A DNA stretch of 64,000 bases. Source: Actinomycetes bacterium. Lineage in GTDB: Bacteria > Actinomycetota > Humimicrobiia > JAHJRV01. Positions 1 to 64,000 of the stretch are shown here, piece by piece; within the stretch, counting starts at the first letter, position 1; each line of letters starts with the position of its first letter. Both the position numbers and the translations under genes were made by a program. The DNA is taken from the NCBI GenBank assembly GCA_023129485.1, contig JAGMBY010000053.1, forward strand, positions 1,214 through 65,213, given 5' to 3'. The notes under the pieces were generated by a model. The model did not search any database. It was not told the DNA's origin and saw only the letters and a program-made list of their open reading frames with translations.

Positions 1-140
1 GGTTTACTGTTATATTACATAAACTATAAACATAAGATTGAGGGTTTTAAAAAGGAAAGAAAAAAAATTACATTTACATTAATAAATAGAATAAAAGAAT
101 GGTTTTCCAAATTAATAAAATAATGGGAGGTTAACTAAAA

Positions 141-1232
141 GTGATAGAACCTAAAAATAGCTATTTTGCAGTTATAAAGGTGGTAGGAGTAGGCGGTGGT
201 GGAACAAATGCAGTAACCAGGATGGTACAAGATGGAGTACAGGGAGTAGAATTCATTGCAATTAACACAGATGCTCAATCATTAATTCTAGCAGAAGCAG
301 ATTATAAACTTGTAATAGGTGAATCTGGTCTTGGAGCAGGTTCCGACCCTGAGGTTGGAAGACAGGCTGCATTAGAAAGCAAAGACGCAATTGTTGAAAT
401 TTTAAAGGGAGCAGATATGGTCTTTATTACAGCAGGAAAGGGTGGAGGTACTGGAACAGGAGCAGCTCCTATCATTGCGGGAATTGCTAAAGATCAAGAA
501 ATATTAACAGTAGGAGTAGTTACTCGACCATTTACCTTTGAAGGACTAAGGAGATCACTTCAAGCTGAGAAGGGTATTACTGAACTAAAAGAGAACGTGG
601 ACTGTCTAATAATAATTCCAAATGATAAACTTCTGGAAGTATCAGATGACGATACATTATTAATAGATGCATTTAGAAAGGCAGACTCTGTTTTAAAAAA
701 TGGTATCCAAGGAATCACTGACTTGATAACTATGCCAGGATTAATTAATTTGGATTTTGCTGATGTAAGGTCAATAATTAACAATGCTGGAACTGCTTTA
801 TTTGGAAGTGGGGAAGCATCAGGTGAGGATAGGAGTATTGAGGCAGCAAAAAGTGCAATTTCTAGTCCATTACTTGAATATTCAATTGAGGGAGCAAGTG
901 GTATCCTTCTTAATATAACAGGTGGTCCAGACCTTCGACTCTTTGAAGTTAATCAAGCAGCTGAAATAATAAGAAATGCATCTAAAAGAGATGCTGATAT
1001 AGTCTTTGGTGCTGTTTTGGATGAAAATAGAACTGATTCTCTAAAAGTAACGGTAATTGCAGCTGGTTTTGATGAGGAACTAATAGCTCATGGAAAAGCT
1101 CAAAAAGAGGAAATATCTTTCGAAGAGAAATTTGAGGAAGAAATTCAAGAACCTATTAAAGAAGTTGAAGAAGGGGAAAAATTAAGTGAAGATTATTTAG
1201 ATATACCATCCTTTCTAAGAAAAAAAAGCTAA
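141..1232 (+). CDS. ftsZ: Cell division GTPase FtsZ
   Basis: Tubulin/FtsZ glycine-rich loop GGGTGTG and N-terminal [21 protein letters not shown] 9 nt upstream of GTG start. Position at end of dcw cluster. Confidence 0.95.
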
Positions 1233-1545
1233 TAAAGAAATCGAAGAATTCTAAAAATGATTTTATTATTTAAAAATAATTAATCTCAATTGATAATTGA
1301 CTTGTAAGAAATCCCCATTAATTTATTAGTTTATATTTATTATAATCTCTAAATTATTATTTGTTTGATAAAACGAATTTGAATAAAATTACTAATCGCT
1401 ATTTAACTGATAATTAATAAATAATGTAAAATTTAATAAAGTTAGAGTTTATATTCTGAGCAAATAACAAAGTTATTGAAATCTGTTTATGAATTAAAAA
1501 TTCATAATTTTGCTCAGAATTTTTGTATCAAAATAAATTGGTTCT

Positions 1546-2232
1546 GTGGTAAAGAATATTAATTTAAAAAAGAAAATTCAGGAAATCAATAAGAGAATAG
1601 AAAAAGCTGCTCAAAAAAGTGATCGTTCACCTTCAGACATAACTTTAATAGCGGTATCAAAATATGTTAATTCTAATGAACTAAAAGTCGCAATAGAAAA
1701 TGAGATAAGGCATGTTGGTGAGAATAGAGCTAAAAAATTAATTAGTCTATATAATGATATTGGTAATTTAGTTATTTGGCATTTCATTGGACATATTCAG
1801 AGTAGGAAAGCAAAATTAGTCGTACCAATTGTAGAATATATCCATTCAATTGATTCTATATCCACAATAAAAGAAATTGATAAAAGAGCAAGAAATATAA
1901 ATAAAATTCAGAAGATATTAATTGAAGTGAACATATCTGGTGAAGGGACAAAGTATGGGATTGAGCCCAATTCATTAATCGATTTTATTAAGGAAATAAT
2001 TGGTTATAAAAATATTAAAATAGTTGGTCTTATGACGATGGCTCCTCTAACAAAGGATATGTCAATTTGTAGAAGGATTTTCAAAGAATTAAGAGAACAT
2101 AAAGATATAGTAAATAGGATTTATCTAAATCTATCTCTTAAACATCTTTCTATGGGGATGAGTAACGATTTTGAAGTAGCCATAGAAGAGGGATCAACAA
2201 TGGTAAGGATAGGTTCAGCAATTTTTAAATAA
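1546..2232 (+). CDS. yggS: PLP homeostasis protein YggS/YlmE family (alanine racemase N-terminal fold)
   Basis: Length 228 aa and conserved YggS-like sequence. Sits directly after ftsZ as the Firmicute ylmE does. Confidence 0.8.
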   Translation: MVKNINLKKKIQEINKRIEKAAQKSDRSPSDITLIAVSKYVNSNELKVAIENEIRHVGENRAKKLISLYNDIGNLVIWHFIGHIQSRKAKLVVPIVEYIHSIDSISTIKEIDKRARNINKIQKILIEVNISGEGTKYGIEPNSLIDFIKEIIGYKNIKIVGLMTMAPLTKDMSICRRIFKELREHKDIVNRIYLNLSLKHLSMGMSNDFEVAIEEGSTMVRIGSAIFK

Positions 2233-2237
2233 GTGAG

Positions 2238-2714
2238 GTGATTTTTTTGCCAGGATTTTTTAAGAAAGTTTTAATTTTCTTAGGTCTAACTGAGGAGGAA
2301 GAAAAGGAAGAAGAATTTATAGAGCAAGAGGAAGAGAAGCCTACAAAAAGATTTGTGAGAGAACCATCTGTCAAATACATAGGGAAAAATAAAGGGGAAT
2401 ATATTAAAAAAGTAGGAAGATCGGAAGTATTAGCTCATGCAAAAGTGCATATCATTGAACCACAAAGTTTTGGCGATGCTCAAACTATGGGCAATAAGTT
2501 CAAGGATGATATACCAGTAATAATTAATCTCCAGAGAGTTGAACAAGAATTAGCAAAGAGAATTATTGATTTTGCAAGTGGTCTTACTTTTGGCCTTGAT
2601 GGTGGAATTCAGAGAGTTGCGGACAGGGTTTTTTTGATTACACCCCATAATGTTGAAGTTTCAGCAGAAGAAAAAGTGAAATTACAGGAAAGAGGGCTTT
2701 TTAATCAATTTTAA
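2238..2714 (+). CDS. sepF: Cell division protein SepF
   Basis: C-terminal SepF domain (PVIINLQRVEQELAKRIIDFASGLTFGLDGG...RVFLITP) with acidic linker. Real start may be the TTG at 2247, 6 nt after a GAGGTG RBS. Confidence 0.85.
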   Translation: MIFLPGFFKKVLIFLGLTEEEEKEEEFIEQEEEKPTKRFVREPSVKYIGKNKGEYIKKVGRSEVLAHAKVHIIEPQSFGDAQTMGNKFKDDIPVIINLQRVEQELAKRIIDFASGLTFGLDGGIQRVADRVFLITPHNVEVSAEEKVKLQERGLFNQF

Positions 2715-2768
2715 ATTTAAATTTTTAAGCTTTAAATTTATATTCTAAATATTTTAGAGGGATATATA

Positions 2769-3593
2769 ATGTATGATTTTAATACACTTGGCTTTATTGG
2801 AGCTGGAAACATGTGTGAGGCTCTCCTTGTGGGAATAATATCATCTGATTTTTTTCAAGCAGAAAATATTATTCTAAGTGATATCAGGGAAGATAGACTC
2901 AAATATTTAAAAGAAAAATATAATGTTAAAACATCTATAGATAATAGAGAAACTGTTAAAGCTTCTGATATAGTTTTCCTTTCAGTTAAACCTCAGGATA
3001 TTGCTACAGTTTTATCAGAAATGGAGGGAATTTTAAATCCCAATCAAATGGTAATCTCAATTGCTGTCGGAATTCCGACTTATTTTATAGAGTCTTATAT
3101 AAAAGAAGAAGTTCCGGTTATAAGGGTCATGCCCAATACCCCAGCACTTTTTCAATCAGCAATGTCTGTATTGAGTAAGGGCAAATATGCAAATGATGAG
3201 CATTTAAATTTTGCAAAGAGATTGCTTTCTTGTGTTGGAGAAGTAGACATATTACCTGAAAAATTACAAAATGCTGCTGCTGCTATTAATGGTTGCGGAC
3301 CTGCATATTTTTTTCATTTTATAGAGTCACTTGTAGATGCAGGAATATCGGTTGGGTTAAGCAAAGATATAGCTTATAAATTGGCAGTACAAACTATGGA
3401 AGGTTCAGTTAAAATGTTAAAGGAATCTGACAGGTCTCCAACCGAATTAAGAAGGATGGTTACATCTCCTGGTGGTACAACCATTGCCGCATTGGAGCAG
3501 TTAGAAAAGGGGGCAATAAGATTCTTTATAATAAAAGCAATAAAAGCAGCAACTAATAGGGCAGAGGAACTTAGTCAAAAATTGAACAAGTAA
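2769..3593 (+). CDS. proC: Pyrroline-5-carboxylate reductase
   Basis: N-terminal Rossmann motif GFIGAGNM and a P5CR C-terminal dimerisation domain, 274 aa. GAGGGA RBS. Confidence 0.85.
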   Translation: MYDFNTLGFIGAGNMCEALLVGIISSDFFQAENIILSDIREDRLKYLKEKYNVKTSIDNRETVKASDIVFLSVKPQDIATVLSEMEGILNPNQMVISIAVGIPTYFIESYIKEEVPVIRVMPNTPALFQSAMSVLSKGKYANDEHLNFAKRLLSCVGEVDILPEKLQNAAAAINGCGPAYFFHFIESLVDAGISVGLSKDIAYKLAVQTMEGSVKMLKESDRSPTELRRMVTSPGGTTIAALEQLEKGAIRFFIIKAIKAATNRAEELSQKLNK

Positions 3594-3755
3594 ATAGCAA
3601 AAATAAAAAAGTAACAATAAAATTTTCAAATTATTAAAAATAAGTAATTCTCAAATGAATAAGCAAATATAAAAGAAAATTTCAAAAAATAAATAGTAAT
3701 AATAACTATAATAACAATAATTACAGAAACAATAATAATATTAAAGGTGACATAT

Positions 3756-4517
3756 ATGAGAATAACTCCAATCGATATACAAGAGAAACAATTTCACCTA
3801 TCTTTAAGAGGCTATAATCCTGAGGAAGTGGATGTTTTTTTAGATACTATAGCTGAAGAATTAGAGCTACTTAATAGAGATAATAATGATTTAAAAAGAA
3901 AACTTGAAGAACTAAGTTCAGGAAAAGAGCCTGGAGAAGTAGAAAAGGATGAAATTAGTGAAATGAGAATGGTAATAGAAAATACACTTATTTCAGCACA
4001 AAAAACAGCAGAGGAAATCATAAAGAATGCAAAAACTGAGGCGGAGAATATAAAAAAAGAAGCAAAAGAAAAGGTGGGAGATATAGTTCTTAAATCTCAA
4101 GATGAAATTAGAGAGATGTTAAATGACATTGAGGAAGTTGGAAAAATACAAGATAATTTAAATCAAAGATTAAACAAGGTTTATAATAAATTATCGGTAG
4201 TTTTAAAGATAAGAGAGAGTGAAAAGAAACCATCAACTTTAAAGGAATATTTGGGAGAAGAAGTTGGTGAAAAACAAGTAGAAGTTAAAAAGTCAAAAGT
4301 GATTTTAGAAGAGGAACAGCAAGTAGAATATAAATCGAAAATTGGGGATGAAATAAAACCTGAAGTTAAAGAAACAAATACCTTTATAGAAAAGGTTGAA
4401 GAAAAGATTGAAGGAGAAAAGGTCAACAAAGATAAATTTGAAGAAAAATCAAGAGAGAAAGAGTTTGAAAATAACGAATTAGTTGATAAATTTTTTGATG
4501 AAGAGAGTGTTGAATAA
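3756..4517 (+). CDS. divIVA: DivIVA domain cell-division protein
   Basis: N-terminal DivIVA motif MRITPIDIQEKQFHLSLRGYNPEEVDVFLD followed by a long coiled-coil E/K-rich tail. The ATG at 3756 is preceded by AAAGGTGA; the ORF track begins 9 nt earlier at a GTG. Confidence 0.85.
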   Translation: MRITPIDIQEKQFHLSLRGYNPEEVDVFLDTIAEELELLNRDNNDLKRKLEELSSGKEPGEVEKDEISEMRMVIENTLISAQKTAEEIIKNAKTEAENIKKEAKEKVGDIVLKSQDEIREMLNDIEEVGKIQDNLNQRLNKVYNKLSVVLKIRESEKKPSTLKEYLGEEVGEKQVEVKKSKVILEEEQQVEYKSKIGDEIKPEVKETNTFIEKVEEKIEGEKVNKDKFEEKSREKEFENNELVDKFFDEESVE

Positions 4518-4556
4518 TTAACAATTAAAATTAAATAATATAAATTATAAATAGGA

Positions 4557-4586
4557 AAATCCTCTCATTGCTTATAATGAGAGGAT
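4557..4586 (+). terminator. Hairpin with perfect 12-bp stem (AATCCTCTCATT / AATGAGAGGATT) downstream of divIVA
   Basis: Inverted repeat read directly in the sequence. The downstream U-tract is weak (ACATTTATT). Confidence 0.5.
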
Positions 4587-4748
4587 TACATTTATTAGTT
4601 AAAAACATATTCATCAAGTTTTTATTATTTTTTTATGTATAATCTCTTAGACAAATTATTACTATTTAATTTAAAATATCTTAACATATATAATAAAATA
4701 ATCACATATGTTGATAGATAATCTATTTATAAATTTTTTGGAGTTAAA

Positions 4749-7700
4749 ATGTTTAAGCCGGTTGATAGCAAACTGGATTTAGTAAAACTTGAAAATGATA
4801 TCCTTGAGTTCTGGAAGAAAGATAAGATCTTTCAAAGAAGTCTAAAAAATAGGGAGGGTAATAAAAAGTTCATTTTCTATGAAGGACCTCCAACAGCTAA
4901 CGCGAAACCAGGAGTTCATCATATACTTGCAAGAGCATTTAAAGATATATTTCCAAGATATAAAACCATGAAAGGATATTATGTTCCGAGGAAAGGTGGA
5001 TGGGATACTCATGGTTTGCCGGTTGAGATTGAAATTGAAAAAAAATTGGGAATAAATAGTAAAAAAGAAATAGAAGAATTTGGAGTTAAGCGTTTTAATG
5101 AATTATGCAGAAAAAGTGTTTTAGGGTACATAAAAGATTGGATTGAAATGACTGATAGAATTGCTTTCTGGATTGATACTTCGGATGCATATTTTACATT
5201 TACAAATGATTATATAGAAACTATTTGGTGGATTTTAAAACAGATCTATGATAAGGATCTTTTATATCAGGGATATAAAGTAATTGCTTACTGCCCCAGA
5301 TGTGGAACTCCATTATCTAGTCATGAAGTAGCACAGGGTTATAGGGAAGTAGAGGATCCTTCAGTTTATGTAAAATTTAAACTTAAGGATGAGGATTCAT
5401 ACTTTTTAGTTTGGACTACTACACCCTGGACACTTCTGTCAAATGTAGCATTAGCAATAAATCCTGATGAAGATTATGTCAAGATAAGTAAAAATGATGA
5501 AAGATTGATATTGGCTAAAACTCTTTTAGAAAAGATAGTGAAGCAACCCTTTAAAACATTAGAGACTTTTAAAGGATCAAGTCTCATCGGTAAAAGATAT
5601 AAACCTCTTTTTAATTATATAACTCCTGAAAAAGATTGCTATATTGTAACAGATGCTGATTTTGTTAAACTCAAAGAAGGGACAGGTATAGTTCATATAG
5701 CTCCAGCTTTTGGTACTGATGATATGAGGTTAGCACAAGATAAAAATCTACCAGTTATTCAATTAGTTGATGAATCTGGTAAATTAAAGGAAGAAGCTAC
5801 TGATTTTGCTGGTCTATTTGTTAAAAAAGCTGACCCTTTAATTATTGAGAATCTTAAACAAAGAAATATCTTATTCAAAGAAGAAAAGATCTTGCATACA
5901 TATCCGCATTGCTGGAGATGTGATACTCCACTTTTATATTATGCAAGGAAATCCTGGTTCATTGCCACATCTACAATAAAAGATAAGTTATTAAAGGCAA
6001 ATTCAGATATAAATTGGTATCCTCATTATATTAAGTATGGAAGATTTGGTAATTGGCTTGAAAATAATATTGATTGGTCCCTTTCAAGGGAGAGATATTG
6101 GGGTACACCACTTCCTATTTGGCAAGATAAAAATGGTCACATAATTTGCATTGGAAGTTTAGATGAACTTGAGAAATTAGCAAAAAATTTACCGGATAAA
6201 CTAGATCTACATAAACCATATATTGATGAGATAAAACTTACTTGTCCAAAGTGTAAAGCGGAAATGACTAGAATTAAAGATGTGATTGATTGTTGGTTTG
6301 ATTCTGGTTCAATGCCTTTTGCTCAACTTCACTACCCATTTGAAAATTATGAGAAATTCTATGACAATTTTCCAGCAGATTTCATTTGTGAAGCTTTAGA
6401 CCAGACTAGGGGCTGGTTCTATACAATGATGGCTATATCAACTATACTTTTTGAAAAGTCAAGCTATAAAAATGTTGTCTGCTTAGGTTTAATACATGAT
6501 AAATATGGGAGAAAAATGAGTAAGTCTAAAAGTAATGTTATAGACCCATGGTCAATTTTAAATAAGCAGGGAGCTGATGCTCTTAGATGGTATTTTTTCA
6601 CTTCAAGCTCCCCTTGGGTAACAAAAAATTTTGATGTAGACATTATAGATAAAATTATTAAGAGATTTATTTTAACATTATGGAATAGTTATAGTTTCTT
6701 TGTAGTATATGCAAATATAGATGAATTTGATCCAACAAAATATTCTACAGAAATTAAGAATAGATCAGATTTAGATAGATGGATTTTGTCTGAACTAAAT
6801 CAGACAGTTTCTATTGTTGATAATTGTTTGGCTAGTTATGATGCAACAAGGGGTGGAAAAGTAATTGAAGAGTTTGTTGATAAACTATCAAATTGGTATA
6901 TAAGAAGATCAAGAAGAAGATTCTGGAAATCTGAGGAAGATATAGATAAGATTTCTGCTTATTTAACTCTATATGAATGTTTGGTGACGATTATAAAACT
7001 TTTAGCCCCATATATGCCTTTTATAAGTGAGGAGATTTATCAAAATATTGTTCTTACTATTTATAAAGATGCACCTATGAGCATTCATCTAACAGATTTT
7101 CCAGTTGCTAATGAAAAATTAATTGATAAAAATTTGAGTGAAGAAATGAATTTAGTAAGAAAAGTTGTTAGCTTGGGTCGAGCAGCTAGAAGTAAAGCAT
7201 CAATAAAAGTAAGACAACCACTTTCTAATATATCAGTATATGAAACACCGCAGACAAAAAAATTAAAAAATTATATTAACATAATAAAAGAAGAACTTAA
7301 TGTTAAAAGCTTCAAATTAACTTCAAATCTTAATAACATATTAAGTTATAAGGTTAAGTTGAATCTAGAACTTTTGGGTCCAAAATATGGCTCAAAGATA
7401 CCTGTAATAAAGAATATTTTTGCACGAATGGATCACCAGAAAGTTGCAGATGATGTACTGGAAAATAAAGAAGTTAAACTAAAAGTTAATGGACGGGAGA
7501 TAAAGTTATTATCAGAAGAGATATTATTAGAAACAGTTGCACCACCACAACATGTAATTGAGAAAGAAGGAGAAATAGCTCTAGCTTTAAATACCAAGTT
7601 ATCAAAAGAGCTTATCGATGAAGGCTTTATTAGAGAATTGGTAAGATTTATTCAAAATCAAAGGAAAAAAGCAGGATTTAAGATAGAAAATACTATTAAA

Positions 7701-7892
7701 ACAATAATTGATTGTTCTGAAAGAGAGAAAGAAATTATTGAAAAATATAGTGATTATTTATGCACTGAAACTCTAACAACTGACTTAACATTTTCAAAAG
7801 AACTTATTGGTGATATAGAAGAATTTAATATAAATAAAGTTAAGATAAGAGTTGGTTTATCAACTACTGGTTCAATAGTGAACACTTTATAG
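4749..7892 (+). CDS. ileS: Isoleucyl-tRNA synthetase, type 2 (eukaryote-like)
   Basis: HIGH-region PGVHHILARAF and KMSKS (GRKMSKSKSN). DQTRGWFYTMM is diagnostic of IleS2 rather than the HRGWF of type 1. Length 1047 aa. Confidence 0.95.
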   Translation: MFKPVDSKLDLVKLENDILEFWKKDKIFQRSLKNREGNKKFIFYEGPPTANAKPGVHHILARAFKDIFPRYKTMKGYYVPRKGGWDTHGLPVEIEIEKKLGINSKKEIEEFGVKRFNELCRKSVLGYIKDWIEMTDRIAFWIDTSDAYFTFTNDYIETIWWILKQIYDKDLLYQGYKVIAYCPRCGTPLSSHEVAQGYREVEDPSVYVKFKLKDEDSYFLVWTTTPWTLLSNVALAINPDEDYVKISKNDERLILAKTLLEKIVKQPFKTLETFKGSSLIGKRYKPLFNYITPEKDCYIVTDADFVKLKEGTGIVHIAPAFGTDDMRLAQDKNLPVIQLVDESGKLKEEATDFAGLFVKKADPLIIENLKQRNILFKEEKILHTYPHCWRCDTPLLYYARKSWFIATSTIKDKLLKANSDINWYPHYIKYGRFGNWLENNIDWSLSRERYWGTPLPIWQDKNGHIICIGSLDELEKLAKNLPDKLDLHKPYIDEIKLTCPKCKAEMTRIKDVIDCWFDSGSMPFAQLHYPFENYEKFYDNFPADFICEALDQTRGWFYTMMAISTILFEKSSYKNVVCLGLIHDKYGRKMSKSKSNVIDPWSILNKQGADALRWYFFTSSSPWVTKNFDVDIIDKIIKRFILTLWNSYSFFVVYANIDEFDPTKYSTEIKNRSDLDRWILSELNQTVSIVDNCLASYDATRGGKVIEEFVDKLSNWYIRRSRRRFWKSEEDIDKISAYLTLYECLVTIIKLLAPYMPFISEEIYQNIVLTIYKDAPMSIHLTDFPVANEKLIDKNLSEEMNLVRKVVSLGRAARSKASIKVRQPLSNISVYETPQTKKLKNYINIIKEELNVKSFKLTSNLNNILSYKVKLNLELLGPKYGSKIPVIKNIFARMDHQKVADDVLENKEVKLKVNGREIKLLSEEILLETVAPPQHVIEKEGEIALALNTKLSKELIDEGFIRELVRFIQNQRKKAGFKIENTIKTIIDCSEREKEIIEKYSDYLCTETLTTDLTFSKELIGDIEEFNINKVKIRVGLSTTGSIVNTL

Positions 7893-7976
7893 GGTTAGAT
7901 ATTGAAATATAACATATCAGTTTTGGGTATACTTTCTCGACTGAAAATGTCTTCGAAAGTATACCACAAAACTATT
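7893..7976 (+). repeat. Intergenic imperfect-palindrome repeat, copy A (5-prime extension GGT..CATATCAG plus 17-bp stem AGTTTTGGGTATACTTTC / GAAAGTATACCACAAAACT)
   Basis: Recurs at 8600, 33917, 36071 and 51452. This copy carries a compensatory C>T / G>A pair relative to the other copies. Confidence 0.85.
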
Positions 7977-8106
7977 AAATAAATATAACACTAATAAGAA
8001 TACAACTTGATTTAAAAATAGTTTGATTCTTTCAACATGGTTATTTTAGGAAGTTTTAATTAAAAATTGATTAAAAAAATTTTAATTTAAAAAGGAAAAA
8101 TATAAT

Positions 8107-8607
8107 TTGATAGTAAATATGAAAAAGGATATAAAGATAACCTGGTTTTTGTGGTCAGTGGTTCTATTATTTGACCAGATAACAAAATATATAATAAGAG
8201 AAAAATTAAATTTAGGAGATTCGATTTCAGTAATACACAATATTTTTCACATAACTCATATAAACAACACTGGAGCTGCATTTGGAATGTTTCCAAATGC
8301 TCAAATTTTTTTTATTGTTACCTCAATTATTGCTATAATTGCCCTTATATATTTTTTATATACATTTAAGAAAGGAAATCCTACTTTTTATATATCGATA
8401 GGTTTAATTTTAGGGGGAGCAACTGGTAATCTATTGGATAGATTAATTTTAAGAACAGTAACAGATTTTTTAGATTTTGGAATAAATCCAAAGATTAGAT
8501 GGCCAGCATTTAATATTGCTGATTCATCTGTAGTTATTGGCTTTTTTATTCTCGCAATACTGGTAATAAAAGGAGAATTTTTTAAAGTTAATAGGAACAG
8601 GTCCTGA
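8107..8607 (+). CDS. lspA: Lipoprotein signal peptidase II
   Basis: LspA conserved blocks (NTGAAFGMF, DRL, FNIADS). Four TM segments, 166 aa. Start could be the TTG at 8107 or the ATG at 8119. Confidence 0.9.
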   Translation: MIVNMKKDIKITWFLWSVVLLFDQITKYIIREKLNLGDSISVIHNIFHITHINNTGAAFGMFPNAQIFFIVTSIIAIIALIYFLYTFKKGNPTFYISIGLILGGATGNLLDRLILRTVTDFLDFGINPKIRWPAFNIADSSVVIGFFILAILVIKGEFFKVNRNRS

Positions 8608-8673
8608 AATTATACATATCAGCTTTGGGTATACTTTCTTTGTAAAAATACCTAAAAAAGTATATTGAAAAGC
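8600..8673 (+). repeat. Intergenic palindrome repeat, copy B (degenerate 3-prime half)
   Basis: GGTCCTGAAATTATACATATCAGCTTTGGGTATACTTTCTT matches copies A and C and then diverges. The 5-prime extension overlaps the lspA stop codon. Confidence 0.7.
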
Positions 8674-8734
8674 AATTAATATAGGTAAAATTTAAAAAGA
8701 TATATTATAAGCCAATGTTTTTTAGGAGTATTAT

Positions 8735-9469
8735 ATGTATCCAACCTTATTTAAAATAGGTAACATAACGATTCACTCATATGGACTTATGGTTTCTTTA
8801 GGTTTTTTATTAGCAATTTTAATAGTCTATTTTGAATCTAAAAGAAAGGGATTAGACCCAAGTTCTGCATTAGATCTAGGCTTAGCAGCCATGATAGCTG
8901 GTATTCTTGGTAGTAAATTGTTATTTGTAATCAGGAATTGGAATTACTACTCAGAATATCCTATTAATATATTACTTGATTTTGGACAAGGCTTTATTTT
9001 TTATGGTGGCTTAATTCTTGGAACAGTTGCAGTTATATTAGTTAGTTACTTTAAAAAGATTTCAATTGGAACTGTTGCCGATGTCTGTGCTCCAGCAATT
9101 CCTTTAGGTCATGCTATTGGAAGAATAGGTTGTTTATTAAGAGGTTGCTGTTTTGGAAAAGTGTGTGATTATCCCTGGGCGATTCATCTTGAGGGTGCTC
9201 TAAGACATCCAACACAAATCTATCATTTTTTACATAATTTTTTAATTTTTGTTTTTTTATGGCTTATTAGGAAGAAAATTAAAGTGGAGGGAAATCTACT
9301 TTTAATCTATTTAATCCTTTATAGCATAGCTCGATTTATCACAGAATTTTTTAGAGAAAACCCTATATTTACTTTTGGACTTACGGGTTCCCAGGTATTT
9401 TCTATATTAGTATTTTTAGCTTCATCAATATTTTTAATATACAGATATACAATATATAAAAAAATTTAA
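8735..9469 (+). CDS. lgt: Prolipoprotein diacylglyceryl transferase
   Basis: Lgt signature GRIGCLLRGCCFG. N-terminal HSYGLMV and multi-TM layout. AGGAG RBS. Confidence 0.9.
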   Translation: MYPTLFKIGNITIHSYGLMVSLGFLLAILIVYFESKRKGLDPSSALDLGLAAMIAGILGSKLLFVIRNWNYYSEYPINILLDFGQGFIFYGGLILGTVAVILVSYFKKISIGTVADVCAPAIPLGHAIGRIGCLLRGCCFGKVCDYPWAIHLEGALRHPTQIYHFLHNFLIFVFLWLIRKKIKVEGNLLLIYLILYSIARFITEFFRENPIFTFGLTGSQVFSILVFLASSIFLIYRYTIYKKI

Positions 9470-9664
9470 TTTATTATTAATGATGTAAATTTACTCTGTT
9501 ACAGAGAATTCACACAGGATAATAAATAACTTTTAAGAGTTAAAATTTGTTGTTTCATATTCTAAAAAGTTAGAAAAAAGATTAGTTTAGTATAAAAAGT
9601 GAAAAAAATAAGATATTTTCTTCTAACCAAAAATTAAGTCTTTATTATTTCATAGCATTAGCCC

Positions 9665-10606
9665 ATGGAAAAATATATAAAAAGGGTAAAACTAACTTCC
9701 TCTTATAAAGATGCAGGTAAAAGATTAGACCTATTTATTAGTGAAAAGATACCGAAACTTTCAAGGTCCAGAGTCCAAAAATTAATTCTCCAAGAAAATA
9801 TTATTGTGAATGGTAAAAAGAAATCAAAAAGTTATGTTGTTAAGAGGGGAGATTATATTGAGGTTCTTATACCTCCTGCATCAAAATTAGAAGTTAAACC
9901 AGAGGACATTAAAATCAATATAATATATGAAGATGATGACTTGATAGTTTTATCAAAACCTGCTGGAATGGTTGTTCACCCATCACAAGGTCATCCTTCC
10001 AAAACAATTGTAAATGCATTACTTTTTCATACTAAATTTCTATCTGATATTGGTGGGGTTCTTAGACCTGGTATTGTTCATAGATTGGATAAACTAACGT
10101 CAGGCCTGATGATAGTGGCAAAAAATGACAAGGCTCATAGAAATTTAGCTGAGCAATTTAAGGAGAAGAGTGTTAAAAAGATATATTTAGCTTTGGTAAA
10201 TGGTAGAATAAAGGAGGATGAGGGTGAAATAAATGCTCCTATAGGTAGAAGTAGAAGCAATAGGAAAAAGATGTCAGTAATTACCAGGGGAAAAGAAGCA
10301 ATAACCAAGTTTAAGGTTTTAAAAAGATATAAAAACTTTACTTTAGTTGAGGTAAGACCTATAACAGGAAGGACTCATCAGATTAGAGTTCATTTATCTT
10401 ATATAGGAAATCCAGTAGTCGGTGATACTCAGTACAGAAGAAGGAGAATTTATAAAGACCTGAAATTAGAAAGGCAGTTTTTACATGCAACAAAATTAGA
10501 ATTCAATCATCCAAAGGATGGAAAAAGGATAAGTTTTAAGGATGATTTACCAGAAGATCTTAAAAATGTATTAAAATTTTTGGAAAATAGAAATATTGAT
10601 TTTTAA
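9665..10606 (+). CDS. rluD: 23S rRNA pseudouridine synthase, RluA/RluD family
   Basis: N-terminal S4 domain and catalytic HRLDKLTSGLMIVAKN. Lies downstream of lspA as in Bacillus. Confidence 0.85.
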   Translation: MEKYIKRVKLTSSYKDAGKRLDLFISEKIPKLSRSRVQKLILQENIIVNGKKKSKSYVVKRGDYIEVLIPPASKLEVKPEDIKINIIYEDDDLIVLSKPAGMVVHPSQGHPSKTIVNALLFHTKFLSDIGGVLRPGIVHRLDKLTSGLMIVAKNDKAHRNLAEQFKEKSVKKIYLALVNGRIKEDEGEINAPIGRSRSNRKKMSVITRGKEAITKFKVLKRYKNFTLVEVRPITGRTHQIRVHLSYIGNPVVGDTQYRRRRIYKDLKLERQFLHATKLEFNHPKDGKRISFKDDLPEDLKNVLKFLENRNIDF

Positions 10607-10847
10607 ATCTATTAATTGTAATATTACATCCATCTTGTATAAAATAATATAAGAATTATTTATAATTATCGGTAAGTAGTATGTGTGATTATAGGTGTCA
10701 TCATATATGAAATATTTACATCAAAGAGAAATGTGCTTAATGATTTTAAAAATAAGTAAAACAAGCAAATTGAAAGTAATAAGAAATAAATAATATAATT
10801 AATGTAAAAGTAAATTTAATAAAATATAAATTGGGAGTGATTTATAA

Positions 10848-11153
10848 TTGAGTAATATCCGACGGTTAGTATTAGATGTTTTAAAGCCTCAATTACCATC
10901 CATTATAAATTTTGCTAAGCAATTAGCAGACCTTGAAGGGGTTGATGGTGTGGATGTGAGTTTAATTGAGATGGATTCAAAATCAGAGAGTGTAAAAATT
11001 ACTTGCGAAGGTAGAAATATAAATTATAGTGAGATTGAGGAAGTAATTATTAATAATGGCGGTACAGTTCATAGTGTTGATAAGGTTGCAACTGGAAGTA
11101 CAATTGTTGAGGAGGTATCAACTCAGCAAGATACTGAATCAACTCTTGCTTAA
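10848..11153 (+). CDS. DUF211 family small protein (archaeal-type COG1888-like)
   Basis: IRRLVLDVLKP...GVDGVDVSLIEMD...ITCEG..I.Y..IEEVI...GGTVHSVD resembles the DUF211 pattern. TTG start with GGGAGTGA RBS. The family assignment is from memory and was not searched. Confidence 0.5.
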   Translation: MSNIRRLVLDVLKPQLPSIINFAKQLADLEGVDGVDVSLIEMDSKSESVKITCEGRNINYSEIEEVIINNGGTVHSVDKVATGSTIVEEVSTQQDTESTLA

Positions 11154-11178
11154 TCTACTATAATTTTCATAAGATATT

Positions 11179-11775
11179 ATGAAATCTTTTCATGAATTTA
11201 TAGAAAGAATAAAAGAATACAGAGAGATTTCAGAAGTGGATGAGTATGCTCGCCGATTATTCTCTATGAATGGTTTTGATGGGTGTATTACAATTTTGGG
11301 TGTGCTAATTGGTTTTTATATACAAAATATTGATGAACCAATGTTAATTTTTAAAACAGGAATTGCAGTAGCAATTGCAATGGCAATATCAGGTTTGTGG
11401 GGAGCTTATTCAGCGGAGAGATCAGAAAGAATAAAGGATTTAAAAGAGTTAGAGAGAGTAACAATTTCAGATCTTAATAATACCAAAATAGGGAGTGCAC
11501 TTAGATTTGCAACAATAGTTGTAGCAATAGTGAATGCAGTTGCTCCCTTTATTACAGCTTTTTTAACATTGATACCCTTTTTATTTGCAAAAAGTTTAGA
11601 TATTAAAACCTGTTACTATATTTCATTTATTATATTGTTTTCGACTCTATTTTTATTAGGTATATTTTTAGGGAGGGTTTCAAAAGAGAATCTTTTAATA
11701 GCAGCAATTAAGATGATTATAGCTGGAATAATGTGTGTATTAATAATTACATTTGCAGAAAGATTTATAGGATAA
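11179..11775 (+). CDS. VIT1/CCC1-family membrane protein (putative Fe/Mn transporter, short form)
   Basis: GFDGCITILGVLIG and AMAISGLWGAYSAERSERIKDLKELE match the conserved VIT1 transmembrane core (G.DG....LV.G and SMA.GEY.S). Confidence 0.6.
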   Translation: MKSFHEFIERIKEYREISEVDEYARRLFSMNGFDGCITILGVLIGFYIQNIDEPMLIFKTGIAVAIAMAISGLWGAYSAERSERIKDLKELERVTISDLNNTKIGSALRFATIVVAIVNAVAPFITAFLTLIPFLFAKSLDIKTCYYISFIILFSTLFLLGIFLGRVSKENLLIAAIKMIIAGIMCVLIITFAERFIG

Positions 11776-11788
11776 TTTTTATTTTGTT

Positions 11789-12967
11789 ATGGATTTTAAA
11801 AAATCTAAAATATTAAAAAAGAGAGAAGATAAGGTAAATCCCACTTTAGCTTTTTTTGTAATACTATTAACATCCACAATAGTTTTTTTATTCTTTTATC
11901 TCATAATTTTAGGACCATTTGTTTCAAAATTATTTACGGGAGGACGTGAACCAGGTAAAGCTGTTTTTGAAATTGCATTTTCTTCTCCACAGGAGGATGA
12001 AAAAATTGTCATTCTTGAAGGAAAAGCCACACTGGATATAGAGGTCGTTGTCGAAAGTAATCGAAAAATTGATGAAGTAAATGTATATATAAATGGTGAG
12101 TTAATAAAAACTTTTAACAAAGAACCTTTTAAATTTAAGTGGGAAACATCTGATTCAGGAAAATATTCATTATATGCCGAAGTAATAAATGATTTGGGGG
12201 AAAAGAAGGAGTCATTACCAATTGAAGTAACAGTTTATTCTCCAGAGGAGGAAGAAATTAAAGAAACCCTGGTTAATAAGATAAACAGAGTAATAAGTGA
12301 AATAGAATATAGAAAAACCAACGGATATCCTAAAATATGTTTAAAAACCGAAGATCCTATTATAATAGATGGAACTACTGAAAATTGGGAAGATTTTGAT
12401 TCATTTTCAGCATTTAAAGCAACTTTCAAGCCTGAAGCTCTTACAAGCTCTACTGATCTTTCTGGAAGGTTCTATTCTGCCTGGAATAATGAAAATCTAT
12501 ATTTGATCATGGATGTCACAGATGATGTTTTAACTACTTTAGGTAAAGATGAAGACATTCAAAAAGGAGATGGTTTATTATTTTCCATAGACACAAATTT
12601 ATATGGAGATATAAATACAAGAATACTTGATGCAGATGACTATCAACTATTTATTTCACCAGGTAATTTCTCAAATATAAATTCACAAGTAAAGACAATT
12701 GTTCCTGAGCAGTATGAATTAACTGGAATAAATATAGCTTCAACAAGGAAAGTTGGAGGGTATTATATTGAATTAAAAATACCATGGATTCAACTTGGGA
12801 TACAAAATCCACAGGATGAGATGGTATTTGGTTTTAATCTTGATATTTTAGATACAGATCACTTAGGTGAACATGAGCTAATAATATCTTCATCTCCACG
12901 AGCTAATTCACAAGATGCTCTAACATTTGGGACTTTAATTTTAATTGAGCATCCAACCGAGGATTAA
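11789..12967 (+). CDS. Membrane-anchored protein with Ig-like domain and CBM9-like (DOMON-like sugar-binding) domain
   Basis: N-terminal TM helix. C-terminal region matches the CBM9-like pattern (AWNNENLYLIMDVTDD, DGLLFSIDTN, YYIELKIPWIQLG, FGFNLDILDTD). Confidence 0.55.
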   Translation: MDFKKSKILKKREDKVNPTLAFFVILLTSTIVFLFFYLIILGPFVSKLFTGGREPGKAVFEIAFSSPQEDEKIVILEGKATLDIEVVVESNRKIDEVNVYINGELIKTFNKEPFKFKWETSDSGKYSLYAEVINDLGEKKESLPIEVTVYSPEEEEIKETLVNKINRVISEIEYRKTNGYPKICLKTEDPIIIDGTTENWEDFDSFSAFKATFKPEALTSSTDLSGRFYSAWNNENLYLIMDVTDDVLTTLGKDEDIQKGDGLLFSIDTNLYGDINTRILDADDYQLFISPGNFSNINSQVKTIVPEQYELTGINIASTRKVGGYYIELKIPWIQLGIQNPQDEMVFGFNLDILDTDHLGEHELIISSSPRANSQDALTFGTLILIEHPTED

Positions 12968-13169
12968 AATTAGGATTTTTAATAAGAAAATCTAAAAAAA
13001 TTTTAAATAGAATTAAATAATATCTGATAAAATAGTAAATATTGTTGTATTAAAAAGTTATTTTGGTATAATACTTAAATATAATAGAAATTGTTTTAAT
13101 AAAAAATTCTGATATCATTCTTAAAATCATTAAAATCTGAAATTTTTAAAGAGAAAGGAGCAAATTACA

Positions 13170-13481
13170 ATGGCAGTAAAACCTCCAGAATTAACTGCAG
13201 AACAAAGAAAAGAAGGTCTTCAAAAAGCACTTAAACTTAGAAGGGAAAGAGCTGATTTAAAGAAAAAACTGAAGGGTGGGGATATTGACATCAATGGAGT
13301 TTTAAATATGACAGGACAAGCAGTTGAAAGGATAAAAGCAATTGATTTATTAGCTTCCTTACCTCGTGTTGGAAAGATAACAGCTCGAAAGATAATGAAA
13401 GAGATTAAAATAGCAAAATCTCGTAGAATTAAAGGGTTGGGAGTTAGACAAAGAAAAACTCTCATTTCTCGGTTTGGGTAA
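13170..13481 (+). CDS. mIHF-like (actinobacterial-type integration host factor) DNA-binding protein
   Basis: Pattern PELTAEQRKEGLQKA..R..RA.LK..LK.G......VL.......KAIDLLASLPRVGKITARKIM.EIKIA.SRRIKGLG.RQRK.L matches mIHF. Sits immediately upstream of gmk, as mihF does in actinobacteria. AAAGGAG RBS. Confidence 0.7.
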   Translation: MAVKPPELTAEQRKEGLQKALKLRRERADLKKKLKGGDIDINGVLNMTGQAVERIKAIDLLASLPRVGKITARKIMKEIKIAKSRRIKGLGVRQRKTLISRFG

Positions 13482-14073
13482 AAATAAGAAAATAAAAAAT
13501 CAACATAAAATAATCGTTATTTCTGGTCCATCAGGAGCAGGTAAAACTACTCTGATTAGGAAAGTCGTAAAAAGAATTCCTACTTTGGCTTTCTCTATTT
13601 CAGCCACCACAAGACCTATAAGAAAAGGTGAGAGGGAAGGGGTTGACTATTTTTATATTTCTGAAGAAATATTTAAAAGGTTAATAGAAAGCGATAGTTT
13701 TATTGAGTGGGCTAAAGTTCATGGAAATCTATATGGAACACTGAAATATCATATAGATGAACTTATAAAAAGGGAAAAAAATGTAGTACTTGATGTAGAT
13801 GAACAGGGAGCTCATCAAATTAAAGAAAAGAATATACCCGCTATTTTAATATATATATTACCCCCCTCTATTGAGGAATTGGAAAAGAGACTTAAAAAAA
13901 GAAAATCTGAGCTTACAAAAGAAATGAAAAAAAGATTGGAAAATGCCAAAGAACAAATCTTATCCAAAGGGTTTTATGACTATGTTGTTATTAATGATGA
14001 TATAAATAAGGCTGTAGAAGAATTAAAAGATATTATAAATGAATATATCAAAAATGAGGAGGAAATTGGGTAA
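13474..14073 (+). CDS. gmk: Guanylate kinase
   Basis: P-loop GPSGAGKTT and guanylate kinase core. TTG start overlaps the end of the upstream gene. Confidence 0.9.
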   Translation: MGKNKKIKNQHKIIVISGPSGAGKTTLIRKVVKRIPTLAFSISATTRPIRKGEREGVDYFYISEEIFKRLIESDSFIEWAKVHGNLYGTLKYHIDELIKREKNVVLDVDEQGAHQIKEKNIPAILIYILPPSIEELEKRLKKRKSELTKEMKKRLENAKEQILSKGFYDYVVINDDINKAVEELKDIINEYIKNEEEIG

Positions 14074-14335
14074 AGTAGCTATTGATGATCTAAAAAATAA
14101 AATCGGAAATAGATATATATTAACAATATTAGCTTCTAAAAGAGCAAGACATATAAAGTCATGCATAAACGCGGATAAATATATGAGAACATGTAAATGG
14201 CCTAAACCATTATTAGAAACTGATTCTAAAAAACCTCTTACTATAGCCTTAGAAGAAATTGCTGAAGGTAAAATTTATTATAAGGAATCTAAGAAGAAGG
14301 AAGAAAAAGAACAAGAAGAGGAAGAAAGTAAGTAA
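14039..14335 (+). CDS. rpoZ: DNA-directed RNA polymerase subunit omega
   Basis: NRYILTILASKRARHI and ALEEIAEGKI match the RpoZ core. Position after gmk. The exact start among the in-frame ATG 14039, ATG 14054 and TTG 14066 is uncertain. Confidence 0.75.
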   Translation: MNISKMRRKLGKVAIDDLKNKIGNRYILTILASKRARHIKSCINADKYMRTCKWPKPLLETDSKKPLTIALEEIAEGKIYYKESKKKEEKEQEEEESK

Positions 14336-14371
14336 TTAGATATAAAATGTCATGATCAATTAATTCATAAA

Positions 14372-16840
14372 ATGAATAAAATCTATAAAAAATCAAATCT
14401 AGCTGAAGTACTTATAAACCTTCCAACCAAAGAGTTAAGCAAATTTTATGTTTATGAAATACCCTCATATTTAAAAAATAAAATAAAAATAGGCTCTTTA
14501 GTAAAAATCCCTTTTTCTAGAAGTATTCAAGTTGGCTATGTTATTGGATTCACAACGGAAAAACCTGTTAAAAACATAAAAAAGATTCAAGCAATTTTAG
14601 AAGAAAAACCTCAATTTTTCCAAATTATGCTTGAACTCTGCAAATGGATGTCTGATTATTACCTCGCTCCTCTTTTGAGATGTGTAAAACATATTATCCC
14701 CCCAGGAGGTGTTAGTACGGTAATTACCTATGTGAAGCTTATTAAAGATATAAAAACTTGTCTAGAAAAATTATCTAAAAGAGCTTTCTTACAAAGAAGA
14801 ATTATTGAGACCCTCTCAAAAAATAAAGATATGGTAAAAATATCAAAATTACAAAGGCTTTTGTCTAATAGAAATCTTTCAAATACCCTTCTTTCTCTTG
14901 AAAAGAAAGGATTTGTAAAAAGAGTGTATAAAACAAAGCATAAGACCATATCTTCACACTTTGAAAAATTTATTAAAATAAAAATATCTAATAGTGAAGT
15001 AAAAGTAGCTTTAAAAAAGTTAATAAATGCACCCAAACAAAGAGAAATACTAAATTACCTAATATTAAAGGGTGAGATTTCACAAAATAAGCTCTTAAAA
15101 AGAACAAAATCATCCAACTCCAGTATCTCATCCCTGGTAAAGAAAGGGTACATTGAGATAGTTTCAAAAAAAATTAAGAGAGAATTCCCAATTTCTTATA
15201 AGGATGAAAGCCAAGTTCCAAAAAGATTAACATCTTATCAAAAGAATGCTATTGAAAAAATAATTGAAAAAATAAAGAAAAATACTCCAACTACTTTTTT
15301 GTTACAAGGAGTAACTGGAAGTGGAAAGACTGAAGTATATATGAGAGTAATATCTTATTTACTTTCCATTGGTAAGACTGCCTTGGTATTGGTTCCTGAA
15401 ATTGCATTAACACCTCAAATGATAGCAAGATTTAAAAATAGGTTGGGTGATGTTGTTGGAGTTTTTCATAGCAAAATGAGTAAAGGAGAGAGATATGATC
15501 AATGGATGGATATTGCAAAAGGTGGATGTCTGGTGGTAATTGGAACGCGCTCTGCTATTTTTTCTCCTTTAAAGAATTTAGGTGTGATTATAATTGATGA
15601 GGAACATGAAAATACATATAAGGAAACAACATCTCCGCAATATAATGCAAGGGAGGTTGCTCAAAAATTGGCAGAACTACAAAATGCTGTTGTTATTCTC
15701 GGGAGTGCAACTCCATGCATTGAAACGAGATATAAAGCAGAAATCAAGGAATATGAATTCCTCAGTCTTCCTGAAAGAGTTACGAAAGCTGGATTACCTG
15801 AAATTGAAATGGTCGATATGAGAAAAGAACCAGTTGTTCCAGGAACTTTAGGAATGAGTGAAAAGTTAATAAATGAGATTAGGAAAACTTTAAAAAATAG
15901 GGAAGGAGTAATATTATTCATTAATCGGAGGGGATATGCGACATATTTGCTTTGCATAAGTTGTGGTTATGTATTTAAATGCCCCAATTGCAATTTGTCT
16001 TTAAAATATCATAGTGTAAATCTTTCACTAATTTGTCATCATTGTAATTATACAATCAAAGTACCTGACACATGTCCTGATTGTAAAGGTGCGACATTAA
16101 GACCGATGGGGATGGGTACTCAAAGAGTTGAAGAACAGTTAAACAGATTATTTTCTGATGTAGATGTTTATAGAATGGATACCGATACTACTGGGAAGAA
16201 ATTATCTCATCAAACAATTCTAAGCAAATTTAGTCAAAGTTCAGGATCGATTCTTTTAGGAACACAGATGATTGCAAAGGGACTTGACATAAAAAGTGTA
16301 ACATTAGTTGGTGTTGTTAATGCGGATACAGCTTTAAATCTTCCAGAATTCAGGTCTTCTGAAAGGACATTTCAACTTATAACCCAGGTTAGTGGAAGAT
16401 CAGGAAGAGGGGAAAAGATTGGGAAAGTAATTATTCAAACTCATTTTCCTGAACATTATGCCTTAGATTGTGCAACAAAAGGTGATTATGTAGCATTTTA
16501 TAAAAAGGAGATTCAATATAGAAAAGAATTAGCTTATTCACCATTTTCCCACCTAATAAATATAGTTATTTCTGGTAAATTTGAAAATGATGTAATCAAT
16601 CTTAGTAATAAGATATTATCTTATCTTAAGTCAAAAAATATAGACAATAATTCAATTGTTTTGGGTCCAGCACCTGCTCCACTTTCAAGAATTAGGGGTG
16701 AATATAGATGGCACATATTTCTAAAGAGCAAGAAATCCGATGAAACAAAAAATATTTTAGCTCAAACTATGTTCAATATACCCCAATATGGAAAAAAAAC
16801 TAAATATATAGTTGATGTTGACCCTGTAATAACAATGTAG
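14372..16840 (+). CDS. priA: Primosomal protein N-prime (replication restart helicase PriA)
   Basis: Walker A GVTGSGKTE, DEEH box and Cys-rich zinc-binding region (CISCGYVFKCPNCNLSLKYH...CHHCNY..CPDC). 822 aa. Confidence 0.9.
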   Translation: MNKIYKKSNLAEVLINLPTKELSKFYVYEIPSYLKNKIKIGSLVKIPFSRSIQVGYVIGFTTEKPVKNIKKIQAILEEKPQFFQIMLELCKWMSDYYLAPLLRCVKHIIPPGGVSTVITYVKLIKDIKTCLEKLSKRAFLQRRIIETLSKNKDMVKISKLQRLLSNRNLSNTLLSLEKKGFVKRVYKTKHKTISSHFEKFIKIKISNSEVKVALKKLINAPKQREILNYLILKGEISQNKLLKRTKSSNSSISSLVKKGYIEIVSKKIKREFPISYKDESQVPKRLTSYQKNAIEKIIEKIKKNTPTTFLLQGVTGSGKTEVYMRVISYLLSIGKTALVLVPEIALTPQMIARFKNRLGDVVGVFHSKMSKGERYDQWMDIAKGGCLVVIGTRSAIFSPLKNLGVIIIDEEHENTYKETTSPQYNAREVAQKLAELQNAVVILGSATPCIETRYKAEIKEYEFLSLPERVTKAGLPEIEMVDMRKEPVVPGTLGMSEKLINEIRKTLKNREGVILFINRRGYATYLLCISCGYVFKCPNCNLSLKYHSVNLSLICHHCNYTIKVPDTCPDCKGATLRPMGMGTQRVEEQLNRLFSDVDVYRMDTDTTGKKLSHQTILSKFSQSSGSILLGTQMIAKGLDIKSVTLVGVVNADTALNLPEFRSSERTFQLITQVSGRSGRGEKIGKVIIQTHFPEHYALDCATKGDYVAFYKKEIQYRKELAYSPFSHLINIVISGKFENDVINLSNKILSYLKSKNIDNNSIVLGPAPAPLSRIRGEYRWHIFLKSKKSDETKNILAQTMFNIPQYGKKTKYIVDVDPVITM

Positions 16841-16999
16841 GATTATATTATTAAATGTGATTATTAATATAGTTATAATGTTTTTAAGCATTTATTTTTC
16901 TTATTGAAAAGTTTAGATATTTTGTTTAAAATTTAATACTCAAATTACAATGAAATGTATAGAATTTCTCTTATTAGGTATAAATAGAGGTTATTTAGT

Positions 17000-17506
17000 A
17001 TGGCAATAAAGAAGATAAGAATATTTGGAGATCCTGTTTTAAGGGAAAAAGCTTCAGAAGTTAAAAAAATAGATGATAAGATAGTAAATTTAATAAATGA
17101 TTTAACAGATACTATGAGAAATGCAAAAGGTGCAGGTCTTGCAGCTAATCAGATAGGGGTTTTAAAAAGAGTAGCTGTTATTGATATAGGTGAAGGATTA
17201 ATTAAACTAATAAATCCAAAAATCATAAAAAAGAATGGGGAAATAGAAGAGATCGAGGGTTGCTTGAGCTTTTATTCCCTTAACTCTCCCATAAATAGAG
17301 CTGAGAAAGTTACTATAATAACTAAAAATTTAGAAGGAGAGGAAGTTAAAATTGAAGCTGAGGGTTTATTAGCAAGAGCAATCCAACATGAAATCGATCA
17401 TCTTAACGGTATTTTAATTATTGATAATGCCTTAGATGAGGAAAAAAGAAAAATGGTTATGGAATTGAATAAATTGAAAGTACAAAATGGGGAGGAAAAA
17501 TTTTGA
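17000..17506 (+). CDS. def: Peptide deformylase
   Basis: Motifs GLAANQIGV, EGCLS and QHEIDHLNG. Confidence 0.95.
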   Translation: MAIKKIRIFGDPVLREKASEVKKIDDKIVNLINDLTDTMRNAKGAGLAANQIGVLKRVAVIDIGEGLIKLINPKIIKKNGEIEEIEGCLSFYSLNSPINRAEKVTIITKNLEGEEVKIEAEGLLARAIQHEIDHLNGILIIDNALDEEKRKMVMELNKLKVQNGEEKF

Positions 17507-18444
17507 AAATCATCTTTTTAGGAACACCTCAATTCTCTATACCGTTCTTAGAAGCAATAAATTCATCACACCATAAAATTATTGGTGTTATTACAAATCC
17601 TGATAGAAAGGCTGGAAGGGGCAGAAAAGTTACACCTTCTTCTATAAAGAAGGGAGCTATTAAATTAGGATTAAAATTTTTTCAACCCCAAAATATTAAT
17701 GAACCAGAATTTATCTCACAGTTGAAGGAGCTCAAAGCAGAAGCAGGAGTTATAGTTGCGTATGGAAGAATATTAAAAAGAGAGATAATAGATGTTATGG
17801 AAAAGGGATGGATTAATTTTCACCCCTCTTTACTGCCAAAATATAGAGGTCCATCACCAATACAGTGGGCAATACTTCACGGGGAATCAATAACAGGAAT
17901 TACTACAACTTTTTTAGATGAAAAGATGGATTCTGGAGATATCATTCTACAGAAAAAGATTGAGATTAAAGAAAATGATACCTTTGGAAAACTTAAACAA
18001 AAAATTAAGGTGGAAGGATGTAAATTACTTTTAAAAACCCTAGATTTAGTTGAAAAGGGAGACGTGAAAACTATAGTTCAAGATGATAAATTAGCTACAT
18101 ATACCAAGAAGATCACAAAAAAAATTAAAACTATTAATTGGAATAACTCATCAAAAAGAATTTATAACCAAATAAGAGCTTTAAATCCTACTCCTGGGGC
18201 TCAAACAATTTTAAAAGGAAAGATTCTAAAAATTTGGGTATCTAAAATAATTAATAGAAAATCCAGTCTTCCTCCTGGTTCTGTAGTAACTTGTTCACCA
18301 AAAGAAGGTCTATTTATTACCACATCCGATTATCTTATTCGTCCTATTATATTACAACCTCAGGATAGAAGTAAGATGAAAGACATTGAATTCTTAAGAG
18401 GCTATCAGGTAAAAAGAGGGGACGTATTAGGTATATTTAAATGA
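17503..18444 (+). CDS. fmt: Methionyl-tRNA formyltransferase
   Basis: Formyltransferase N domain (IIFLGTP, HPSLLPKYRG) and C-terminal domain. 4-bp overlap with def. Confidence 0.9.
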   Translation: MKIIFLGTPQFSIPFLEAINSSHHKIIGVITNPDRKAGRGRKVTPSSIKKGAIKLGLKFFQPQNINEPEFISQLKELKAEAGVIVAYGRILKREIIDVMEKGWINFHPSLLPKYRGPSPIQWAILHGESITGITTTFLDEKMDSGDIILQKKIEIKENDTFGKLKQKIKVEGCKLLLKTLDLVEKGDVKTIVQDDKLATYTKKITKKIKTINWNNSSKRIYNQIRALNPTPGAQTILKGKILKIWVSKIINRKSSLPPGSVVTCSPKEGLFITTSDYLIRPIILQPQDRSKMKDIEFLRGYQVKRGDVLGIFK

Positions 18445-18480
18445 ATATAAATAATTTATGATTAAAAATTAGATTGAACT

Positions 18481-19158
18481 ATGAATAATAATGAAAATAA
18501 GCCCTATAAGTTATCAGTTTCAATTTTAGATGCGGATCTTGCTCATTTAGAAGATGAAATTAGAAAAGTAGAACCTTATGCTGATTTTTTACAAATTGAT
18601 GTAATGGATGGACATTTTGTACAAAATATATCTTTTGGAATTCCAATAGTTAAAACAATAAAAAAAATAACAAGTACTCCATTAGAAGCTCACTTAATGA
18701 TTCAACAACCAGAAAAATATATAAAAAATTTTGTGGATGCTGGTTCTGATTGTGTAATTATCCATTATGAATCTGAAACTTCTACTGATATTTTAGATAT
18801 ATTAAGAAATATTAAGGAATATAAAGCAAGAACCGGGCTTGCTATAAATCCTGATACACCAGTTAAAAAAATTATTAATTTTTTAAAAAACATTGATCTT
18901 TTACTTTTGATGTCTGTTTTTCCTGGTTTTGGAGGTCAAAAATTCATAAAAGAAACTTATAAAAAAATAAAAGATATTAAAAAAATAATTAAATCTCATA
19001 ATTATAAAGTTGAAGTAGAGGTTGATGGTGGTGTAGGTCTGAATAATGCTTCTAAATTATTAAAATCTGGAGTTGACATATTAGTAGTGGGATCAGCAAT
19101 ATATAAAGCAAATAACGTAAATGAAGCTGTAAAAGCTTTCTCTTCAATAAAAATATAG
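18481..19158 (+). CDS. rpe: Ribulose-phosphate 3-epimerase
   Basis: Rpe motifs (SILDADLAHL, DVMDGHFV, VDGGV). Confidence 0.9.
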   Translation: MNNNENKPYKLSVSILDADLAHLEDEIRKVEPYADFLQIDVMDGHFVQNISFGIPIVKTIKKITSTPLEAHLMIQQPEKYIKNFVDAGSDCVIIHYESETSTDILDILRNIKEYKARTGLAINPDTPVKKIINFLKNIDLLLLMSVFPGFGGQKFIKETYKKIKDIKKIIKSHNYKVEVEVDGGVGLNNASKLLKSGVDILVVGSAIYKANNVNEAVKAFSSIKI

Positions 19159-19215
19159 ATTTTTAATATTATTTATTTAAAAATCTGGTAAAATTAATAA
19201 AATTTAAATTTAGAA

Positions 19216-19355
19216 ATCTTCAGGGCAGGGTGTAATTCCCGACCGGCGGTAAAAGCCCGCGAGCTCTTATGGCAGATCTGGTTTTTTCCAGAGCCGACAG
19301 TATAGTCTGGATGGGAGAAGATTTGATATAAGCGTCAGGTTTTCTTCCTGACGCT
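19216..19355 (+). ncRNA. FMN riboswitch (RFN element) with downstream expression-platform hairpin
   Basis: CTTCAGGGCAGGGTGTAATTCCCGACCGGCGGTAAAAGCCCGCGAGC...CCAGAGCCGACAGTATAGTCTGGATGGGAGAAGA matches the RFN consensus, including the P1 pair TCTTC/GAAGA. Hairpin AGCGTCAGG-TTTTCTT-CCTGACGCT at 19331-19355. Followed by the rib operon. Confidence 0.95.
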
Positions 19356-19491
19356 AATTAATTGTATGAGGATATTTTATATATATAATATCTTAATTAA
19401 TAAAAAATATATTTTTAAATTATATTTTAAAAATTATGAAAAAGTATTAAGAAGTATTAATAACAAATTAAAAATAATAAGAATCAAATAT

Positions 19492-20634
19492 ATGAAAATT
19501 GAGAAAGAAATACATGAAAAATATATAAATATTGCAATCAAGTTAGCAGAAAAAGCCCGTGGAAAAACAAGTCCTAATCCTATGGTTGGAGCTGTTTTGG
19601 TTAAAAATGGGAAAATAATAGGAGAGGGATATCATAAAAGAAAAGGTACTAATCATGCAGAAGTTGAAGCAATAAACTCATGTCAATCTTCTTTGGGGGG
19701 AGCTATTATGTATGTTACTCTTGAACCATGTTGTTTTTACGGTAACACACCTCCATGTACAAAATCTATTTTAAAAGCAGGGATAAAAAAAGTTATAGTT
19801 GGCATAATTGACCCCAATCCTAAAGTAAATGGTAGGGGAATAAAGGAGTTAAAAAGGGAAGGAGTTGATGTAGAATTTGGATTTTTAGAAAAAGAAATAT
19901 CAAAGCAAAACGAGACTTATATAAAATACATCACGAAAAAAATCCCCTTTGTAACGATGAAGATTGCTATAAGTTTAGATGGTAAAATGTGCACAAAAAC
20001 AGGTGATTCAAAATGGATCTCTTCAGATATTTCAAGAAAATATGTTCACAAGAAAAGAAGTCAATATGATAGTGTATTAACAGGAATAGGAACAGTTCTC
20101 ACTGATGACCCATTACTTACATCAAGATATGGTAAAAATAGAAAAAACCCGATAAGAATTATAGTTGATTCAAAACTTAAGATTCCATTAAATTCTAAGG
20201 TACTTAAGACAATTGATGAAGCAAGATTAATTATTGCAACAACAAAATATCATAATGAGGAAAAAGCTAATGAGATAAAGAGGCTTGGAGGAGAGATTTT
20301 GGTGGTTAAAAACCATATTAAATATAAAAAACAGAAAAATAAGGACCAATATTATAGAGTAAATTTACATAAATTATTGGAAATGTTAGGTGAAATGGAA
20401 GTAACATCAGTTTTAGTTGAAGCAGGATCAACACTTTCAACATCATTTATTAAGCAGAATTTAGTTGATAAATTCCTCGTTTTTATAGCACCGATTATCA
20501 TTGGTGGAAATGAATCATTTCAAACTATAGGTGATTTAGGGATTGAAAAGATTATGGATGTTAATAGAGTAAATATTTTTAATTTGGAAAGAATGGGTGA
20601 TGATATATTAATTGAAGCTTATCCATATAAATAA
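19492..20634 (+). CDS. ribD: Bifunctional riboflavin biosynthesis deaminase/reductase RibD
   Basis: Deaminase zinc motifs HAEVEAI and PCCFYGNTPPC, plus a C-terminal reductase domain. The ORF track starts at 19366, but the conserved N-terminus begins at MKIEKEIHEKYINIAIKLA (ATG 19492). Confidence 0.8.
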   Translation: MKIEKEIHEKYINIAIKLAEKARGKTSPNPMVGAVLVKNGKIIGEGYHKRKGTNHAEVEAINSCQSSLGGAIMYVTLEPCCFYGNTPPCTKSILKAGIKKVIVGIIDPNPKVNGRGIKELKREGVDVEFGFLEKEISKQNETYIKYITKKIPFVTMKIAISLDGKMCTKTGDSKWISSDISRKYVHKKRSQYDSVLTGIGTVLTDDPLLTSRYGKNRKNPIRIIVDSKLKIPLNSKVLKTIDEARLIIATTKYHNEEKANEIKRLGGEILVVKNHIKYKKQKNKDQYYRVNLHKLLEMLGEMEVTSVLVEAGSTLSTSFIKQNLVDKFLVFIAPIIIGGNESFQTIGDLGIEKIMDVNRVNIFNLERMGDDILIEAYPYK

Positions 20635-20667
20635 AACCATAAATTGAAAGAATGAAAGGGAGAAATA

Positions 20668-21318
20668 TTGTTTTCTGGAATAATTGAAGAAATTGGAATA
20701 GTAAAAAAAGTAAGATTTACACTTGACAAGGGGGTGCTGAAAATTTCTTGCAAGAAGATTTATGAGAATCTTAAATTAGGTGATTCTATAAATGTAGATG
20801 GTGTATGTCTTACTATTTCGAAGATAGAAAATGGTTTATTTAGTGTTGATATATCTCCTGAAACTTATAAAAAATCAACTTTGAAATACCTTAAAACTGG
20901 AATGAATGTTAATTTAGAAAGGTCAATTACCATAAATACTTTATTGGGGGGTCATATAGTTTTGGGACATATTGATGAGGTTGGGAGAATTATAAAAATA
21001 AAAAGACAAAGGGATTTTAGTACATATGAGATATTACATTCACCCGAATTATCTAAATATATAGTAAAAAAAGGATCGATATCTATAGATGGAATTAGTT
21101 TAACTATAATTGAATTCTTAAATAATAGATTATCGGTTTCTTTAATTCCTTATACCTTAAAAAATACTACATTAGGTGATAAAAGAGTCAATGATAAGGT
21201 AAATTTAGAAGTTGATATTTTAGCTAAATATTGCTATAAATTTATTTCAGATAGATATGAAAATCAAAAAGTTGTTGATGATAGATTAAAGAAAAATATT
21301 AAAGACTTAGATTTTTAA
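20668..21318 (+). CDS. ribE: Riboflavin synthase alpha subunit
   Basis: MFSGIIEEIG N-terminus and duplicated lumazine-binding repeats. TTG start 4-5 nt after AAAGGGAG. Confidence 0.9.
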   Translation: MFSGIIEEIGIVKKVRFTLDKGVLKISCKKIYENLKLGDSINVDGVCLTISKIENGLFSVDISPETYKKSTLKYLKTGMNVNLERSITINTLLGGHIVLGHIDEVGRIIKIKRQRDFSTYEILHSPELSKYIVKKGSISIDGISLTIIEFLNNRLSVSLIPYTLKNTTLGDKRVNDKVNLEVDILAKYCYKFISDRYENQKVVDDRLKKNIKDLDF

Positions 21319-21490
21319 GATTATGAAAAGTTCTTATCTCAAATAATTAAATTTAAAAAATAATAAAATAAATAATTTCATATATAAGAGGACTAACAAC
21401 CAATTAATAAGATTTATATTTTTAATATTTTTATAGCAAATAAAATAACTGGTAATAATGAATTTTTAGATTATAAAAGGAAGTGAATGT

Positions 21491-22699
21491 ATGAGTATTG
21501 ATACAGTTGAAATAGCAATAGAAGAAATCAAGAAAGGAAATATGATAATAGTTGTTGATGATGAGGATAGGGAAAACGAAGGTGATTTTATAATGGCAGC
21601 TGAGAAGGTTACTCCTGAAGATATAAATTTCATGTCAAAATATGGAAGAGGTTTAATATGTATGCCTTGCAAAAGCTCTCAATTAGACGAACTTAGAATT
21701 CCTGATATGATAACTAAAAATACATCTAAACATGGAACAGCATTTACAGTATCAGTGGGTGCAAAGCACAAGATATCAACTGGAATATCTGCATTTGATC
21801 GCGCAGCTACAATTCAAACTATAGTAGATCCAAAAACGATACCAGAAGATATAAGCATGCCAGGACATATTTTTCCCTTAAGAGCAAGGGATGGAGGTGT
21901 GCTCAAAAGGGCAGGTCATACTGAAGCTACTGTTGATTTAGCTCGTTTAGCTGGGTTATTTCCAGCGGGTGTTTTATGCGAAATAATGAATGATGATGGA
22001 ACAATGGCTCGATTACCTCAATTGAAAATAATTGCAAAAAAATTCAATATGCCTATAGTAACAGTTGCATCTATAATTGAGTACAGAAGAAAAAGAGAAA
22101 AGCTGATCGAAAGAATTACAGAAACAAAACTTCCTACAGAATATGGTGAATTTGATATGGTTGTTTATAAGTCAATTTTAGATGATAAAGTGCACATTGC
22201 TTTGCAAAAAGGCAAAATTAAAGATGGAGAAAGCGTATTAGTCAGAGTACATTCTCAATGTCTTACGGGAGATATTTTCAGGTCATTAAGATGTGATTGT
22301 GGTCAGCAGCTATCTAAAGCCCTAAAAATGATACAGGATGAAGGTAAGGGAGTCTTATTGTATATGCAGCAAGAAGGTAGAGGAATAGGACTTATTAATA
22401 AATTAAAGGCGTATGAATTACAAGACAAGGGTTTAGACACGATAGAAGCAAACAAAGCTTTAGGATTTCCATCTGATCTAAGAGATTATGGAATTGGAGC
22501 TCAGATACTTGTTGATTTGGGATTATCAACAATAAGATTAATGACAAATAATCCTAAAAAAGTTGTGGGTCTTGAAGGATATGGATTGAAGATAACTGAA
22601 AGGGTTCCCATTGAAATAAAGCCAAATAAAGAGAATATAAGATACTTACAAACAAAAAGAAATAAACTCTCTCATTTAATTAGTAGTGTTAAAGAATAA
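21491..22699 (+). CDS. ribBA: Bifunctional 3,4-dihydroxy-2-butanone-4-phosphate synthase / GTP cyclohydrolase II
   Basis: DHBP synthase N-half (RENEGDFI) and GCH-II C-half (CDCGQQ, zinc Cys triad). 402 aa. Confidence 0.95.
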
Positions 22700-22752
22700 G
22701 ATAAATCAAATTTAAGAAAATGTTAAAAAAATATTTTTAGGAAGGAGGATTT

Positions 22753-23220
22753 ATGGAAAAGAAATATGAAGGTCATTTGATTGCAGAAGATCTAAAATTT
22801 GGAATAGTAATAAGCAGATTTAATGATTTCATAACTAATCGTCTTTTAGAGGGAGCATTAGATGCTCTAAAAAGACACAAATGCTTAGAAGAAAATGTAG
22901 AAATAACTTATGTTCCAGGAAGCTTTGAAATACCCCTTATTGCGAAAAAATTAGGTCTTACAAAAAAATATGATGCCATTATATGTTTAGGGGCAGTTAT
23001 AAGAGGAGATACTCCCCACTTTGAGTATATAGCAACTCAGGTGTCGAGAGGTATTGAAACTGTTAGTTTAGATTTAGGAATACCAGTATCATATGGAATT
23101 ATAACTGCGGACAATGTTGAGCAAGCTATTGAAAGAGCTGGAACAAAAATGGGAAATAAAGGATATCAAGCAGCTATTTCAGCTATTGAAATGGTAAACT
23201 TACTAAAAGAAATAAAATAA
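22753..23220 (+). CDS. ribH: 6,7-dimethyl-8-ribityllumazine synthase
   Basis: Lumazine synthase fold sequence ([25 protein letters not shown]). AGGAAGGAGGA RBS. Confidence 0.95.
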
Positions 23221-23325
23221 TTATTACAGATTATTGATTTTATCATATAGAAAATAATAAAAATAAAATTTTAAATTTCAATTTAATTTACCCTGTTTTT
23301 TATTAGGGGGAATAAGAGGTTAAAT

Positions 23326-23877
23326 ATGAAAATTGGAATTTTTAGTGATACTCATGGTGATTATAAAGCTGTTAAAAAAAGTCTTAAGATTTTTAAGAAT
23401 TGCGATTTTATATTACATTGCGGTGATATATTAAATCATGGAGTTTTCAATCCAATAAAAAAGTCTTATAATCCCCAAAAAGTAGCAGAACTTTTAAATA
23501 AATCAAAAGTACCTATAATTTTTTGTAAGGGTAATTGTGATAGTGAAGTAGACCAGGCAGCAATAAAAAGACCTATTCAAAGTCCAATTGCTTATATATT
23601 TGCAGAACCTTTTAAAATTCTCATAAGTCATGGACATAATATGAGTAGAGAAGATATTTTAAAACTTGTTCAAAAGGATGGTTATAACATCGTTGTAAGT
23701 GGTCATACTCATCGCCAATTATTTGAAAGGGTAGAAGATATCTTTTTCATAAACCCTGGGAGTGTAAGTATTCCATTAGATGATAAACCACCATCAGTGA
23801 TAATTTTAGAGGATAATGAATTATCTTTTATAGACATATATACAGGTGAGGTAACAGAAAGATTCAAACTGGAGTAA
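23326..23877 (+). CDS. Metallophosphoesterase, YfcE/MJ0936 family
   Basis: Motifs DTHGD, GDIL, GNCD, GHTH. Confidence 0.8.
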   Translation: MKIGIFSDTHGDYKAVKKSLKIFKNCDFILHCGDILNHGVFNPIKKSYNPQKVAELLNKSKVPIIFCKGNCDSEVDQAAIKRPIQSPIAYIFAEPFKILISHGHNMSREDILKLVQKDGYNIVVSGHTHRQLFERVEDIFFINPGSVSIPLDDKPPSVIILEDNELSFIDIYTGEVTERFKLE

Positions 23878-23899
23878 ATATTAGAACTAAACAAAATTT

Positions 23900-24445
23900 C
23901 TACTCAATTATTTTTTCTAATATTTCTTTATGTAAACTATAGTCACTTTCTGAATATAAAACTAATCTTACAAGACTTGGTTTTTTATTATTCTTTAAGT
24001 AATTAATTATTGTATTTAGAGCTATTTTTGCAGCCTCCTCTTTGGGATATCCAAAAGCTCCTGTACTTAAAGCTGGGAAAGAAATGCTTCCAAAACCTTT
24101 GTCTTTTGCTAATTTTAGACTATTTTCATAACTTGCTTTAAGTAAAACAGGATCATTATCTGAACGTGAATATATAGGTCCAACAGTATGGATGACATAA
24201 GGAGCTGGTAGATTATAGCCCTTTGTAATTTTAGCTTCTCCAGTTTTACATCCACCAAGTTTTTCACATTCATCCCAAAGTTTCGGTCCAGCAACTCTAT
24301 GTATAGCTCCAGCAACTCCACCACCTGGGGCAAGTCTATAATTAGCAGCATTTACAATTGCATCAGTTTGTTGAGCAGTTATATCACCCCTGACAAGCTC
24401 CAATACATTGTCATTTATTTTCCTTACCATCTTTAATTCATTCAT
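23900..24445 (-). CDS. Macro domain protein (O-acetyl-ADP-ribose deacetylase, YmdB-like)
   Basis: Macro domain motifs GDITAQQTDAIVNAAN, GGGVAGAI, HTVGP. Start set at ATG 24445, 6 nt after GGAGG; the TTG at 24451 used in the ORF track abuts the RBS. Confidence 0.85.
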   Translation of the reverse strand: MNELKMVRKINDNVLELVRGDITAQQTDAIVNAANYRLAPGGGVAGAIHRVAGPKLWDECEKLGGCKTGEAKITKGYNLPAPYVIHTVGPIYSRSDNDPVLLKASYENSLKLAKDKGFGSISFPALSTGAFGYPKEEAAKIALNTIINYLKNNKKPSLVRLVLYSESDYSLHKEILEKIIE

Positions 24446-24746
24446 TTTCAACCTCCAATTTAACCTATTTATTTTAGATATTTGAGAGATATAAAGAATA
24501 GGAATTTATATATAGTGTAAAAATAACAAGTATAATTATAATAATATATAATTATTTTCTTATTTTCTAAAATTTCTTTTCAATGAAAAGCTTTTATACA
24601 TTAAGGGAAGAGAGAATTAAAAAATCATAAGTATTAAAGAACAGTAGTTTGAAGATTATCATGAAATTTTAAATTTTTGATTATCTATTATTTAATAATT
24701 TAAAATAATAAGATGTAATTATATAAAATTTTTATCAAATGAATTA

Positions 24747-24965
24747 ATGAGTATGAAAGAAGGTCAAAAAATTATGGAAAAGAGACTTTGTCGTTCAAAA
24801 AAAGAAAGAATGATATGTGGTGTGTGTGGGGGAGTAGCAGAATATTTCAATGTAGATCCTACAATAGTTAGATTATTATGGGCAGCATTAACAATATTTT
24901 CAGCATTTTTCCCAGGAATAATACTTTATCTGATTTGTTGTGTTGTAATTCCTGAGGAAAAATAA
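24747..24965 (+). CDS. PspC-domain small membrane protein
   Basis: PspC motif L.RS...RMI.GVCGG.AEYF..DP..VRL.W followed by a TM segment. Start may be ATG 24774. Confidence 0.7.
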   Translation: MSMKEGQKIMEKRLCRSKKERMICGVCGGVAEYFNVDPTIVRLLWAALTIFSAFFPGIILYLICCVVIPEEK

Positions 24966-25535
24966 AAAGTTTTAAAAATTGTATACAAAATAGATAAACA
25001 AAATAAGGTAAATAAAAAATTTAGTAAATAATATTTTTTTTATACTCTGTTTTGGCATCCTTATTCATGATTAAATTGAAAGAGAAAAGTTTCAACACAC
25101 CTTAAATTAAAAAATCATAAATGCTTTCTATTTCAATGTAATTTTTCATTCAAATTCTCATTCTTAGATACAAATTCTATAAAAAAAATTTTGTATATAT
25201 GTTTTAACTCCTTTTATCATTTCTTTAATTAGGATAAAAAGTGTTTATAGTAATAATCATAGAAAAAAAATTTTATTTTAATAACAGAATAATGAAAAAT
25301 ACTTTTAATATTTTTGATATTAGTTTAAAATATTGTGATTAATTCATGATAAATCTTTTTATTATTTTAAAAAATTAATTTTCTATTAGTAGGATAAATT
25401 AATTTATAAGCTATGAGATATATCTTTTGAGAGTTAAAAATAAATAAAATAATTGTGTTTTATTGTGTCTTATATAATAGAATTAAAAAATTAAAATCAT
25501 TATTAACCTATTAATAAATAATGAGGATTAAGAAG

Positions 25536-25943
25536 ATGGAAACGGAGAGGACAAAAAAGGTAGGAATAGCGATACAGAAAGAATTCAGTGAGATTTTACA
25601 AAGAGAGGTGAAAGATCCAAGGATTGGTTTTGTTACTGTGACAAGGGTAAAAGTTACTCCTGATTTGAAAATTGCAAATATTTATATTAGTATTTATGGT
25701 TCAACTGAAGAGAGAGAAAGAACTTTACAAGGGCTTGAAAGTGCAAAAGGGTATATAAGAAGCCTATTTGCAAAAAGATTACATATAAAGTTTATTCCAG
25801 AAATTAGATTCTTTCATGATAAATCTTTTGAGGAGGGAATAAGGATATCAGAAGTTATGTCTAAGTTGAAAGATAAAGACGATAAAAAAGTTGGAAAAGA
25901 AAAAAAAGAAGAAGAGGAAAATGAAAATGAGAATGAAATTTAA
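25536..25943 (+). CDS. rbfA: Ribosome-binding factor A
   Basis: RbfA core (KEFSEILQREVKDPRIGFVTVTRVKVTPDLKIANIY). GAGGA RBS 8 nt before ATG 25536. Acidic E/N-rich C-terminal tail. Confidence 0.85.
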   Translation: METERTKKVGIAIQKEFSEILQREVKDPRIGFVTVTRVKVTPDLKIANIYISIYGSTEERERTLQGLESAKGYIRSLFAKRLHIKFIPEIRFFHDKSFEEGIRISEVMSKLKDKDDKKVGKEKKEEEENENENEI

Positions 25944-26916
25944 TAGAATTAAATATAAGAATATATCAAAAAAAGTAGTGGAAATAATTAATAATGAGGA
26001 AAAATTTGTACTATTCTCTCATAAGAAGCCAGATGGTGATGCAATGGGTTCAGTTCTGACGATGTATTGTTTATTTAAAAAAATGAATAAAAATGTTGAA
26101 GTTGCATGGGATGATGAAGTTCCTTATCAGTTTACTTTTCTTCCTTACTCAAATATTTTGAAAAAGAATATCCCAAGCATTGATTCAAATACAGTATTAA
26201 TTTCTTTGGATAATTCTTCAAAAGATTTGATTAATTTACTTTATCCTGGTCTTAAAAGAGAAGATTATAAACTAATAATAAATATAGATCACCATTATAA
26301 AAACACAGAATTTGGAGATATAAATTTAGTGACCCCCGATGCCTCTTCTGTAACTCAGATACTTTATAACGTCTTTAAAGAAAATGACATAGAAATTGAT
26401 ATAAGAATGGCAGAGTGCTTATATACTGGGTTGGTAACCGATAGTGGAAGGTTTCAATATATAAATACAACTGCTCAAAGTCATCTGATGGCTGCTGAGT
26501 TAATTTCTTTAGGAGTAGACCCAATAAAAATATTTAGAAAAGTTTTTGAAAATAAACCTGCAGAGATACTTAATTTATATAATAGTATGATTTCAAGAGC
26601 GAAGATTTCAAAAAAAGGCTCTTTTATTTATTCATATGTCCTTCAAGATGACTTAAAGAACTTAAATCTCCCATATTCAGCTTCTATGAATTTCATAAAT
26701 ATGATAAGAGCAATAAAGAATGTGAAATTTGCCTCAGTCTTTAAACAGGAGAAAGATGGTACTTATAGAGTTAGTCTTAGATCTTCTAGTAATGTAAATG
26801 TTTCAAAGATAGCTTATGTATTTGGTGGTGGTGGTCATCCAATGGCTGCAGGTTATCATTGTAAAAGCAAGAATTTAGTGGAGTGTGTAACGCAGTTAGA
26901 AGATGAATTATATTAA
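25927..26916 (+). CDS. nrnA: DHH-family phosphoesterase (NrnA-like oligoribonuclease/pAp phosphatase)
   Basis: DHH motifs (SHKKPDGDAMGS, DHH, GGGH). Three in-frame ATGs at 25921, 25927 and 25933; GAGGA spacing favours 25927. Confidence 0.8.
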   Translation: MRMKFNRIKYKNISKKVVEIINNEEKFVLFSHKKPDGDAMGSVLTMYCLFKKMNKNVEVAWDDEVPYQFTFLPYSNILKKNIPSIDSNTVLISLDNSSKDLINLLYPGLKREDYKLIINIDHHYKNTEFGDINLVTPDASSVTQILYNVFKENDIEIDIRMAECLYTGLVTDSGRFQYINTTAQSHLMAAELISLGVDPIKIFRKVFENKPAEILNLYNSMISRAKISKKGSFIYSYVLQDDLKNLNLPYSASMNFINMIRAIKNVKFASVFKQEKDGTYRVSLRSSSNVNVSKIAYVFGGGGHPMAAGYHCKSKNLVECVTQLEDELY

Positions 26917-27862
26917 AAATGGGTTAATAATAGTTAATAAACCAAAAGGTTTAACCTCTCATGATGTTGTTGAGGAAATAAGAAAATTCTTTCCTAATAT
27001 TAAGGTTGGTCACACAGGAACTTTGGATCCAATGACAACTGGCATCTTACTTGTCTGTATAGGAAGAGCAACAAAACTTTCACGAGTTTTAAATAGGTAT
27101 GATAAGGAGTATATTGCAGAGATTGAATTAGGATATGAAACAGATACATTAGATAGTCATGGAAAGATAGTTAAAAAATCAAGTAAAAGTGAGATAGGTA
27201 AAAAATTAGAGAAGATTACAAATTTAAGGAAAGTAATTAATAAATTTGTTGGAGAGATAAGTCAAATTCCCCCAATTTATTCTGCCATAAAATACAAAGG
27301 AGAGAAACTATATAAAATTACGAGAAGGAATCAAAAAGTTAAAATTAAACCAAGAAATGTGAATATATATAAAATTCAATTAATTGATAAAATAAGAGAT
27401 AGCACATTTAAAATAAAAGTGATATGCTCTTCTGGATCATATATAAGAGCTTTAGCAAGGGATATTGGAATAAATTTAGGAACTTATGCGACATTGATTG
27501 AACTTATAAGAATAAGGATTGGAAAATATAAGATAGAAAATTCTTATAAATTAGAACAATTAAAAAAATTATATTTAAAAGGAATGATTTCTAAGGTTAT
27601 AATTCCAATTTCACAAATTTTAAGTGAATTTAAGAAGGTAATAATTAAAGATTTTTATAAAAAAATGATAAAAAATGGAGCACCACTATCACTTAATATG
27701 ATTAAAAATGTTCCTTTTAAATGCAAAAGCAGAAAAGAATTAGTAATATTAGTTAATGAAGAAAAAATTGTAGGTATCTACAAAACCTTTAGAGATATTG
27801 ATTTAAAATCAGTATCTACAAGTAAAACAGATGTAGCAAAAGCTTGGATAATGTTAAATTAA
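26903..27862 (+). CDS. truB: tRNA pseudouridine(55) synthase
   Basis: TruB motifs (NKPKGLTSHDVV, GHTGTLDPMTTG) and C-terminal PUA-like region. Confidence 0.9.
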   Translation: MNYIKNGLIIVNKPKGLTSHDVVEEIRKFFPNIKVGHTGTLDPMTTGILLVCIGRATKLSRVLNRYDKEYIAEIELGYETDTLDSHGKIVKKSSKSEIGKKLEKITNLRKVINKFVGEISQIPPIYSAIKYKGEKLYKITRRNQKVKIKPRNVNIYKIQLIDKIRDSTFKIKVICSSGSYIRALARDIGINLGTYATLIELIRIRIGKYKIENSYKLEQLKKLYLKGMISKVIIPISQILSEFKKVIIKDFYKKMIKNGAPLSLNMIKNVPFKCKSRKELVILVNEEKIVGIYKTFRDIDLKSVSTSKTDVAKAWIMLN

Positions 27863-27897
27863 TTTAATAAATATAAGATCATTGATGATTTTATAAA

Positions 27898-28866
27898 ATG
27901 ACAAAAATTATTAAATATAAAACAGTTAAAAATTTTAAAGAAAATTTAAATTATAAAGATGGGAATGTTTTAACCATAGGTTTTTTCGATGGTGTACATA
28001 TTGGTCATCAGAAGGTATTAAAAAATGGTAAGAAATTATCATTAGAAAAAAACATTCCATTTGTTGTATTAACATTTCATCCTCATCCTAATGAAATAAT
28101 TTTTCCAGATAGGAAATTTCCATTGTTAACTTCGTTAGAAAATAGAATTAAATTAATAATGGATTTTGGTGTTGATGTAATAATTGTTATACCTTTTACA
28201 AAAGAGTTTTCATTATTAACTAAAGAGGGATTCTTGGAAGAAATTGTTAAAAATAGGATAAACCCCAAGGATTTAGTAATAGGCGAGGATTTTAGATTTG
28301 GTTATAAAGCTGATGGCAATATTGAATTTTTACTTGAATATTTTAAAAATCAGGATATTTCAGTGAATGTAATCCCATTATTGAAAATTGATAAAAGTAT
28401 CATTTCAAGCACTCTAATTCGAAAGTTAATAATAAATGGAGAAATATCTTATGCAAACAAATTATTAGGTAGAAATTTTGAAGTATATGGATCAGTAATA
28501 AAGGGAAGGGGGGTGGGGAGTTCTATCGGTTTTCCAACACTAAATATTAAAAAATTAAAGGAAATTTTGTTACCTGGTGATGGAATTTATCTGGGGCAAG
28601 TAAAATTTGATAATTCTAAAAAATATTGTCTGATAAATATAGGTAAGAGACCAACCTTTGATGGAAAGAGAAGAACAGTTGAGACTTATATTTTAGATAT
28701 AGAAGAAGATGAAATTAAGAAATTAAGGGAATTGGGTTTATTAAAACTATATTTTATAAAAAAATTAAGAGATGAAATTAAATTTGAATCAGTTGAAAAA
28801 TTAGTTGAACAGATAAAAAGAGATATTAAAAAAGCAAGAGAAATTATAAAATCTATAAATTTTTAA
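27898..28866 (+). CDS. ribF: Bifunctional riboflavin kinase / FMN adenylyltransferase
   Basis: FAD synthetase N domain (GFFDGVHIGHQ) and riboflavin kinase C domain (GRGVGSSIGFPTLN, ETYILD). Confidence 0.9.
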   Translation: MTKIIKYKTVKNFKENLNYKDGNVLTIGFFDGVHIGHQKVLKNGKKLSLEKNIPFVVLTFHPHPNEIIFPDRKFPLLTSLENRIKLIMDFGVDVIIVIPFTKEFSLLTKEGFLEEIVKNRINPKDLVIGEDFRFGYKADGNIEFLLEYFKNQDISVNVIPLLKIDKSIISSTLIRKLIINGEISYANKLLGRNFEVYGSVIKGRGVGSSIGFPTLNIKKLKEILLPGDGIYLGQVKFDNSKKYCLINIGKRPTFDGKRRTVETYILDIEEDEIKKLRELGLLKLYFIKKLRDEIKFESVEKLVEQIKRDIKKAREIIKSINF

Positions 28867-29139
28867 TAACTTATTTTTAATATTTATTGTTGTAATATAG
28901 TCAAATTATTTTCATTTAAATTAACAATTTGAATTATATTTATTTTAAAATGTATTATAATATTTTAAAATAGTCAAATATAATAAGGTATATTAATCAT
29001 TATTGATTATGTTATTTATTATTAAGCATATTATTCATTAATGTGTTCATAATATATTACAAAGGATGTTATTCACTAATAATTATGATATTGAATACTT
29101 TATATAATTTAGATTTGAAGGAAATGGAGGTTGTGTTAA

Positions 29140-29409
29140 TTGACTATAAATAAAGAGGATAAGCAGGGCATTATAAAAGAATATCAAATTCATGAAAATG
29201 ATACTGGTTCTCCAGAAGTTCAGTTAGCTATTCTAACTGATGAAATAAATAATTTAACAGAGCATTTAAAAATTCACAAAAAGGATTTTCATTCAAGAAG
29301 AGGCTTATTAAAGAAAGTGGGAAGAAGGAGAAGACTTTTAGAGTATTTGAAAGCGAAAGATATTGAAAGATATAAAAGCTTAATTAAAAAATTAGGATTG
29401 AGAAAATAA
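29140..29409 (+). CDS. rpsO: 30S ribosomal protein S15
   Basis: S15 conserved sequence ([30 protein letters not shown]). TTG start after GGAGG. Confidence 0.95.
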
Positions 29410-29676
29410 ACCTTTAAAAAAGAATGAATTTAAAAAATCCCCCATATAACATCAATCCGACATTTCAATTCTATCTTTTATTTTTAACAATTTTGGATAA
29501 TTGTGTTTAAGATAATTATATTTTTAGTTGAAATAATATTTTTATGTTCAATTTTAATTTTAAGTGCAATAATTAATTTATATATTTCTAAATGTAATAA
29601 TTTTTTATTATACACATCTTTTGAGTAAAAAAATTTAGTAAAATAAAAATTTTAATTATTTTAGGAGGTTTTATTT

Positions 29677-32376
29677 TTGGAAAATTATAGAATAACAATT
29701 CCTTTAGAGGATAAAGAAATAATTTTGGAAACCGGAGAATTAGCAAAACAAGCAGATGGAGCTATTTTAGTTAGGTGTGGAAAGACAGTTCTATTAGTTA
29801 CTGTAGTTGAGTCTAAGACTGAAAGGGGCAATAAAGATTTCTTCCCACTACTCGTCGATATTGAAGAGAAAATGTATGCTGCTGGAGAAATTCCTGGTGG
29901 TTTTATAAAAAGAGAGGGAAGACCTAGTGAAGAATCAATATTGACTGCCAGATTAATTGATAGACCCATTAGACCTCTATTTCCTGATGATTATCGAAGT
30001 GATGTTCAAATAATAGCTACTATTCTTTCAGTGGATAAAATAAATCCATTTGATAATTTAGGTATATTAGGTGCATCAGCAGCATTAACTATTTCCAATA
30101 TACCCTTTTTAGGTCCAATTGGTGCAGTAAGAGTTGGTTATATAAATGATAAATACTTGATAAATCCAACTTATCAACAGTTGCAAGAAAGCTCATTGAA
30201 TTTAGTTATGGCTGGAACGAAGGAAAGTATAGCTATGATGGAAGCAAAAGCAAATGAGGTATCTGAGGAAGTTTTAATAGGAGCTATTGAAGCTGCAAAA
30301 CAGATTATTAATCTACAGATTGATAAGCAAATGGAATTTAGTAAGCAAGTTAACTTGATGAAAGATAAGGTAATTGATATTGCTAAAGAATCTTTAGTAG
30401 AAGCAGTAAAAATTGAAGATGAAAAAATCAGGCGGAGCGAAATCTCTAAAATAAATAAAGAATCAATATCAAAAACTATTGAATTAGCTGCTGAAGAGCT
30501 TAAAGAAGATTGGAAAAATAAGACTCCATATATGGAGTTGTCTCTAAGAAAATTAGAAAAAGAACTGACAGAAGAATTTCTGTATTCAAAGTTGGTCGAA
30601 ATGATAAAGGAACAAATACAAAATACTTTTCTAATCGATGATGTTGAAGTAAGAAAGGAAACTATAACTGAATTAAAGGATGAAACTATTGAAGAAATTA
30701 ATAATAATTGGCCTGAATATCAAACATTAACAGCAAAACTTATAAGAAAGATAGAAAATGAAGCTGCAGAGGAATTTTTCGCAGAAAAACTCTTGAATAT
30801 AGTTCGTGAACCAATGCTAAAAATATTCTTAATTAATGATATTGAAGAAAAAGAAGTAATGATGGATCAATTAAAAGAGAAAGCAGTTACTCAGTTGGGA
30901 AAAGGTTGGGGAAGATACAAGGGAATAATAAATAATATCTATTCAAATTTAGAGAAGGAATTGGTTAGAAAAAGGATTTTAGAAGATGGAATACGACCAG
31001 ATAATAGAAAAGCTACAGATATTAGAGAAATTTCGTGTAAAGCTGGATATCTTCCCAGAGACATAGTTCATGGCTCTGGACTATTTACAAGGGGACAAAC
31101 CCAGGTTTTAACAATACTCACTTTAGGAGAATTAAAAGAAAAGCAAATGATTAAGGGTTTAAGTGTAGAGGAAAGTAAAAGATATATGCATCACTATAAC
31201 TTCCCACCATTCAGCACTGGAGAAACTGGATTTTTAAGAGGTCCTCGTAGAAGGGAGATCGGTCATGGCGCATTAGCAGAAAAAGCACTATTACCATTAA
31301 TTCCCGATGAGGATGAATTTCCATATACATTAAGATTGGTATCTGAGGTTTTACAATCAAACGGTTCAACATCAATGGCCAGTGTTTGTTCAAGTACATT
31401 AGCATTAATGGATGCTGGTGTTCAAATAGAAAAAGCTGTAGCTGGAATAGCATTAGGTCTTGTTAAAAAAGATGATAAAGTGGTGATTCTCTCAGACATT
31501 TTGGGAAAAGAAGATCATTTTGGAGACATGGATTTTAAAGTGGCTGGAACAAAGGATGGAATTACTGCTGTACAGATGGATATAAAAATAACCGGAATTA
31601 CCACTCAAATAATTATTGATGCTCTCAAACAGGCTAAAGAAGGAAGGTTATTTATTCTATCTAAAATTTTAGATGAAATTAGTGAACCAAGAAGCGAACT
31701 CTCTCCTAATGCACCAAGAGTTATTAGAATGGAAGTTCCAATTGATAAAATAGGTGATATTATTGGAACAGGTGGAAAAGTAATAAATAGTATTATTGAT
31801 GAAACAGGGGTTAATATTGATATTGAAGATGATGGTAAGGTATATATTTATTCAACTGATGCAGAGAGTTCTAAGAGAGCTAAAGAAATGATTGAGGATA
31901 TCATAAAAGAGTATGAATCTACAATATATATTGAAACAAGTAAGATAGGTGAGGTAATTGGAACAGGTGGGAGTACTATAAAAAACATTCAGGAAAAAAC
32001 CAATTCGAGAATTGATATTGAAGATGATGGTAAATTACATATTCAATCATCAAGTGAGGAGAATCTATTGAAAGCTAAAAAGATGATACAGGATATCGTC
32101 CAGGAGGTTAAACATGTTTCAACAAATGATGTTAAAAATGGGCAGGAGTATATAGGAACTGTAATAAATACAACCTCATTTGGTGCATTTGTTGAAATAC
32201 TTCCTGGTGTTGAAGGATTACTACACATTTCAAAATTATCATATGGAAGAGTTGATAGGGTTGAAGATGTAGTTAAAGTGGGTGATAAAATCAAGGTTAT
32301 AGTTATTGGAAAAGATTTTACAGGTAAGATAGACCTGGATTCTCCTGAACTTAGGAAGAAAACAAGAGAACATTAA
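29677..32376 (+). CDS. pnp: Polynucleotide phosphorylase with expanded helical domain and two tandem KH domains
   Basis: RNase PH domains 1 and 2; KH motifs IGTGGKVINSI and IGTGGSTIKNI in tandem; S1 domain at the C-terminus. 899 aa versus about 700 typical. Confidence 0.9.
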   Translation: MENYRITIPLEDKEIILETGELAKQADGAILVRCGKTVLLVTVVESKTERGNKDFFPLLVDIEEKMYAAGEIPGGFIKREGRPSEESILTARLIDRPIRPLFPDDYRSDVQIIATILSVDKINPFDNLGILGASAALTISNIPFLGPIGAVRVGYINDKYLINPTYQQLQESSLNLVMAGTKESIAMMEAKANEVSEEVLIGAIEAAKQIINLQIDKQMEFSKQVNLMKDKVIDIAKESLVEAVKIEDEKIRRSEISKINKESISKTIELAAEELKEDWKNKTPYMELSLRKLEKELTEEFLYSKLVEMIKEQIQNTFLIDDVEVRKETITELKDETIEEINNNWPEYQTLTAKLIRKIENEAAEEFFAEKLLNIVREPMLKIFLINDIEEKEVMMDQLKEKAVTQLGKGWGRYKGIINNIYSNLEKELVRKRILEDGIRPDNRKATDIREISCKAGYLPRDIVHGSGLFTRGQTQVLTILTLGELKEKQMIKGLSVEESKRYMHHYNFPPFSTGETGFLRGPRRREIGHGALAEKALLPLIPDEDEFPYTLRLVSEVLQSNGSTSMASVCSSTLALMDAGVQIEKAVAGIALGLVKKDDKVVILSDILGKEDHFGDMDFKVAGTKDGITAVQMDIKITGITTQIIIDALKQAKEGRLFILSKILDEISEPRSELSPNAPRVIRMEVPIDKIGDIIGTGGKVINSIIDETGVNIDIEDDGKVYIYSTDAESSKRAKEMIEDIIKEYESTIYIETSKIGEVIGTGGSTIKNIQEKTNSRIDIEDDGKLHIQSSSEENLLKAKKMIQDIVQEVKHVSTNDVKNGQEYIGTVINTTSFGAFVEILPGVEGLLHISKLSYGRVDRVEDVVKVGDKIKVIVIGKDFTGKIDLDSPELRKKTREH

Positions 32377-32484
32377 TTTTCTTTTAATTCAGGTACAAGA
32401 TTATCTAAAAATTCTCTCAATTTTTATTCAATATTTTAATATTATTATGAATTGATTTATGAATAAAAAACTATGAAATAATTT

Positions 32485-33765
32485 ATGAATAAAACAAGAG
32501 AAATAAAAGAAATTTATAATCTCACCAGGTTAGATAATGGTTTAAGAATTATCAGTGAAAAAATACCTCATGTTCGCTCCATTTCTCTCGGCTTTTGGAT
32601 TGGAAAAGGCTCAAGAGACGAATCTGAAAATGAGAAAGGAATTACCCACCTGATTGAACATTTGCTTTTTAAAGGGACTCCAATAAGAGACGCAAAGCAG
32701 ATAGCAATAGAATTTGATGAAATTGGAGCAGAATTTAATGCTTTTACTTCAAAAGAGTATCTATGCTTATATTGCAAATTTTTAGATCAGCATCTTACTA
32801 AAGTTATAGCAATATTATCGGATGTGATTATAAATTCAAACTTTTTAAAAAAAGATGTAAATCTTGAAAAAAATGTTGTTTTAGAAGAAATAAAATCAAA
32901 AAATGATGCTCCGTCCTCAATAATTATTGATCTATTTAATAATTCATTATTTGGTAAACATCCTCTATCATTCCCAGTTTTAGGGCTACAATCTACGGTA
33001 AAATCTTTAACAAGAGATCAAATTTTTAATTTTTATAAGGATTCCATATCTAATAATAATATTGTCATAGCAAGTGTTGGAAATATTGAGCATGAGTTCC
33101 TTTTAAATCAGATAAAAAACTACTTAAAAATTCCTACAATTTTTATTCAAGAAAGGAAGAAATTCTCAGTAACACCAAGAAAAAAGATTGATATTATAAA
33201 AAGGGATATAGAACAGACTCATATATGTTATGGAACATTAGGAGTTGACCGAGAGGATGAAGATAGATTTACCTTATCTGTTTTACTTAATATTTTAGGT
33301 GGGAGTATGAGCTCTCGACTTTTCCAGGAAGTAAGGGAAAAAAGAGGATTAGCTTATAGCATATTTAGTTATCATTTAACATTTATGGATATAGGTTCAA
33401 TTATTATATATGCAGGAACAAGTACTAAAAATGTAGAAAATATAATAAAGATAATTAAGAAGGAAATAGATGGAATAAAAAAAGGTAAAATTGATAAAGA
33501 AGAACTTGAAAGATCTAAAAATAATATAAAGGGACATTTGGTTTTGGGATTAGAGGAAACAAATACACGAATGATAAGAATAGGAAAATCAATTCTAAGT
33601 AGAAATAAAGTTTTATCTATAAATGAAATTTTAAAAAGGATTGATGATGTTAGTTTAAATGATGTAATAAGAGTTACAAACACACTGTTTCACGAAGATA
33701 GTATGGTACTTACTGCAGTTGGACCAATAACTTATAAACAATTAGAAAAAGCCTATTTTGCTTAA
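32485..33765 (+). CDS. M16-family zinc peptidase (MlpA/YmxG-like)
   Basis: Inverted zincin motif HLIEHLLFKG (HxxEH). Position after pnp as in Bacillus. Confidence 0.85.
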   Translation: MNKTREIKEIYNLTRLDNGLRIISEKIPHVRSISLGFWIGKGSRDESENEKGITHLIEHLLFKGTPIRDAKQIAIEFDEIGAEFNAFTSKEYLCLYCKFLDQHLTKVIAILSDVIINSNFLKKDVNLEKNVVLEEIKSKNDAPSSIIIDLFNNSLFGKHPLSFPVLGLQSTVKSLTRDQIFNFYKDSISNNNIVIASVGNIEHEFLLNQIKNYLKIPTIFIQERKKFSVTPRKKIDIIKRDIEQTHICYGTLGVDREDEDRFTLSVLLNILGGSMSSRLFQEVREKRGLAYSIFSYHLTFMDIGSIIIYAGTSTKNVENIIKIIKKEIDGIKKGKIDKEELERSKNNIKGHLVLGLEETNTRMIRIGKSILSRNKVLSINEILKRIDDVSLNDVIRVTNTLFHEDSMVLTAVGPITYKQLEKAYFA

Positions 33766-33916
33766 AAAACAAATAATTTTTTAATAATTCTTTAAATAGA
33801 AGGAAAAAGCTTACCTTATTTACTTTAATAATATTCTATAAATAGAATTAACATTTAGAATTAATAAAGTAATAATATGAATAATACGAAATTATTAGAA
33901 ACTTAAATAGTAATAG

Positions 33917-34002
33917 GGGTCAGGCCTTGACATGAGACATATCAGCTTTGGGTATACTTTCTCGACTGAAAATGTCTTCGAAAGTATACCACAAAGCTAT
34001 TA
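33917..34002 (+). repeat. Intergenic palindrome repeat, copy C (full: GGTCAGG..CATATCAG extension plus 17-bp stem with bulged A)
   Basis: Near-identical to copy A apart from a compensating pair of substitutions. Confidence 0.85.
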
Positions 34003-34039
34003 ATATATATCATATAAATCATAAAAAGGAGATGAAATT

Positions 34040-34834
34040 ATGATAAGGGTGGTGGTAACTGGAGTGAATGGAAGAATGGGAAGTACAATTTGTAGAGGAA
34101 TACTTTCAGAGGAAGATATTAAGTTGGTAGCAGGAGTAAGTACTGGTAAGGCAGGTATGGATATAGGTCAAATAATTGGAGTTTCTGATATTAGTATTAA
34201 AGCTGTCAAAACAGTTGAAGAAGCATTAGATAGTAAACCAGAAGTTCTAATTGACTTTACACACGCTTCAGTAGCACCTGGTAACATAATCTTTGCATTA
34301 AAAAACAAAATTCATGCAGTAGTTGGTACAACTGGAATAGATGAACAAGAAATACAAAAGATAAAAGAAAAATCAGACGAAGGGAAAGCCAATGTTATTA
34401 TGACTCCAAATTTTGCAATTGGAGCAGTACTTATGATGAATTTTGTTAAAAAAGCAGCTCCAAATTTCAAGGATTGTGAGATAATTGAACTTCATCATGA
34501 TAAGAAAGCAGATGCTCCTTCTGGGACTGCATTAGCAACGGCTGAACTGATTAAGTATGTGTATGATAGTAGGAAGAGATTAAAAGAGGGGGAGAGGGAA
34601 AAAGTGGAAGGAGCAAGAGGTTGTTTAACATCAAATATCCATATTCATAGTGTGAGATTACCAGGTCTTATGGCTCATCAGGAGGTAATATTTGGAATTA
34701 CGGGACAGACTCTTACCATTAGACATGATTCTATTTCAAGAGATTCTTTTCTTCCTGGGATTTTTTTAGCAGTAAGAAAGATAGCAAAAATGCCTGGTTT
34801 TACTTATGGAATAGATAAATTATTAGGATTTTAG
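34040..34834 (+). CDS. dapB: 4-hydroxy-tetrahydrodipicolinate reductase
   Basis: N-terminal NAD(P) motif VTGVNGRMG and DapB signature EHHDKKADAPSGTAL. AAGGAG RBS. Confidence 0.9.
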   Translation: MIRVVVTGVNGRMGSTICRGILSEEDIKLVAGVSTGKAGMDIGQIIGVSDISIKAVKTVEEALDSKPEVLIDFTHASVAPGNIIFALKNKIHAVVGTTGIDEQEIQKIKEKSDEGKANVIMTPNFAIGAVLMMNFVKKAAPNFKDCEIIELHHDKKADAPSGTALATAELIKYVYDSRKRLKEGEREKVEGARGCLTSNIHIHSVRLPGLMAHQEVIFGITGQTLTIRHDSISRDSFLPGIFLAVRKIAKMPGFTYGIDKLLGF

Positions 34835-34835
34835 G

Positions 34836-36056
34836 ATGAAAATAGTAGTTCAAAAATTTGGTGGCACATCATTATTAACGGATGAAAGAAGAAAGAGGTG
34901 TGCTAAGAAAGTAATTGAATTAAAGAAAAGTGGAGAAGAACCAGTTGTTGTAGTTTCAGCCATTGGGAGGAAGGGAGATTCCTATGCAACCGATAGCCTG
35001 CTCAATTTAGTGGATATAGATTTTTCATCAAGAGAGGATTTGGATATGTTAATGTCATGTGGTGAGATAATTTCAGCAGTTATATTCTCAAATATTCTTC
35101 AGAAGATGGGATATAAAGCAAAATCGCTATCAGGTGAAATGGCAGGAATTATAACTGACAATAATTATAGTGATGCTCAAATTAAATGTATAAATGCAAA
35201 ATATATAAAGGATTTGTTAAAAAAAGATATAATACCAGTTGTAGCAGGGTTTCAGGGAAAAAGTGAGGAAGGTTTTATAACTACATTAGGAAGAGGTGGT
35301 AGTGATACTACTGCTATTGCTTTAGCAGTTGCTTTAAATGCGGAAAGAGTAGAGATATATTCTGATGTTCCAGGATTGTATACAGCTGATCCAAAAATAG
35401 TAAAAGGAGCAAAAATAATTGATAAAACCGAGTATGAGGAACTATTTAACATATCTTATCATGGAGCAAAGATAGTTAGCATTGAAGCAGCTGAAATGGC
35501 TCTAAAGAGTGATGATTTAGTTATGGAGTTAAAAAGTACTTTTAGTCCAGAGAAAGGAACAAGAGTTTCAAAAATGGTTGAGGAAGATAAAGTTTATTTT
35601 CAAACAAAAAAATTTGCGAGAGCTGTAACTCATATTCCAGATATAACACAGATTTCAATAGAGCTTGAAAAAGATATCGATGAAGATAAAAGGAGATTGA
35701 AAATATATAGAGTTCTTGCAAAAAAGGATATAAGTTTAGATATGTTTACAATTTCACCAGGTGTTTTAATTTTTAACATAAATAGCAAGGACAGGGATAA
35801 AGCTAATGAAGTTTTGAAAGAATTAAAGGTAAACTATAGATTAAGGAATAATTGTGCAAAGATCTCTATAGTAGGAACAAGAATTCACGGTGTACCAGGA
35901 ATTATGGCTAAAATAGCGAATTGTTTATATAGAAAAAAAATTAAAATTATACAAATTGTTGATTCTCATTCAACAATATCATGTCTTATAGATGAAAAGG
36001 ATGTAAATAAAGCATTAAAAACCCTTCATGAAGAATTTAATTTAGGAAACAACTAA
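34836..36056 (+). CDS. lysC: Aspartate kinase
   Basis: N-terminal VVQKFGGTSL kinase motif and C-terminal ACT domains. 406 aa. Confidence 0.9.
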   Translation: MKIVVQKFGGTSLLTDERRKRCAKKVIELKKSGEEPVVVVSAIGRKGDSYATDSLLNLVDIDFSSREDLDMLMSCGEIISAVIFSNILQKMGYKAKSLSGEMAGIITDNNYSDAQIKCINAKYIKDLLKKDIIPVVAGFQGKSEEGFITTLGRGGSDTTAIALAVALNAERVEIYSDVPGLYTADPKIVKGAKIIDKTEYEELFNISYHGAKIVSIEAAEMALKSDDLVMELKSTFSPEKGTRVSKMVEEDKVYFQTKKFARAVTHIPDITQISIELEKDIDEDKRRLKIYRVLAKKDISLDMFTISPGVLIFNINSKDRDKANEVLKELKVNYRLRNNCAKISIVGTRIHGVPGIMAKIANCLYRKKIKIIQIVDSHSTISCLIDEKDVNKALKTLHEEFNLGNN

Positions 36057-36070
36057 AAACTTAAAAATAG

Positions 36071-36163
36071 GAGCTTTGGGCATACTTTCTCCCTTCCCCT
36101 TCGTTACACTCGAGGGTCAAGGGCAGGCTCTGAAAATGTCTTTGAAAGTATACCGCAAAGCTA
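36071..36163 (+). repeat. Intergenic palindrome repeat, copy D, carrying a roughly 40-nt GC-rich hairpin insertion in the loop
   Basis: AGCTTTGGGCATACTTTC ... GAAAGTATACCGCAAAGCT, with the insertion TCCCTTCCCCTTCGTTACACTCGAGGGTCAAGGGCAGGC replacing the usual TCGAC loop segment. Confidence 0.85.
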
Positions 36164-36232
36164 AAAAATTGAAATTGATAATTAAACAAATAAAAATATT
36201 AAATTGAAATTTGAGGAGAGAATAAAAAGGCT

Positions 36233-37114
36233 ATGGAACTGAAGGGAAATCTATTTACAGCAATGGTTACGCCATTTAATGATGACTATAGTCTAAATCT
36301 AAATATGGCAAAAGAATTAGCAAAGAAATTAGTTGATGAAGGTTCAGATGGAATAGTAGTTTGTGGAACAACAGGTGAATCACCAACCCTAAGTAGAAAA
36401 GAGAAATGTAAAATGTTTGAAACTATTGTTGAAGCAGTTGGAGATGTTGCTACTGTAGTAGCTGGGACAGGAACATACTCAACAAAAGAAAGTGTAGAGT
36501 TATCAAAAGTTGCTCAAGAAATTGGAGTTGATGGGGTAATGATAGTTGGTCCTTATTATAATAAACCTCCTCAGGAGGGATTATATCAACATTTTAAAAC
36601 AATTGCAGAGAGTATAGATATTCCAGTTTTAATATACAATGTTCCTTCTAGGACATCTAGAAATATTGATGCACCTACTATAATTAGATTATCGGAAATA
36701 GAGAATATAGTTGCAGTAAAAGAGGCAAGTGGGGATTTTAAACAGATCACAAGGATAATAACGGGAACACCTCATACATTTAAGGTCTTAAGTGGAAATG
36801 ATGGTGATACATTTGGAGTTTTAAATCTGGGAGGAGATGGTATAGTTAGTGTTGCTTCCCATTTAGTTGGAAGAGAGATTAAAGAAATGATAGAAAGCCA
36901 CAAAAAAGGGGATATTAAAAAGGCGCTAGAAATTCATCTTAGACTTTTAGATATATTTGAAACACTGTTCATTACAACTAATCCTATTCCAGTAAAAACC
37001 ATGGTCAATATGATTGGAATAAAGGTTGGTCATTTAAGACTTCCACTTATTGGTGCAACAGAAAGTGAGAAAAAAAGATTTGAGGAATCTCTAGAAAAAT
37101 TAAATTTATTATAA
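36233..37114 (+). CDS. dapA: 4-hydroxy-tetrahydrodipicolinate synthase
   Basis: DapA motifs (GTTGES, IVAVKEASGD) and the Schiff-base lysine region. Confidence 0.9.
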   Translation: MELKGNLFTAMVTPFNDDYSLNLNMAKELAKKLVDEGSDGIVVCGTTGESPTLSRKEKCKMFETIVEAVGDVATVVAGTGTYSTKESVELSKVAQEIGVDGVMIVGPYYNKPPQEGLYQHFKTIAESIDIPVLIYNVPSRTSRNIDAPTIIRLSEIENIVAVKEASGDFKQITRIITGTPHTFKVLSGNDGDTFGVLNLGGDGIVSVASHLVGREIKEMIESHKKGDIKKALEIHLRLLDIFETLFITTNPIPVKTMVNMIGIKVGHLRLPLIGATESEKKRFEESLEKLNLL

Positions 37115-37275
37115 AAATCTATACTATAAAAATCTCATGGATTTTGAATAATTAATATTATTAATATTTATATTTAATGCATTAGTTAGTCTTATGAAAG
37201 AAGCACTATAGTAGTAATAAATACTAAAATAGCAGGAAATAACAAAAAAAATTAGAAATAGAAAAATAAAAAAGA

Positions 37276-39570
37276 ATGGAAAAAATGGGTAATAAAAGAA
37301 ACAAAAATTCAAAAAAAAGAAAGATTGGTAGAAATTCTTATAAGAGAAAAAAATATATTTCAAAAAGGAAATTAAGACCTCATAATAAAAATAATATAAA
37401 AATATTAAAAGAAAGAAAAGATCTATATGGATTATTTATATTGGGGATAGCACTTCTTCTTGGTGCATTTATCTATATAAAACCATCAGGTGTTTTTAAT
37501 GAGGTTATAAATAATATATTAGAAATGGCATTTGGAATTGGAAAATATGCCATTCCTTTCATACTTTTTACTTGGTCAATATCTTTTTTTATTAAAGAAG
37601 AGAAAATAAATTATGTACCTATAGGTATAGGTTTAATCCTTGCTTTCATATCAATTTTAGGTCTAATTTCTCTTAGATTAACAATTAACCAAATGCTGGA
37701 TAAAGACCTAATCTTAACTAATGGTGGATACGTGGGTGGTTTTCTGGCGTATGGCTTTTCAAAAATTATCAGTAAAATTGGATCATCCATTATTTTCTTA
37801 ATAACTTTTGCTATTTCAATCTTGATACTCACAAGGAAATCCATAAAAGAAATTAGGGATGATACAAAGAATCTATTTGTTAGATTAAAATCTAAAGGAC
37901 CCTTTTTAAAGAAGCCCAAAATAATGACTGAAAGAGCTAGGGAGATTTTAAAATCAGGTGAAATAGAAAGAAAGGGATTAAAACCCAAACATGCTATTGA
38001 AAGTGGTAAAGGATTTAAAAAAATATATGAAGCAGGGAAAGTTTATGAAATTGATAAGGACCTCCTGGATGAAACGAGCCCCGCTCAACTAGTTATGTCT
38101 GTTGCAAGTGTAATTGAGGATAAAAGCTATAAAATACCACCAATTTCACTATTAAAGAAATCTGAAACTTCAATTTCTGAAATTACACAAAAAGATGTGA
38201 AAGAAGCTGTAAGAATATTAGAAAGAGTACTATCAGATTTTAGAATAGAAGCAAAAGTTAGAAAGGTAACTAGAGGACCCAATGTAACTTTGTTTTCAAT
38301 AAAATTAGCTCCTGGTATAAAAGTTCAGAAGATATTTAGTATAGAAAATGATTTGTGTGTTGCTTTAGCAACTCCAGACTTAAGAATCTTAACACCTATT
38401 CCAGGAAGAGCTGCATTAGGAATTGAGGTTCCGAATAAAGTGAAAGAAATTGTAACTTTGGGGGACATATTGCTATCTCCAGATATTGATCAGGAAAGAG
38501 GTATATTAACAGTACCATTGGGGAAAGATTTAAAAGGGCAACCTTTATTTATTGATATAGTAGATATGCCACATTTACTTATAGCCGGATCTACAGGTTC
38601 GGGGAAAAGTTCATGCATAAACAATATGATAACTGCACTCTTATATCAGACGAGACCTTCAGATGTTAAATTTTTAATGATTGACCCAAAAATGATTGAA
38701 CTTTCCGTTTTTGATGGAATACCTCATCTACTTACAAATGTGATTACAAAACCAAAAGAAGCATCCTCAGCCCTTACCTGGGTTGTTAGAGAGATGGAGC
38801 AAAGATTTGAGATAATTGCAAAGGCCAGAGTCCGTTCTATAGAACAATATAATGCAAATTTGGATAAAATTAATAGTAGATTATCTGAAGATGAGAAAAA
38901 GTTTAAGCATATGCCATATATAATAATCTTTGTGGATGAGCTTTCTGATTTAATGATTGTCTCAGCAGCTGAAGTAGAAGACTCAATTTGCAGGATTGCT
39001 CAGATGGCGAGAGGTGTAGGAATTCACTTGATTATTGCAACACAAAGACCATCTGTGAATGTTATCACAGGATACATAAAGGCAAACATCCCATCAAGAA
39101 TAGCATTTTCTGTTACATCTGGAACAGATTCACGTGTTATACTTGACCAGATAGGAGCAGAAAAATTAGTAGGTAGGGGAGATATGTTATATCTTCCAAC
39201 AAGCTCGTCGTCTCCAATCAGAATTCAGGGATCATTTGTAACTCAGAAAGAAATAGAAAGCATTGTAACATATATAAAAAATCAGGTTAAACCAAGATAT
39301 ATTAAAGATATAACGAAAGTAGAATCAAAAATTTCTGAAAAAGTAACAGAAGATGAAGAACTTATAGAGGAAGCAATAAAAATGATATTGAAAGCTGGAT
39401 ATGCATCAGTTTCACTTTTGCAGAGAAGATTAAGATTAGGTTATTCAAGAGCAGGAAGATTAATAGACATATTGGAAGATATGGGAGTCGTTAGTGGTTA
39501 TGCTGGGAGTAAACCAAGGGAAGTTCTTATAACAGAAGAAGAATTTGAAAAAATAATATCCAGGAAATAG
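37276..39570 (+). CDS. ftsK: DNA translocase FtsK/SpoIIIE
   Basis: N-terminal TM segments, Walker A GSTGSGKS, FtsK ATPase core and C-terminal gamma winged-helix domain. Confidence 0.9.
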   Translation: MEKMGNKRNKNSKKRKIGRNSYKRKKYISKRKLRPHNKNNIKILKERKDLYGLFILGIALLLGAFIYIKPSGVFNEVINNILEMAFGIGKYAIPFILFTWSISFFIKEEKINYVPIGIGLILAFISILGLISLRLTINQMLDKDLILTNGGYVGGFLAYGFSKIISKIGSSIIFLITFAISILILTRKSIKEIRDDTKNLFVRLKSKGPFLKKPKIMTERAREILKSGEIERKGLKPKHAIESGKGFKKIYEAGKVYEIDKDLLDETSPAQLVMSVASVIEDKSYKIPPISLLKKSETSISEITQKDVKEAVRILERVLSDFRIEAKVRKVTRGPNVTLFSIKLAPGIKVQKIFSIENDLCVALATPDLRILTPIPGRAALGIEVPNKVKEIVTLGDILLSPDIDQERGILTVPLGKDLKGQPLFIDIVDMPHLLIAGSTGSGKSSCINNMITALLYQTRPSDVKFLMIDPKMIELSVFDGIPHLLTNVITKPKEASSALTWVVREMEQRFEIIAKARVRSIEQYNANLDKINSRLSEDEKKFKHMPYIIIFVDELSDLMIVSAAEVEDSICRIAQMARGVGIHLIIATQRPSVNVITGYIKANIPSRIAFSVTSGTDSRVILDQIGAEKLVGRGDMLYLPTSSSSPIRIQGSFVTQKEIESIVTYIKNQVKPRYIKDITKVESKISEKVTEDEELIEEAIKMILKAGYASVSLLQRRLRLGYSRAGRLIDILEDMGVVSGYAGSKPREVLITEEEFEKIISRK

Positions 39571-39610
39571 GATCCTCCAATTTTTTAATTAAGCAAAAAT
39601 TATTAAAAAA

Positions 39611-40423
39611 TTAAAAGCAAAGCTTGTAGGGAATTTTATAATCTCTTGCAACTCCTTTTATTTTTGCTATAAGTTCCTGTTTGTATAATTCCCTGTCATA
39701 ATAGAAAAACTTGTAATGATCAGAAATTTCAGGAAATCTGTTCTCAATTAATCTTTTAACTTTCCCCCAAACTTTTGGATATGGATTCAAACTATCAATT
39801 AAAATATTAACAACCTTTGCATGAACAGCCTCTTTAAAAATTTTATCAATTACATCTTTATTATCTGAAAAGTAGGGTATAACTGGACCAAAAAATAAAA
39901 ATGTTTTTATATTTTGACTTGATAGTTCAGACAATGCTTTAAAACGATTTTCAGTAGTTGAGCTTTTTGGCTCAAAAATTTTTCTAATTTTTTCATTAAA
40001 AATAGTTGCAGTAATACCAACTTCAATATCTTTAATCTCTTTTATTAAATCCATATCTCTAAGAACTAGTGAGGACTTTGTTTGTATAGAAACTGGAAAA
40101 TTGGAATTGACAAGTTCTTTTAAACAGGATCTTGTAATTTCATATTTTTCTTCTAAAGGTTGATATGGATCAGTAACTGTTCCTAAAAGTATAGTTCCCG
40201 GTTTCAATCTATTTAGTTGTTTATGTAACACATCTGCAGCATTAATTTTAATATCCACAAAATTTCCCCAGGGCTCTTTGTGTCCAGAGAATCTTTTCAT
40301 GAAAACAGCATAACAATATATACAGCCATGCTCACAACCTGTATAAGGATTTAAAGCATAATCTCCAACTGGAATCCCAGTTTTATTTAAAATTGATTTA
40401 CAAAAAACCTCTTGAATTTTCAT
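39611..40423 (-). CDS. Radical SAM protein, SPL-like family (COG1533 DNA-repair-photolyase-like)
   Basis: CxxxCxxC cluster motif in YTGCEHGCIYCYA. 270 aa. Lies 20 bp downstream of the DUF362 gene on the minus strand. Confidence 0.65.
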   Translation of the reverse strand: MKIQEVFCKSILNKTGIPVGDYALNPYTGCEHGCIYCYAVFMKRFSGHKEPWGNFVDIKINAADVLHKQLNRLKPGTILLGTVTDPYQPLEEKYEITRSCLKELVNSNFPVSIQTKSSLVLRDMDLIKEIKDIEVGITATIFNEKIRKIFEPKSSTTENRFKALSELSSQNIKTFLFFGPVIPYFSDNKDVIDKIFKEAVHAKVVNILIDSLNPYPKVWGKVKRLIENRFPEISDHYKFFYYDRELYKQELIAKIKGVARDYKIPYKLCF

Positions 40424-40443
40424 AACTCATTTTAAAATATTTA

Positions 40444-41547
40444 TTATTTAACAGTAATTAATTGGTAATTTATATTTCCAAGACCAATCTTTTGACCATG
40501 TTCCAGTTGAACTCTCCAATTTATTTTATTTAAATCATAAAACTTGTCCTTAGATTCTATTTTATCTTTTAATTTTCCTAATGGATTTATTGGAGCGTTG
40601 TTCACTAAATCAACACTTGCTTTATCAATAGCAACTATATCTTTTGATGCTAAAATTCCTAAATCAGGAACTATTGACAAATCACTCCAGTTACAACAGT
40701 CACAATCTGGAGTAATATTAATAAGAAAATTAATAAAACCTACCTTCTCTTTTTTTGTGTTTAATATTCCATAAGTATATTCTGTCATCTTCTTTTGAAA
40801 TTCTTCGGCTTTTATTACCCACTTTATTTTTATTGCAGAAGATCTGCATACAACTAGACAGTCTCCACAACCTTTACACTTTTTCTCATCAATTGTAGCA
40901 ATTTTTTCAGTTAGAGATATTGCATTAAAAGAACACCTACTTACACATAATCCACATCCGGTACAATTATCTTCAATTATTTTTGGAGTAAGTCCAGAAT
41001 GTTGTTGAAATTTTCCTCTTTTTGAAGCACAACCCATTCCCACATTTTTAATTGCACCACCAAATCCTGTTAATTCATGACCCTTGAAATGAGATAAAAC
41101 TATTAATGCATCAGCATTAATGATATCTGAACCTATGTAAACTTCTTTTAATATTTCACCATCAATTTTAATGGTTAAATAATCATCACCAATAAGTCCA
41201 TCTGCAACTATAAAAGGTGCTCCAATACTTGAAAAAGAAAAACCATGTTTTATAGCTGAAATTGAATAATCAATTGCATTATGACGCAATTGAGCGTAAA
41301 GAGTGGTAGTATCTGTTATAAAAGGTTTACCTTTTCTTTCTTTTATCATATCTACTATACTGCTCACAAAAGATGGATTTAAAAATGAAGTATTTCCGGG
41401 TTCTCCTGCATGAATTTTTATTGCAACTAAATCATTTTCTTCAATATTATTTAAAATTTCTGATCTTCTTACAATTGTTTTTAACTTATCATAAAGATTT
41501 CTTTTATACATTGCTCTTGCATCTGTATAGAAAACCTTACTTTCCAT
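40444..41547 (-). CDS. DUF362 domain protein with two 4Fe-4S ferredoxin motifs
   Basis: DUF362-like blocks (AIKIHAGEPGN, HFKGHELTGFGGAIKNVGMGC) plus CTGCGLCVSRC and CKGCGDCLVVC. GGAGG RBS 9 nt before the ATG. Confidence 0.7.
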   Translation of the reverse strand: MESKVFYTDARAMYKRNLYDKLKTIVRRSEILNNIEENDLVAIKIHAGEPGNTSFLNPSFVSSIVDMIKERKGKPFITDTTTLYAQLRHNAIDYSISAIKHGFSFSSIGAPFIVADGLIGDDYLTIKIDGEILKEVYIGSDIINADALIVLSHFKGHELTGFGGAIKNVGMGCASKRGKFQQHSGLTPKIIEDNCTGCGLCVSRCSFNAISLTEKIATIDEKKCKGCGDCLVVCRSSAIKIKWVIKAEEFQKKMTEYTYGILNTKKEKVGFINFLINITPDCDCCNWSDLSIVPDLGILASKDIVAIDKASVDLVNNAPINPLGKLKDKIESKDKFYDLNKINWRVQLEHGQKIGLGNINYQLITVK

Positions 41548-41784
41548 TAGATCAAACCTCCTTATTTTTTAAAATTTATTATATTAATAAAAAATTGTAA
41601 ATTTTATAAATACTTTTAAAATTCTTAGATTATTACTAAAAAATACTTTTACTATTTTTTACATCATTTTGATTATGATATCATTTTCAGAAGGTATATT
41701 ATATTATAAAGTTAGTATGATTAAGGATAAATTTATCAAACTAATATAAAAACTTTCAATGAAATTAAACTAAAAAAATTCACT

Positions 41785-43215
41785 ATGAAACACAATAAAA
41801 ATGTATATTTAATTACACTTGGGTGTCCCAAGAATGAATATGATTCAGACTGTATAAGTTATATTTTGGAAGAGAATGGTTTTTTTATTACAAAAAATGT
41901 TAGAGAAGCAGATATTGTAATAATAAATACATGTTGTTTTATTGATCCTGCAAAGGAAGAATCAATTGAAGCAATTTTAGAAATGACTCAGTTAAAAGAG
42001 AAGATGAATTTTATATTAATTGTTTTTGGTTGTATGTCACAACGGTATTATATGGAATTATCTAAAGAGATACCTGAGGTTGATGGTTGGGTAGGTTTAT
42101 CAAATATGTCATCTCTTCCTAAAGTTATTTATGAGATCTTTGATAATAAACAATTATTAATTAAAGGAAGTAATGAGTTTCGGAAAGGTTTGTTAAAAAA
42201 ACGAATTTCTAAAAAATATATTTCAAGATTTAAACCAATTTGCTTGGTTGAGAACATAAATGGATGGGTAAAAAGACAACCTGAAAGAGGATTTTTTGGA
42301 GAATTACCATATGCATACTTAAAAATAGCTGATGGTTGTGATCATAGTTGTACATTTTGTGATATACCTAATATAAAGGGTAAACATGAATCAAGATTAC
42401 CAGAGAAAATTATTGATGAAGCAAAAGAACTTGTTGATAATAATGTCAAAGAGATAATTTTAATATCGCAGGATATTACACAATATGGAAAAGATTTAGA
42501 AGAAAGATTTGATTTAATAAGATTGCTAAATGATTTAATTGAAATTGACAATTTAAGTAGAATCAGATTAATGTACTTAAATCCAGGTGGTATTAATGAT
42601 GATTTGATTAGTTTAATCTCTCAAAGTGGAAAAATATGTAAATATTTAGATATCCCAATTCAACATGTAAGTACTAAAATATTAAGAAAGATGGGTCGCG
42701 GAGGAAGCTATAATGAATTTTTAGAACTTTTTTTAAAAATTAGAGAAAAGATATCAGATATAGTATTTAGAAGCTCAATTGTTATTGGTTTTCCTTCTGA
42801 GACAGAAAGTGACTATGATTTAATTTGTAAATTTTTAAAAGAAGCTAAACTTGATTGGGTGGGTTTTTTCAAATTCTCACCACAAAAAGGTACGAAAGCT
42901 TATTACTATAAGAATAGAATAAATAAAAAAACAGTTGATAGAAGGTATAATGATATAGTGCTTCTTCAGAATGAAATTTCAATGGAACTTCGTGAAGAAT
43001 TAGCGGGAAAAACATTGGATGTATTGATAGAACAAACTTCTATTGAAATAGAAGATTTTTGGGAAGGGAGGTCATATAGAGAAGCCCCAGAAATTGATGG
43101 TTTAATATTCGTTGAAAAAGATAATATAGCAAAAGGAGACTTAATTCCAATCAAAATAACCCATAGTCAATTTTTTGATCTTTATGGAAGAGTTATAGTT
43201 AATGAAAAATTATGA
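41785..43215 (+). CDS. rimO: Radical SAM methylthiotransferase, RimO-like (ribosomal protein S12 methylthiotransferase)
   Basis: MTTase N domain with LGCPKNEYDS, radical SAM CDHSCTFC and C-terminal TRAM domain. 476 aa. Confidence 0.75.
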   Translation: MKHNKNVYLITLGCPKNEYDSDCISYILEENGFFITKNVREADIVIINTCCFIDPAKEESIEAILEMTQLKEKMNFILIVFGCMSQRYYMELSKEIPEVDGWVGLSNMSSLPKVIYEIFDNKQLLIKGSNEFRKGLLKKRISKKYISRFKPICLVENINGWVKRQPERGFFGELPYAYLKIADGCDHSCTFCDIPNIKGKHESRLPEKIIDEAKELVDNNVKEIILISQDITQYGKDLEERFDLIRLLNDLIEIDNLSRIRLMYLNPGGINDDLISLISQSGKICKYLDIPIQHVSTKILRKMGRGGSYNEFLELFLKIREKISDIVFRSSIVIGFPSETESDYDLICKFLKEAKLDWVGFFKFSPQKGTKAYYYKNRINKKTVDRRYNDIVLLQNEISMELREELAGKTLDVLIEQTSIEIEDFWEGRSYREAPEIDGLIFVEKDNIAKGDLIPIKITHSQFFDLYGRVIVNEKL

Positions 43216-43384
43216 TAATTGCAGCATTAATTACAATAGCATAGGGATTAGATTATTCTTAGAGATTTTGAGCAATTTTAGTGAAATTATTATTTTGTTT
43301 ATGATTATTAATATATAATAAATCAAAGTTGCTAAAAGGCTCTTTAAGATTTTTTAATTAAACCTTACTATCAAGAGGATAAGA

Positions 43385-43984
43385 TTGAATTTTTCTAATA
43401 GACTAACTATTTTTAGAATATTAACAATTCCAGTTTTTTTATATTTCCTATTAGCTGATACAAATAGTTCAATTAGACAATCACAGTTTATATGGGCTGC
43501 AACAATTGTCTTTCTTATTTCTGCTATTACAGATGCAGTGGATGGATATATTGCTAGAATTAGAAATGAAGTTACAGCATGGGGAAAATTAATGGATCCA
43601 ATTGCTGATAAGATTCTAATTTGTTCTGCTTTGATAGCATTGGTTGAATTGGGAAGAATACCTTCATGGATTACAATTATTATTATTTTTAGAGAGTTTT
43701 TAATATCTGGACTAAGAGCTGTTGCTGCAACAAGAGGTGTAATAATTTCAGCCAGTATTTTAGGTAAGGCAAAAGCAGTTATTCAAATAATAGCTGTAAT
43801 AATAGCAATGATAAACACTTCGATATCAGGAATTAACTTTTTACCAATATCATTTCTCGGAATACAGTTAGAAATGTATTTTTTGATAATTGCAGTATTG
43901 ATTACAGTAGCATCAGGATTAGATTATGTTTGGAGATTTGGAGCAATTTTAGCAAAATTAACTGTTAAGGAAATAAAAAAATAA
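43385..43984 (+). CDS. pgsA: CDP-diacylglycerol--glycerol-3-phosphate 3-phosphatidyltransferase
   Basis: CDP-alcohol phosphatidyltransferase motif DAVDGYIAR...GKLMDPIADK. TTG start after AGAGGA. Confidence 0.85.
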   Translation: MNFSNRLTIFRILTIPVFLYFLLADTNSSIRQSQFIWAATIVFLISAITDAVDGYIARIRNEVTAWGKLMDPIADKILICSALIALVELGRIPSWITIIIIFREFLISGLRAVAATRGVIISASILGKAKAVIQIIAVIIAMINTSISGINFLPISFLGIQLEMYFLIIAVLITVASGLDYVWRFGAILAKLTVKEIKK

Positions 43985-44009
43985 GTAAAAATTAGCGTAA
44001 TTTATAAAA

Positions 44010-44540
44010 ATGAAAATGAATCTATCAATACAAAGCTTGGCAACTGAAGTACATGAATTATTATTAGAAAAGGGATTAACTCTCTCAATAGCAGAATCCT
44101 GTACAGGTGGATTAATTTCCAGTATTTTGACTAAATTGCCAGAATGTTCAAAATATTTTAAAGGTTCAATTGTGTGTTACTCCTACTATTCAAAAGGGAG
44201 TATTTTAAATATTAATAAGAATATATTAGAAAAATATGGCACAATAAGTTCGGAAGTAGGTTTAGAAATGGCAAAAAAAACAAAAGAGCTGTTTGATTCA
44301 GATATTGGCTTATCAGCTACAGGGGTAGCTGGACCATCAAGTGAGGAAAATAAACCAGTTGGGTTAGTTTATATTTCTTTATATTCTGATGATTTTTCGA
44401 AAACAAAAGAATTAAATCTAAGGGGAACAAGAGGGGAAATCCAACTAAAAGCTGTCCAGGCAGCACTTAATATATTACAAATTTATTTATCGAAATTAAA
44501 CAAAAATATTAAAATTGGGGCACTAAATTGGAAAAAATAA
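44010..44540 (+). CDS. CinA C-terminal domain protein (nicotinamide-nucleotide amidohydrolase PncC-like)
   Basis: LSIAESCTGGLISSILT motif. 176 aa. Position before recA. Confidence 0.85.
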   Translation: MKMNLSIQSLATEVHELLLEKGLTLSIAESCTGGLISSILTKLPECSKYFKGSIVCYSYYSKGSILNINKNILEKYGTISSEVGLEMAKKTKELFDSDIGLSATGVAGPSSEENKPVGLVYISLYSDDFSKTKELNLRGTRGEIQLKAVQAALNILQIYLSKLNKNIKIGALNWKK

Positions 44541-45091
44541 GAGCTTTTATAGCTGCTCCAATATCAGAAGAAACTAGAGGTCATTTAAATAAAATTATTA
44601 AAGAAATAAAAAGAAAAACTTCTGATTGGAGATGGATTACTCTAGAAAATCTTCATATAACATTAAAATTTCTAGGATATTGTAATAATGACCAAATTTT
44701 AGATGTTCAAAGAACTATTTCAAAGTGTATTGAGAGTATAGAACCATTTTCGTATGAATCAGGAAATCTGGGAGCTTTTCCAAATGAGAGAAATGCTCGA
44801 GTTCTTTGGGCTGGGATAAAGGATGAAGGAAAAAATTTCATTAAAATTTATAAATTACTTGAAAGGAATCTTGCAAAGAGAGGTTTTGAGAAGGAGAGGA
44901 GAAGTTATTCTCCTCATATAACTATTGCTAGATCTAAAAAAAGACAAAATATTAGGGATTTTTTATCAGAATTAGATTTAGAAAAGTTTGGAAATCTTCC
45001 TTTACAACTAAATGATAGAATAACTCTTTATAAAAGTGTCTTGTCTCCTAGCGGAGCTTCTTATTACATAATTAAAGAATTTATTTTTTAA
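44528..45091 (+). CDS. thpR: RNA 2-prime,3-prime-cyclic phosphodiesterase (2H family ThpR/LigT)
   Basis: Two H-x-T-x motifs (HITLKFLG and HITIARS). Confidence 0.8.
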   Translation: MEKIRAFIAAPISEETRGHLNKIIKEIKRKTSDWRWITLENLHITLKFLGYCNNDQILDVQRTISKCIESIEPFSYESGNLGAFPNERNARVLWAGIKDEGKNFIKIYKLLERNLAKRGFEKERRSYSPHITIARSKKRQNIRDFLSELDLEKFGNLPLQLNDRITLYKSVLSPSGASYYIIKEFIF

Positions 45092-45120
45092 AATGAATTA
45101 AAATTTAACTCTTCTGGTAA

Positions 45121-45134
45121 GAACTCATGTATAT
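45121..45134 (+). promoter_or_regulatory. Candidate LexA (SOS) box GAACTCATGTATAT upstream of recA
   Basis: Shares the 10-mer GAACTCATGT with the site upstream of lexA. Resembles the Firmicute GAAC-N4-GTTC operator with a degenerate right half. Confidence 0.35.
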
Positions 45135-45298
45135 TTAATTAGGAGAAAAAGATAATTGATAATCATTTGTAATATCTAAAGCTAGATAACAATCTATAGA
45201 AATTAAATTTAAAGACTTTTATTATTATAAACAGCAATCTATTAATTTTCTATTTAAAATTGATAAATAACAATTTATAATAATTATAAATATATTAA

Positions 45299-45328
45299 TT
45301 TGACTCAAGCAATTGCTCATGATATAAT
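45299..45328 (+). promoter_or_regulatory. Sigma-A-like promoter for recA (TTGACT - 17 nt - TATAAT, extended TG)
   Basis: TTGACTCAAGCAATTGCTCATGATATAATT read directly; about 40 nt upstream of the recA RBS. Confidence 0.55.
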
Positions 45329-45366
45329 TTACGCAAATGTGCAATTATTTAAATTATGGAGGATAA

Positions 45367-46380
45367 ATGGAGAAAGAAAAGGCGTTAGATATTGCAATGA
45401 CTCAGATAGAAAGACGATTTGGTAAAGGATCAATAATGGTTTTAGGAAGAGAAGGTCCATTGCAAGAAGTAGAGGCAATACCAACAGGTTCATTGGCTTT
45501 GGATATAGCATTAGGTATTGGGGGTGTTCCAAGAGGAAGAGTTATTGAAATATATGGTCCAGAGGGTTCAGGAAAAACTACTTTAGCTCTTCATATAATC
45601 GCAGAAGCACAGAAATTGGGAGGTACTGCTGCTTTCATAGATGCTGAACATGCTTTAGACCCAATATATGCTAAAAACTTGGGTGTGAATACGGATGAGC
45701 TATTGTTATCACAACCAGATACAGGTGAACAAGCTTTAGAAATCTCAGAAATGTTAATAAGAAGTGGGGCATTAGATGTTTTAGTAATAGATACAGTAGC
45801 TTCACTAGTTCCAAGAGCAGAAATAGAAGGACAAATGGGAGATAGTCATATGGGACTTCAAGCAAGGCTTATGTCGCAAGCATTAAGAAAATTATCTGGT
45901 GCAATAAATAAATCTAATACATGCGCTATTTTTATTAATCAAGTTAGGGAAAGGATTGGAATAATTTTTGGTAACCCTGAGACAACACCAGGAGGTAGAG
46001 CCCTAAAATTTTATTCAACTGTGAGGATGAGGGTTAGCAAAGCTGCAAGCATAAAAGTTGGAACAGATATTATTGGAAGTAGAGTAAGAACCAGGATTGT
46101 AAAAAATAAACTTGCACCACCATTTAAAAAAGCTGAGTTCGATATATTATTTGGCAAAGGTATATCAAGAGAAGGGTCCTTGGTTGATTTAGGTGCTGAA
46201 CATGGAATAATCAAAAAAAGCGGAACATGGTACTCATATGGTGAAGAACAGATAGGTCAGGGAATGGAAAATGTTAGAAAATATTTAATAGATAATCCAG
46301 AAATAGCGGAAGATATTGAAAACAAAATAAGAGCTAAAGTAGGATTATTAAAAGAGAAAGAACCCGAAGAAGAAAAATAG
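45367..46380 (+). CDS. recA: Recombinase RecA
   Basis: Walker [10 protein letters not shown]. Highly conserved RecA sequence throughout. Confidence 0.98.
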
Positions 46381-46449
46381 TAAAAAATATAGAATTGAAA
46401 AATATTGTAATTATTAAAATTTAGTTTTTTTAATTTCACTATTTTATAA

Positions 46450-47097
46450 ATGAATCTTTTTGAAGACATACCCACTTATCAAATCACCAAAATAGAGAAA
46501 TCAAAGGGAAGACGAAAATACAGGATTCTCTATTTAAATGGTAAAAAATTTGGTAAATTCTTCGATGAAATCATATTTAGATTTAATATTAAAGAAGACT
46601 CGTTTTTAAATGAAAATGAATTAAAACAACTTCAAAAAGTTCAAAGTGAAATGAAAGCAGAAAAGATTGCATTAAATTATCTAAGCTATAAAACCCGGTC
46701 AATAAATGAAGTAAAAAAGAAACTGTTTAGTAAGGAAATAGCTTATTCAGTAATTGATTTGACTATTGAAAAGATGAAGAAATACGGTTATCTTGATGAT
46801 GAAAAATATGCTCGTGATTGGATAGAAGAGAGAATTAGAACAAGAGGTTTTTCTCCATCAAAAATTAAATCTGAACTATTTCTTAAGGGCATTTCTAAAG
46901 AAATAATTGAAAATAATTTATCAGAGATTTATACACCTGAACTAGAAATTAAGACTGCAAAAAGGATAGCAAAAAAGCAGATGAGAAAATATAAAAACTT
47001 AGATGAAAAAGTAATAAAAAGAAGAATTATTAATTTCCTTCTTAGAAAAGGTTATAATTACTCATTTATAGAATCAATTCTATCAGAGGTTTTATAA
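46450..47097 (+). CDS. recX: RecA regulator RecX
   Basis: Three-helical-repeat RecX-like sequence, 215 aa, immediately after recA. Confidence 0.7.
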   Translation: MNLFEDIPTYQITKIEKSKGRRKYRILYLNGKKFGKFFDEIIFRFNIKEDSFLNENELKQLQKVQSEMKAEKIALNYLSYKTRSINEVKKKLFSKEIAYSVIDLTIEKMKKYGYLDDEKYARDWIEERIRTRGFSPSKIKSELFLKGISKEIIENNLSEIYTPELEIKTAKRIAKKQMRKYKNLDEKVIKRRIINFLLRKGYNYSFIESILSEVL

Positions 47098-47289
47098 AAT
47101 TATATTGCTTATTACCCCACATAAGTATATATATAAAATCATTAAATATAAAAAAAAGGAAATAAAGAGTAATTTAAATAGAAATTTAACGTTTTATTTT
47201 AGTAATAATCTTTAACATTTTGTTATTGTAACAACAATAAAATTTATTTAATTGACTTATAAAAAATAGTCTGATAGCATAAAGAAAAT

Positions 47290-47470
47290 CCTTGAAAACT
47301 GAATATCTGCTCCGAGTTAAACATCTAAGGATTTATCTATGATATTTAACCGGTAAGATAGTGAAAAATATCTTTAAGGGTCAGTTTTGGAAACAAATTG
47401 GCCTCCCGTGTTTGGAAAGGAGCAAGAAAATAAAACACCAACCTCTTTTCAACACGAGAGAAGGTGTTTT
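47290..47470 (+). promoter_or_regulatory. Structured leader with intrinsic terminator; candidate Moco/Tuco riboswitch
   Basis: Nested stems (AAATCCTT/AAGGATTT, GATATTT/AAATATC, CTCC/GGAG). Conserved-looking blocks CTCCGAG, GCCTCCC, GAAAGGAG. Terminator AACACC..GGTGTT followed by TTTTTTATTTT. Located upstream of tupABC-moaA-moaC. Confidence 0.5.
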
Positions 47471-48345
47471 TTATTTTAAATAGGAAATGTTATAAGGAGG
47501 GAATAATAAAGAAGTCTAAAAAAATATTAACTATCTTCACGATAATTATATTTTTAATTATTAATATAACTGGATGTATTCAAAAAAAATCTGTTGAGGA
47601 AAAAAGGGTCATATTAGCCACTACAACCAGTACCTATGATTCCGGTCTTTTAGACGAATTGATTCCGGTATTTGAAAAAAAATATAAAATTATAGTAACA
47701 CCAATTGCAGTTGGAACTGGAGAAGCATTGAAGATGGGAGAGAGGGGAGAAGCAGATGTTATTTTAGTTCATGCAAGATCTGAAGAAGATAAATTTGTAG
47801 AAGAGGGATATGGAGTAAACAGGAATGATGTGATGCATAATGATTTTGTGATAGTTGGTCCAGGGGAGGATCCTGCAAAGATAAAATATTTAGAAAATGT
47901 TTCAAATGTTTTTAAAACTATAAGTGAAAATGAGATTTTATTTACATCAAGAGGAGATGACTCTGGAACTCATAAGAAAGAAAAGAAGATATGGGAGGAA
48001 GCCGGAGTGCAGCCCAAGGGAGATTGGTATTTAGAAGTTGGTCAAGGAATGGCAAATACAATCATGGTAGCTAATGAAAAAAATGCTTATACACTAACTG
48101 ATAGGGGAACATATCTTTCTCAACAGGATAATATACAACTGGTAATATTATTTGAAGGAGATCCTCTTCTTTTGAATCCATATAGCATAATTGCAGTAAA
48201 TCCTGATAAGCATTCAAAGGTCAATTATGAAGGAGCAATGAGATTTATTGAATTCATAACTTCAAAGGAGGGTCAGAAGATAATAAAGAATTTTGGTATT
48301 GAAAAATATGGACAACCATTATTTTTCCCAGATGTAATCAAATAA
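47464..48345 (+). CDS. tupA: Tungstate/molybdate ABC transporter substrate-binding lipoprotein (TupA-like)
   Basis: TupA pattern TTTSTYDSGLLDEL...VGTGEAL..GERGEADVILVHA...VMHNDFVIVGP.EDPA. Lipobox ITGC. The GTG at 47464 lies inside the terminator stem; true start is likely near 47503-47509 after AAGGAGG. Confidence 0.8.
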   Translation: MFFILNRKCYKEGIIKKSKKILTIFTIIIFLIINITGCIQKKSVEEKRVILATTTSTYDSGLLDELIPVFEKKYKIIVTPIAVGTGEALKMGERGEADVILVHARSEEDKFVEEGYGVNRNDVMHNDFVIVGPGEDPAKIKYLENVSNVFKTISENEILFTSRGDDSGTHKKEKKIWEEAGVQPKGDWYLEVGQGMANTIMVANEKNAYTLTDRGTYLSQQDNIQLVILFEGDPLLLNPYSIIAVNPDKHSKVNYEGAMRFIEFITSKEGQKIIKNFGIEKYGQPLFFPDVIK

Positions 48346-48461
48346 TTAAATTTCTAAGATTAATTTTTTTAAATTTTTTGCAATTTTAAAATTAAATTCT
48401 AATTAAATTATAAAAATTTAAGATCAAATTCAATATTTTATAAGAATTATTATATTTAATA

Positions 48462-49169
48462 ATGGATTTATTTGTTGAAGGCATAAAACAAGCACTTTAT
48501 TTGCTTATTGAATTAAATAGAGAAATTTTTTCAATTGCTTGGCGTACTCTCTCAATAACAGGTCCTTCAGTGCTAATATCTTTACTTATAGGCATACCTT
48601 TGGGAGTAGTATTGGGACTTATGAAATTCCCTGGAAGAAAATTATTATTATCTCTCGTATATACTGGTATGGGATTTCCTCCCACAGTAATTGGATTATT
48701 TGTTGCAATGTTTCTTTGGAGAAGTGGACCTTTGGGTTTTCTATCCCTCTTATACACACCGACTGCAATGATCATAGCCCAAGTCATAATTGCCACTCCC
48801 ATAGTAATTGGTTTAATTCTTGCTGCAATGCAACAACTTGACCCTAAATTAAAACTTCAAGCTCTATCATTAGGTGCTAATAAACTGCAACTTTTTTGGA
48901 TATTGATTAAAGAAGCTAAAATTCCTTCATTAGCCGCAATTATGGCTGCGTTTGGTGGAATAATTTCTGAAGTGGGTTCAGCTATGATCGTAGGTGGGAA
49001 CATTAAAGGAAGAACTAGAATTCTAACCACTGCTATTGTTTTATTCACAAGAATGGGTAAATTTGAGAAAGCAATTGCAATATCAATAATACTTTTATTT
49101 TTATCTTTTCTTGCTAACTTTGCACTTACTTATATTCAACAAAGAGAGGGGATTTATTGGAAACGTTAA
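48462..49169 (+). CDS. tupB: ABC transporter permease (TupB-like)
   Basis: Six-TM ABC permease with EAA-like loop. Position between tupA and tupC. Confidence 0.8.
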   Translation: MDLFVEGIKQALYLLIELNREIFSIAWRTLSITGPSVLISLLIGIPLGVVLGLMKFPGRKLLLSLVYTGMGFPPTVIGLFVAMFLWRSGPLGFLSLLYTPTAMIIAQVIIATPIVIGLILAAMQQLDPKLKLQALSLGANKLQLFWILIKEAKIPSLAAIMAAFGGIISEVGSAMIVGGNIKGRTRILTTAIVLFTRMGKFEKAIAISIILLFLSFLANFALTYIQQREGIYWKR

Positions 49170-49266
49170 TATCTAATAGATATAAAAATAATATTGGAAT
49201 CAACAAAATTTAACATAGGGAGATTTTATTAGTAATGTTGATATTTAACAAAGTGGAGAAATAATA

Positions 49267-50355
49267 TTGGAAACATTATTAGAGGTAAAAAATCTGATAC
49301 ATAGATATAATCAAAAAGTAGTTTTAGATATTGAGGGATTTGAGTTGAGTAAAGGTGAAGTATTAGCATTAATTGGACCAAATGGAGCTGGTAAAAGTAC
49401 ATTTCTTAGAATCCTGAATCTTTTAGAAAAACCCACTCAAGGAATTGTTAATATTTTTGGAATTACACCAATCAATAATAGACAAAGACATAATCTTAGA
49501 AAGAAAATGGTTATGATATTTCAAGAACCCTTACTTTTTAAATCTACTGTTTATAATAATGTTTCATATGGTCTTAGAATGAGAAAAAAGAATAAAGATT
49601 TTATAAAGAATAAGGTTTTAGAAGCATTAGAAAAGTTTGGAATCTCTCATCTTATAAATAGACAGGCTGGAACACTTTCTGGAGGAGAGGCACAACGTGT
49701 TTCACTTGCAAGAGCATTGGTTTTAGAACCTGAAATTTTGTTATTGGATGAACCTTTCGCTGCATTAGATCAACCAACAAGGGAAGAGTTGAGAGACGAT
49801 TTATATAAAATAATCAGAAGAGAAAATCAAACAACATTACATGTGACCCATGATAGAAATGAGGCTTTGGTCATTTCTGACAATGTTGCTGTAATGAATG
49901 AAGGAGAGATTCTTCAGAGGGGAAGAACAGAGGATGTTTTTAATAAACCGATTGATGAATTTGTAGCAAATTTCTTAGGGGTGGAAACTATTCTATATGG
50001 AAAAATTACAAGTAAGAGCGATGGACTTTGTATAGTAAATATTAATAATCATAAGTTGGAAGTAGTATCTGATTTGGAGGTGGGTAAAAGAGTTATTACT
50101 TGTATTCGTCCTGAAAATGTAACACTTTTGAAATATTCATTAAAAGCGCCTCTTACAAGTGCAAGAAATTCATTTATCTCGACTATTAAAGATATTTCTT
50201 CCTACGGACTTGTTTATAGAGTTATTATGGATTGTGGTTTTAATTTGACATCATTCATAACAAAGGAATCCTTAGATAGATTAAATTTAAAGATTGGTGA
50301 AAAAATTATTGCAAATATAAAAGCAACTTCTATTCATCTATTATCACGAAAGTAA
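49267..50355 (+). CDS. tupC: ABC transporter ATP-binding protein with C-terminal TOBE/Mop domain (TupC/ModC-like)
   Basis: Walker A GPNGAGKST, signature LSGGE, Walker B LLLDEP and C-terminal transport-associated OB domain. TTG start after GGAGAAA. Confidence 0.85.
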   Translation: METLLEVKNLIHRYNQKVVLDIEGFELSKGEVLALIGPNGAGKSTFLRILNLLEKPTQGIVNIFGITPINNRQRHNLRKKMVMIFQEPLLFKSTVYNNVSYGLRMRKKNKDFIKNKVLEALEKFGISHLINRQAGTLSGGEAQRVSLARALVLEPEILLLDEPFAALDQPTREELRDDLYKIIRRENQTTLHVTHDRNEALVISDNVAVMNEGEILQRGRTEDVFNKPIDEFVANFLGVETILYGKITSKSDGLCIVNINNHKLEVVSDLEVGKRVITCIRPENVTLLKYSLKAPLTSARNSFISTIKDISSYGLVYRVIMDCGFNLTSFITKESLDRLNLKIGEKIIANIKATSIHLLSRK

Positions 50356-50375
50356 AATATTTAAATAAAGTCAAA

Positions 50376-51329
50376 ATGTTAGACAGGTTTGGTAGAAATA
50401 TTGAATATCTAAGAATCTCAGTAACTGACAGGTGCAATTTAAGATGTATTTATTGTATGCCTGAAGAGGGAATATCTCCAATTAGTCATGAACAAGTTCT
50501 CAGGTATGAAGAAATTGTAAAATTGGTAAAAATTGCTACAGAATTGGGAATAAATAAAATAAGAATCACTGGTGGTGAACCATTGGTGAGAAAAGAGTTA
50601 GTGAGTTTTATTGCACTATTAAGGGAAATTGATGAAATTGAGGACATATCTCTAACAACAAATGGAATATTTTTGGAAAGATATTTAGATAATCTAATAA
50701 GTGCAGGTTTAAATAGAATTAATATTAGTTTAGATTCATTAAATCCAAAAATTTACAAAAAAATAACTCGCAGAGATAATTTAGATGATGTAATTAGGGG
50801 ATTGAAAAAAGCAATTAAATCTTCAATTAGACCAATAAAGATAAATGTTGTATTAATGAAAAATTTAAATGATAATTTAAAGGATTTTGCTAAATTATCC
50901 ATCAAAGAACCTGTCCATGTAAGATTTATTGAATATATGCCCGTAATGGGTATAGAAAAAATAAGAGGGTTAACTGAAGAAGAAATGCTTGATGAGTTAA
51001 ATAAATATGGAGAATTAGAAAAAACCAAAAGTCCTTTTGGTCATGGGCCTGCAATATACTATAAATATAAAAATGCCAAAGGAACTATTGGTTTAATATG
51101 TTCTAATTCACATAATTTTTGTTATAAATGTAATAGATTAAGATTAACTTCTGATGGCAGACTTAAACCATGTCTTTTTGGTAAGGAAGAAGTAGATGTT
51201 AGAAGCTTATTAAGAACTAATGCTTCAAACAATGCTTTAAAAGAAGCTTTTAAAAATGCAATTTATCTTAAGCCAAGGGGTAGAAGTAAAAATAAAAGAA
51301 TTCATCATATGTATCAAATAGGAGGATAA
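50376..51329 (+). CDS. moaA: GTP 3-prime,8-cyclase MoaA
   Basis: Radical SAM CNLRCIYC at the N-terminus; C-terminal auxiliary-cluster cysteines (CSNSHNFCYKCNRLR). Confidence 0.9.
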   Translation: MLDRFGRNIEYLRISVTDRCNLRCIYCMPEEGISPISHEQVLRYEEIVKLVKIATELGINKIRITGGEPLVRKELVSFIALLREIDEIEDISLTTNGIFLERYLDNLISAGLNRINISLDSLNPKIYKKITRRDNLDDVIRGLKKAIKSSIRPIKINVVLMKNLNDNLKDFAKLSIKEPVHVRFIEYMPVMGIEKIRGLTEEEMLDELNKYGELEKTKSPFGHGPAIYYKYKNAKGTIGLICSNSHNFCYKCNRLRLTSDGRLKPCLFGKEEVDVRSLLRTNASNNALKEAFKNAIYLKPRGRSKNKRIHHMYQIGG

Positions 51330-51451
51330 TTAACCTAAGAGCAAGATTAAAAATATAATTAAAAAGGTATAAATTAAAAATATAAAGCAATACTCTAAAC
51401 TTTAAATCTCAATCCTCAATTTAGAGTAAAAAGAAATTTAAACTATTGAAG

Positions 51452-51508
51452 AGCTTTGGGTATACTTTCTTGACTGAAAATGTTTTCGAAAGTATACCGC
51501 AAAGCTAT
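51452..51508 (+). repeat. Intergenic palindrome repeat, copy E (core only)
   Basis: AGCTTTGGGTATACTTTCTTGACTGAAAATGTTTTCGAAAGTATACCGCAAAGCT. A bulged G replaces the bulged A, and TTGAC/GTT replaces TCGAC/GTC. Confidence 0.85.
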
Positions 51509-51560
51509 AAACCAAAATAGATTAAATTAAATAAAATGAAAGATAAAAAATGGAGGTTTT

Positions 51561-52091
51561 ATGAATAAAATAAACCATGTTGATTTTAAAGGTAAAGTAA
51601 AAATGGTAGATGTTTCTAAAAAGCCAATTACTTATAGAAAAGCTAAAGCACATGGCAAAATTTGGCTAAAAAAAGATACATTAGAGTTAATTAAGAATTT
51701 TGAAATAAAAAAGGGTGATGTTCTTTCAACTGCAAAGTTAGCTGGAATAATGGCTGCAAAAAGAACTCATGAACTAATTCCACTTTGCCATCCCTTATCG
51801 ATAACTAATATAGAAATTAAATTTGTTTTAGAAGAAAATGATAATAACAACAGCAATAATGATAATGAAAATGAAAATAATAATAGAATTTACAATATAA
51901 CTTGTATTTCAGAGGTCAAGTGTGATGGAAAAACTGGAGTTGAAATGGAAGCTATGATTTCTGTATCAATAGCACTTTTAACAATATATGATATGTGCAA
52001 AGCAGTTGATAGGGATATGAAAATTGGAGATATTATGTTAATTGAAAAGAGTGGAGGAAAAAGTGGATATTGGAAAAGAGAAAGGGATTAA
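51561..52091 (+). CDS. moaC: Cyclic pyranopterin monophosphate synthase MoaC
   Basis: MoaC core (KAHGKIWLK, GVEMEAMISVSIALLTIYDMCKA) with an N/D-rich low-complexity insertion. GGAGG RBS. Confidence 0.9.
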   Translation: MNKINHVDFKGKVKMVDVSKKPITYRKAKAHGKIWLKKDTLELIKNFEIKKGDVLSTAKLAGIMAAKRTHELIPLCHPLSITNIEIKFVLEENDNNNSNNDNENENNNRIYNITCISEVKCDGKTGVEMEAMISVSIALLTIYDMCKAVDRDMKIGDIMLIEKSGGKSGYWKRERD

Positions 52092-52133
52092 AAAAATTAA
52101 TTTTAATTTTATTATAATTATTCTTGACCAAAT

Positions 52134-52162
52134 AATTATATAGAGTTAAAATAAATAAAGGC
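52134..52162 (+). promoter_or_regulatory. Sigma-A-like promoter (TTGACC - 17 nt - TAAAAT) at the start of an ORF-free region
   Basis: Read directly from the sequence. Would drive a transcript ending at the terminator at 52677-52706. Confidence 0.4.
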
Positions 52163-52676
52163 TTGAAACAGATTAAGCTGTAAAAAATTAAAGCTTATAA
52201 TATAAATATAAGAAATAAAGATTGTGGTATAGATAATATATAAAATTTACAATTTAGTAGTTTTTAACATATAGTAAGCTCTAAATGTCATTTAGGGATT
52301 TGATATTCTAAAAATTTAATAAATTTTCCAAAATCTATTTATCACTTTCAGAATTATTTATAACAAATAATATTAGAATATTGAATATAAAAAAATAACA
52401 ATTATTGGAATTTTTATTATTTTTAGAATTAAAAAATTTTTTTAGATGAACTATTTAAAATGTAAAAATTTAATCAATAAATATAAAAAAATGAAGATAT
52501 TAAAAATTTAAAAGTATATATAATTTATATTTCTTTAATTTAAATATACCTTCATTTAGATTATTTTTATTTATTGTTTTTAATTAATAAATATTATCTA
52601 TAATATTAAAAAGTACTATAATCTTAAAAAGTAAAAATTATAATAAAGTATAAAAAATTAAATAGTAAATTGTTTC

Positions 52677-52706
52677 AAGCCGAGATTTACTCGGCTTTTT
52701 TATTAT
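52677..52706 (+). terminator. Rho-independent terminator (AAGCCGAG-ATTTA-CTCGGCTT followed by TTTTATTAT)
   Basis: 8-bp GC-containing stem plus T-run, + strand orientation. Sits 7 nt before a GGGGG RBS for rny. Confidence 0.75.
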
Positions 52707-52724
52707 CTGAAAGGGGGAATTAAA

Positions 52725-54272
52725 ATTAATAGATTACTAATTTATAACATAATAGCAGCAATCATAGGAGTTGTTTTAGGTTTAGTAGTTGGAGACTGGA
52801 TTAAAAAGTTCATATTTAAGGGTCGTAAAGAGAAAGCAGAAAAATCAGCAAAAGAAATAATTGAATCAGCAAAAAAAGAAGCAGATGCTATTAAAAAGGA
52901 AATGATGGTTGAAACGAAAGAAGAAGTTTATAAAATTCGAGTTATAGAAGAGGAAAAACTGAGAAGTCAGAAGAACGATTTGAGAAAATTAGAAGGTCGT
53001 CTAGCTCATAGAGAGAGCATTATTGATAAAAAATCAATTAAGTTGGACAAGAGAGAATATTTAGTTTCAAGAAAAGAAAAGGAAGTTAATTATCTTAAGG
53101 TAGAGTTAGAAAAGAATCTACAGGAACAAAGAAAAAAGTTAGAAAGTATTGCTGATTTATCTTCTACTGATGCTAAAGCACTTCTAATGAAGAGATTAGA
53201 AGAGGAAGCCAGGTTTGATAGCGCTAAAAAGATAAGGGAGATAGAAGAAAATGCGGGGGAAATAGCAGAAAGGAAAGCGAAGGAAATTATTTCAACAGCA
53301 ATTCAAAGATATGCTCATGACCATGTTGCAGAAGCCACAGTTTCTGTTGTCGATCTACCAAATGATGAAATGAAGGGGAGAATTATAGGAAGAGAAGGAA
53401 GAAATATCAGGGCATTTGAAAAATTGACTGGAGTGAACTTAATAGTGGATGATACACCTGAAGCAGTTATACTTTCATGCTTTAATCCAGTTAGGAGAGA
53501 AAAAGCAAGAATTGCATTGGAAGAATTGGTTGCTGACGGTAGAATTCATCCAGCTAAAATTGAGGAAAAATTTGATAAAGCAAATAGAATTGTTGATAAT
53601 CAAATAAAAATTGCAGGTGAAAAGGCAGTTTTTAATGTTGGTATAGCAGGTCTAAATAAAGATCTCATAAGAGTATTAGGAAGATTAAAATATAGAACAA
53701 GTTTTGGCCAAAATGTGCTTCAACATTCTATCGAAGTTGCTCATTTAGTAGGAATCATAGCTTCGGAGTTAGGAGTAAATGTTAAAAAAGCTAAAAGAGC
53801 CGGCTTGCTCCACGACATTGGAAAGGCTATTGATCATGAGGTGGAGGGTTCACACGCTTCAATTGGAGCTAATCTAGCAAAGAAATATAATGAATCTAGA
53901 GATATCGTTCACGCAATTCATGCACACCACGAAGAAATACAAGCACAAAACATTTTGGATGTTATAGTTTCAGCTGCAGATGCTGTTTCAAGTGCAAGGC
54001 CTGGTATAAGACAGGAAACTTTAGAGAGTTACATAAAAAGATTGGAAAATCTTGAGAGTATAGGCAAGGAATTTGATGGTGTTGAGAAGTGCTATGCAAT
54101 TCAAGCTGGAAGGGAAATTAGAGTAATGGTTTACCCAGATATGGTTGATGATGATCAAGCTGCAAGAATAGCTAGAGAATTGTCTAAAAAGATTGAGGAA
54201 GAACTAGAATATCCGGGTCAAATAAAGGTAACAGTGATTAGGGAAAAAAGAGCAATTGAATTTGCAAAATAA
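52725..54272 (+). CDS. rny: Ribonuclease Y (N-terminal TM helix, KH domain, HD domain)
   Basis: KH ([12 protein letters not shown]) and HD ([15 protein letters not shown]) domains. The ORF track starts at ATG 52902, but the same frame is open from 52644 and encodes the expected TM anchor [18 protein letters not shown] plus a coiled coil. No ATG/GTG/TTG is available, so initiation is inferred at an ATT or ATA near 52719-52749, after AAGGGGGAA. Confidence 0.8.
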
Positions 54273-54331
54273 AATTATATAATATATTCATTGTCTAATA
54301 ATTATGAAATAATTATAAAAGTATAGAAAAT

Positions 54332-54379
54332 CGCTCCTTAACAAGGAAGAGATGTTTATTCTCTTCCTTGTTTTTTATA
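54332..54379 (+). terminator. Rho-independent terminator after rny (CAAGGAAGAGA-loop-CTCTTCCTTG plus TTTTTTAT)
   Basis: Perfect 10-bp stem followed by a T-run. Confidence 0.8.
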
Positions 54380-54736
54380 AGTTATTATTGATTAAAAGTG
54401 AAGAATAAGTTAAAATTTAACTAAAAAGTATAACAGTATAGTTTAACTTAATAGTTATCAATTATAAAAATAAAGAGGAGATTTAGGCTTATTGTAGAAT
54501 ATAAATCATAAACATAAATTACTACTTGAAATCTTAAAAATTATAAGACTTTCGTAAAAAAATAAGTATTAAAATAAGGAACTTCTAAAATAAAACTTCA
54601 TTGTATATATATAGTAGAAATCATTAAATAATTAAAACAAAAAATATGAAGAATATTAAAATTAAAAAATATTTGACAGAATAAGAAACAAAAGAAAAAT
54701 AGAATTGTAGTAATAGTTACTACAGGAGGTAAAAAA

Positions 54737-55021
54737 ATGGCTGAACTTTTAAGAGTATCATCAAAGTCAAAGCCTAATTCAGTAGCAGGAGCCATAGCAG
54801 GGGTTTTAAGAGAAAGCGGTGCAGTAAAGATTCAAGTAATTGGAGCAGGTGCATTAAATCAAGCAATAAAAGCAATTGCAATTGCAAGAGGATATGTTGC
54901 TCCAAGTGGGATAAGTCTTGTTTGTATTCCATCATTTAAAGATGTAGTAATAAATGGAGAAGAAAGAACAGCAATTCTTCTTACAATTGAAGATATTAAT
55001 AAAGTAATCAGTTTACATTAA
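54737..55021 (+). CDS. spoVS: Stage V sporulation protein S family protein
   Basis: Matches the highly conserved SpoVS sequence (LRVSSKSKPNSVAGAIAGVLRE.G...IQ.IGAGALNQAIKAIAIARG). AGGAGG RBS. Confidence 0.9.
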   Translation: MAELLRVSSKSKPNSVAGAIAGVLRESGAVKIQVIGAGALNQAIKAIAIARGYVAPSGISLVCIPSFKDVVINGEERTAILLTIEDINKVISLH

Positions 55022-55693
55022 TAACAATTCTTCTTTACAATTGAAAATAGAATATAGTATAAAATTAAGAACTATATCAATAAGATAACAAGTCTTTTAA
55101 TTATGAATATCTAAAAAATAATTATTAGTATATTATTGTTACAAAATATTATTAAAGTAAAGAAGAATACTTTTTCTATAACCTCTCTTTGTTATTCCTT
55201 TTTCTTTTATTTATACATATCTTTATCACTATTCACCATAGTCAATTGAATTTATATATTTTACTGGAATTTTTTATTAAATCTTTTATTAAAATGATTA
55301 ATTGTTGAACTATTTACCCTTTTGATATTAGTAAGATTTGACTGGTACAGATTTCCATACTAAAATCTTTTCATAATAATTTATTAGATGGTTTTTTATA
55401 AATAAATAAAGCAACAAAGGAATAATTATCTCTATTAAGAAATCAAATGTTGAGTTTACATATCATATTATGAAGACTTTGAAAGTCTACGATGATGAAG
55501 TTTTAAGTGAATTCGTAGTTTTTTGGAATTGTCAAATAAAGTAGTATTATTAATAAAGGAATGTATATAAAAATATTAGTATTAAAGACTTTAAATTTAA
55601 AACTAATTGGATCAAGAAATAGTAATCAATTATTAATGAAAAAACTATAAAAACTTAATTTTATTAAATAAATTTTATTAAATAAAAGTAAAA

Positions 55694-56554
55694 ATGGGTG
55701 CAGATTTACATATTCATAGTAATGAGTCAGATGGCATTTTAAGTCCCTCTGAAATTGTTAAGATTGCAAAAAAACTTGGTTTAAGTGCAATATCAATTAC
55801 AGATCACGATACTATAAATGGATTAGATGAAGCTATCTCTACTTCCAAGAAAATTGGATTGGATTTTATTCCTGGAATAGAATTGAGTTCGGAAAGTGAG
55901 GATTGGGATATACATATTCTCGGATATTTTATAGACCACAATTCAAAAGAACTAAGAGAATATTTAAAAAATCTTCAAAATAAAAGGGAAATAAGAGCTA
56001 AAAAGATAGTAAATAATCTTAAAAATGCAGGTATAAAAATAGAGTTTGAGCAAGTAGCAAGAGAGAGCCATGGTGAATCAATAGGAAGACCTCATTTAGC
56101 AAGAACACTTGTTAAGCTTGGTTATGTTGATTCAGTTCAAAAGGCATTTCATGTTTTTTTAAAAAGAGATGGACCTTATTATGTAAAAAAATATACTATC
56201 TATCCAGATGAAGTGATTAAGATTTTATTAAAGGCAAATGCTGTTCCAGTTTTAGCACATCCACTTTCAAATAGTAATATTGATTTTATAGCCCCCTTAG
56301 TTAAAATAGGTTTAATGGGAATAGAAGTTTATTATCCTAGGTATAATCGATTTAAAATAAATAAATTAATAGAAATAGCTGATAGATACGGTCTTATAAA
56401 GACTGGTGGAACTGACTTTCATGGTAGTGATCCAAAAATAAATTCTAAGATTAGATATATAAATATTGGTGATATAACAGTTAATGATAAGGTAGTTAAA
56501 ATACTTTATAAAAAAGCTAAAGAATTAAGAAAATTTCAGAAGATTGAGGGGTAG
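55694..56554 (+). CDS. PHP-domain metal-dependent phosphoesterase (TrpH/YciV-like)
   Basis: N-terminal DLHIHSNESDG and ITDHDT motifs. Confidence 0.8.
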   Translation: MGADLHIHSNESDGILSPSEIVKIAKKLGLSAISITDHDTINGLDEAISTSKKIGLDFIPGIELSSESEDWDIHILGYFIDHNSKELREYLKNLQNKREIRAKKIVNNLKNAGIKIEFEQVARESHGESIGRPHLARTLVKLGYVDSVQKAFHVFLKRDGPYYVKKYTIYPDEVIKILLKANAVPVLAHPLSNSNIDFIAPLVKIGLMGIEVYYPRYNRFKINKLIEIADRYGLIKTGGTDFHGSDPKINSKIRYINIGDITVNDKVVKILYKKAKELRKFQKIEG

Positions 56555-56646
56555 AGAAAGTAAAAAATAAAACAAAATTTACTGCAAAGAATATAATATA
56601 AATTCCCATTTTTATTTATTAATTCTCCATTTATAAAAGTGTAAAA

Positions 56647-57963
56647 ATGAAAAAATTTTCAATAATTACCTTTGGTTGTCAGATGAATAAACATGATTCA
56701 GAAAAGATTGCTGGGATTCTTCAAGATAGCGGGTTTCAATATGAAAAAGATCTCTCAAATGCGGATATCATAATATTTAATACTTGTACAGTGAGAGAAA
56801 GTGCTGATGGTAGATTGTTTGGTCAATTAGGAAATATCAAAAGATTAAAAGAAGAAAAACCTGATTTAATAGTAGCAATTGGTGGTTGTTTAGCTCAAAG
56901 TTATGGCGGGAAATTGCTATTTCAATTTCCTCAGCTCGATATAGTTTTTGGAACACATAATATCAATAGGTTTTCATATCTTCTCAATGAAAGAATAAAA
57001 TCAGGAAATAAAGTTTTTGAATTAAAATCTGAAGATAATTATGATGTTTCTTGCTTGCCAACTTTGAGAGAAAAGCCCTTTTTAGCATGGGTTTCAATCA
57101 TGCGTGGGTGTAACAATTTCTGTTCATATTGTATAGTTCCATATGTTAGGGGTAAACAGTGGAGTAGATCAGCATATGAAATAATTGAAGAGGTTAAAAA
57201 TTTAACTTTAGACGGTGTTATAGAAATAACCTTACTTGGTCAAAATGTAAATTCATATGGAAAAGATTTAAATGATGAAATGAATTTTCCACAATTATTA
57301 GAAAAATTGAGTCAAATTTCTAAATTAAAGAGAATAAGATTTATAACATCTCATCCAAAAGATTTTGATAATGAGACAGTAAAAGTGGTTGCTGAATCTG
57401 AAATATTATGCAATCACTTCCACTTTCCATTACAATCGGGGTCTAATAAAGTTCTGCAAGACATGAACAGGAGATATACCAAGGAGCAATATTTGAAGTT
57501 AATTGATGAGATATATAGAATGATTCCAGATGCAAGTATCACAACTGATATTATAGTTGGTTTTCCTACAGAAACAGAGGAAGATTTCCTTGAGACATTG
57601 GATGTAGTGGAGAAAGCAAAATTTGATAGTGCTTTCACTTTCATTTATTCACCACGATCAGGAACTAAGGCAATTGGATTTAAAGACATTTCCTCTAATG
57701 AAGAAAAAATGAATCGTTTTAGTAGATTAGTTGATAAACAAACAAATATTAGTCAAATGAAAAATAATTATCTAATTGGTAAAAATCTTGATATTTTAGT
57801 TGAAGATTTCTCAAAAAAAGACAAAAAAATGCTTATGGGTAGAACGAAAACAAATAAGATTGTTAATTTTAAAGGTGATTCAAATTTAATTGGTAAAATA
57901 GTAAATGTTAAGATAATATTAGCAAAAGCTCATTATTTAATAGGTGAATTAAAAATTAATTAA
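56647..57963 (+). CDS. miaB: tRNA-2-methylthio-N6-dimethylallyladenosine synthase MiaB
   Basis: MTTase N domain with FGCQMNKHDSE, radical SAM CNNFCSYC and C-terminal TRAM domain. Confidence 0.85.
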   Translation: MKKFSIITFGCQMNKHDSEKIAGILQDSGFQYEKDLSNADIIIFNTCTVRESADGRLFGQLGNIKRLKEEKPDLIVAIGGCLAQSYGGKLLFQFPQLDIVFGTHNINRFSYLLNERIKSGNKVFELKSEDNYDVSCLPTLREKPFLAWVSIMRGCNNFCSYCIVPYVRGKQWSRSAYEIIEEVKNLTLDGVIEITLLGQNVNSYGKDLNDEMNFPQLLEKLSQISKLKRIRFITSHPKDFDNETVKVVAESEILCNHFHFPLQSGSNKVLQDMNRRYTKEQYLKLIDEIYRMIPDASITTDIIVGFPTETEEDFLETLDVVEKAKFDSAFTFIYSPRSGTKAIGFKDISSNEEKMNRFSRLVDKQTNISQMKNNYLIGKNLDILVEDFSKKDKKMLMGRTKTNKIVNFKGDSNLIGKIVNVKIILAKAHYLIGELKIN

Positions 57964-58142
57964 TATATAAATTGTAAATCAGATAACATATATGATTGAA
58001 TTATTATAAGAATATAAAAAGACAAATTTTGAGTTTATTGAAATATCTCTCGTTTTATGAGAGATAATTTTAAAAATAATATTTTATCTAACTCTTTTGT
58101 AATGTAAATAATTAGAATAAAATTATTCAATAAGGAGAATAA

Positions 58143-58964
58143 ATGTCCAGTATACCTTTAGGAATAATAGCTCCTCATCCTCCAATTATTATACCACCTA
58201 TTGGGGGAGAATATGAGCTAAAACAGGTAGAAAACACAATTAATTCTTTAAAGAGCTTAAAAGAAGATATAAAAAATATAGGTCCGGATTTATTAATTAT
58301 AATCTCACCCCATAGCCCAGCATTCAAAGATTCTTATGCAATTAAAAAAAGTCATATTTTAAGTGGAAGCTTATTAAATTTTGGATATCCGAAAATTTCA
58401 ATTGAGATGAAAAATGATACTGGATTTGTAGAATCCCTAGTTAATAATATGGAAAAAAAATCAATTAATGTAGTAAAAATGGATGAAAAGGAAGGACTTT
58501 TTTACAATCAAATTAAACTGGATCATGGAGTAATAGTTCCTCTTTATTATCTAGTTGATGAAAATAAATACAAATTAGTTAGTTTATCTATATCTTTTTT
58601 AGATTATAAAAATCATTATAAATTTGGAAAAGTAATTAAAGATACAGTTGAAGAAACTGGAAAAACTGCAGTTTTTATCGCTAGTGGTGATTTATCTCAT
58701 AGATTAAAACCTGGGGCACCAGCAGGATTTCACCCAAGAGGTGAAGAATTTGACAAAAAAATAGTTGAAATAATAAGTAGTTCAGATCTTGAAGAACTTT
58801 TCAAATTAGATAGTGGATTAATTGATGATGCAGGGGAGTGTGGTCTACGGTCAATATTTGTCTTAGCTGGTTGTTTTGATGGAAAAAATGTAGAAGCTAA
58901 AGTTCTATCATATGAAGGACCTTTTGGGGTAGGTTATATGGTAGCAGAAATTATACCTATATAA
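58143..58964 (+). CDS. Memo-like protein (LigB/Memo superfamily; AmmeMemoRadiSam system protein B type)
   Basis: Alignable to MEMO1 landmarks: IIAPHPP (IIAPHAGY), IISPHSP (ILGPSH), ASGDLSHRL (SSDFCHWG), ECGLRSIFVLAG (ICGRHPIGVLL). Confidence 0.65.
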   Translation: MSSIPLGIIAPHPPIIIPPIGGEYELKQVENTINSLKSLKEDIKNIGPDLLIIISPHSPAFKDSYAIKKSHILSGSLLNFGYPKISIEMKNDTGFVESLVNNMEKKSINVVKMDEKEGLFYNQIKLDHGVIVPLYYLVDENKYKLVSLSISFLDYKNHYKFGKVIKDTVEETGKTAVFIASGDLSHRLKPGAPAGFHPRGEEFDKKIVEIISSSDLEELFKLDSGLIDDAGECGLRSIFVLAGCFDGKNVEAKVLSYEGPFGVGYMVAEIIPI

Positions 58965-59018
58965 TGAATAATAAGTAGTATTTTAAAAATAATTTTTATA
59001 ATTATAAAAAAGGAAAAA

Positions 59019-59525
59019 ATGGATAAATATGTTGAACTTGCTAGAAAAACAGTTGAAAAATATATAAGAGAAAGCAAAATTTTATCAAATGAGGAGATTC
59101 CCGAAGAATTAACTAAAGAAAAAGCAGGTGTTTTCGTTTCTATAAAAAAGAAAGGTGAACTAAGAGGTTGTATTGGAACAATTTATCCTACAAAGAATAA
59201 TATAGGTGAAGAGATTATAACTAATGCAATTTCATCTTCCACAAGAGATCCTCGCTTTTCTCCAGTTAGAAAAAAAGAATTGGAATTTTTGACTTATAGT
59301 GTTGATGTTTTAAGCAATCCGGAAAAAATAGAAAATATATCACAACTTGATCCCAAGAAATATGGAGTTATAGTTGAATCAGGTTATAGAAAAGGATTAT
59401 TACTTCCGGATCTTGAAGGAGTGGATACACCTGAAATTCAGGTGGATATTGCAAAAAGAAAAGCTGGTATATTCCCTGGTGAGGATTTTGAAATGTATCG
59501 CTTCATAGTTACTCGACATAAATAA
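59019..59525 (+). CDS. AMMECR1 domain protein (AmmeMemoRadiSam system protein A type)
   Basis: AMMECR1 motif LRGCIGT and C-terminal GLLLP. 168 aa. Confidence 0.8.
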   Translation: MDKYVELARKTVEKYIRESKILSNEEIPEELTKEKAGVFVSIKKKGELRGCIGTIYPTKNNIGEEIITNAISSSTRDPRFSPVRKKELEFLTYSVDVLSNPEKIENISQLDPKKYGVIVESGYRKGLLLPDLEGVDTPEIQVDIAKRKAGIFPGEDFEMYRFIVTRHK

Positions 59526-59672
59526 GCTTTTATTGTTAATTTTAATTTCTTTATATAGTAATTTACATATCATCAAAAAGCTATTTCAGTGATTAAGAGA
59601 TTCTTGTAAAATTTTTATAAAATCCATAATAAGATTCAAATTTTTTAAAATTTCTATTATTGGATAATAAAA

Positions 59673-60614
59673 ATGGTTAAAAAGAATAAAAAAAATAAGT
59701 TAATTGCACTTGTTGGACCTACAGGTATTGGAAAGACAAGAGTATCTATTGAACTTACGAAGATTATAAATGCAGAAATAGTATCTGCTGATTCTATGCA
59801 AATATATATTGGAATGGATATTGGTACTTCAAAGCCGTCAATTAACCAAAGAAAGGAAGTCCCTCATCATATGATAGATATTTGTAACCCTGATCATATA
59901 ATGACTGTTGCTGAATTCCAGGGATTAGCAAGAAGATGTATTGCTGATATTTCAAATAGGGGTAGGACACCATTTTTAGTTGGTGGTTCTGGGTTATATA
60001 TTAGAGCAGTAATTGATGATTTAAATTTTGCTAAGAATATAATCAGTGAAGTGGAAAAAATAAAATTAAGAAAGAGAGTAAAAGAAGAGGGCTCAGAATC
60101 CTTATATAATGAATTGATTAAAATAGACGAAGAATATGCTAAAAAAATTAGTTCCAGGGATGTAAAAAGAATAATAAGAGCTTTGGAGGTATATTATGTT
60201 TCTGGAACAAAATTCTCGTCTTTTCAAAAGAAATGGGATGAGAGAAAGTCTATTTATGATTTAACTATAATTGGGTTAAATAAGGACAGAAATGAACTCT
60301 ATAATAATATTGAAAAAAGAGTAGATGATATGATTGATTTAGGGCTCTTTGACGAGGTTAAAGAATTAATGGAAAAAGGATATAGTGAAAGCTTAGCCCT
60401 AAAACAAGCAATAGGTTATCAAGAGATACTGTCTTTTTATGATGGTAAATTGAGCAGGAAAGAAGCTATAGATCTTATAAAGAAAAACACAAGAAATTTC
60501 GCCAAAAGACAATTAACATGGTTAAGAGCTGATCCAAGAGTAAAATGGGTTTTTATAAATAAAGATGAAAAATCTGATAATATAATTAAAAGAATAATCA
60601 ATATTATTTTTTAA
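59673..60614 (+). CDS. miaA: tRNA dimethylallyltransferase MiaA
   Basis: P-loop GPTGIGKT plus the DSMQIY and LVGGSGLY motifs. Confidence 0.9.
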   Translation: MVKKNKKNKLIALVGPTGIGKTRVSIELTKIINAEIVSADSMQIYIGMDIGTSKPSINQRKEVPHHMIDICNPDHIMTVAEFQGLARRCIADISNRGRTPFLVGGSGLYIRAVIDDLNFAKNIISEVEKIKLRKRVKEEGSESLYNELIKIDEEYAKKISSRDVKRIIRALEVYYVSGTKFSSFQKKWDERKSIYDLTIIGLNKDRNELYNNIEKRVDDMIDLGLFDEVKELMEKGYSESLALKQAIGYQEILSFYDGKLSRKEAIDLIKKNTRNFAKRQLTWLRADPRVKWVFINKDEKSDNIIKRIINIIF

Positions 60615-60808
60615 ATAATTAACACTATCTTTTTAATAATTGATATTATGTTTTGAAATAATAATCATTTAATTCTAAGTAGTGTAAATTTTTTTTATGT
60701 AATTTAAAATAATTTAGAATGGATTTTTTTAAATAATAAGAATAATAATTGTATAAATAATTGAAAAACAGATAGTAAATGCAATAATTTTTATAAGAGG
60801 TGTAAAAA

Positions 60809-61675
60809 TTGAAGTTTATAAAGATGCATGCATTAGGAAATGATTATATTATTTTTAATTCATTATTTGAAGTAAATGACGTCCCACCACATCTTATAAA
60901 AAATGTTTGTGAAAGACATTATGGAATTGGGGCAGATGGGGTAATTATTTTACTTCCATCTGATAAAACAAAATTTAAAGCAACTATATATAATTCTGAT
61001 GGTTCAGAAGCAGAAATTAGTGGTAATGGCATTAGATGTTTAGGTAGATACATTTATGATTTAGGAATTTTAAGAAAGAAAAATTTCTCAATAGAAACCT
61101 TGGCTGGAGTAAAAGAAATAACAATTACTGAAAACAAAGGTTTAGTTGATAAAATTAGCGTTAATATGGGTAAACCAGAATTCAAAAGGGAAAAGATTCC
61201 CATGAAAGGGAAGATGGGAGATCCTCTAAATGAAGAAATTATAGTTGGTGAGAATCAGAAGATATTGGCATCATGTCTTTCTATCGGCAATCCACATTGT
61301 GTAATATGGGTAGATGACATAAAAAAAGCCCCAGTTAAGATATTAGGTTTTAAACTGGAGAGACATGAAATTTTTCCAAATAATACAAATGTTGAATTTG
61401 TAAAAGTAAAAAATAAAAATGAGATTTTTGTTAGAACTTGGGAGAGAGGAGTAGGTGAAACCGAATCATGCGGAACAGGAGCTTGCGCAGCAGTTGTTGT
61501 ATCGGTTTTAAAAAATAAAACAAAAAGAAAAGTAAATGTTTCTCTTTTAGGTGGAAATTTAGAAGTATTGTGGAGAGAGAAAGATGAAAATATTATTTTA
61601 ACTGGTAAAGTTGATTACGTTTACAAGGGAAGGCTTTCTGATAGTTGGCTCCTATCTCAATATGAAAGAGATTAA
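60809..61675 (+). CDS. dapF: Diaminopimelate epimerase
   Basis: Motifs MHALGNDYIIF and NSDGSEAEISGNGIRC, with the second catalytic Cys in ESCGTGACA. TTG start. Confidence 0.9.
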   Translation: MKFIKMHALGNDYIIFNSLFEVNDVPPHLIKNVCERHYGIGADGVIILLPSDKTKFKATIYNSDGSEAEISGNGIRCLGRYIYDLGILRKKNFSIETLAGVKEITITENKGLVDKISVNMGKPEFKREKIPMKGKMGDPLNEEIIVGENQKILASCLSIGNPHCVIWVDDIKKAPVKILGFKLERHEIFPNNTNVEFVKVKNKNEIFVRTWERGVGETESCGTGACAAVVVSVLKNKTKRKVNVSLLGGNLEVLWREKDENIILTGKVDYVYKGRLSDSWLLSQYERD

Positions 61676-61830
61676 ATTAGATTAGATTAGATTAGGTAAA
61701 ATATATTAGATAAATTAATATTTTTATAAAAGCCAAGATAAAAATTTAATAAGGAGTAAGATTAAAAATTAAAAATTCAATTGAAAAAAATAAAAAGATA
61801 GTCATAGAACCTCAGGAAAAAGCTATTTTA

Positions 61831-63072
61831 GTGGGAATAAAACTTCCTTATCAGACACTAGATCAAGTTAAAGAATCACTAAAGGAACTTGCTAATTTAG
61901 CACTCACATCAGGTGCAGAAGTATTAGGTGAATTAGTACAGATAAGAAATAGATACGATTCAAGATATCTTATAGGTCTTGGTAAAGTTGAAGAATTAGC
62001 AGAAACAGTTAATGTACTAAATGCAAATATGGTTATTTTTGATGATGAGCTTACATCCTCTCAACAGGATAAATTAAATAGGAAAATTGGAGTTAAGGTA
62101 ATAGATAGAACAGCTTTAATTTTAGATATATTTAGTCAACATGCTAATAGTTATGAGGGTAAACTACAGGTTGAGTTAGCACAATTAAATTATTTACTAC
62201 CTAGACTTAAAGGTAGAGGAATAGAGATGTCAAGATTAGGAGGAGGGATAGGAACAAGGGGGCCTGGTGAAACAAAATTAGAATATGATAGAAGAAGAAT
62301 GCAAAAAAGAATAAATTCATTAAAAAAAGAAATAAATAATTTAAAAGTTCATAGAGAAGTACAAAGGCATGGAAGGAAAAGAAAAAAAATTCCGTTAGTT
62401 TCATTGGTTGGATATACAAATTCAGGAAAATCAACACTTTTAAATCTTTTATGTAATGCTAATGTTGAAGTTAATAATAAATTATTCGTGACTTTGGACA
62501 CAATAATCAGAAGAAGAGAATTAGAAGGGGGAAGAGTAATATTGTTTTCTGATACTGTTGGCTTTATAAGAAAATTACCCCATCAAATTGTGGCTTCCTT
62601 TAGATCTACACTTGAAGAGGTTAAACAAGCTGATATATTACTTCATATAATTGATTCTAATCATCCTAATATGGAGGAACAAATAGAAACAGTTAACAAA
62701 GTTTTAGAGGAAATTGGTGCAAAAAATAATAATATTCTCATGGTATTTAACAAAATTGACCTTCTTGAAAGATTAGAACTAAATAGACTAAAGCGTAAAT
62801 ATCCAGAAGGTGTATTTATATCTGCATTAAAAGGTGATGGAATAAATAATTTATTTAACGGGATAATAGAAATTATTGATAGAAATACTGTCGAAATAAT
62901 TGTATCAATCCCTTACAAAAACTCAAACATTATTTCTTATCTTCATGAATTAGGAGAAGTGAAAGAAGAAAAATATCTTGAAGACTCTATTAAGGTAAAA
63001 GTGCTTATCCCAAAACATAGCTTACAAAAAATTGAATCTCTCAGTATTGATAAAATAATAGTAGCAAATTAA
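61831..63072 (+). CDS. hflX: GTPase HflX
   Basis: HflX N domain, G1 GYTNSGKST, G3 DTVGF, G4 NKID. The frame is open upstream to 61753 right after AAGGAG, so the real start may be a non-canonical codon before the GTG at 61831. Confidence 0.85.
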   Translation: MGIKLPYQTLDQVKESLKELANLALTSGAEVLGELVQIRNRYDSRYLIGLGKVEELAETVNVLNANMVIFDDELTSSQQDKLNRKIGVKVIDRTALILDIFSQHANSYEGKLQVELAQLNYLLPRLKGRGIEMSRLGGGIGTRGPGETKLEYDRRRMQKRINSLKKEINNLKVHREVQRHGRKRKKIPLVSLVGYTNSGKSTLLNLLCNANVEVNNKLFVTLDTIIRRRELEGGRVILFSDTVGFIRKLPHQIVASFRSTLEEVKQADILLHIIDSNHPNMEEQIETVNKVLEEIGAKNNNILMVFNKIDLLERLELNRLKRKYPEGVFISALKGDGINNLFNGIIEIIDRNTVEIIVSIPYKNSNIISYLHELGEVKEEKYLEDSIKVKVLIPKHSLQKIESLSIDKIIVAN

Positions 63073-63086
63073 ATTAGATGATTTAA

Positions 63087-63710
63087 TTATATTCTTCGTA
63101 TTAATGCAATAACCTTACCTAAGATTTTAACTTCGGTTAGAATTATTGGTTCCATAAAGTCATTTTCTGGTTGTAGTCGCACTTTTCCATCCTCTTTGAA
63201 GAATCTTTTCACAGTAGCTTCATCTTCTAACAATGCGATTACAATATCTCCATTCTCAGCCATGCTTTGTCTTTTTGCTATCAATAAATCATCAGGTTTA
63301 ATTGCAGCATTTATCATGCTTTCACCTTTTACTTTTAGCATGAAGACATCTTTAGAACCAACAAAATCGATTGGAAGTGGGAAATATTCAGTAATATTTT
63401 GTTCAGCTAAAAGTGGTGTTCCAGCTGCAATTTTTCCTACAATTGGAACCGGAAAAAAATTCTTCCTTAAAATTCCTCTATATTTCTTAGAGGGATAGGT
63501 TATTTCAATTGCTCTTGGTTTAAAAGGATCTCTTCTTATATAATCTTTCTCTTTTAATTTATCTAAATGACTCTGAACCGTTGCGGGTGATCTAAGTCCC
63601 ATAGCTTTACCTATTTCCCTAACTGATGGGGGATAACCATTTCTTATAGTAAATTTCTCAATAAAATTCAAAATTTGCTTTTGTCTTTTTGTAAGTCTTT
63701 CCTCAATCAT
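63087..63710 (-). CDS. lexA: LexA repressor (SOS regulator, S24 peptidase)
   Basis: N-terminal winged HTH (LTKRQKQILNFI, PSVREIG), autocleavage and Ser-Lys dyad region (GESM...AKRQ). AAGGAG RBS 7 nt before the ATG. Confidence 0.95.
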   Translation of the reverse strand: MIEERLTKRQKQILNFIEKFTIRNGYPPSVREIGKAMGLRSPATVQSHLDKLKEKDYIRRDPFKPRAIEITYPSKKYRGILRKNFFPVPIVGKIAAGTPLLAEQNITEYFPLPIDFVGSKDVFMLKVKGESMINAAIKPDDLLIAKRQSMAENGDIVIALLEDEATVKRFFKEDGKVRLQPENDFMEPIILTEVKILGKVIALIRRI

Positions 63711-63827
63711 GAAAATTCTCCTTATTTAATTAAAATGAATTTCAATATAACTAACATTATTTATGTTATTTATTATAAAAATTAACAACATTTTAGTATA
63801 ATATAGCACAAATTTTATAAAAAAGCA

Positions 63828-63841
63828 AACATGAGTTCGAC
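63828..63841 (-). promoter_or_regulatory. Candidate LexA box GAACTCATGTTTGC (lexA-strand orientation) about 120 bp upstream of lexA
   Basis: Same GAACTCATGT 10-mer as upstream of recA. Overlaps a plausible -35 (TTTGCT) of a TGcTATATT extended -10 promoter on the minus strand. Confidence 0.4.
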
Positions 63842-64000
63842 AACTAATATTTTGTTTAATTTTTAATTTTCTGTTAAAATCTCTCAAATAAAAATAATTA
63901 AAATGAAATAATATTTAGGATATATAATTAAAAAATTAATTAATATTCAAATTTAGCAAGAAATACCATTATTTTAAGAGTTGAATTATTTATAATTAAA

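Follow-up and report, generated by a model that had tools for sequence, protein, structure and literature searches.

A hairpin-forming, 55-base imperfect palindrome, here termed H, occurs in the intergenic spacers of a low-GC, uncultured bacterium from a cold seep and of closely related organisms. H is an undescribed family of small bacterial interspersed repeats, a familiar class of elements, and it is probably a lineage-restricted, high-copy, non-autonomous element of the REP/BIME, BOX or MITE kind. The stretch of DNA analysed (64,000 nucleotides, referred to as the window) holds five copies per 64 kb, all on the + strand (Table 1), as a sequence-only reading of the window had placed them. 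This placement was confirmed far beyond chance: the 5' arm GCTTTGGGTATACTTTC occurs five times in the window at up to three mismatches (0.15 expected) and the 3' arm four times (0.09 expected), and matches of the copies to a covariance model scored between 38 and 87 bits. With this model, no sixth copy was detected on either strand of the window. In the covariance-model alignment, copy B is not truncated but full length with a decayed 3' arm.

Table 1. Copies of H and adjoining repeat modules in the window (scores are covariance-model matches)
Feature	Position	Strand	Score	Remarks
Module X, 5' of copy A	7892-7918	+		diverged; directly after ileS stop codon (7890-7892)
H copy A	7919-7973	+	85.2 bits, E 1e-21	intact; compensatory T-A pair at stem 3/53
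Module X, 5' of copy B	8594-8620	+		decayed; includes lspA stop codon (8605-8607)
H copy B	8621-8674	+	38.3 bits	full length; 3' arm decayed, several pairs broken
Module X, 5' of copy C	33916-33943	+		0 mismatches to degenerate consensus
H copy C	33944-33998	+	87 bits	intact; near family consensus
3' flank of copy C	33999-34039	+		to dapB start codon; includes ribosome-binding site AAAGGAG
H copy D	36072-36162	+	47 bits	extra-hairpin subfamily; three-way junction
H copy E	51452-51506	+	84.6 bits	without module X; C-to-T in apical stem

Sequence and fold of H

In the predicted RNA fold (-26.3 kcal/mol, z = -8), H forms an 18-bp stem (7 + 11) rather than the 17 bp first counted, with the single-base bulge on the 3' arm that had been described, followed by a 2x3 internal loop, a 3-bp apical stem and the 7-nt loop CTGAAAATG. 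The ends are AGCTTTG...CAAAGCT; the bases preceding the AGCT stem start vary, and the stem is followed by ATTAAT, AAAGAAAT or AATAAT with no U-tract. The GC content of H is 35-45% compared to 28.6% for the genome. In copy D, an extra GC-rich hairpin (36091-36123) is inserted in the apical region. The compensatory pair reported for copy A is real (C3/G53 to T/A), and further compensatory variation is present, with double changes in 10 of the 21 pairs; the observed pairing values were reached by none of 500 shuffles. The consensus of H does not change even among relatives with only 72-93% identity between orthologous proteins, which counts against the mobile-repeat reading.

The compensatory changes and the invariance of loop, bulge and stem sequence across species speak for an alternative, according to which H is a host-maintained cis-acting RNA hairpin, intercistronic or in 5'-UTRs, that is recognised by a dedicated RNase or RNA-binding regulator and would punctuate or co-regulate many operons, its mobility being only historical. 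We consider this possible but unlikely, and the mismatches are among the points against it. The G-U pair in copy E, from which an RNA rather than a DNA structure had been argued, is real but represents a recent C-to-T change. L152, a contig with 98.9% identity to the copy E part of the window, retains GTC at this position of its orthologous copy, together with the bulged A. Among 62 distinct copies, G.T/T.G mismatches (34) were about as frequent as A.C/C.A mismatches (42), so the wobble argument for RNA fails; a host RNA element is not favored by this absence of a G.U excess on the sense strand. Such symmetry is the prediction of strand-symmetric decay.

Distribution and orientation

The covariance model built from the five window copies was run on the window and related metagenome contigs (0.44 Mb). 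This census yielded 87 copies, all intergenic and in at least 57 flanking contexts, which bears out the claim of a genuine repeat family. H sites are transcribed intergenic spacers, located between operon cistrons, between T-box leader and gene, and in ribosomal-protein operons. The latter are particularly dense in H, with seven copies in 12.7 kb of L162 and four in 4 kb of L150. The start codon follows at a distance of ~20 to ~700 nt, and the downstream genes are functionally unrelated. Orientation was counted for the 66 copies having ORFs on both sides: 60 lay in sense between co-directional genes, three were antisense, and three occurred in spacers between divergent genes, directed towards the gene downstream. 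About 95% are in sense orientation, and the co-orientation with transcription noted in the window holds family-wide, a same-strand gene lying downstream of all but the three antisense copies. Random orientation, which would have spoken against an RNA function, was not seen. None of 22 convergent spacers contained H. Adjacent copies are arranged head-to-tail, only three being inverted relative to their neighbours, and no close inverted pairs (REPIN-type doublets) occurred among the copies examined. Sense siting in 60 of 63 co-directional spacers, absence from convergent ones and density in ribosomal-protein operons would all suit the host-maintained RNA hairpin, whereas the unrelated downstream genes would not. 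Avoidance of convergent spacers and intra-operon siting are also unlike most selfish repeats and count against the mobile-repeat reading.

A strong stem-loop that often lies 1-30 nt 3' of a stop codon might also be an intrinsic transcription terminator or attenuator. This reading is extremely improbable and already contradicted by the data: the stem lacks a U-tract, the terminator scan does not report H, and H is absent at convergent gene ends. Moreover, copies sit between ribosomal-protein cistrons, and one insertion separates a T-box terminator from the start codon of the controlled gene.

The + strand of the window accounts for 94% of coding capacity and displays a strong positive GC skew, so that the directions of replication and transcription are confounded there. 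This would accommodate a chromosomal role at the DNA level, with H as a candidate protein-binding site or single-stranded DNA hairpin (for example BIME-like nucleoid or gyrase binding, or a replication-oriented polar signal) whose orientation follows replication. The mismatch symmetry is as compatible with DNA as with neutral decay, and each arm, as read from the sequence, holds a near-palindrome GGTATAC(Y), with centres ~32 bp apart. We nevertheless regard such a role as very improbable, since both orientations occur within a few kb in L126, L130 and L137, the copy in L143 follows the local minus-strand genes and not the contig majority, and known polar motifs do not resemble a hairpin of 55 nt that carries inserted hairpins and shows such high turnover.

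Modules, mosaics and subfamilies

The 5' extension described for copies A, B and C is real and shared, but it represents a separate module, X (consensus in relatives GGGGTCAGGTCTTGCAATATAACATATC), rather than part of one structured element: X also occurs alone and 3' of hairpins. Its extension to the lspA stop codon at copy B was correctly noted. H is combined with the short repeat modules X, Y and Z in mosaics and also occurs in a tandem array of 146 nt. A CRISPR array was rejected for the latter, as its 'spacers' are near-identical (92% matches) and not unique. Subfamilies with diagnostic changes recur at unlinked loci and comprise GAC/GTC versus GGC/GCC, a T14-A41 plus A.C type, and the inserted-hairpin type of copy D, which was also found at L160 11371, L151 309, and L162 10628, 2316 and 7408.

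Host flanks travel with some copies, among them a ribosome-binding site (RBS) and a pseudo-rplB start. The 3' flank of copy C is 92.5% identical over 40 nt to L162 1727-1766 in the S8-L6 spacer of a ribosomal-protein operon; since this flank, RBS included, is shared with an unrelated locus, it is part of the repeated unit. Units at copy C, L162 1665, L133, L150 and L151 run through the Shine-Dalgarno sequence to the start codon. Co-travel of the RBS and pseudo-rplB start is not predicted by precise transposition and counts against the mobile-repeat reading. So does the absence of a consistent short target-site duplication at H; long flank repeats are other modules or a 29-nt rplB duplicate.

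Units of this kind, together with the same-strand downstream genes, would be consistent with H and its flanks forming a mobile expression cassette that delivers a promoter and/or an RBS to the downstream gene. Candidate promoters are a TATACT box in the 5' arm or TTGACT-17 nt-TATACC across the loop, which can be read in most copies. However, the final T that is conserved in -10 boxes is missing from the candidate TATACC, and the -35 position reads TCGACT or TTGGCT in many copies. Copy C was not flagged by the promoter scan, which returned only a weak TTGAAA-16 nt-AAAAAT at copy D (36142-36169, 3' arm into flank), with matches in the region no more numerous than in shuffles. Start-codon distances vary widely, most copies lie inside operons needing no promoter, and transcription initiated within H would yield an mRNA devoid of the hairpin, leaving the pairing constraint unexplained. 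We therefore consider an expression cassette very unlikely.

Turnover between relatives

H copies are gained and lost between close relatives and decay by GC-to-AT changes, and presence/absence polymorphism was observed at orthologous sites. Copy A is unchanged in the strain contig searched (L163), and gene spacing at this site is the same in the other strain contigs (L164-L170). At the copy C site, strains L115, L116 and L120, with identical DapB, have a short degenerate remnant instead of H, while the orthologue in L174 is present with 8 of 55 positions diverged, seven of the eight differences being GC-to-AT. The copy D site is empty in L173 (DapA 88% identical) and rearranged in L174. Ribosomal operon copies number seven in L162 and two each in L177 and L178; the same operon of L179, the nearest outgroup examined, has compact spacers and no H. 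One orthologous spacer is identical at 133 of 137 positions, with H at 55 of 55, and the flanking coding DNA is 86% identical. The higher conservation of this spacer (97%) than of the flanking genes indicates constraint rather than neutrality, and a few H copies appear to be constrained. This spacer again fits a host-maintained RNA hairpin; loss, replacement or decay of orthologous copies, absence from the outgroup and the persistence in place of degenerate copies such as B do not. Taken together, turnover, mosaics, tandem arrays and inserted-hairpin subfamilies point to a mobile or selfish origin.

Comparison with known repeat families

No Rfam family matched H at the gathering threshold, in agreement with the earlier exclusion of a metabolite riboswitch. 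The best sub-threshold match was SSRC41 (27.8 bits, threshold 60), and the rest were generic hairpin (miRNA) models. Phage, plasmid and literature comparison likewise revealed no match, and the REP/BIME-like or MITE-like label proposed earlier fits best.

Like the REP/BIME elements of enterobacteria and pseudomonads (REPIN-RAYT), H is short, imperfectly palindromic and marked for strand by an irregularity. As with these elements, its numerous copies are confined to extragenic DNA, form mosaics and clusters with other motifs, and lie in transcribed spacers, where stem-loops can influence how stable the mRNA is. H also shares the lineage restriction and probable vertical inheritance of REPIN/RAYT systems (PMC3116915, PMC3337134). 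In contrast to REPINs, H copies are single and head-to-tail and not inverted doublets. H also differs from REPs in its sense bias, longer (18-bp) stem, variable terminal structure, AT-richness and unrelated sequence, and its stem starts with AGCT without a GTAG-like 5' tetranucleotide. A crude motif search of 665 ORFs in the ~0.44 Mb identified no Y1 HUH transposase or RAYT gene, and no multi-copy ORF was seen there. This lack of a transposase or autonomous partner counts against the mobile-repeat reading.

Pneumococcal BOX, RUP and SPRITE repeats are likewise modular intergenic stem-loops that are co-transcribed with their neighbours, vary in internal module number, show few recent insertions and occupy a narrow clade (PMC3049150). 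They are, however, enriched between convergent genes and only ~61-63% follow coding bias (PMC3049150), whereas H is ~95% sense and was never found between convergent genes. Neither sequence similarity nor a candidate IS with inverted repeats matching H was found.

MITEs such as the Neisseria Correia elements and bcr1 of Bacillus cereus resemble H in having two inverted arms and a short core, and in presence/absence polymorphism, nesting and decay. Elements of this type can supply nearby genes with expression signals or with RNase III-type substrates, a potential that H would share. The 18-nt arms of H are terminal inverted repeats, in form only, since they constitute the whole stem. H differs from MITEs in that its 55 nt correspond to the lower MITE size limit and its strong orientation bias is unexpected for symmetric inverted repeats. 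A short target-site duplication of fixed length was not recognised in the flanks compared, and the ~0.44 Mb of contigs examined yielded no parent IS, as no H-arm pairs enclose a gene there.

Integron attC sites share with H a single-strand-foldable imperfect palindrome, an extrahelical base, an unpaired central spacer, variable terminal structure and co-orientation of all copies with adjacent genes. This identity was rejected, as there are no R''/R' core sites (RYYYAAC ... GTTRRRY) and no integrase nearby. A cassette context was rejected as well: H flanks syntenic housekeeping genes (ileS-lspA-lgt, lysC-dapA, ribosomal operons).

Proposed spread and effects on mRNA

On the mobile-repeat reading, the exact sequence, bulge and loop of H would be kept by a putative trans-acting protein that copies or recognises it. 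New copies settle in transcribed intergenic spacers, nearly all in sense orientation; they join modules X, Y and Z, form tandem arrays and acquire nested GC-rich hairpins before GC-to-AT decay or loss. The orientation bias may reflect either strand-specific insertion, for example by an HUH-type single-strand transposase that uses the lagging-strand template, or selection that removes antisense copies; the data fit both. A resident copy would be co-transcribed and, as its predicted stability (about -26 kcal/mol) suggests, fold in the mRNA, where it would most likely block 3'-exonucleases or mark a site of processing. E. coli REPs close to stop codons obstruct terminating ribosomes, and copies of H within ~15 nt of a stop codon could do likewise. 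A minority of copies seem to have become useful, as suggested by the spacer that outconserves its flanking genes and by units carrying a downstream RBS.

In a bolder and quite improbable version, a dedicated protein would recognise the hairpin, copy it and also make use of it, with H as a domesticated 'operon punctuation' on the sense strand. This version fits with how extreme the sense bias is, with the lack of H in convergent spacers and with the single highly conserved spacer. If it were true, H would process or tune polycistronic mRNAs, especially those of ribosomal-protein operons, and its spread would carry neighbouring RBSs and create mobile intercistronic expression cassettes, possibly via a single-stranded or RNA intermediate.

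Host lineage

What is known of small interspersed repeats comes mainly from Proteobacteria and from a few Firmicutes. The host of H is part of an uncultured, deep-branching marine-sediment lineage with very AT-rich DNA; in SecY and DapA it shares only ~60% identity with the nearest named relatives, Actinomycetota-affiliated MAGs and Ca. Hakubella. Being unusual in its sense-oriented intra-operon siting away from convergent ends, H lends itself well to the question of whether repeats of this class are parasites that the host tolerates or signals recruited for mRNA processing. Repeats of this type can be mistaken for regulatory RNAs and add spurious C-termini and small ORFs to annotations; with a covariance model of H, contigs of the clade would be recognisable and annotation would benefit. 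They also break metagenome assemblies, as observed at copy C.

A repeated hairpin in the window and its relatives

The sequence-only reading had described five co-oriented repeat copies, and reading the sequence at each site confirmed all five on the + strand (copies A to E in the table). The repeat, termed H, has a 55-nt consensus, AGCTTTGGGTATACTTTC-TY-GRC-TGAAAAT-GYC-TKC-GAAAGTATACC-R-CAAAGCT. It folds, at -26.3 kcal/mol (z = -8), into an 18-bp stem with a one-base bulge in the 3' arm; a 2x3 internal loop separates this stem from a 3-bp apical stem capped by a 7-nt loop. At up to three mismatches, the 5' arm occurred five times in the window compared to 0.15 times expected by chance, and the 3' arm four times compared to 0.09. 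A covariance model built from the five copies, R1, was run over the 64 kb with filters off; it matched these five sites and no other, and it told the strands well apart, with 85–87 bits on the + strand and 39–41 bits on the - strand. The GC content of H is 35–45%, while the intergenic DNA of the host genome is far more AT-rich. No Rfam family matched H at either gathering or permissive thresholds, no match occurred in the phage collection, the plasmid collection or viral contigs, and a literature search with the arm sequence returned nothing relevant. For the three-way-junction form of copy D, a hammerhead or other ribozyme was rejected: there were no Rfam matches even at E = 10, and the CUGA/GAAA motifs lie away from the junction. 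A group II intron domain V, considered for the AGC start and the 3' bulge, has the wrong length, lacks a tetraloop and has no Rfam match.

Positions of repeats and other features in the window and in related contigs (L-numbers: contigs or loci from sequence collections)
Feature	Contig	Position	Strand	Remark
H copy A	window	7919-7973	+	
H copy B	window	8621-8674	+	full length, decayed 3' arm; R1 38 bits
H copy C	window	33944-33998	+	upstream of dapB
H copy D	window	36072-36162	+	upstream of dapA; extra GC-rich hairpin within apical region, giving three-way junction
H copy E	window	51452-51506	+	
Family Y, examples	L142	6747-7131		related contig
	L122	3380-3700		related contig
	L158, L148, L127, L178			related contigs
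Family Z	L121	8717-8768		
	L123, L137, L150, L151, L126, L173			
T-box locus with X and H	L125	8480-8900		
	L121	8400-8900		
rplB-start duplicate	L150	2640-2790		likewise in L177
H with pseudo-rplB start	L133	1379-1500		orthologues L144, L147, L154
pgsA 3' end and pseudo-copy	window	43210-43289 and 43881-43960		
PNPase gene	window	29677-32376		
PNPase internal repeats	window	31746-31911 and 31941-32106		
FMN riboswitch	window	19212-19326		upstream of ORF at 19366; Rfam, 117 bits
Moco/tungsten-cofactor riboswitch	window	47298-47438		upstream of ORF at 47464; Rfam, 78 bits

Scanning genome contigs with the 17-mer GYTTTGGGYATACTTTC, a pattern too short for 596 Gb, gave at least 114 single chance matches (L001–L114) in unrelated taxa that are irrelevant to H. 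With both arms, a scan of metagenomes yielded 42 loci, 41 of them relevant. R1 detected 81 distinct copies in these loci and the strain contigs; adding the window and another three relatives raised the total to 87 copies in 0.44 Mb, whose flanks represent at least 57 different contexts. Extrapolating from the five copies per 64 kb of the window, we infer a density of about 80 copies per Mb. Four independent metagenome assemblies (L116–L119) end 19–76 nt upstream of dapB, exactly at copy C (window ~33960-34020), as is expected of a multi-copy repeat. Two further differences were seen in this group: in L116 (GCA_023129165.1) the genes following dapA are unlike those of the window, indicating that the sequence beyond dapA is either rearranged or misjoined, and a length difference near cinA in L118, tried as an insertion, is a scaffold gap of Ns.

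Pairing and sequence constraint

In an alignment of 58 distinct copies that was fitted to R1, and is hence somewhat favourable to the structure, 95% of cells were paired and 10 of the 21 pairs had changes on both sides (35 cells); none of 500 shuffles attained these values. Since pairing is retained through double changes and was never equalled by shuffling, we concluded that it is selected somewhere in the life cycle of H. Wobble-compatible changes had previously been taken as evidence of an RNA structure. This was not supported by 62 distinct copies, in which G.T/T.G mismatches numbered 34 compared to 42 A.C/C.A mismatches, as either strand-symmetric mutational decay or a DNA hairpin would produce. 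The G-U pair reported in copy E does exist but represents a recent C-to-T change; L152, a contig that matches this part of the window at 98.9% identity, lacks it. Among relatives, stem core, loop and bulge position of H are nearly invariant, although their orthologous proteins are only 72–93% identical. Such near-invariance beyond the needs of pairing suggests that a specific protein recognises H.

Position and orientation of H

All H copies are intergenic. ORFs were called on both sides of 66 copies. Co-directional genes flank 63 of these, with H in sense orientation in 60 and antisense in 3; the other three occupy divergent spacers, each directed at its own downstream gene. None of the 22 convergent spacers contains H (P ~0.014 when spacers are counted, 0.03 when their length is used). 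Copies occur between cistrons of evident operons such as ileS-lspA-lgt, lysC-dapA and ribosomal-protein operons, the latter with seven copies in 12.7 kb of L162 and four in 4 kb of L150. The distance from the upstream stop codon to the start of H is 15 nt or less in 10 of the 60 sense copies, and 30 nt or less in 17. Pneumococcal BOX, RUP and SPRITE elements are distributed differently, following the coding bias in only 61–63% of cases and being enriched between convergent genes (PMC3049150). The absence of H from convergent spacers, like its sense bias, suggests either selection or a strand-specific mechanism.

That H might be an intrinsic terminator is hardly credible, as no U-tract follows the hairpin and a terminator scan did not report it. 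Moreover, upstream of an aminoacyl-tRNA synthetase gene preceded by a T-box leader and terminator, H and the repeat module X are inserted between that terminator and the start codon under its control. In L121, a further repeat inserted at this locus truncates H after its loop.

That H serves as a DNA-level binding site or a replication-oriented signal was judged highly improbable. About 94% of the coding capacity of the window is on the + strand, and with nearly all genes on the same strand the directions of replication and transcription are confounded. Of the few informative contigs of mixed gene orientation, L143 has H following the local genes, while L126, L130 and L137 each have one copy opposed to both its own genes and the neighbouring H copies.

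Associated modules and co-copied flanks

What had been regarded as a 5' extension of H turned out to be a separate module, X (consensus GGGGTCAGGTCTTGCAATATAACA), which occurs on either side of H (5' or 3') and also by itself. A sigma-70 promoter in X (TTGCAA/TTGACA ... TATACT) was rejected for its spacing of 20 nt, which is too long, and a sigma-54 reading of GGGGTCAGGTCTTGCA (GG-N10-GC) because the copies do not all keep the GC (TTGAC and TTGAA variants). Two further families, neither present in the window, are interleaved with H in related contigs, in one case as a tandem array of 3.4 units with a period of 146 nt. Family Y (GTCATTCTGAAGG...GAAGAATCT, also GTCATTGCGAGG...GAAGCAATCT; forms GTCATTCTGAAGGAGCGATAGCGACTGAAGAATCT and GTCATTGCGAGGGACAAAGTCCCGAAGCAATCT) was found in 17 loci, often flanking H on both sides. 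Motifs like GTCATTGCGAGG...GCAATCT occur in many uncultured bacteria; a literature search for the GTCATTCTGAG / GTCATTGCGAG module returned nothing relevant and no paper on these motifs. Two short GC-rich hairpins (GGCAAGGCTTTAGCCTTGC ... GCAACCCTAAAGAGTTGCC) make up family Z, which was found in seven loci, including L173, a relative without H at the dapB and dapA sites.

Some repeated units reach past H into expression signals. The 44 nt from copy C to the dapB start codon, ribosome-binding site included, match the S8-L6 spacer of L162 at 92.5% identity. A ribosome-binding site is also part of a "type 4" unit, which at an unrelated locus has a pseudo-rplB start as well. In the L23-L2 spacer of L150, H is preceded by a 29-nt duplicate of the start of rplB, comprising its ribosome-binding site and first codons; at the unrelated locus L133, H is accompanied by the same pseudo-rplB start. 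This recurrence beside H at two unrelated loci indicates that flanking host sequence has been copied along with the repeat. These units are what a mobile promoter or RBS cassette would resemble, a reading we consider quite improbable. A small ORF through the L150 hairpin was dismissed, as it is not conserved in L133. A partial gene-end duplication resembling the rplB-start duplicate of L150 occurs in the window, where a pseudo-copy of the pgsA 3' end (80–85 nt, 85% identical) directly follows the miaB stop codon upstream of pgsA.

Turnover and proposed nature of H

In place of copy C, strains L115, L116 and L120 contain a 50-nt degenerate remnant, with DapB identical to that of the window. In L174, whose DapA is 94% identical, the orthologous copy shows eight differences over 55 positions; seven are GC-to-AT and several break pairs. 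The copy D site is empty in L173 (DapA 88% identical) and rearranged with other repeat modules in L174. One ribosomal operon has seven H copies in L162 and two each in L177 and L178, in partly different spacers, and none in the outgroup L179 (62% identical), where spacers are 20–30 nt. Subfamilies with diagnostic changes reappear at unlinked loci; the inserted-hairpin form is one of these, with variable insert sequences. Turnover, decay, recurring subfamilies and the GC contrast are marks of a proliferating and decaying repeat and not of anciently conserved regulatory sites; the structured regulatory RNA hinted at earlier was abandoned. A different picture emerged from L133 and L144, where H is identical at 55/55 positions and the whole spacer at 133/137, compared to 86% identity of flanking coding DNA. 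The spacer is therefore constrained at this locus, which speaks against pure selfishness. An intercistronic RNA signal maintained by the host would account for such constraint; as an explanation of H in general we regard it as unlikely.

Taken together, H is probably a palindromic repeat of the REP/BIME, BOX or MITE kind, non-autonomous and recognised by a protein. It would spread within its clade into transcribed spacers in sense orientation and then be co-transcribed. By analogy with E. coli REP elements, the stem-loop would most likely act locally on the mRNA through exonuclease protection and possibly RNase III-type processing and, very near a stop codon, through interference with termination; a minority of copies may have been co-opted. 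The doublet arrangement of REPINs is absent from H. As candidate mobilising enzyme, an HUH single-strand transposase fits best because of the bulged hairpin with strand asymmetry, the lack of a terminal duplication and the one-strand bias. In the limited DNA examined, a Y1 motif search and a multi-copy ORF search found no such gene, and arm pairs enclosing a gene were only noise. H is a new, undescribed family in a well-known class of elements, distinguished by its unusual operon-internal, almost wholly sense distribution and by its host lineage.

Source organism and other features of the window

Cold-seep sediment of the South China Sea yielded metagenome contigs and MAGs that encode proteins of the window (PMC9357000; metagenomes PRJNA707313). 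NCBI labels for identical proteins conflict, with both "Actinomycetia bacterium" and "candidate division WOR-3 bacterium" MAGs. Beyond a tight clade, identity to the nearest DapA and SecY falls to only about 60%; those with names come from Ca. Hakubella and Actinomycetota MAGs. Together with the 28.6% GC of the window, this indicates that at least one bin is mislabelled or chimeric, and the source was treated as an uncultured, deep-branching, low-GC lineage. Both riboswitches in the table are ordinary, well-scoring Rfam matches unrelated to H. Bacterial PNPases usually have one KH and one S1 domain; in the 899-aa PNPase gene product of the window, an internal segment is duplicated in tandem with a period of 195 nt, corresponding to two KH domains.

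Follow-up and report, generated by a model that had tools for sequence, protein, structure and literature searches.

Two adjacent minus-strand genes between ftsK and rimO, one encoding a DUF362 protein with an inserted ferredoxin domain and the other a radical SAM protein (rSAM), likely represent two independent, vertically inherited single-gene functions that share a lineage-specific variable slot, where they adjoin and are probably co-transcribed. The pairing of the two genes is not conserved beyond this lineage. Both are located in the 64,000-nucleotide stretch of DNA that was analysed as a whole (the window), in which the following features are referred to below.

23900-24451, minus strand: Macro-domain gene (ORF of at least 150 aa)
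37276-39570, plus strand: ftsK, the neighbour converging with the rSAM gene
39500-41600, no strand: putative recombination tract spanning both genes, with divergence discordant with the flanks
39571-39610, no strand: convergent spacer of 40 nt from the ftsK stop to the rSAM stop, where a cyclophilin-like gene is present in the related contigs L001, L006 and L088
39611-40423, minus strand: rSAM gene of a non-SPL COG1533 clade (270-aa ORF)
40313-40336, minus strand: CX3CX2C radical SAM cluster motif, C30/C34/C37 with flanking Tyr36 and Tyr38 (Cys invariant in the alignment)
40424-40443, no strand: spacer of 20 nt from the DUF362 stop to the rSAM start, with a weak GAG and lacking a minus-strand terminator
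40444-41547, minus strand: DUF362 (COG2768-type) gene with an inserted 2x[4Fe-4S] ferredoxin domain (367-aa ORF)
40825-40986, minus strand: ferredoxin insert of the DUF362 protein, residues about 188-241, with both CxxCxxCxxxC motifs (Fer4 Pfam stretches 188-211 and 216-239)
41548-41784, no strand: divergent intergenic region of 237 nt, AT-rich (GC about 0.21-0.22), common to the DUF362 gene and rimO
41557-41561, minus strand: GGAGG ribosome-binding site of the DUF362 gene, located 9 nt ahead of its start codon (direct reading of the sequence)
41785-43215, plus strand: rimO-type methylthiotransferase gene, the neighbour diverging from the DUF362 gene
63087-63710, minus strand: lexA (ORF of at least 150 aa)

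Two minus-strand genes between ftsK and rimO

Judged by their thousands of homologues each, both ORFs are real genes. The first-pass annotation had described a 367-aa DUF362 protein with two CxxCxxCxxxC motifs and a 270-aa radical SAM protein of the SPL/COG1533 type with the sequence CEHGCIYC. Both descriptions were borne out by profile searches, which returned PF04015 (E 6e-50) together with Fer4 families for the former and PF04055, Radical_SAM (E 8e-15), for the latter. The placement of the pair between ftsK and rimO, the 20-bp gap between its members and its convergence with ftsK, whose stop lies at 39570, also proved correct, rimO being divergent with its start at 41785. The statement that exactly two genes depart from the plus strand was wrong, as four ORFs on the minus strand of the window are 150 aa long or longer: the DUF362, rSAM and Macro-domain genes and lexA. 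Of the strong ribosome-binding site ascribed to the pair, the GGAGG upstream of the DUF362 gene stands, while the rSAM start codon is preceded by no better signal than a weak GAG.

Neither protein had been credited with an assigned biochemical function, and this still holds. No NCBIfam model scored at or above its cutoff for either of them. Sequence searches of solved structures retrieved no close one for rSAM and only ferredoxin modules for the DUF362 protein, and a functional characterisation was not found in the literature on DUF362, COG2768, PA0069, Rv2578c and TIGR04470.

The pairing is confined to one small lineage

The DUF362 protein was used to search 80 genome loci that each contain an rSAM orthologue (37-86% identity). 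A DUF362 gene within 6 kb was present at a single locus, L006, which itself belongs to the lineage of the window, and at 0 of the 79 loci outside this lineage; in 69 of these 79 the upstream side, where the window has its DUF362 gene, extended over at least 1.3 kb. Among 80 metagenome loci with orthologues of the DUF362-Fer4 protein (42-49% identity), none had an rSAM gene nearby, and the partner gene was not found in single loci at 55-60% identity either. When three genes on each side were clustered, every family was limited to at most 4 of 70 rSAM loci and at most 5 of 73 DUF362 loci. The homology and neighbourhood searches suggested by the first-pass annotation thus reveal neither the pairing elsewhere nor recurrent neighbours for either family. 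Since the adjacency is confined to this small lineage, the two genes are probably chance neighbours and not a conserved module. The first-pass annotation had staked its reading as a functional module on the occurrence of the pairing in other genomes, and with no pairing there that reading fails.

The lineage is isolated, with identity falling from 73% to 43% for rimO, from 78% to 60% for rSAM and from 79% to 53% for the DUF362 protein. Within it, the ftsK-rimO interval is a lineage-specific variable slot. An order in which rimO diverges from the DUF362 gene, rSAM follows the latter on the same strand and ftsK converges with rSAM is kept in six contigs with 79-99% identity (the window, L001, L088 and L089-91). 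Between the DUF362 and rSAM genes, L088 has a spacer of 20 nt and L089 one of 36 nt; that of L001 is 167 nt long and that of L006 about 3 kb. In L006 this stretch is occupied by a PemK toxin-antitoxin pair, a methyltransferase gene and a PNPOx-like gene, and because these intervening genes are on the opposite strand the L006 pair is unable to share a transcript. L179, which covers the interval from the 3' end of ftsK up to rimO, has an 8.5-kb island there. Besides the L006-type toxin-antitoxin pair, this island comprises methyltransferases, YkuD, an Rce1-like gene and a DUF772 fragment. An rSAM gene is missing from the L179 interval, and the DUF362 gene is reduced to a 91-residue remnant (residues 273-363). 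Moreover, a cyclophilin-like gene follows rSAM at its 3' side in L001, L006 and L088. tblastn found no trace of it in the window, yet the L088 genes of this region are 98-100% identical to those of the window.

The 20-nt spacer without a terminator suggests one transcript for both genes, and no minus-strand terminator was found within 40424-40443. We infer that the DUF362 and rSAM genes are probably co-transcribed in this lineage. The promoter of the pair presumably lies in 41548-41784, where promoter-like hexamers showed no excess over chance. An Rfam scan detected no RNA family in or beside the pair.

The DUF362 protein combines an enzyme fold with a ferredoxin insert

The PF04015 match covers residues 41-313 of the DUF362 protein and scores 170.5 bits, with a gathering score of 24. 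The two cluster motifs, C195-x2-C198-x2-C201-x3-C205 and C224-x2-C227-x2-C230-x3-C234, lie inside this domain, and all eight motif cysteines are invariant in the homologue alignment. The architecture of a DUF362 domain with a ferredoxin insert was found in all 120 homologues among the matches listed. PDB matches of the protein (RnfB, HdrA and ferredoxins) were confined to the ferredoxin stretch, and the module resembles those inside glycyl-radical activases, RnfB and HdrA. The protein also has a conserved His/Lys/Cys pocket, comprising HFKGHE, K167, H183 and PDCDC.

The fold of the DUF362 domain is LarA-like, that is, an enzyme fold unlike a plain ferredoxin. DUF362 and the LarA superfamily belong to a common Pfam clan, CL0471 (PMC11770544). 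Lar_N (PF09861) aligned with residues 135-185 of the DUF362 protein only and, at 20.5 bits, did not reach its gathering score of 23.3; a profile of the N-terminal half of the DUF362 protein did not retrieve LarA. The identity between LarA and the DUF362 protein is 11-16%, about 100 non-ferredoxin residues of the latter do not align with LarA, and the DUF362 protein differs in carrying the 2x[4Fe-4S] ferredoxin insert. To our knowledge, neither this insert nor the conserved PDCDC motif is a feature of LarA.

Members of the LarA superfamily are lactate/2-hydroxyacid racemases with a nickel-pincer nucleotide (NPN) cofactor (DUF2088, PF09861; PDB 5HUQ, 7S91, 9EIA). H157, K167 and H183 of the DUF362 protein are invariant and spaced by 10 and 16 residues. 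This equals the spacing of H174, K184 and H200, which we take to be the catalytic His, the NPN-tethering Lys and the Ni-binding His of LarA. The LarA-like fold and the His-Lys-His spacing as in the LarA nickel-pincer site, under this presumed LarA numbering, hint by analogy at a redox-wired LarA-type enzyme, a lead that is independent of the pairing.

Independent functions or a functional couple

We propose that the DUF362 protein would be a LarA-fold redox enzyme in its own right, whose internal two-cluster ferredoxin wire may carry electrons to or from the His/Lys/Cys pocket. The rSAM protein, with a reduced [4Fe-4S] cluster and SAM, would generate a 5'-deoxyadenosyl radical that may take hydrogen from a nucleic-acid lesion or a similar bulky substrate, resulting in lyase-type repair; its reductant would be a general cellular ferredoxin or flavodoxin. 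Both chemistries are proposed solely by analogy of fold.

Alternatively, the DUF362-Fer4 protein could have been co-opted within the lineage to reduce the SPL-like rSAM specifically, or to partner it in a pathway, the two forming a small one-promoter operon for anaerobic repair or modification. We regard such a couple as unlikely. The two genes share one strand, a 20-nt spacer without a terminator and a single strong ribosome-binding site and promoter region, but this spacer widens to 167 nt in L001. Their adjacency in six lineage contigs is set against the separation of the L006 genes by some 3 kb of genes on the other strand and against the absence of the pairing from the 79 and 80 loci outside the lineage. 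Radical SAM enzymes need a low-potential electron, which the ferredoxin domain could supply; the DUF362 domain, however, has the fold of an enzyme and a conserved pocket of its own. Both genes have one recombination history and are missing together in L179, where only the 91-residue DUF362 remnant is left, but any two adjacent genes would be expected to be lost, or to recombine, together.

In weighing our preferred reading of two independent functions, we counted against it the adjacency in six contigs, the terminator-free spacer, the common discordant divergence and the joint absence in L179, as well as the chemical plausibility of a ferredoxin-domain protein as reductant of a radical SAM cluster. 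As with generic reductants of radical SAM enzymes (ferredoxin or flavodoxin, activase-fused ferredoxin), a clostridial-type 2x[4Fe-4S] module here adjoins a radical SAM gene. In contrast to these, it sits within a 367-aa enzyme-like protein, and its association with rSAM is not conserved.

The couple of electron donor and radical SAM enzyme put forward in the first-pass annotation is not supported as a conserved unit, given the pairing counts of 0/79 rSAM and 0/80 DUF362 loci, the split in L006, the loss in L179 and the enzyme fold of the DUF362 domain. It is quite improbable that, in this low-GC and deep-branching lineage, the DUF362-Fer4 protein, as dedicated electron donor to the SPL-like rSAM, forms with it a self-sufficient anaerobic cassette for nucleic-acid repair or modification that is swapped by recombination among relatives. 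If true, such a dedicated-partner cassette would give two very large families, both uncharacterised, their first functional lead. As found, members of two large, known but uncharacterised families lie next to each other in this lineage only, and their pairing is of no help in predicting what either family does elsewhere.

Composition and history of the segment

The first-pass annotation had further suggested that the two genes were acquired as a unit and had proposed a comparison of codon usage and GC with the neighbouring genes. By these measures both genes are native. Their GC z-scores relative to the window are -0.55 and -0.46, their GC3 is typical of the window, and by codon-usage distance they rank 33rd and 43rd of 53. 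Native GC, GC3 and codon usage argue against a recent foreign origin, which we rejected on composition since all three measures fall in the normal range of the window.

The acquisition claim has a weak echo in the divergence of the segment. DNA identity between the window and L089 is 77-85% over about 39500-41600, compared to 87-96% (mostly 92-96%) in dapA, ftsK, rimO and pgsA. Compared with L001, it is 82-93% in the 2-kb segment versus 65-85% in the flanks, and the protein identity matrices agree with this pattern. Judging from these identities, the history of the 2-kb segment differs from that of its flanks. The discordance fits allelic replacement by recombination inside the lineage over a putative tract, and physical linkage alone explains the joint movement of both genes.

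Insertion of the pair as a unit from outside the lineage, as a recent foreign cassette resembling the plasmid-borne 'radical SAM mobile pair', is very unlikely. The orientation against the surrounding genes, the discordant history of the segment and the mobile-looking cargo in the slot of relatives (toxin-antitoxin modules and a DUF772 transposase fragment) would be in line with it. Yet GC, GC3 and codon usage cannot be told apart from those of the neighbours, and neither repeats nor an integrase or a tRNA were noted where the segment begins and ends. Beyond the lineage, moreover, identity to the closest homologues is just 60% (rSAM) and 53% (DUF362). As rimO has a similar identity gap (73% down to 43%), both genes look lineage-old.

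The top-scoring named family for rSAM in NCBIfam, TIGR04470 ('radical SAM mobile pair protein B'), also points to a mobile cassette. Its match is full-length, with residues 3-267 aligned to model positions 1-257 of 285 (E 2e-52), but the score is 178.3 bits against a cutoff of 410. Identity between rSAM and annotated plasmid members of the family is about 35%, and both occur in two-gene arrangements. In the layout on a Bacteroides plasmid, a second radical SAM gene, 'pair A', overlaps pair B, and an MBL-fold hydrolase gene precedes. Whereas the partner is 'pair A' there, it is an upstream DUF362-Fer4 gene here, which lacks a PF04055 match, and no 'pair A' gene was found beside rSAM. Furthermore, rSAM here is chromosomal and of native composition. 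PHROG 13321 matches rSAM with E 2.4e-53, which would also be in line with a foreign cassette; we nevertheless rejected a phage origin of rSAM, its phage relatives being at most 36% identical. Membership in a defence system was likewise rejected, as a PADLOC scan gave marginal matches only.

The radical SAM protein belongs to a large uncharacterised clade

The cluster motif of rSAM reads C30-EHG-C34-IY-C37. The alignment shows C30, C34, C37 and Y36 to be invariant, along with two further cysteines, C8 and C100, and conservation of Y38 is at least 90%. More than 7500 homologues, mostly of about 270 aa, were found in Atribacterota, WOR-3, Chloroflexota, Planctomycetota, Bathyarchaeota and many more groups; those that bear a name are annotated as 'DNA repair photolyase' or 'radical SAM protein'. 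Profile scores place rSAM in a large and uncharacterised clade, to which PA0069, Rv2578c and 'mobile pair protein B' also belong. The PA0069 family model scored 156.5 bits (cutoff 360) and the Rv2578c model 131.5 bits (cutoff 430). These models are 317-348 positions long, compared to the 270 aa of rSAM, and PA0069/Rv2578c and rSAM alike are biochemically uncharacterised.

Spore photoproduct lyase (SPL, SplB; TIGR04070, PF20903; PDB 4FHC) has the radical SAM partial TIM barrel in common with rSAM. It also has the CxxxCxYCY motif in common, the cluster motif of rSAM aligning with CMGHCHYCY of SPL and its tyrosines being the equivalents of SPL Tyr96 and Tyr98 (PMC3467042). SPL is about 340 aa long, compared to 270 aa for rSAM. 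[quoted passage not shown] In the AF2 model of rSAM, the 29 residues before C30 form three short strands and no helices, which implies that an SPL-type N-terminal domain is absent. After strand 206-211, DSSP assigned helices only and one terminal 3-residue strand in this model, implying that there is no long beta-hairpin; the profile alignment between rSAM and SPL stops short of the SPL hairpin region. In an HMM alignment of 22.7 bits, made with a presumed B. subtilis SplB sequence of self-consistent numbering, the hydrogen donor of SPL, C141, tentatively falls on the invariant V83 of rSAM. In contrast to SPL, the rSAM family occurs widely, both among archaea and among phyla not known to produce endospores.

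That rSAM is a genuine spore photoproduct lyase, repairing 5-thyminyl-5,6-dihydrothymine, is scarcely credible. SPL was the sole family retrieved in the PDB profile search (E 0.003) and both tyrosines of the motif are common to the two, but they are only 14% identical, and TIGR04070, the model of true spore photoproduct lyases, scored 21.7 bits (E 8.4e-05) where its cutoff is 400. The missing hairpin, the Val tentatively aligned with Cys141 and the wide distribution of the family also speak against it.

The about 270-aa branch of COG1533, which is huge and spans bacteria and archaea, with SPL as its nearest structure and core-SOS genes among its relatives, is a biochemical target worth pursuing. 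These COG1533 relatives, PA0069, Rv2578c and 'splB', are LexA-regulated in many phyla (PMC4951493, PMC8565304, PMC3381160, bioRxiv 10.1101/2022.03.14.484287). They are SOS genes, and their chemistry is uncharacterised (PMC4951493, PMC8565304, PMC3381160). Unlike them, the pair described here has no LexA-box-like site upstream. SOS control of the pair was rejected after a search with Cheo-type boxes and the lexA/recA box: 41548-41784 contains neither a GAAC-N4-GTTC-like (Cheo-type) site nor a copy of the lexA/recA box, the LexA motif of the lineage being guessed from two sites. These LexA-box-like sites lie upstream of lexA at 63826-63839 and upstream of recA at 45120-45133, both genes being encoded within the window.

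Putative recombination and variable gene content between ftsK and rimO

The two genes of the DUF362/rSAM pair, which encode a 367-aa DUF362-Fer4 protein and a 270-aa SPL-like radical SAM protein (rSAM), differ in their similarity to relatives from the DNA around them. Compared with L089, a locus of the window's own small lineage, DNA identity was 77-85% within ~39500-41600 and mostly 92-96% beyond, whereas a second locus of this lineage, L001, showed the opposite pattern, with higher identity within this stretch than beyond it. Both the drop against L089 and the rise against L001 were sharp and coincided exactly with the edges of the two-gene stretch, which indicates that ~39500-41600 is a putative recombination tract.

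Gene content at the rSAM-ftsK site also varies. A cyclophilin-like gene separates rSAM from ftsK in three relatives:

L088 5389-5766, cyclophilin-like gene, 125 aa
L001 3710-4087, cyclophilin-like gene, 125 aa
L006 6826-7197, cyclophilin-like gene, 123 aa

The L088 genes around it are 98-100% identical to those of the window. In the rSAM-ftsK spacer at 39571-39610, the gene is cleanly missing, and tblastn of the window detected no trace of it. The cyclophilin-like gene at this site is therefore a presence/absence polymorphism.

In relatives, the ftsK-rimO slot is occupied by a variable island (L006 3117-5576; L179 913-8755). Its cargo comprises a toxin-antitoxin pair of the PemK/MazF type, which L006 and L179 share at 92-94% identity, along with methyltransferases, a DUF772 transposase fragment, an Rce1-like protease and YkuD. 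The ftsK-rimO interval of L179 is without rSAM and retains a DUF362 remnant of residues 273-363 only.

Relation of the pair to known systems

The DUF362 domain of the protein encoded at 40444-41547 (minus strand) carries the invariant residues H157, K167 and H183, spaced by 10 and 16 and located inside a weak Lar_N match of the protein. This spacing equals that of LarA His174, Lys184 and His200, which are the catalytic, cofactor-tethering and Ni-binding residues, respectively. Together with the Lar_N overlap, it raises the possibility of a nickel-pincer-like cofactor in DUF362-Fer4 proteins.

The named 'radical SAM mobile pair', as seen in a Bacteroides cellulosilyticus plasmid (L177 2548-4861), is a three-gene operon that encodes an MBL-fold hydrolase as well as pair proteins A and B. 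At the Cloacimonas-type loci L003-L005, the rSAM orthologue likewise has an adjacent MBL-fold gene, which is encoded on the other strand.

Gene order and regulatory elements in the window

The first-pass annotation had counted exactly two genes off the plus strand, overlooking a further exception:

23900-24451, minus strand, Macro-domain protein gene (PF01661, E 7e-43)

The order of genes at 34040-46380 (dapB-lysC-dapA-ftsK ... rimO-pgsA-cinA-thpR-recA-recX) agrees both with the Bacillus-like synteny named in that annotation and with actinobacterial synteny, as represented by mycobacterial gene order.

Two similar sequences, given here together with lexA, are candidate SOS boxes of the window's lineage:

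63087-63710, minus strand, lexA coding gene
63826-63839, CGAACTCATGTTTG, upstream of lexA
45120-45133, AGAACTCATGTATA, ~235 nt upstream of recA

No such box was found ahead of the DUF362/rSAM pair (41548-41784).

An Rfam scan yielded two riboswitches with scores far exceeding the respective gathering scores:

19212-19326, plus strand, FMN riboswitch, 116.9 bits
47298-47438, plus strand, molybdenum/tungsten cofactor riboswitch, 77.9 bits

The closest records carry Actinomycetota/Actinomycetes MAG labels, despite a GC content of ~29%.

Follow-up and report, generated by a model that had tools for sequence, protein, structure and literature searches.

Predicted long-range pairing in the rny leader of an uncultivated Humimicrobiia bacterium suggests a possible switch for RNase Y

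The window analysed here is a 64,000-nucleotide (64 kb) stretch of a genome from the Candidatus Humimicrobiia group of Actinomycetota. Within it, moaC ends at 52091 and is separated from rny, the gene for RNase Y, by a gap of 633 nt (52092-52724). The gene order moaC-rny-spoVS is kept across 11 distinct relatives. The features of the gap and of rny are collected in Table 1. The earlier note described the gap as free of open reading frames, and in fact no ORF of at least 25 codons lies within 52144-52724. The only ATG-led ORFs of the gap lack a Shine-Dalgarno sequence and are absent in one relative, L102. A leader peptide was rejected, since the gap holds no conserved small ORF carrying a Shine-Dalgarno sequence. 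A replication origin was also rejected. The GC skew is uniformly positive over the region, and no cluster of DnaA boxes was found on reading. Rfam models run over the entire window at the gathering threshold gave no match in the gap and only Moco and FMN riboswitches elsewhere. A search of 51900-52950 with E-values up to 10 again left the gap without a match, and the same models found only tRNAs in 13 related loci.

Table 1. Positions of the features of the rny leader and of rny, numbered in the window
Feature	Position	Strand	Description
Predicted sigma-70-type promoter of the rny leader	52124..52152	+	-35 TTGACC (52124-52129), 17-nt spacer, -10 TAAAAT (52147-52152)
5' arm	52160..52170	+	GGCTTGAAACA, RNA GGCUUGAAACA; begins 8 nt past the -10 hexamer (7-nt gap), at the predicted transcript 5' end
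UUAAGCU, weak local partner of the 5' arm	52173..52179	+	predicted 7-bp hairpin with G·U pairs
A/U-rich spacer	52171..52670	+	about 10-15% G+C, without a conserved domain
3' arm	52671..52681	+	TGTTTCAAGCC, RNA UGUUUCAAGCC; exact complement of the 5' arm
Intrinsic-terminator-like hairpin and tail	52677..52705	+	AAGCCGAG (52677-52684), loop ATTTA, CTCGGCTT (52690-52697), then TTTTATTAT
Shine-Dalgarno sequence of rny	52710..52718	+	AAAGGGGGA; relatives have AAAGGAGG or AAGGAGGG
rny (RNase Y)	52725..54272	+	515 codons, ATT start at 52725

The product of rny matches the Pfam domains RNase_Y_N, KH and HD. No ATG, GTG or TTG occurs in rny before 52902, and the conserved N-terminal membrane helix of RNase Y is encoded from the ATT codon onward. 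The ATT start is therefore required. The sequence AAAATTAAT is kept in all clade relatives, and the NCBI entry for one relative gives a product of 515 aa (P0122). In L132, a more distant lineage, rny starts with ATA. Because of the ATT start, gene callers mis-annotate rny of the clade: the product is either shortened to 455/456 aa or made to run on across the hairpin.

The promoter elements given in the earlier note stand, and its coordinates (52134-52162) do not, the true position being 10 nt upstream. Since promoter-like matches are not commoner than in shuffles anywhere in the window, the call rests on conservation and not on the promoter scan. The block TTCTTGAC-N17-TA[AG]AAT is kept in 11 of 11 distinct clade relatives, and no within-species SNP falls in the -35 or the -10 hexamer. 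The out-groups L130 and L133 have equivalent promoters whose distance from the 5' arm is unchanged, and L132 has an extended -10. Placed by this promoter, the rny transcript would start at about 52159/52160, and its leader is predicted to be about 565 nt long.

The two arms form an inverted repeat. The same note gave the sequence of the 5' arm correctly but placed it at 52170-52180. Its 3' arm is correct in position, as is its claim that AAGCC (52677-52681) is common to the 3' arm and the hairpin. The last 5 nt of the arm are the first 5 nt of the stem. When one mismatch is allowed, the 11-mer has no sites in the 64 kb other than these two. The length of the repeat alone means little, because when the 633-nt region was shuffled 2000 times with dinucleotides preserved, 92% of the shuffles had a perfect inverted repeat of at least 11 nt. 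Such a repeat with at least four G/C positions is found in only 0.05% of the same shuffles. The view that a chance match of this kind is unlikely thus fails by length and holds only for the G/C-containing arm.

In RNA, the hairpin reads AAGCCGAG / AUUUA / CUCGGCUU (52677-52697) and is followed by the U-tract tail UUUUAUUAU. Five of the eight pairs of its stem are G-C, the loop has 5 nt, and the isolated hairpin folds at -11.5 kcal/mol. The terminator claimed for this site in the earlier note is the sole terminator-like match in 51300-53000. Convincing terminators are scarce in the window, and another belongs to the FMN riboswitch platform. No terminator was found between moaC and the rny promoter. 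The stem is invariant in 11 of 11 relatives and is thus uninformative for covariation. It ends 12 nt before the Shine-Dalgarno sequence of rny, so there is no room for a promoter between the terminator and rny.

Conservation among close relatives was assessed in 11 distinct genomes whose RNase Y proteins are 78-96% identical. These relatives all keep the promoter and the 7-nt gap after it, the GGCUUGA arm, the UCAAGCC-GAG hairpin together with its U-tract, and, for rny itself, the Shine-Dalgarno sequence and ATT start. The 9-bp core of the arms, GGCUUGAAA, is likewise kept throughout the clade. Seven of the 11 arm pairs are invariant. Three vary on the 5' side only, in four sequences altogether, and the only changes (C3U, A8G and C10U) all still pair as G·U. 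Such one-sided variants suit an RNA of the + strand. Arm positions are paired in 91.7% of the alignment cells, and a shift of the partner by 1-3 columns lowers this to 15-54%. A formal pair count found no two-sided covariation among the arm pairs within the clade, and the shuffle control is not significant. Support from the clade therefore consists of conservation and wobble pairing only.

The spacer behaves differently from the arms. Its length ranges from about 330 to 520 nt among the 11 relatives, its sequence diverges, and in L100 it is 189 nt shorter. The distance from promoter to hairpin is 361-551 nt across the clade. The spacer of the window includes 18-nt tandem repeats (52598-52633). 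Of the 12 SNPs that the gap shows within the species, 11 are in the spacer, and no element is hit. The element as a whole lies upstream of rny in all relatives, whose RNase Y identities range from above 99% to about 60%.

The arms and the hairpin compete for the same nucleotides. The earlier note held that they are mutually exclusive, and the pairing of 52160-52170 with 52671-52681 does overlap the stem at AAGCC. Folding of the whole leader gives the long-range helix in the minimum-energy structure and again in the centroid (z -2.8). When either structure is enforced, the fold with the helix has -91.8 kcal/mol vs -90.8 kcal/mol for that with the terminator, which is a difference of about 1 kcal/mol. 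The preference of the ensemble differs among lineages, with the helix favoured in some and the terminator in others, as expected for a switch. In step-wise folding up to a transcript end at 52660, the 5' arm pairs at UUAAGCU and is about 40% unpaired. It is about 99% paired to the 3' arm before the descending strand of the hairpin is made. In these models, the local hairpin at UUAAGCU may thus hold the 5' arm until transcription has reached the 3' arm. Beyond the closest relatives, UUAAGCU is not conserved. The terminator may win kinetically over the equilibrium energies, because a local hairpin forms faster than a helix that spans 500 nt.

A similar architecture is seen in distant lineages. 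Four out-groups (L130, L131, L132 and L133) with RNase Y identities of about 60% were aligned by architecture, and the cross-lineage covariation is of that kind, from three or four lineages. The RNase Y of L131 has a related group of 74 members, outside the set compared here. Three of these lineages have other arm sequences, yet the 5'-proximal RNA pairs with the ascending strand of the hairpin over 16-30 bp (z -5 to -7). In L130, whose G+C content is 45%, TAGAAT is followed after 7 nt by GGCUAAUGCUUUUUGCUU, which pairs with AAGCGAAAAGUAUUAAGCC (dG -23 to -34 kcal/mol, z -6.3). In L132, UCGGCAAAUAAUGCUUUGCUUAAAGUG pairs with CACUUUUAAGUAAAGUAUUUUUGCCGA (dG -33, z -6.8), and position 4 of the arm is A-U vs U-A in the window. 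L131 has a different hairpin, CGAGCA/UGCUCG followed by nine U, and its 5'-proximal AUUGCUCGUUUUUU is complementary to the ascending strand of that hairpin. This pairing has a dG of -16.1, and none of 1000 shuffles was as good. L133 shows a weak and shifted pairing (z -0.6) that takes a different register in other folds. The long helix uses 5-6 nt of the ascending strand in L130, L131 and L132. The GCCGAG/CUCGGC stem also occurs in L130, L132 and L133, and all lineages but L130 retain a U-tract behind the hairpin. The distance between the arms ranges from about 120 to 520 nt across lineages.

The comparison also extended to Firmicutes. A protein search of genome contigs with RNase Y returned relatives of 52-58% identity, mostly Clostridia, and did not return the clade itself. 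Among 72 distinct Firmicutes leaders, no comparable long-range duplex was found; the best has a z of -3.7 and is gapped.

With moderate confidence, we read the gap as an rny mRNA 5' leader that works as a transcription attenuator, with predicted termination and read-through. This antiterminator leader was one of two readings offered in the earlier note. It is supported in silico by the conserved elements, the drifting spacer, the wobble pairing, the architecture of distant lineages and the near-equal folds. From the conserved promoter, RNA would begin with GGCUUGAAACA. The polymerase would next make about 500 nt of nearly pure A/U spacer. It would then make UGUUUCAAGCC and the rest of the terminator hairpin with its U-tract, just ahead of the Shine-Dalgarno sequence of rny. 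If the 5' arm is paired to UGUUUCAAGCC, 5 of the 8 nt of the ascending strand would be occupied, so that the terminator could not form and the polymerase would read through into rny. If the 5' arm is unavailable, the terminator would form and transcription would stop ahead of rny. This is probably a new rny leader of the attenuator type. Transcripts that read through from moaC would carry the 5' arm too, a point that counts against the attenuator model.

No sensor, that is, no ligand aptamer, tRNA, protein site or leader peptide, was identified in the leader by Rfam, spacer conservation or small ORFs. A tentative and rather doubtful proposal is that the signal is RNase Y itself, cutting the AU-rich spacer. 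The spacer is long, unstructured, fast-evolving and AU-rich, and would be the kind of RNA that RNase Y takes as a substrate. If the cut came before the 3' arm had been transcribed, the antiterminator arm would be lost from the nascent RNA and termination would follow, which would place rny under negative feedback. The weak ATT start codon would act as a second brake, at translation. Stated in full, and somewhat less probable again, the idea is a "tether-cutting" attenuator. Free RNase Y would be sensed co-transcriptionally by the severing of a featureless AU-rich tether before the polymerase arrives. If this is true, tether-cutting would be a class of cis-regulatory RNA that lacks an aptamer and senses simply through a stretch of RNA open to cleavage. 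Deep-branching Actinomycetota would use it, in combination with a non-canonical AUU or AUA start, to control their main decay-initiating RNase.

An unlikely alternative, though the strongest of the rivals, is that the arm duplex serves RNA processing. The duplex would be cut by an endonuclease such as RNase III, as in rRNA precursors, and the AU-rich leader would be excised. The mature rny mRNA would then start at the hairpin and be shielded from 5'-end-dependent decay, and the helix would set maturation and stability rather than termination. The helix is long enough to suit RNase III in L132 (about 27-30 bp), in L130 (about 18-21 bp) and in the L104/L126 lineage (about 23 imperfect bp). The perfect helix of the window clade is 9-11 bp, which is short for RNase III. 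The hairpin of L130 lacks a clean U-tract (UUAAUUAAUUU) and for that reason may not terminate, as a processing role would allow. However, L130 is the only lineage without this tract. A further point in favour of processing is that in many Firmicutes the rny leader is short and seems to start with a similar CCGAG/CUCGG hairpin directly before the Shine-Dalgarno sequence. Against processing, the helix always invades the ascending strand of the hairpin, which is needed by a switch and not by a stalk.

It is less probable still that the promoter, the arms and the hairpin are independent elements whose complementarity is incidental. The hairpin would then serve to end transcription of the upstream operon, or else of a non-coding leader RNA. 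Expression of rny would come from leaky read-through or from a weak promoter closely upstream of the hairpin, and GGCUUGA would be kept for reasons of promoter function or initiation. The hairpin is indeed the first terminator after the moa operon. In several lineages, hexamers resembling a -10 element (GTAAAT, TAAAAT and TAAAGT) are found some 7 nt ahead of the hairpin, but they have no -35 element. The lack of two-sided covariation within the clade also fits incidental complementarity. However, every arm substitution is wobble-compatible, and an 11-mer inverted repeat that contains G/C is expected at the low frequency found in the shuffles (0.05%). Furthermore, complementarity is kept in three or four out-groups with different arms, at z values of -5 to -7.

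A role of the arms in DNA is very improbable. In such a case, the arms would be inverted operator sites, and a DNA-binding protein would loop the AT-rich DNA and repress the rny promoter. An exact inverted repeat around about 500 bp of bendable AT-rich DNA, with one arm adjoining the promoter, would suit this arrangement. However, the arm changes from C to T and from A to G keep G·U pairing in RNA and break the symmetry in DNA. The arms of the out-groups are 18-30 nt long with bulges, unlike operators, and the spacing of the arms varies from about 120 to 520 bp.

The other reading of the earlier note, a non-autonomous MITE-like element with 11-bp terminal inverted repeats inserted between moaC and rny, has the perfect repeat around about 520 bp of AT-rich non-coding DNA in its favour and is next to impossible: the flanks, AATAAA and GAGATT, show no target-site duplication, the predicted transcription start and the terminator stem fall on the "repeat ends", and the copies and junctions proposed as checks speak against it, with no further copy in the 64 kb at up to one mismatch, metagenome matches to the 3' arm plus hairpin that lie only in rny leaders or are otherwise unrelated terminators, and an element that occupies the orthologous moaC-rny site in every relative with a diverging interior and no insertion polymorphism.

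In many gram-positive bacteria, most mRNA decay is initiated by RNase Y, an enzyme whose dosage has to be kept within tight limits. Long structured leaders are also found in other major ribonuclease genes, namely E. coli rne and rnc/pnp, where the enzyme feeds back on its own expression through cleavage and decay of the complete mRNA. Those leaders belong to other enzymes (RNase E and RNase III), bear no sequence relationship to that of rny and lack a terminator/antiterminator pair. To our knowledge, the only feedback on rny known so far is the decay-based one of B. subtilis. A conserved terminator switch on rny, if true, would add a transcriptional layer of control.

In B. subtilis, the 5' UTR of rny has 164 nt and is cut by RNase Y, which thereby regulates its own expression (PMC10303841). 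This leader works via mRNA decay, in which the cut by RNase Y is followed by trimming up to the ribosome by RNase J1 (PMC10303841). The level of RNase Y is thus fed back via its own leader, and AU-rich single-stranded RNA is the target of the enzyme (PMC10303841). The two rny genes share the gene product, a sigma-A-type promoter and a long untranslated leader. Unlike that of B. subtilis, the leader described here is predicted to be about 565 nt long, with a complementary arm at its 5' terminus and a terminator hairpin that ends 12 nt ahead of the Shine-Dalgarno sequence. No such hairpin was found in the Bacillaceae loci L066, L067 and L073. The paper on B. subtilis rny autoregulation does not mention a terminator (PMC10303841). 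A long-range helix that involves a 5' leader is also seen in the hbs mRNA of B. subtilis, where about 14 bp that join the 5' UTR to the 3' UTR modulate the action of RNase Y (PMC5737220). In hbs, however, the leader pairs with the 3' UTR, what is affected is cleavage and stability and not a terminator, and the gene does not encode an RNase.

The rny leader resembles riboswitch platforms, such as the FMN riboswitch of the same window (19212-19355), in that a mutually exclusive terminator and antiterminator would lie between promoter and start codon. It differs from them in having no conserved aptamer or other sensor domain between the arms. Instead, its variable, nearly pure A/U spacer tolerates large indels, and the antiterminator strand, which in those platforms is adjacent, lies hundreds of nucleotides off.

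The pairing itself resembles that of B. subtilis pyrG. There, the nascent 5' end reportedly pairs with the 5' strand of the terminator and blocks termination. The pairing segment of pyrG is said to be made by CTP-sensitive reiterative addition of G, in a much shorter leader. Attenuation of pyrG with the 5' end as antiterminator goes back to Meng, Turnbough and Switzer (2004), cited in PMC4448216. In both systems, the extreme 5' end of the transcript is the proposed antiterminator against a downstream hairpin. A homopolymer run of the pyrG type was not found at the rny transcript start, where AAAGGCUUGA has two G residues only. Unlike in pyrG, the whole 11-nt arm of rny is templated, and the distance to the hairpin is 120-520 nt. 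Few bacterial leaders would match an antiterminator formed by the transcript's own 5' end over such a distance, a rare instance of alternative pairing at very long range. As a candidate, the element would be a new family of cis-regulatory RNA in uncultivated Humimicrobiia and related Actinomycetota, outside the Rfam models. The long-range pairing in the rny leader points to an on/off switch, not described before, that would act on a major RNA-degrading enzyme in this uncultivated lineage.

The rny leader in the window is best read, from sequence comparison and folding, as a transcription attenuator whose antiterminator strand would be the 5′ end of the transcript itself. All elements that the earlier note listed between moaC and rny, the RNase Y gene, are present. 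Two sets of coordinates needed correction, since the promoter and the 5′ arm each lie 10 nt upstream of where they had been placed. The 3′ arm and the terminator-like hairpin stand where they were described, and this hairpin is the only terminator-like match within 51300-53000. The gap has a G+C content of 10-15% and, as reported, contains no ORF of at least 25 codons. Because a perfect inverted repeat of at least 11 nt is present in 92% of dinucleotide-preserving shuffles of the gap (0.05% for one with at least four G/C in the arm) and promoter-like matches show no excess over shuffled sequence, the observation in the window taken alone is suggestive, not compelling. The tandem repeat before the 3′ arm has one copy fewer in three related leaders (L100, L102, L129). 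Every lineage has a UUUUAAGUA-like motif upstream of its hairpin; in L132 this motif belongs to the 3′ arm.

Features of the window around the rny leader (window positions)
Feature	Position	Details
FMN riboswitch	19212-19355	116.9 bits; own terminator hairpin 19331-19355
Moco riboswitch	47298-47438	77.9 bits
Operon after Moco riboswitch	47464-52091	molybdate-type ABC transporter genes, then moaA, moaC
MoaC	51561-52091	Asn/Asp-rich low-complexity insert EENDNNNSNNDNENENNN around 51830-51890
moaC stop	52091	upstream border of gap
Predicted promoter, -35	52124-52129	TTGACC, 17-nt spacer
Predicted promoter, -10	52147-52152	TAAAAT
5′ arm	52160-52170	GGCTTGAAACA
18-nt tandem repeat	52598-52669	CTATAAT[AC]TTAAAAAGTA; two good and two degenerate copies, each with terminal AGUA
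3′ arm	52671-52681	TGTTTCAAGCC
Hairpin, ascending strand	52677-52684	AAGCCGAG, then loop ATTTA
Hairpin, descending strand	52690-52697	CTCGGCTT, then TTTTATTAT
Start context of rny	52719-52727	AAAATTAAT
Gap rny-spoVS	54273-54736	AT-rich, non-coding, 464 nt; rny terminator 54340-54372
Gap spoVS-PHP gene	55022-55693	AT-rich, non-coding, 672 nt

The reading frame of rny has no ATG, GTG or TTG before 52902, and the typical N-terminal membrane helix of RNase Y is encoded from 52725 on; the predicted start codon must therefore be the ATT at 52725, 7 nt downstream of the Shine-Dalgarno GGGGG. Its context is kept in all relatives of the clade (among them L103, L104, L110 and L126). Among more distant loci, the start is ATA in L132, ATG in L131 and L133, and probably ATC in L130. 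Because of the non-canonical start, metagenome gene callers cut the protein to 455/456 aa, choose a TTG within the Shine-Dalgarno or read through the hairpin; a 515-aa RNase Y product is found in NCBI for one relative (P0122). Such starts (ATT, ATA, probably ATC) would further restrain translation. The Shine-Dalgarno starts 12 nt after the hairpin, so every rny transcript must traverse it.

Exact-protein look-ups returned only near-identical metagenome contigs (>99.3% identical). The homologue search gave a descending series of RNase Y proteins (96, 95, 92, 80 and 78% identity) and, below it, many near 60%. Judged by the cluster members that carry names, the clade belongs to Candidatus Humimicrobiia, Actinomycetota. 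Eleven distinct leader sequences of the clade came from contig look-ups and from a single metagenome scan for the hairpin pattern. The order moaC-rny-spoVS is kept at all clade loci, and the distance from promoter to hairpin is 361-551 nt (L100 has a 189-nt deletion). Two blocks are near-invariant, while the interior of the gap diverges past reliable alignment between sub-lineages. The first is TTCTTGAC-N17-TA[AG]AAT, 7 nt and GGCUUGA, a layout that puts the arm at the expected sigma-70 transcription start. The second is AAUU[GA]UUUCAAGCCGAG, loop, CUCGGCUUUUU, Shine-Dalgarno and AAAAUUAAU with the ATT start. Of the 12 SNPs that the gap shows within the species, 11 fall in the spacer between the arms, one between the -10 and the arm, and none in the elements.

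Seven of the 11 arm pairs are invariant in the clade, and three more vary on the 5′ side alone, all variants remaining paired as G·U (C3U in L123, A8G in L103, C10U in L103 and L107). The other sub-lineages have a helix of 9-10 bp. Paired cells amount to 91.7%, versus 15-54% with the partner slid by 1-3 columns, and the terminator stem shows zero variation. Two-sided changes are absent among clade arms and the shuffle control does not reach significance; therefore, the clade alone shows conservation and wobble-compatibility, not covariation.

Cross-lineage covariation is based on three or four out-group lineages, from rny loci with about 60% protein identity (L130-L133). They lack the moa operon and have recX or another gene upstream of rny, and the promoter-arm-hairpin architecture recurs in different sequences. 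In L130 (45% G+C), TTGACA, 18 nt, TAGAAT and 7 nt precede GGCUAAUGCUUUUUGCUU, which pairs with AAGCGAAAAGUAUUAAGCC; the latter extends into the hairpin UUAAGCCGAGC/GCUCGGCUUAA directly before the Shine-Dalgarno (duplex -23 to -34 kcal/mol, z -6.3). In L132, an extended -10 (TGCTATAAT) is followed by UCGGCAAAUAAUGCUUUGCUUAAAGUG, whose partner CACUUUUAAGUAAAGUAUUUUUGCCGA extends into GCCGAGC/GCUCGGU and seven U (-33 kcal/mol, z -6.8). At arm position 4, L132 has A-U where L130 and the window have U-A. L131 (20% G+C) carries a different hairpin, CGAGCA/UGCUCG with nine U, directly before AGGAGG-ATG. About 20 nt past its predicted start lies an orphan copy of the descending strand, AUUGCUCGUUUUUU, complementary to the ascending strand; this duplex of -16.1 kcal/mol is matched by 0 of 1000 shuffles. 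In L133, promoter, 7-nt gap and GGCU are retained, but the pairing is only weak and its register is shifted. Each out-group helix occupies 5-6 nucleotides of the ascending strand. No comparable duplex is seen in 72 distinct Firmicutes rny leaders.

Other rny loci carry upstream motifs as well. Among the Firmicutes loci L020-L099 (90 nt before the start), many from Clostridia have conserved motifs just upstream of the Shine-Dalgarno. A large group of 'Eubacteriales'/Clostridia metagenome genomes has the hairpin UUAUCAGCCGAG...CUCGGGAUAA, with the CCGAG/CUCGG core of the window, and Sedimentibacter-like loci have UUUCGCAGCUUGAAAAUUUAAUA, containing GCUUGAAAA as in the 5′ arm of the window. These motifs and the window leader may belong to a wider family. 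A 92-aa ORF called in L130 (1934-2212 of that locus) has no Pfam match and is probably a spurious call. It overlaps both the recX end and the predicted leader, where it takes in the 5′ arm (about 2027-2044).

The helix could instead be a processing stalk cut by RNase III, with the hairpin protecting the 5′ end of mature rny mRNA. Helix lengths of 18-30 bp in L130 and L132 fit this explanation, as does the absence of a U-tract from L130. The stalk is nevertheless unlikely: the helix is only 9-11 bp in the window clade, the U-tract is conserved outside L130, and the helix invades the hairpin stem in every case. That the elements are independent and their complementarity incidental is more doubtful still, being hard to square with the out-group data. 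Arms acting as a DNA operator pair are very improbable, given the wobble-type substitutions and the long, bulged out-group arms. The MITE-like insertion proposed in the earlier note can be set aside almost entirely, as there is no target-site duplication, the window has no further copy of the arm, the metagenome scan gave none in another context, and the orthologous site is occupied in every relative.

Folding is consistent with the attenuator. The minimum-energy and centroid folds of the leader (52159-52730) contain the long-range helix and lack the terminator (z -2.8). When enforced, helix and terminator give -91.8 versus -90.8 kcal/mol, energies that are not a guide to kinetics over a 500-nt loop. 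In step-wise folding, the 5′ arm initially pairs weakly with the nearby segment 52173-52179, as a local hairpin, and is about 40% unpaired. By the time the transcript extends to 52684-52689, with the descending strand not yet made, its pairing to the 3′ arm is about 99%. The ensemble favors the helix in the window, L100, L110, L104, L131, L132 and L133, and the hairpin in L103, L123, L126 and L130, a split expected of a poised switch.

The spacer argues against a ligand sensor, because it consists almost wholly of A/U, changes at a roughly neutral rate, tolerates large indels and has no conserved domain, known aptamer or conserved leader peptide across the compared leaders. RNase Y of B. subtilis autoregulates, its own 164-nt 5′ UTR being cut at many positions (PMC10303841), and we therefore propose, by inference only, spacer cleavage by RNase Y as the signal. 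Such cleavage would detach the 5′ arm, the terminator would form before rny, and negative feedback on rny would operate at the level of transcription.

The Moco riboswitch and its operon lie between recX and rny in the window. Since recA-recX is directly followed by rny in L130, L132 and L133, the order recA-recX-rny appears to be ancestral and the block to have been inserted into it. The MoaC insert is absent from the MoaC proteins of relatives (160-169 aa). The gaps downstream of rny suggest that this neighborhood may be rich in long leaders. Few intrinsic terminators in the window are convincing; the FMN riboswitch hairpin is one of them.

The rny leader of the window is outside all curated RNA families, and no Rfam family matches the window, clade or out-group leaders. 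Its proposed working principle is that of terminator/antiterminator expression platforms. In the pyrG attenuation of B. subtilis, the transcript 5′ end serves in pairing; the window leader would likewise use it in attenuation, with an arm that, unlike that of pyrG, is templated and works at a distance of hundreds of nucleotides. In its biological logic it resembles the leader of E. coli rne, another RNase gene with an autoregulatory leader, and that of B. subtilis rny. The pyrG system is cited in PMC4448216. A further parallel is hbs, where an interaction of the 5′ UTR with the 3′ UTR modulates cleavage by RNase Y (PMC5737220).

What the first reader, a model, noticed from the sequence alone, without database searches (positions are those of the whole stretch)
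56647..60614. Memo-like plus AMMECR1 pair, without the third AmmeMemoRadiSam partner, sandwiched between miaB and miaA
AMMECR1 (RGCIG motif) and a Memo/LigB-superfamily protein are adjacent and co-oriented, as in the AmmeMemoRadiSam systems (established knowledge: TIGRFAMs defines a three-gene system A/B/radical SAM of unknown function). Here the dedicated PFL-activase-like radical SAM partner is missing. Instead the pair is flanked directly by the two enzymes that sequentially modify tRNA A37: miaB (a radical SAM methylthiotransferase) upstream and miaA downstream. That context hints that the Memo/AMMECR1 pair may act on tRNA or in the ms2i6A pathway, or use MiaB-type chemistry.
Basis: partly seen in the sequence, partly recalled or inferred. 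Interest (0 to 1): 0.55.

Follow-up and report, generated by a model that had tools for sequence, protein, structure and literature searches.

The report
LigB–AMMECR1 pair in miaB–miaA block
The four genes are real and the two middle ones form a genuine enzyme pair of unknown function, but they most likely sit between the two tRNA-modification genes because this bacterial group inherited that gene order, not because they work with them.

Summary
MiaB (56647-57963), a LigB-type protein (58143-58964), AMMECR1 (59019-59525) and MiaA (59673-60614) are adjacent and co-oriented, and the 64-kb window holds no TIGR04337 radical SAM gene.

The middle pair is a true functional unit. AMMECR1 follows the LigB-type gene in 76 of 78 informative related loci, and the two are fused in most of them. 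The "Memo-like" protein is really a class III extradiol-dioxygenase (LigB) type.

In Bacillota, Chloroflexota and Patescibacteria, 65 of 67 informative loci carry a canonical TIGR04337 radical SAM next to the pair, and miaA or miaB is nearby only once.

The miaB–pair–miaA arrangement without an adjacent radical SAM is confined to one monophyletic clade. That clade is basal Actinomycetota, to which the window belongs as a relative of Ca. Humimicrobiia. There it lies inside a rigid recA–rny–spoVS–PHP–miaB–[pair]–miaA–dapF–hflX–lexA block.

In Rothia, miaB and miaA are direct neighbours in the same block without the pair. The sandwich therefore counts as one evolutionary event, best explained by inherited gene order.

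I could not test whether the radical SAM partner lies elsewhere in these genomes or was lost. A tRNA-A37 role is not excluded but has no independent support.

The parts
56647..57963 (+). miaB, the tRNA ms2i6A37 methylthiotransferase. It is a flanking gene and belongs to the conserved housekeeping block.
   Evidence: TIGR01574 at 506.3 bits (cutoff 355.3), aligned over 3-435 of the 437-position model. Carries UPF0004, Radical_SAM and TRAM domains and the motif CNNFCSYC.
58039..58072 (+). Possible weak hairpin in the 179-bp gap between miaB and the LigB-type gene. It could be a terminator; this is inference only.
   Evidence: A centroid hairpin of about 15 pairs appears in the fold. The whole gap is not more structured than shuffled sequence (z = -0.5), and the terminator scan did not list it.
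58143..58964 (+). LigB-type (class III extradiol-dioxygenase fold) 'B' protein of an AmmeMemoRadiSam-type module.
   Evidence: PF02900 at 144.6 bits; TIGR04336 at 32.2 bits against a cutoff of 26. The AlphaFold model has pLDDT 94. Its TM-score is 0.82-0.83 to TK2203 (5hee) and HpaD (8iq8), against 0.57-0.66 to MEMO1. H12, H57, D127, H128, D183, H186, E232 and C233 are invariant. An AAGGAG ribosome-binding site lies upstream.
59019..59525 (+). AMMECR1, the 'A' protein of the module.
   Evidence: PF01871 at 162.6 bits; TIGR04335 at 135.2 bits against a cutoff of 99. RGCIG (C51) and DPRF are conserved, and 42 positions are at least 90% conserved in both context groups. The closest solved structures are MM0484 (1zq7) and PH0010 (1vaj).
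59673..60614 (+). miaA, the tRNA A37 dimethylallyltransferase. It is a flanking gene and belongs to the conserved housekeeping block.
   Evidence: TIGR00174 at 307.5 bits (cutoff 148.65); IPPT PF01715 at 281.9 bits.
45367..63710 (.). The surrounding synteny block, conserved across basal Actinomycetota: recA … tungstate ABC transporter/moaA/moaC, rny, spoVS, PHP, [miaB–pair–miaA], dapF, hflX, lexA(-).
   Evidence: Searches give the identities. Searches show the same order in related loci whose GC content ranges from 29% to 72%.

Best explanation
Shown: the two middle genes encode the A (AMMECR1) and B (LigB-type Fe(II)-enzyme fold) components of an AmmeMemoRadiSam-type module. They are an obligate functional pair and are fused into one polypeptide in most other genomes.

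Inferred: the LigB-type domain supplies a 2-His-1-carboxylate metal centre with the catalytic histidines. AMMECR1 supplies the conserved cysteine cleft (RGCIG/DPRF). Together they carry out one step on an unidentified substrate. The standing literature prediction is an RNA base modification, normally done together with a PFL-activase-like radical SAM enzyme (TIGR04337).

In this organism, a low-GC basal actinomycete related to Ca. Humimicrobiia, the pair occupies a fixed slot between miaB and miaA. That slot lies inside a vertically inherited housekeeping block: recA–rny–spoVS–PHP–miaB–[pair]–miaA–dapF–hflX–lexA. The flanking by miaB and miaA reflects this ancestral gene order, not shared chemistry. 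MiaB is an ordinary MiaB and is not a stand-in for the missing radical SAM.

The dedicated radical SAM partner is either encoded elsewhere in the genome or was lost once in this clade. I lean slightly towards 'elsewhere', because both proteins keep every conserved motif of the radical-SAM-linked versions. I could not test this.
For: - The pair is a unit. AMMECR1 lies immediately downstream in 76 of 80 loci, and 2 of the other 4 are cut by a contig end. At least 55 of 67 non-actinomycete loci carry a fusion, and fusions occur in Actinomycetota too.
- Canonical third partner elsewhere. 65 of 67 informative non-actinomycete loci carry a roughly 330-aa GCNxxCxFCQNW radical SAM next to the pair. 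Four tested examples score 303-345 bits on TIGR04337 against a cutoff of 220.
- Local absence in the clade. None of about 17 distinct actinomycete loci has it within 8-10 kb.
- Single origin. All loci with the miaB/miaA context form one clade in the LigB tree.
- Taxonomy. Members of the window protein's 90% cluster are labelled Actinomycetia or Actinomycetes, and the neighbouring 74%-identical cluster includes a Ca. Humimicrobiia MAG.
- Whole-block synteny is kept in loci from 29% to 72% GC.
- When the block breaks, the pair stays with miaA in some lineages (L001, L086) and with miaB in another (L083). There is no consistent partner.
- miaA–dapF spacing (0-38 bp) is as tight as pair–miaA spacing.
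- A Rothia insert reads RecA–RecX–x–MiaB–MiaA–DapF–x–HflX without the pair (PMC8656073).
- There is no functional divergence between the context groups. 38 LigB and 42 AMMECR1 positions are at least 90% conserved in both, with three minor group-specific positions in LigB and none in AMMECR1.
- MiaB is full-length and canonical.
Against: - The arrangement persists across a very deep clade, and in several genomes the pair overlaps or abuts miaB or miaA. In L083 the fusion starts 13 nt before the miaB stop. In L089 the fusion's 3' end overlaps the miaA start by 8 nt. In L081 the gap is 12 nt. This is compatible with co-translation and could reflect selection.
- Exactly the clade that lacks an adjacent dedicated radical SAM has a radical SAM enzyme (MiaB) in the upstream slot. 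In the sister clade (Dehalococcoidia and Patescibacteria) TIGR04337 holds that slot.
- I never showed that a TIGR04337 gene exists elsewhere in any of these genomes.
- The substrate and reaction of the module are unknown, so the mechanistic part is inference from motifs and literature.
Confidence: 0.68

Rival explanations
1. One reading: the pair is functionally integrated with MiaA and MiaB. In this reading the LigB–AMMECR1 module acts on tRNA A37, for example by further modifying the isopentenyl or methylthio-isopentenyl adenine. Alternatively it uses MiaB as its radical-generating partner in place of the dedicated TIGR04337 enzyme.
For: - The pair is conserved immediately next to miaB and/or miaA across a deep clade, sometimes with overlapping reading frames.
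- The dedicated radical SAM is locally absent exactly where MiaB is the upstream neighbour, and TIGR04337 occupies that upstream slot in the sister clade.
- AMMECR1 was independently predicted to catalyse an RNA base modification (PMC2034487; PMC4075521).
- From my own recollection of its abstract, Burroughs et al. 2019 (JBC 294:10211) link the Memo clade to 'nucleotide base and aliphatic isoprenoid modification'. The paper was not held here.
Against: - There is one evolutionary event only, since the clade is monophyletic.
- Only 1 of 70 non-actinomycete loci has miaB within 10 kb.
- miaB and miaA are neighbours without the pair in Rothia.
- dapF, hflX, PHP and spoVS are conserved in the same block just as rigidly.
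- When the block breaks, there is no consistent partner.
- MiaB shows no extra domain or divergence.
- The pair shows no sequence shift relative to TIGR04337-linked versions.
- Established knowledge, not tested here: AMMECR1 is near-universal in Archaea, which lack MiaA and i6A37.
Confidence: 0.1
2. A two-component variant that does not need a radical SAM. The clade lost TIGR04337 altogether, and the LigB–AMMECR1 module works alone, as Memo and AMMECR1 must in eukaryotes. Its substrate is the same unknown one and is unrelated to MiaA or MiaB.
For: - No TIGR04337 lies within 8-10 kb in any of about 17 actinomycete loci, whereas 65 of 67 informative loci elsewhere have it adjacent.
- Two non-actinomycete loci (L031, L035) also lack it locally.
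- Own knowledge, not tested here: eukaryotes keep Memo and AMMECR1 without a TIGR04337 homologue.
Against: - Every conserved residue of the radical-SAM-linked versions is retained, and AMMECR1 has no group-specific substitutions. That argues for unchanged chemistry and partners.
- Local absence says nothing about the rest of the genome. The three genes are known to be dispersed in many genomes (TIGRFAMs system definition by co-occurrence; own knowledge).
Confidence: 0.3
3. The LigB-type protein is an ordinary aromatic ring-cleaving extradiol dioxygenase for catabolism, and AMMECR1 is an unrelated neighbour.
For: - The best Pfam, PDB and fold matches are extradiol dioxygenases such as HpaD, aminophenol dioxygenase and LigB.
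- The metal-ligand and catalytic His/Glu positions are conserved.
Against: - It scores far below every dioxygenase equivalog cutoff; for example HpaD scores 47 bits against a cutoff of 316.
- It is fused to AMMECR1 in most genomes.
- No aromatic-catabolism genes lie nearby in any locus.
- The hosts are largely strict anaerobes, and the module is paired with an oxygen-sensitive radical SAM enzyme.
Confidence: 0.03

Closest known systems
AmmeMemoRadiSam three-gene system (TIGR04335 A, TIGR04336 B, TIGR04337 radical SAM)
   Same: The A and B components are present, adjacent, co-oriented and above the curated cutoffs. Close homologues in Bacillota, Chloroflexota and Patescibacteria sit next to bona fide TIGR04337 genes. 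NCBI already names the identical protein 'AmmeMemoRadiSam system protein B'.
   Different: No TIGR04337 gene occurs in the 64-kb window or within 8-10 kb in any relative from the same clade. The B protein is LigB-type and matches the TIGR04336 model only over its C-terminal half.
LigB–AMMECR1 fusion proteins (about 450-470 aa, annotated 'AmmeMemoRadiSam system protein A')
   Same: The same two domains in the same order, at 44-51% identity to the window's LigB part. Some lie in the identical miaB–[fusion]–miaA–dapF context.
   Different: Here the two domains are separate genes with a 54-bp spacer.
Class III extradiol dioxygenases (LigAB, HpaD, 2-aminophenol 1,6-dioxygenase beta) and the uncharacterised TK2203 protein (PDB 5hee)
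   Same: The fold matches at TM 0.75-0.83. The His/His/Glu metal-site and catalytic His positions are conserved.
   Different: Sequence identity is only 13-23%. There is no catabolic gene context. The protein has an invariant GECG cysteine and an SYEGPFGVGY C-terminus, and it is obligately coupled to AMMECR1.
MEMO1 / Memo family (PF01875)
   Same: Same superfamily, and the same association with AMMECR1 and the radical SAM in other prokaryotes.
   Different: The sequence match is weak and partial (32 bits), and the structural match is poorer (TM 0.57-0.66) than to LigB-type enzymes.
Housekeeping 'superoperons' that contain miaA with functionally unrelated genes, e.g. E. coli mutL–miaA–hfq–hflX (own knowledge) and the actinobacterial recA…miaB–miaA–dapF…hflX block (PMC8656073)
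   Same: miaA and miaB are embedded with unrelated genes (dapF, hflX, lexA) in a rigid, vertically inherited order.
   Different: Basal Actinomycetota carry the LigB–AMMECR1 module as an extra resident between miaB and miaA.

Membership tests
AmmeMemoRadiSam system | A protein: an AMMECR1 domain scoring above the TIGR04335 cutoff, with the RGChG and DxR[aromatic] motifs | tested here: met
   135.2 bits against a cutoff of 99. LRGCIG and DPRF are present and conserved in both context groups.
AmmeMemoRadiSam system | B protein: a Memo/LigB-superfamily protein above the TIGR04336 cutoff, adjacent to or fused with A | tested here: met
   32.2 bits against a cutoff of 26, covering residues 130-258 only. 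It is adjacent here and in 76 of 80 loci, and fused in most. It passes only marginally because it is LigB-type.
AmmeMemoRadiSam system | A dedicated PFL-activase-like radical SAM enzyme (TIGR04337) in the same genome | tested here: inconclusive
   Absent from the 64-kb window and from all related actinomycete loci. The rest of the genome cannot be searched with these tools. A profile search of the protein database returned only non-actinomycete hits in its top 120, which is uninformative.
Class III extradiol dioxygenase (LigB, PF02900) | LigB fold with 2-His-1-carboxylate metal ligands and catalytic histidines | tested here: met
   PF02900 at 144.6 bits over residues 8-267. The model has pLDDT 94 and TM 0.75-0.83 to solved members. 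H12, H57, H128, H186 and E232 are invariant. Assigning these to the LigB ligand positions rests on the HpaD alignment and on established LigAB numbering.
Class III extradiol dioxygenase (LigB, PF02900) | O2-dependent aromatic ring-cleavage activity, or membership of a characterised equivalog | tested here: not met
   All dioxygenase equivalogs score far below their cutoffs: HpaD 47 against 316, gallate dioxygenase 25 against 412. Enzymatic activity is not testable here.
Memo family (PF01875) | Full-length match to the Memo model and closest fold to MEMO1 | tested here: not met
   32.4 bits over residues 127-258 only. No Memo chain appears in the PDB sequence search. MEMO1 ranks 33rd or lower in the fold search, with TM 0.57-0.66.
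MiaB (TIGR01574) | UPF0004, radical SAM and TRAM architecture, an equivalog-level score and a CxxxCxxC motif | tested here: met
   506.3 bits against a cutoff of 355.3, covering 1-436 of 437 model positions. All three Pfam domains are found, along with CNNFCSYC.
MiaA (TIGR00174) | IPP-transferase domain at an equivalog-level score | tested here: met
   307.5 bits against a cutoff of 148.65; PF01715 at 281.9 bits.
A functional miaB–pair–miaA pathway cluster | The association recurs in phylogenetically independent lineages | tested here: not met
   All occurrences fall in one monophyletic clade. Only 1 of 70 loci outside it has miaB within 10 kb. miaB–miaA adjacency exists without the pair in Rothia.

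The most novel reading that the evidence does not exclude
In basal Actinomycetota the LigB–AMMECR1 module may have given up its dedicated radical SAM enzyme and been recruited into the miaB–miaA operon. There it would act on tRNA A37, for example through an anaerobic further modification of (ms2)i6A, possibly drawing on MiaB's radical chemistry. This would give the first concrete substrate for the AMMECR1 and Memo/LigB-type module.
Probability: 0.1. Interest if true: 0.75.

Novelty: new member of a known kind. Interest (0 to 1): 0.3.

Why it matters
AMMECR1 and Memo/LigB-type proteins are conserved in all three domains of life. AMMECR1 is linked to a human X-linked syndrome, and neither protein has a known reaction.

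A clade in which the module lacks an adjacent radical SAM and is locked next to two A37 tRNA-modification genes would be a cheap place to test the 2007 prediction of an RNA base modification. As it stands, the comparative evidence says the adjacency is inherited gene order.

The practical value is therefore narrower:
- It cautions against reading function from this neighbourhood.
- It shows that the LigB-type B protein, not only Memo, is the usual partner of AMMECR1 and TIGR04337 in Bacillota, Chloroflexota and Patescibacteria.
- It defines a clean natural contrast between radical-SAM-adjacent and non-adjacent versions for follow-up.

Tried and rejected
- TIGR04337 in the window. A CxxxCxxC scan, NCBIfam searches and tblastn with five TIGR04337 proteins found none. 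tblastn also found no remnant of such a gene in the miaB–LigB gap.
- Actinomycete TIGR04337 proteins. I searched the 5.8-billion-protein database with a 30-sequence profile. The top 120 hits were all Bacillota or other groups, so the result is uninformative.
- Regulatory RNA or leaders. The Rfam E-value scan of 54-64 kb found nothing. Folding showed the intergenic regions are not more structured than shuffles. The promoter and terminator scan was not above the shuffle background.
- Burroughs et al. 2019 (JBC; PMC6664185), the most relevant paper, is not held. Searches for other functional work on AMMECR1 with a radical SAM returned only the 2007 and 2020 Aravind-lab papers.
- MiaB as a surrogate partner. 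I rejected this as the leading idea because MiaB is canonical, full length and occupies the same slot in Rothia without the pair.
- A catabolic dioxygenase role. I rejected this because of the fusions with AMMECR1, the sub-cutoff equivalog scores and the absence of catabolic neighbours.


Full report
**What is there**

The window is a 28%-GC stretch with almost all genes on the + strand. At the stated coordinates lie four co-oriented ORFs.

- MiaB, 56647-57963: TIGR01574 at 506 bits against a cutoff of 355, aligned end to end, with UPF0004, radical SAM and TRAM domains.
- A 273-aa LigB-superfamily protein, 58143-58964.
- A 168-aa AMMECR1, 59019-59525: TIGR04335 at 135 bits against a cutoff of 99, with the LRGCIG and DPRF motifs.
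- MiaA, 59673-60614: TIGR00174 at 307 bits against a cutoff of 149.

The gaps between them are 179, 54 and 147 bp. The window holds no TIGR04337-type radical SAM. The only CxxxCxxC ORFs are RimO, MoaA, MiaB and a PA0069/Rv2578c-like gene on the minus strand. A tblastn search with five bona fide TIGR04337 proteins finds nothing.

**The "Memo-like" protein is LigB-type**

- Pfam LigB scores 144.6 bits over the whole protein. Memo scores 32.4 bits over the C-terminal half only.
- A profile of 28 homologues hits TK2203 (5hee), HpaD, aminophenol dioxygenase beta, DOPA dioxygenases and LigB in the PDB, but no Memo chain.
- An AlphaFold model (pLDDT 94) superposes on those enzymes at TM 0.75-0.83 and on MEMO1 at only 0.57-0.66.
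- H12, H57, D127/H128, D183/H186 and E232 are invariant. E232 aligns with the Glu of the 'GEGG' motif in HpaD. By established LigAB numbering (own knowledge), the set corresponds to the 2-His-1-carboxylate site plus the catalytic histidines.
- It is nevertheless not a catabolic dioxygenase equivalog: HpaD scores 47 bits against a cutoff of 316.
- It does pass the TIGR04336 'system protein B' cutoff (32 against 26). NCBI names a member of the same 90% cluster 'AmmeMemoRadiSam system protein B'.

**The pair is a real functional unit**

A database search finds thousands of homologues, many of them 450-470-aa LigB+AMMECR1 fusions. I scanned one genome per GTDB species and kept 80 loci.

- AMMECR1 lies immediately downstream of the LigB-type gene in 76 loci. 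Two of the remaining four are cut by a contig end.
- At least 55 of 67 non-actinomycete loci are in-frame fusions.

**The third partner**

In 65 of the 70 non-actinomycete loci, a roughly 330-aa radical SAM with the GCNxxCxFCQNW signature lies in the locus, usually adjacent. Three of the five exceptions are contig ends. Four tested examples score 303-345 bits on TIGR04337 against a cutoff of 220. So LigB-type B, AMMECR1 and TIGR04337 make up the canonical three-gene system in Bacillota, Chloroflexota, Patescibacteria and others.

None of the ten loci with miaA or miaB next to the pair has such a gene. The same holds for seven further distinct loci fetched through protein look-ups.

**Where the miaB/miaA context occurs**

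The complete order rny–spoVS–PHP–miaB–LigB–AMMECR1–miaA–dapF–(aminotransferase)–hflX–lexA, often preceded by recA–recX, recurs in loci labelled Actinomycetota. These include Ca. Subteraquimicrobium, Coriobacteriia, Ca. Aquicultor, Ca. Solincola, Ca. Hakubella and relatives of Ca. Humimicrobiia. Their GC content ranges from 29% to 72%.

Proteins in the same 90% cluster as the window's are labelled Actinomycetia or Actinomycetes. The 74%-identical cluster includes a Ca. Humimicrobiia MAG. A neighbour-joining tree of the LigB-type proteins puts every one of these loci, and the window, in a single clade sister to Dehalococcoidia and Patescibacteria. The association therefore counts as one evolutionary event.

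Outside this clade, only one locus of 70 has miaB within 10 kb. It is a Parcubacteria locus with miaB 8 kb away, which is about the chance expectation.

**Why the sandwich is best read as inherited gene order**

- miaB and miaA are neighbours in this block without the pair. A sequenced Rothia insert reads RecA, RecX, hemin-binding protein, MiaB (5883-7397), MiaA (7474-8403), DapF, methyltransferase, HflX (PMC8656073, Table 2). From my own knowledge, M. tuberculosis (Rv2737c recA … Rv2733c miaB … Rv2727c miaA, Rv2726c dapF, Rv2725c hflX, Rv2720 lexA) and Streptomyces have the same layout.
- Genes with unrelated functions (dapF, hflX, PHP, spoVS, rny) are conserved in the block just as rigidly. 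miaA–dapF spacing (0-38 bp) is as tight as pair–miaA spacing.
- Where the block is broken, the pair stays with miaA–dapF but not miaB in L001 and L086. It stays with miaB but not miaA in L083. In Hakubella a YlbF-family gene separates it from miaB. There is no consistent partner.
- MiaB has no extra domain or divergence.
- The pair shows no sequence shift relative to TIGR04337-linked versions. 38 LigB and 42 AMMECR1 positions are at least 90% conserved in both groups. There are three minor group-specific positions in LigB and none in AMMECR1.
- In the window itself the pair is separated from both neighbours by 147-179-bp AT-rich spacers, and there is a possible weak hairpin after miaB. No Rfam element or significant structure is present.

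**What argues the other way**

- The context is old and stable. In several genomes the reading frames overlap or abut: in L083 miaB and the fusion overlap by 13 nt, in L089 the fusion and miaA overlap by 8 nt, and in L081 the gap is 12 nt.
- The clade without an adjacent dedicated radical SAM is exactly the one where MiaB, itself a radical SAM enzyme, sits in the upstream slot. In the sister clade TIGR04337 holds that slot.
- AMMECR1 was predicted in 2007 to catalyse an RNA base modification. That prediction rested on its cysteine cleft, its resemblance to Tyw3p, and its neighbourhood and fusions with a radical SAM and a ring-opening dioxygenase (PMC2034487; see also PMC4075521).
- As I recall its abstract, Burroughs et al. 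2019 link the Memo clade to 'nucleotide base and aliphatic isoprenoid modification'. I could not read it here.

These points keep the tRNA-A37 idea alive at roughly 10%, but none of them is independent evidence.

**How it most likely works**

- Shown: the pair is an obligate two-domain module with intact predicted active sites.
- Inferred: the LigB-type Fe(II) centre and the AMMECR1 cysteine act together on one substrate. The substrate is unknown, and an RNA base is the leading literature guess.
- Normally the module works with a PFL-activase-like radical SAM.
- In this clade that partner is either unlinked or lost. The unchanged conservation pattern makes me lean slightly to 'unlinked', but this is the main untested point.

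**Novelty and verdict**

The genes are already recognised by curated models and are named as such in public annotation. The LigB–AMMECR1 association and fusions, and the RNA-modification hypothesis, were published in 2007.

What is new here is modest. Basal Actinomycetota carry the module in a fixed miaB–[pair]–miaA slot without an adjacent TIGR04337 gene. This is a context variant of single origin. I rate it a new member of a known kind, with interest about 0.3. The decisive test is a simple TIGR04337 search of the complete MAGs, followed by tRNA nucleoside profiling.

Noticed in passing
window 19212-19326 (+): An FMN riboswitch (RF00050, 116.9 bits against a gathering score of 66.2) lies directly upstream of the ORF at 19366-20634.
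   Followed up: no
window 47298-47438 (+), then ORFs 47464-52091: A molybdenum/tungsten cofactor riboswitch (RF01055, 77.9 bits against 36) sits immediately upstream of several genes. These are a TupA-like tungstate-binding protein, a WtpC-like ABC ATPase, MoaA and a probable MoaC (MoaC by analogy with L081). The transporter matches are below their equivalog cutoffs. The whole looks like a single riboswitch-controlled tungstate-uptake and Moco operon.
   Followed up: partly
window 39611-41547 (-): This is the only sizeable minus-strand island in the window. It holds a 270-aa radical SAM protein resembling the PA0069, Rv2578c and 'mobile pair protein B' families (all below cutoff) and a 367-aa Fe-S protein. 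GC skew turns negative here, at -0.16.
   Followed up: no
L024, L041, L060 (Dehalococcoidia); L021, L064, L070, L078 (Patescibacteria-like): In the sister clade of the actinomycete LigB proteins, the TIGR04337 gene lies upstream of the LigB-type gene. That is the slot MiaB holds in Actinomycetota. In Bacillota it lies downstream of the fusion.
   Followed up: partly
L030 (labelled Deltaproteobacteria) and L064 (labelled Gammaproteobacteria): Their LigB-type proteins nest inside the Actinomycetota and the Patescibacteria clades respectively. L030 also has MiaB directly upstream. The taxonomic labels of these MAG contigs are probably binning errors.
   Followed up: no
L084 4986-5327 (Ca. Hakubella thermalkaliphila): A Com_YlbF-family gene is inserted between miaB and the LigB-type gene. 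From my own knowledge, YlbF/YmcA proteins partner RNase Y, and ymcA neighbours miaB (ymcB) in B. subtilis. This miaB–YlbF-family adjacency may therefore be an older conserved link than the one under study.
   Followed up: no
window 58143-58964, residues 231-234 and 256-265: The family has an invariant GECG motif. E232 lies at the LigB-type metal-ligand position, and the next residue, C233, is also invariant. The family also has an invariant C-terminal SYEGPFGVGY motif. Both are conserved in the radical-SAM-adjacent and the actinomycete groups alike. Whether C233 corresponds to the metal-binding Cys244 of MEMO1 was not tested.
   Followed up: no
Bacillota loci, e.g. L004 1763-5953 and L035 4804-7780: In about 8-10 Bacillota loci the three-gene system follows what looks like the ecfA–ecfT–truA–rplM–rpsI block. 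I identified these genes by eye from their N-terminal sequences and did not check them with HMMs. In about 6-8 loci it precedes arginine-biosynthesis-like genes, and a 247-aa membrane-anchored protein lies upstream in 19 loci. This is another example of the module residing in housekeeping synteny blocks.
   Followed up: no
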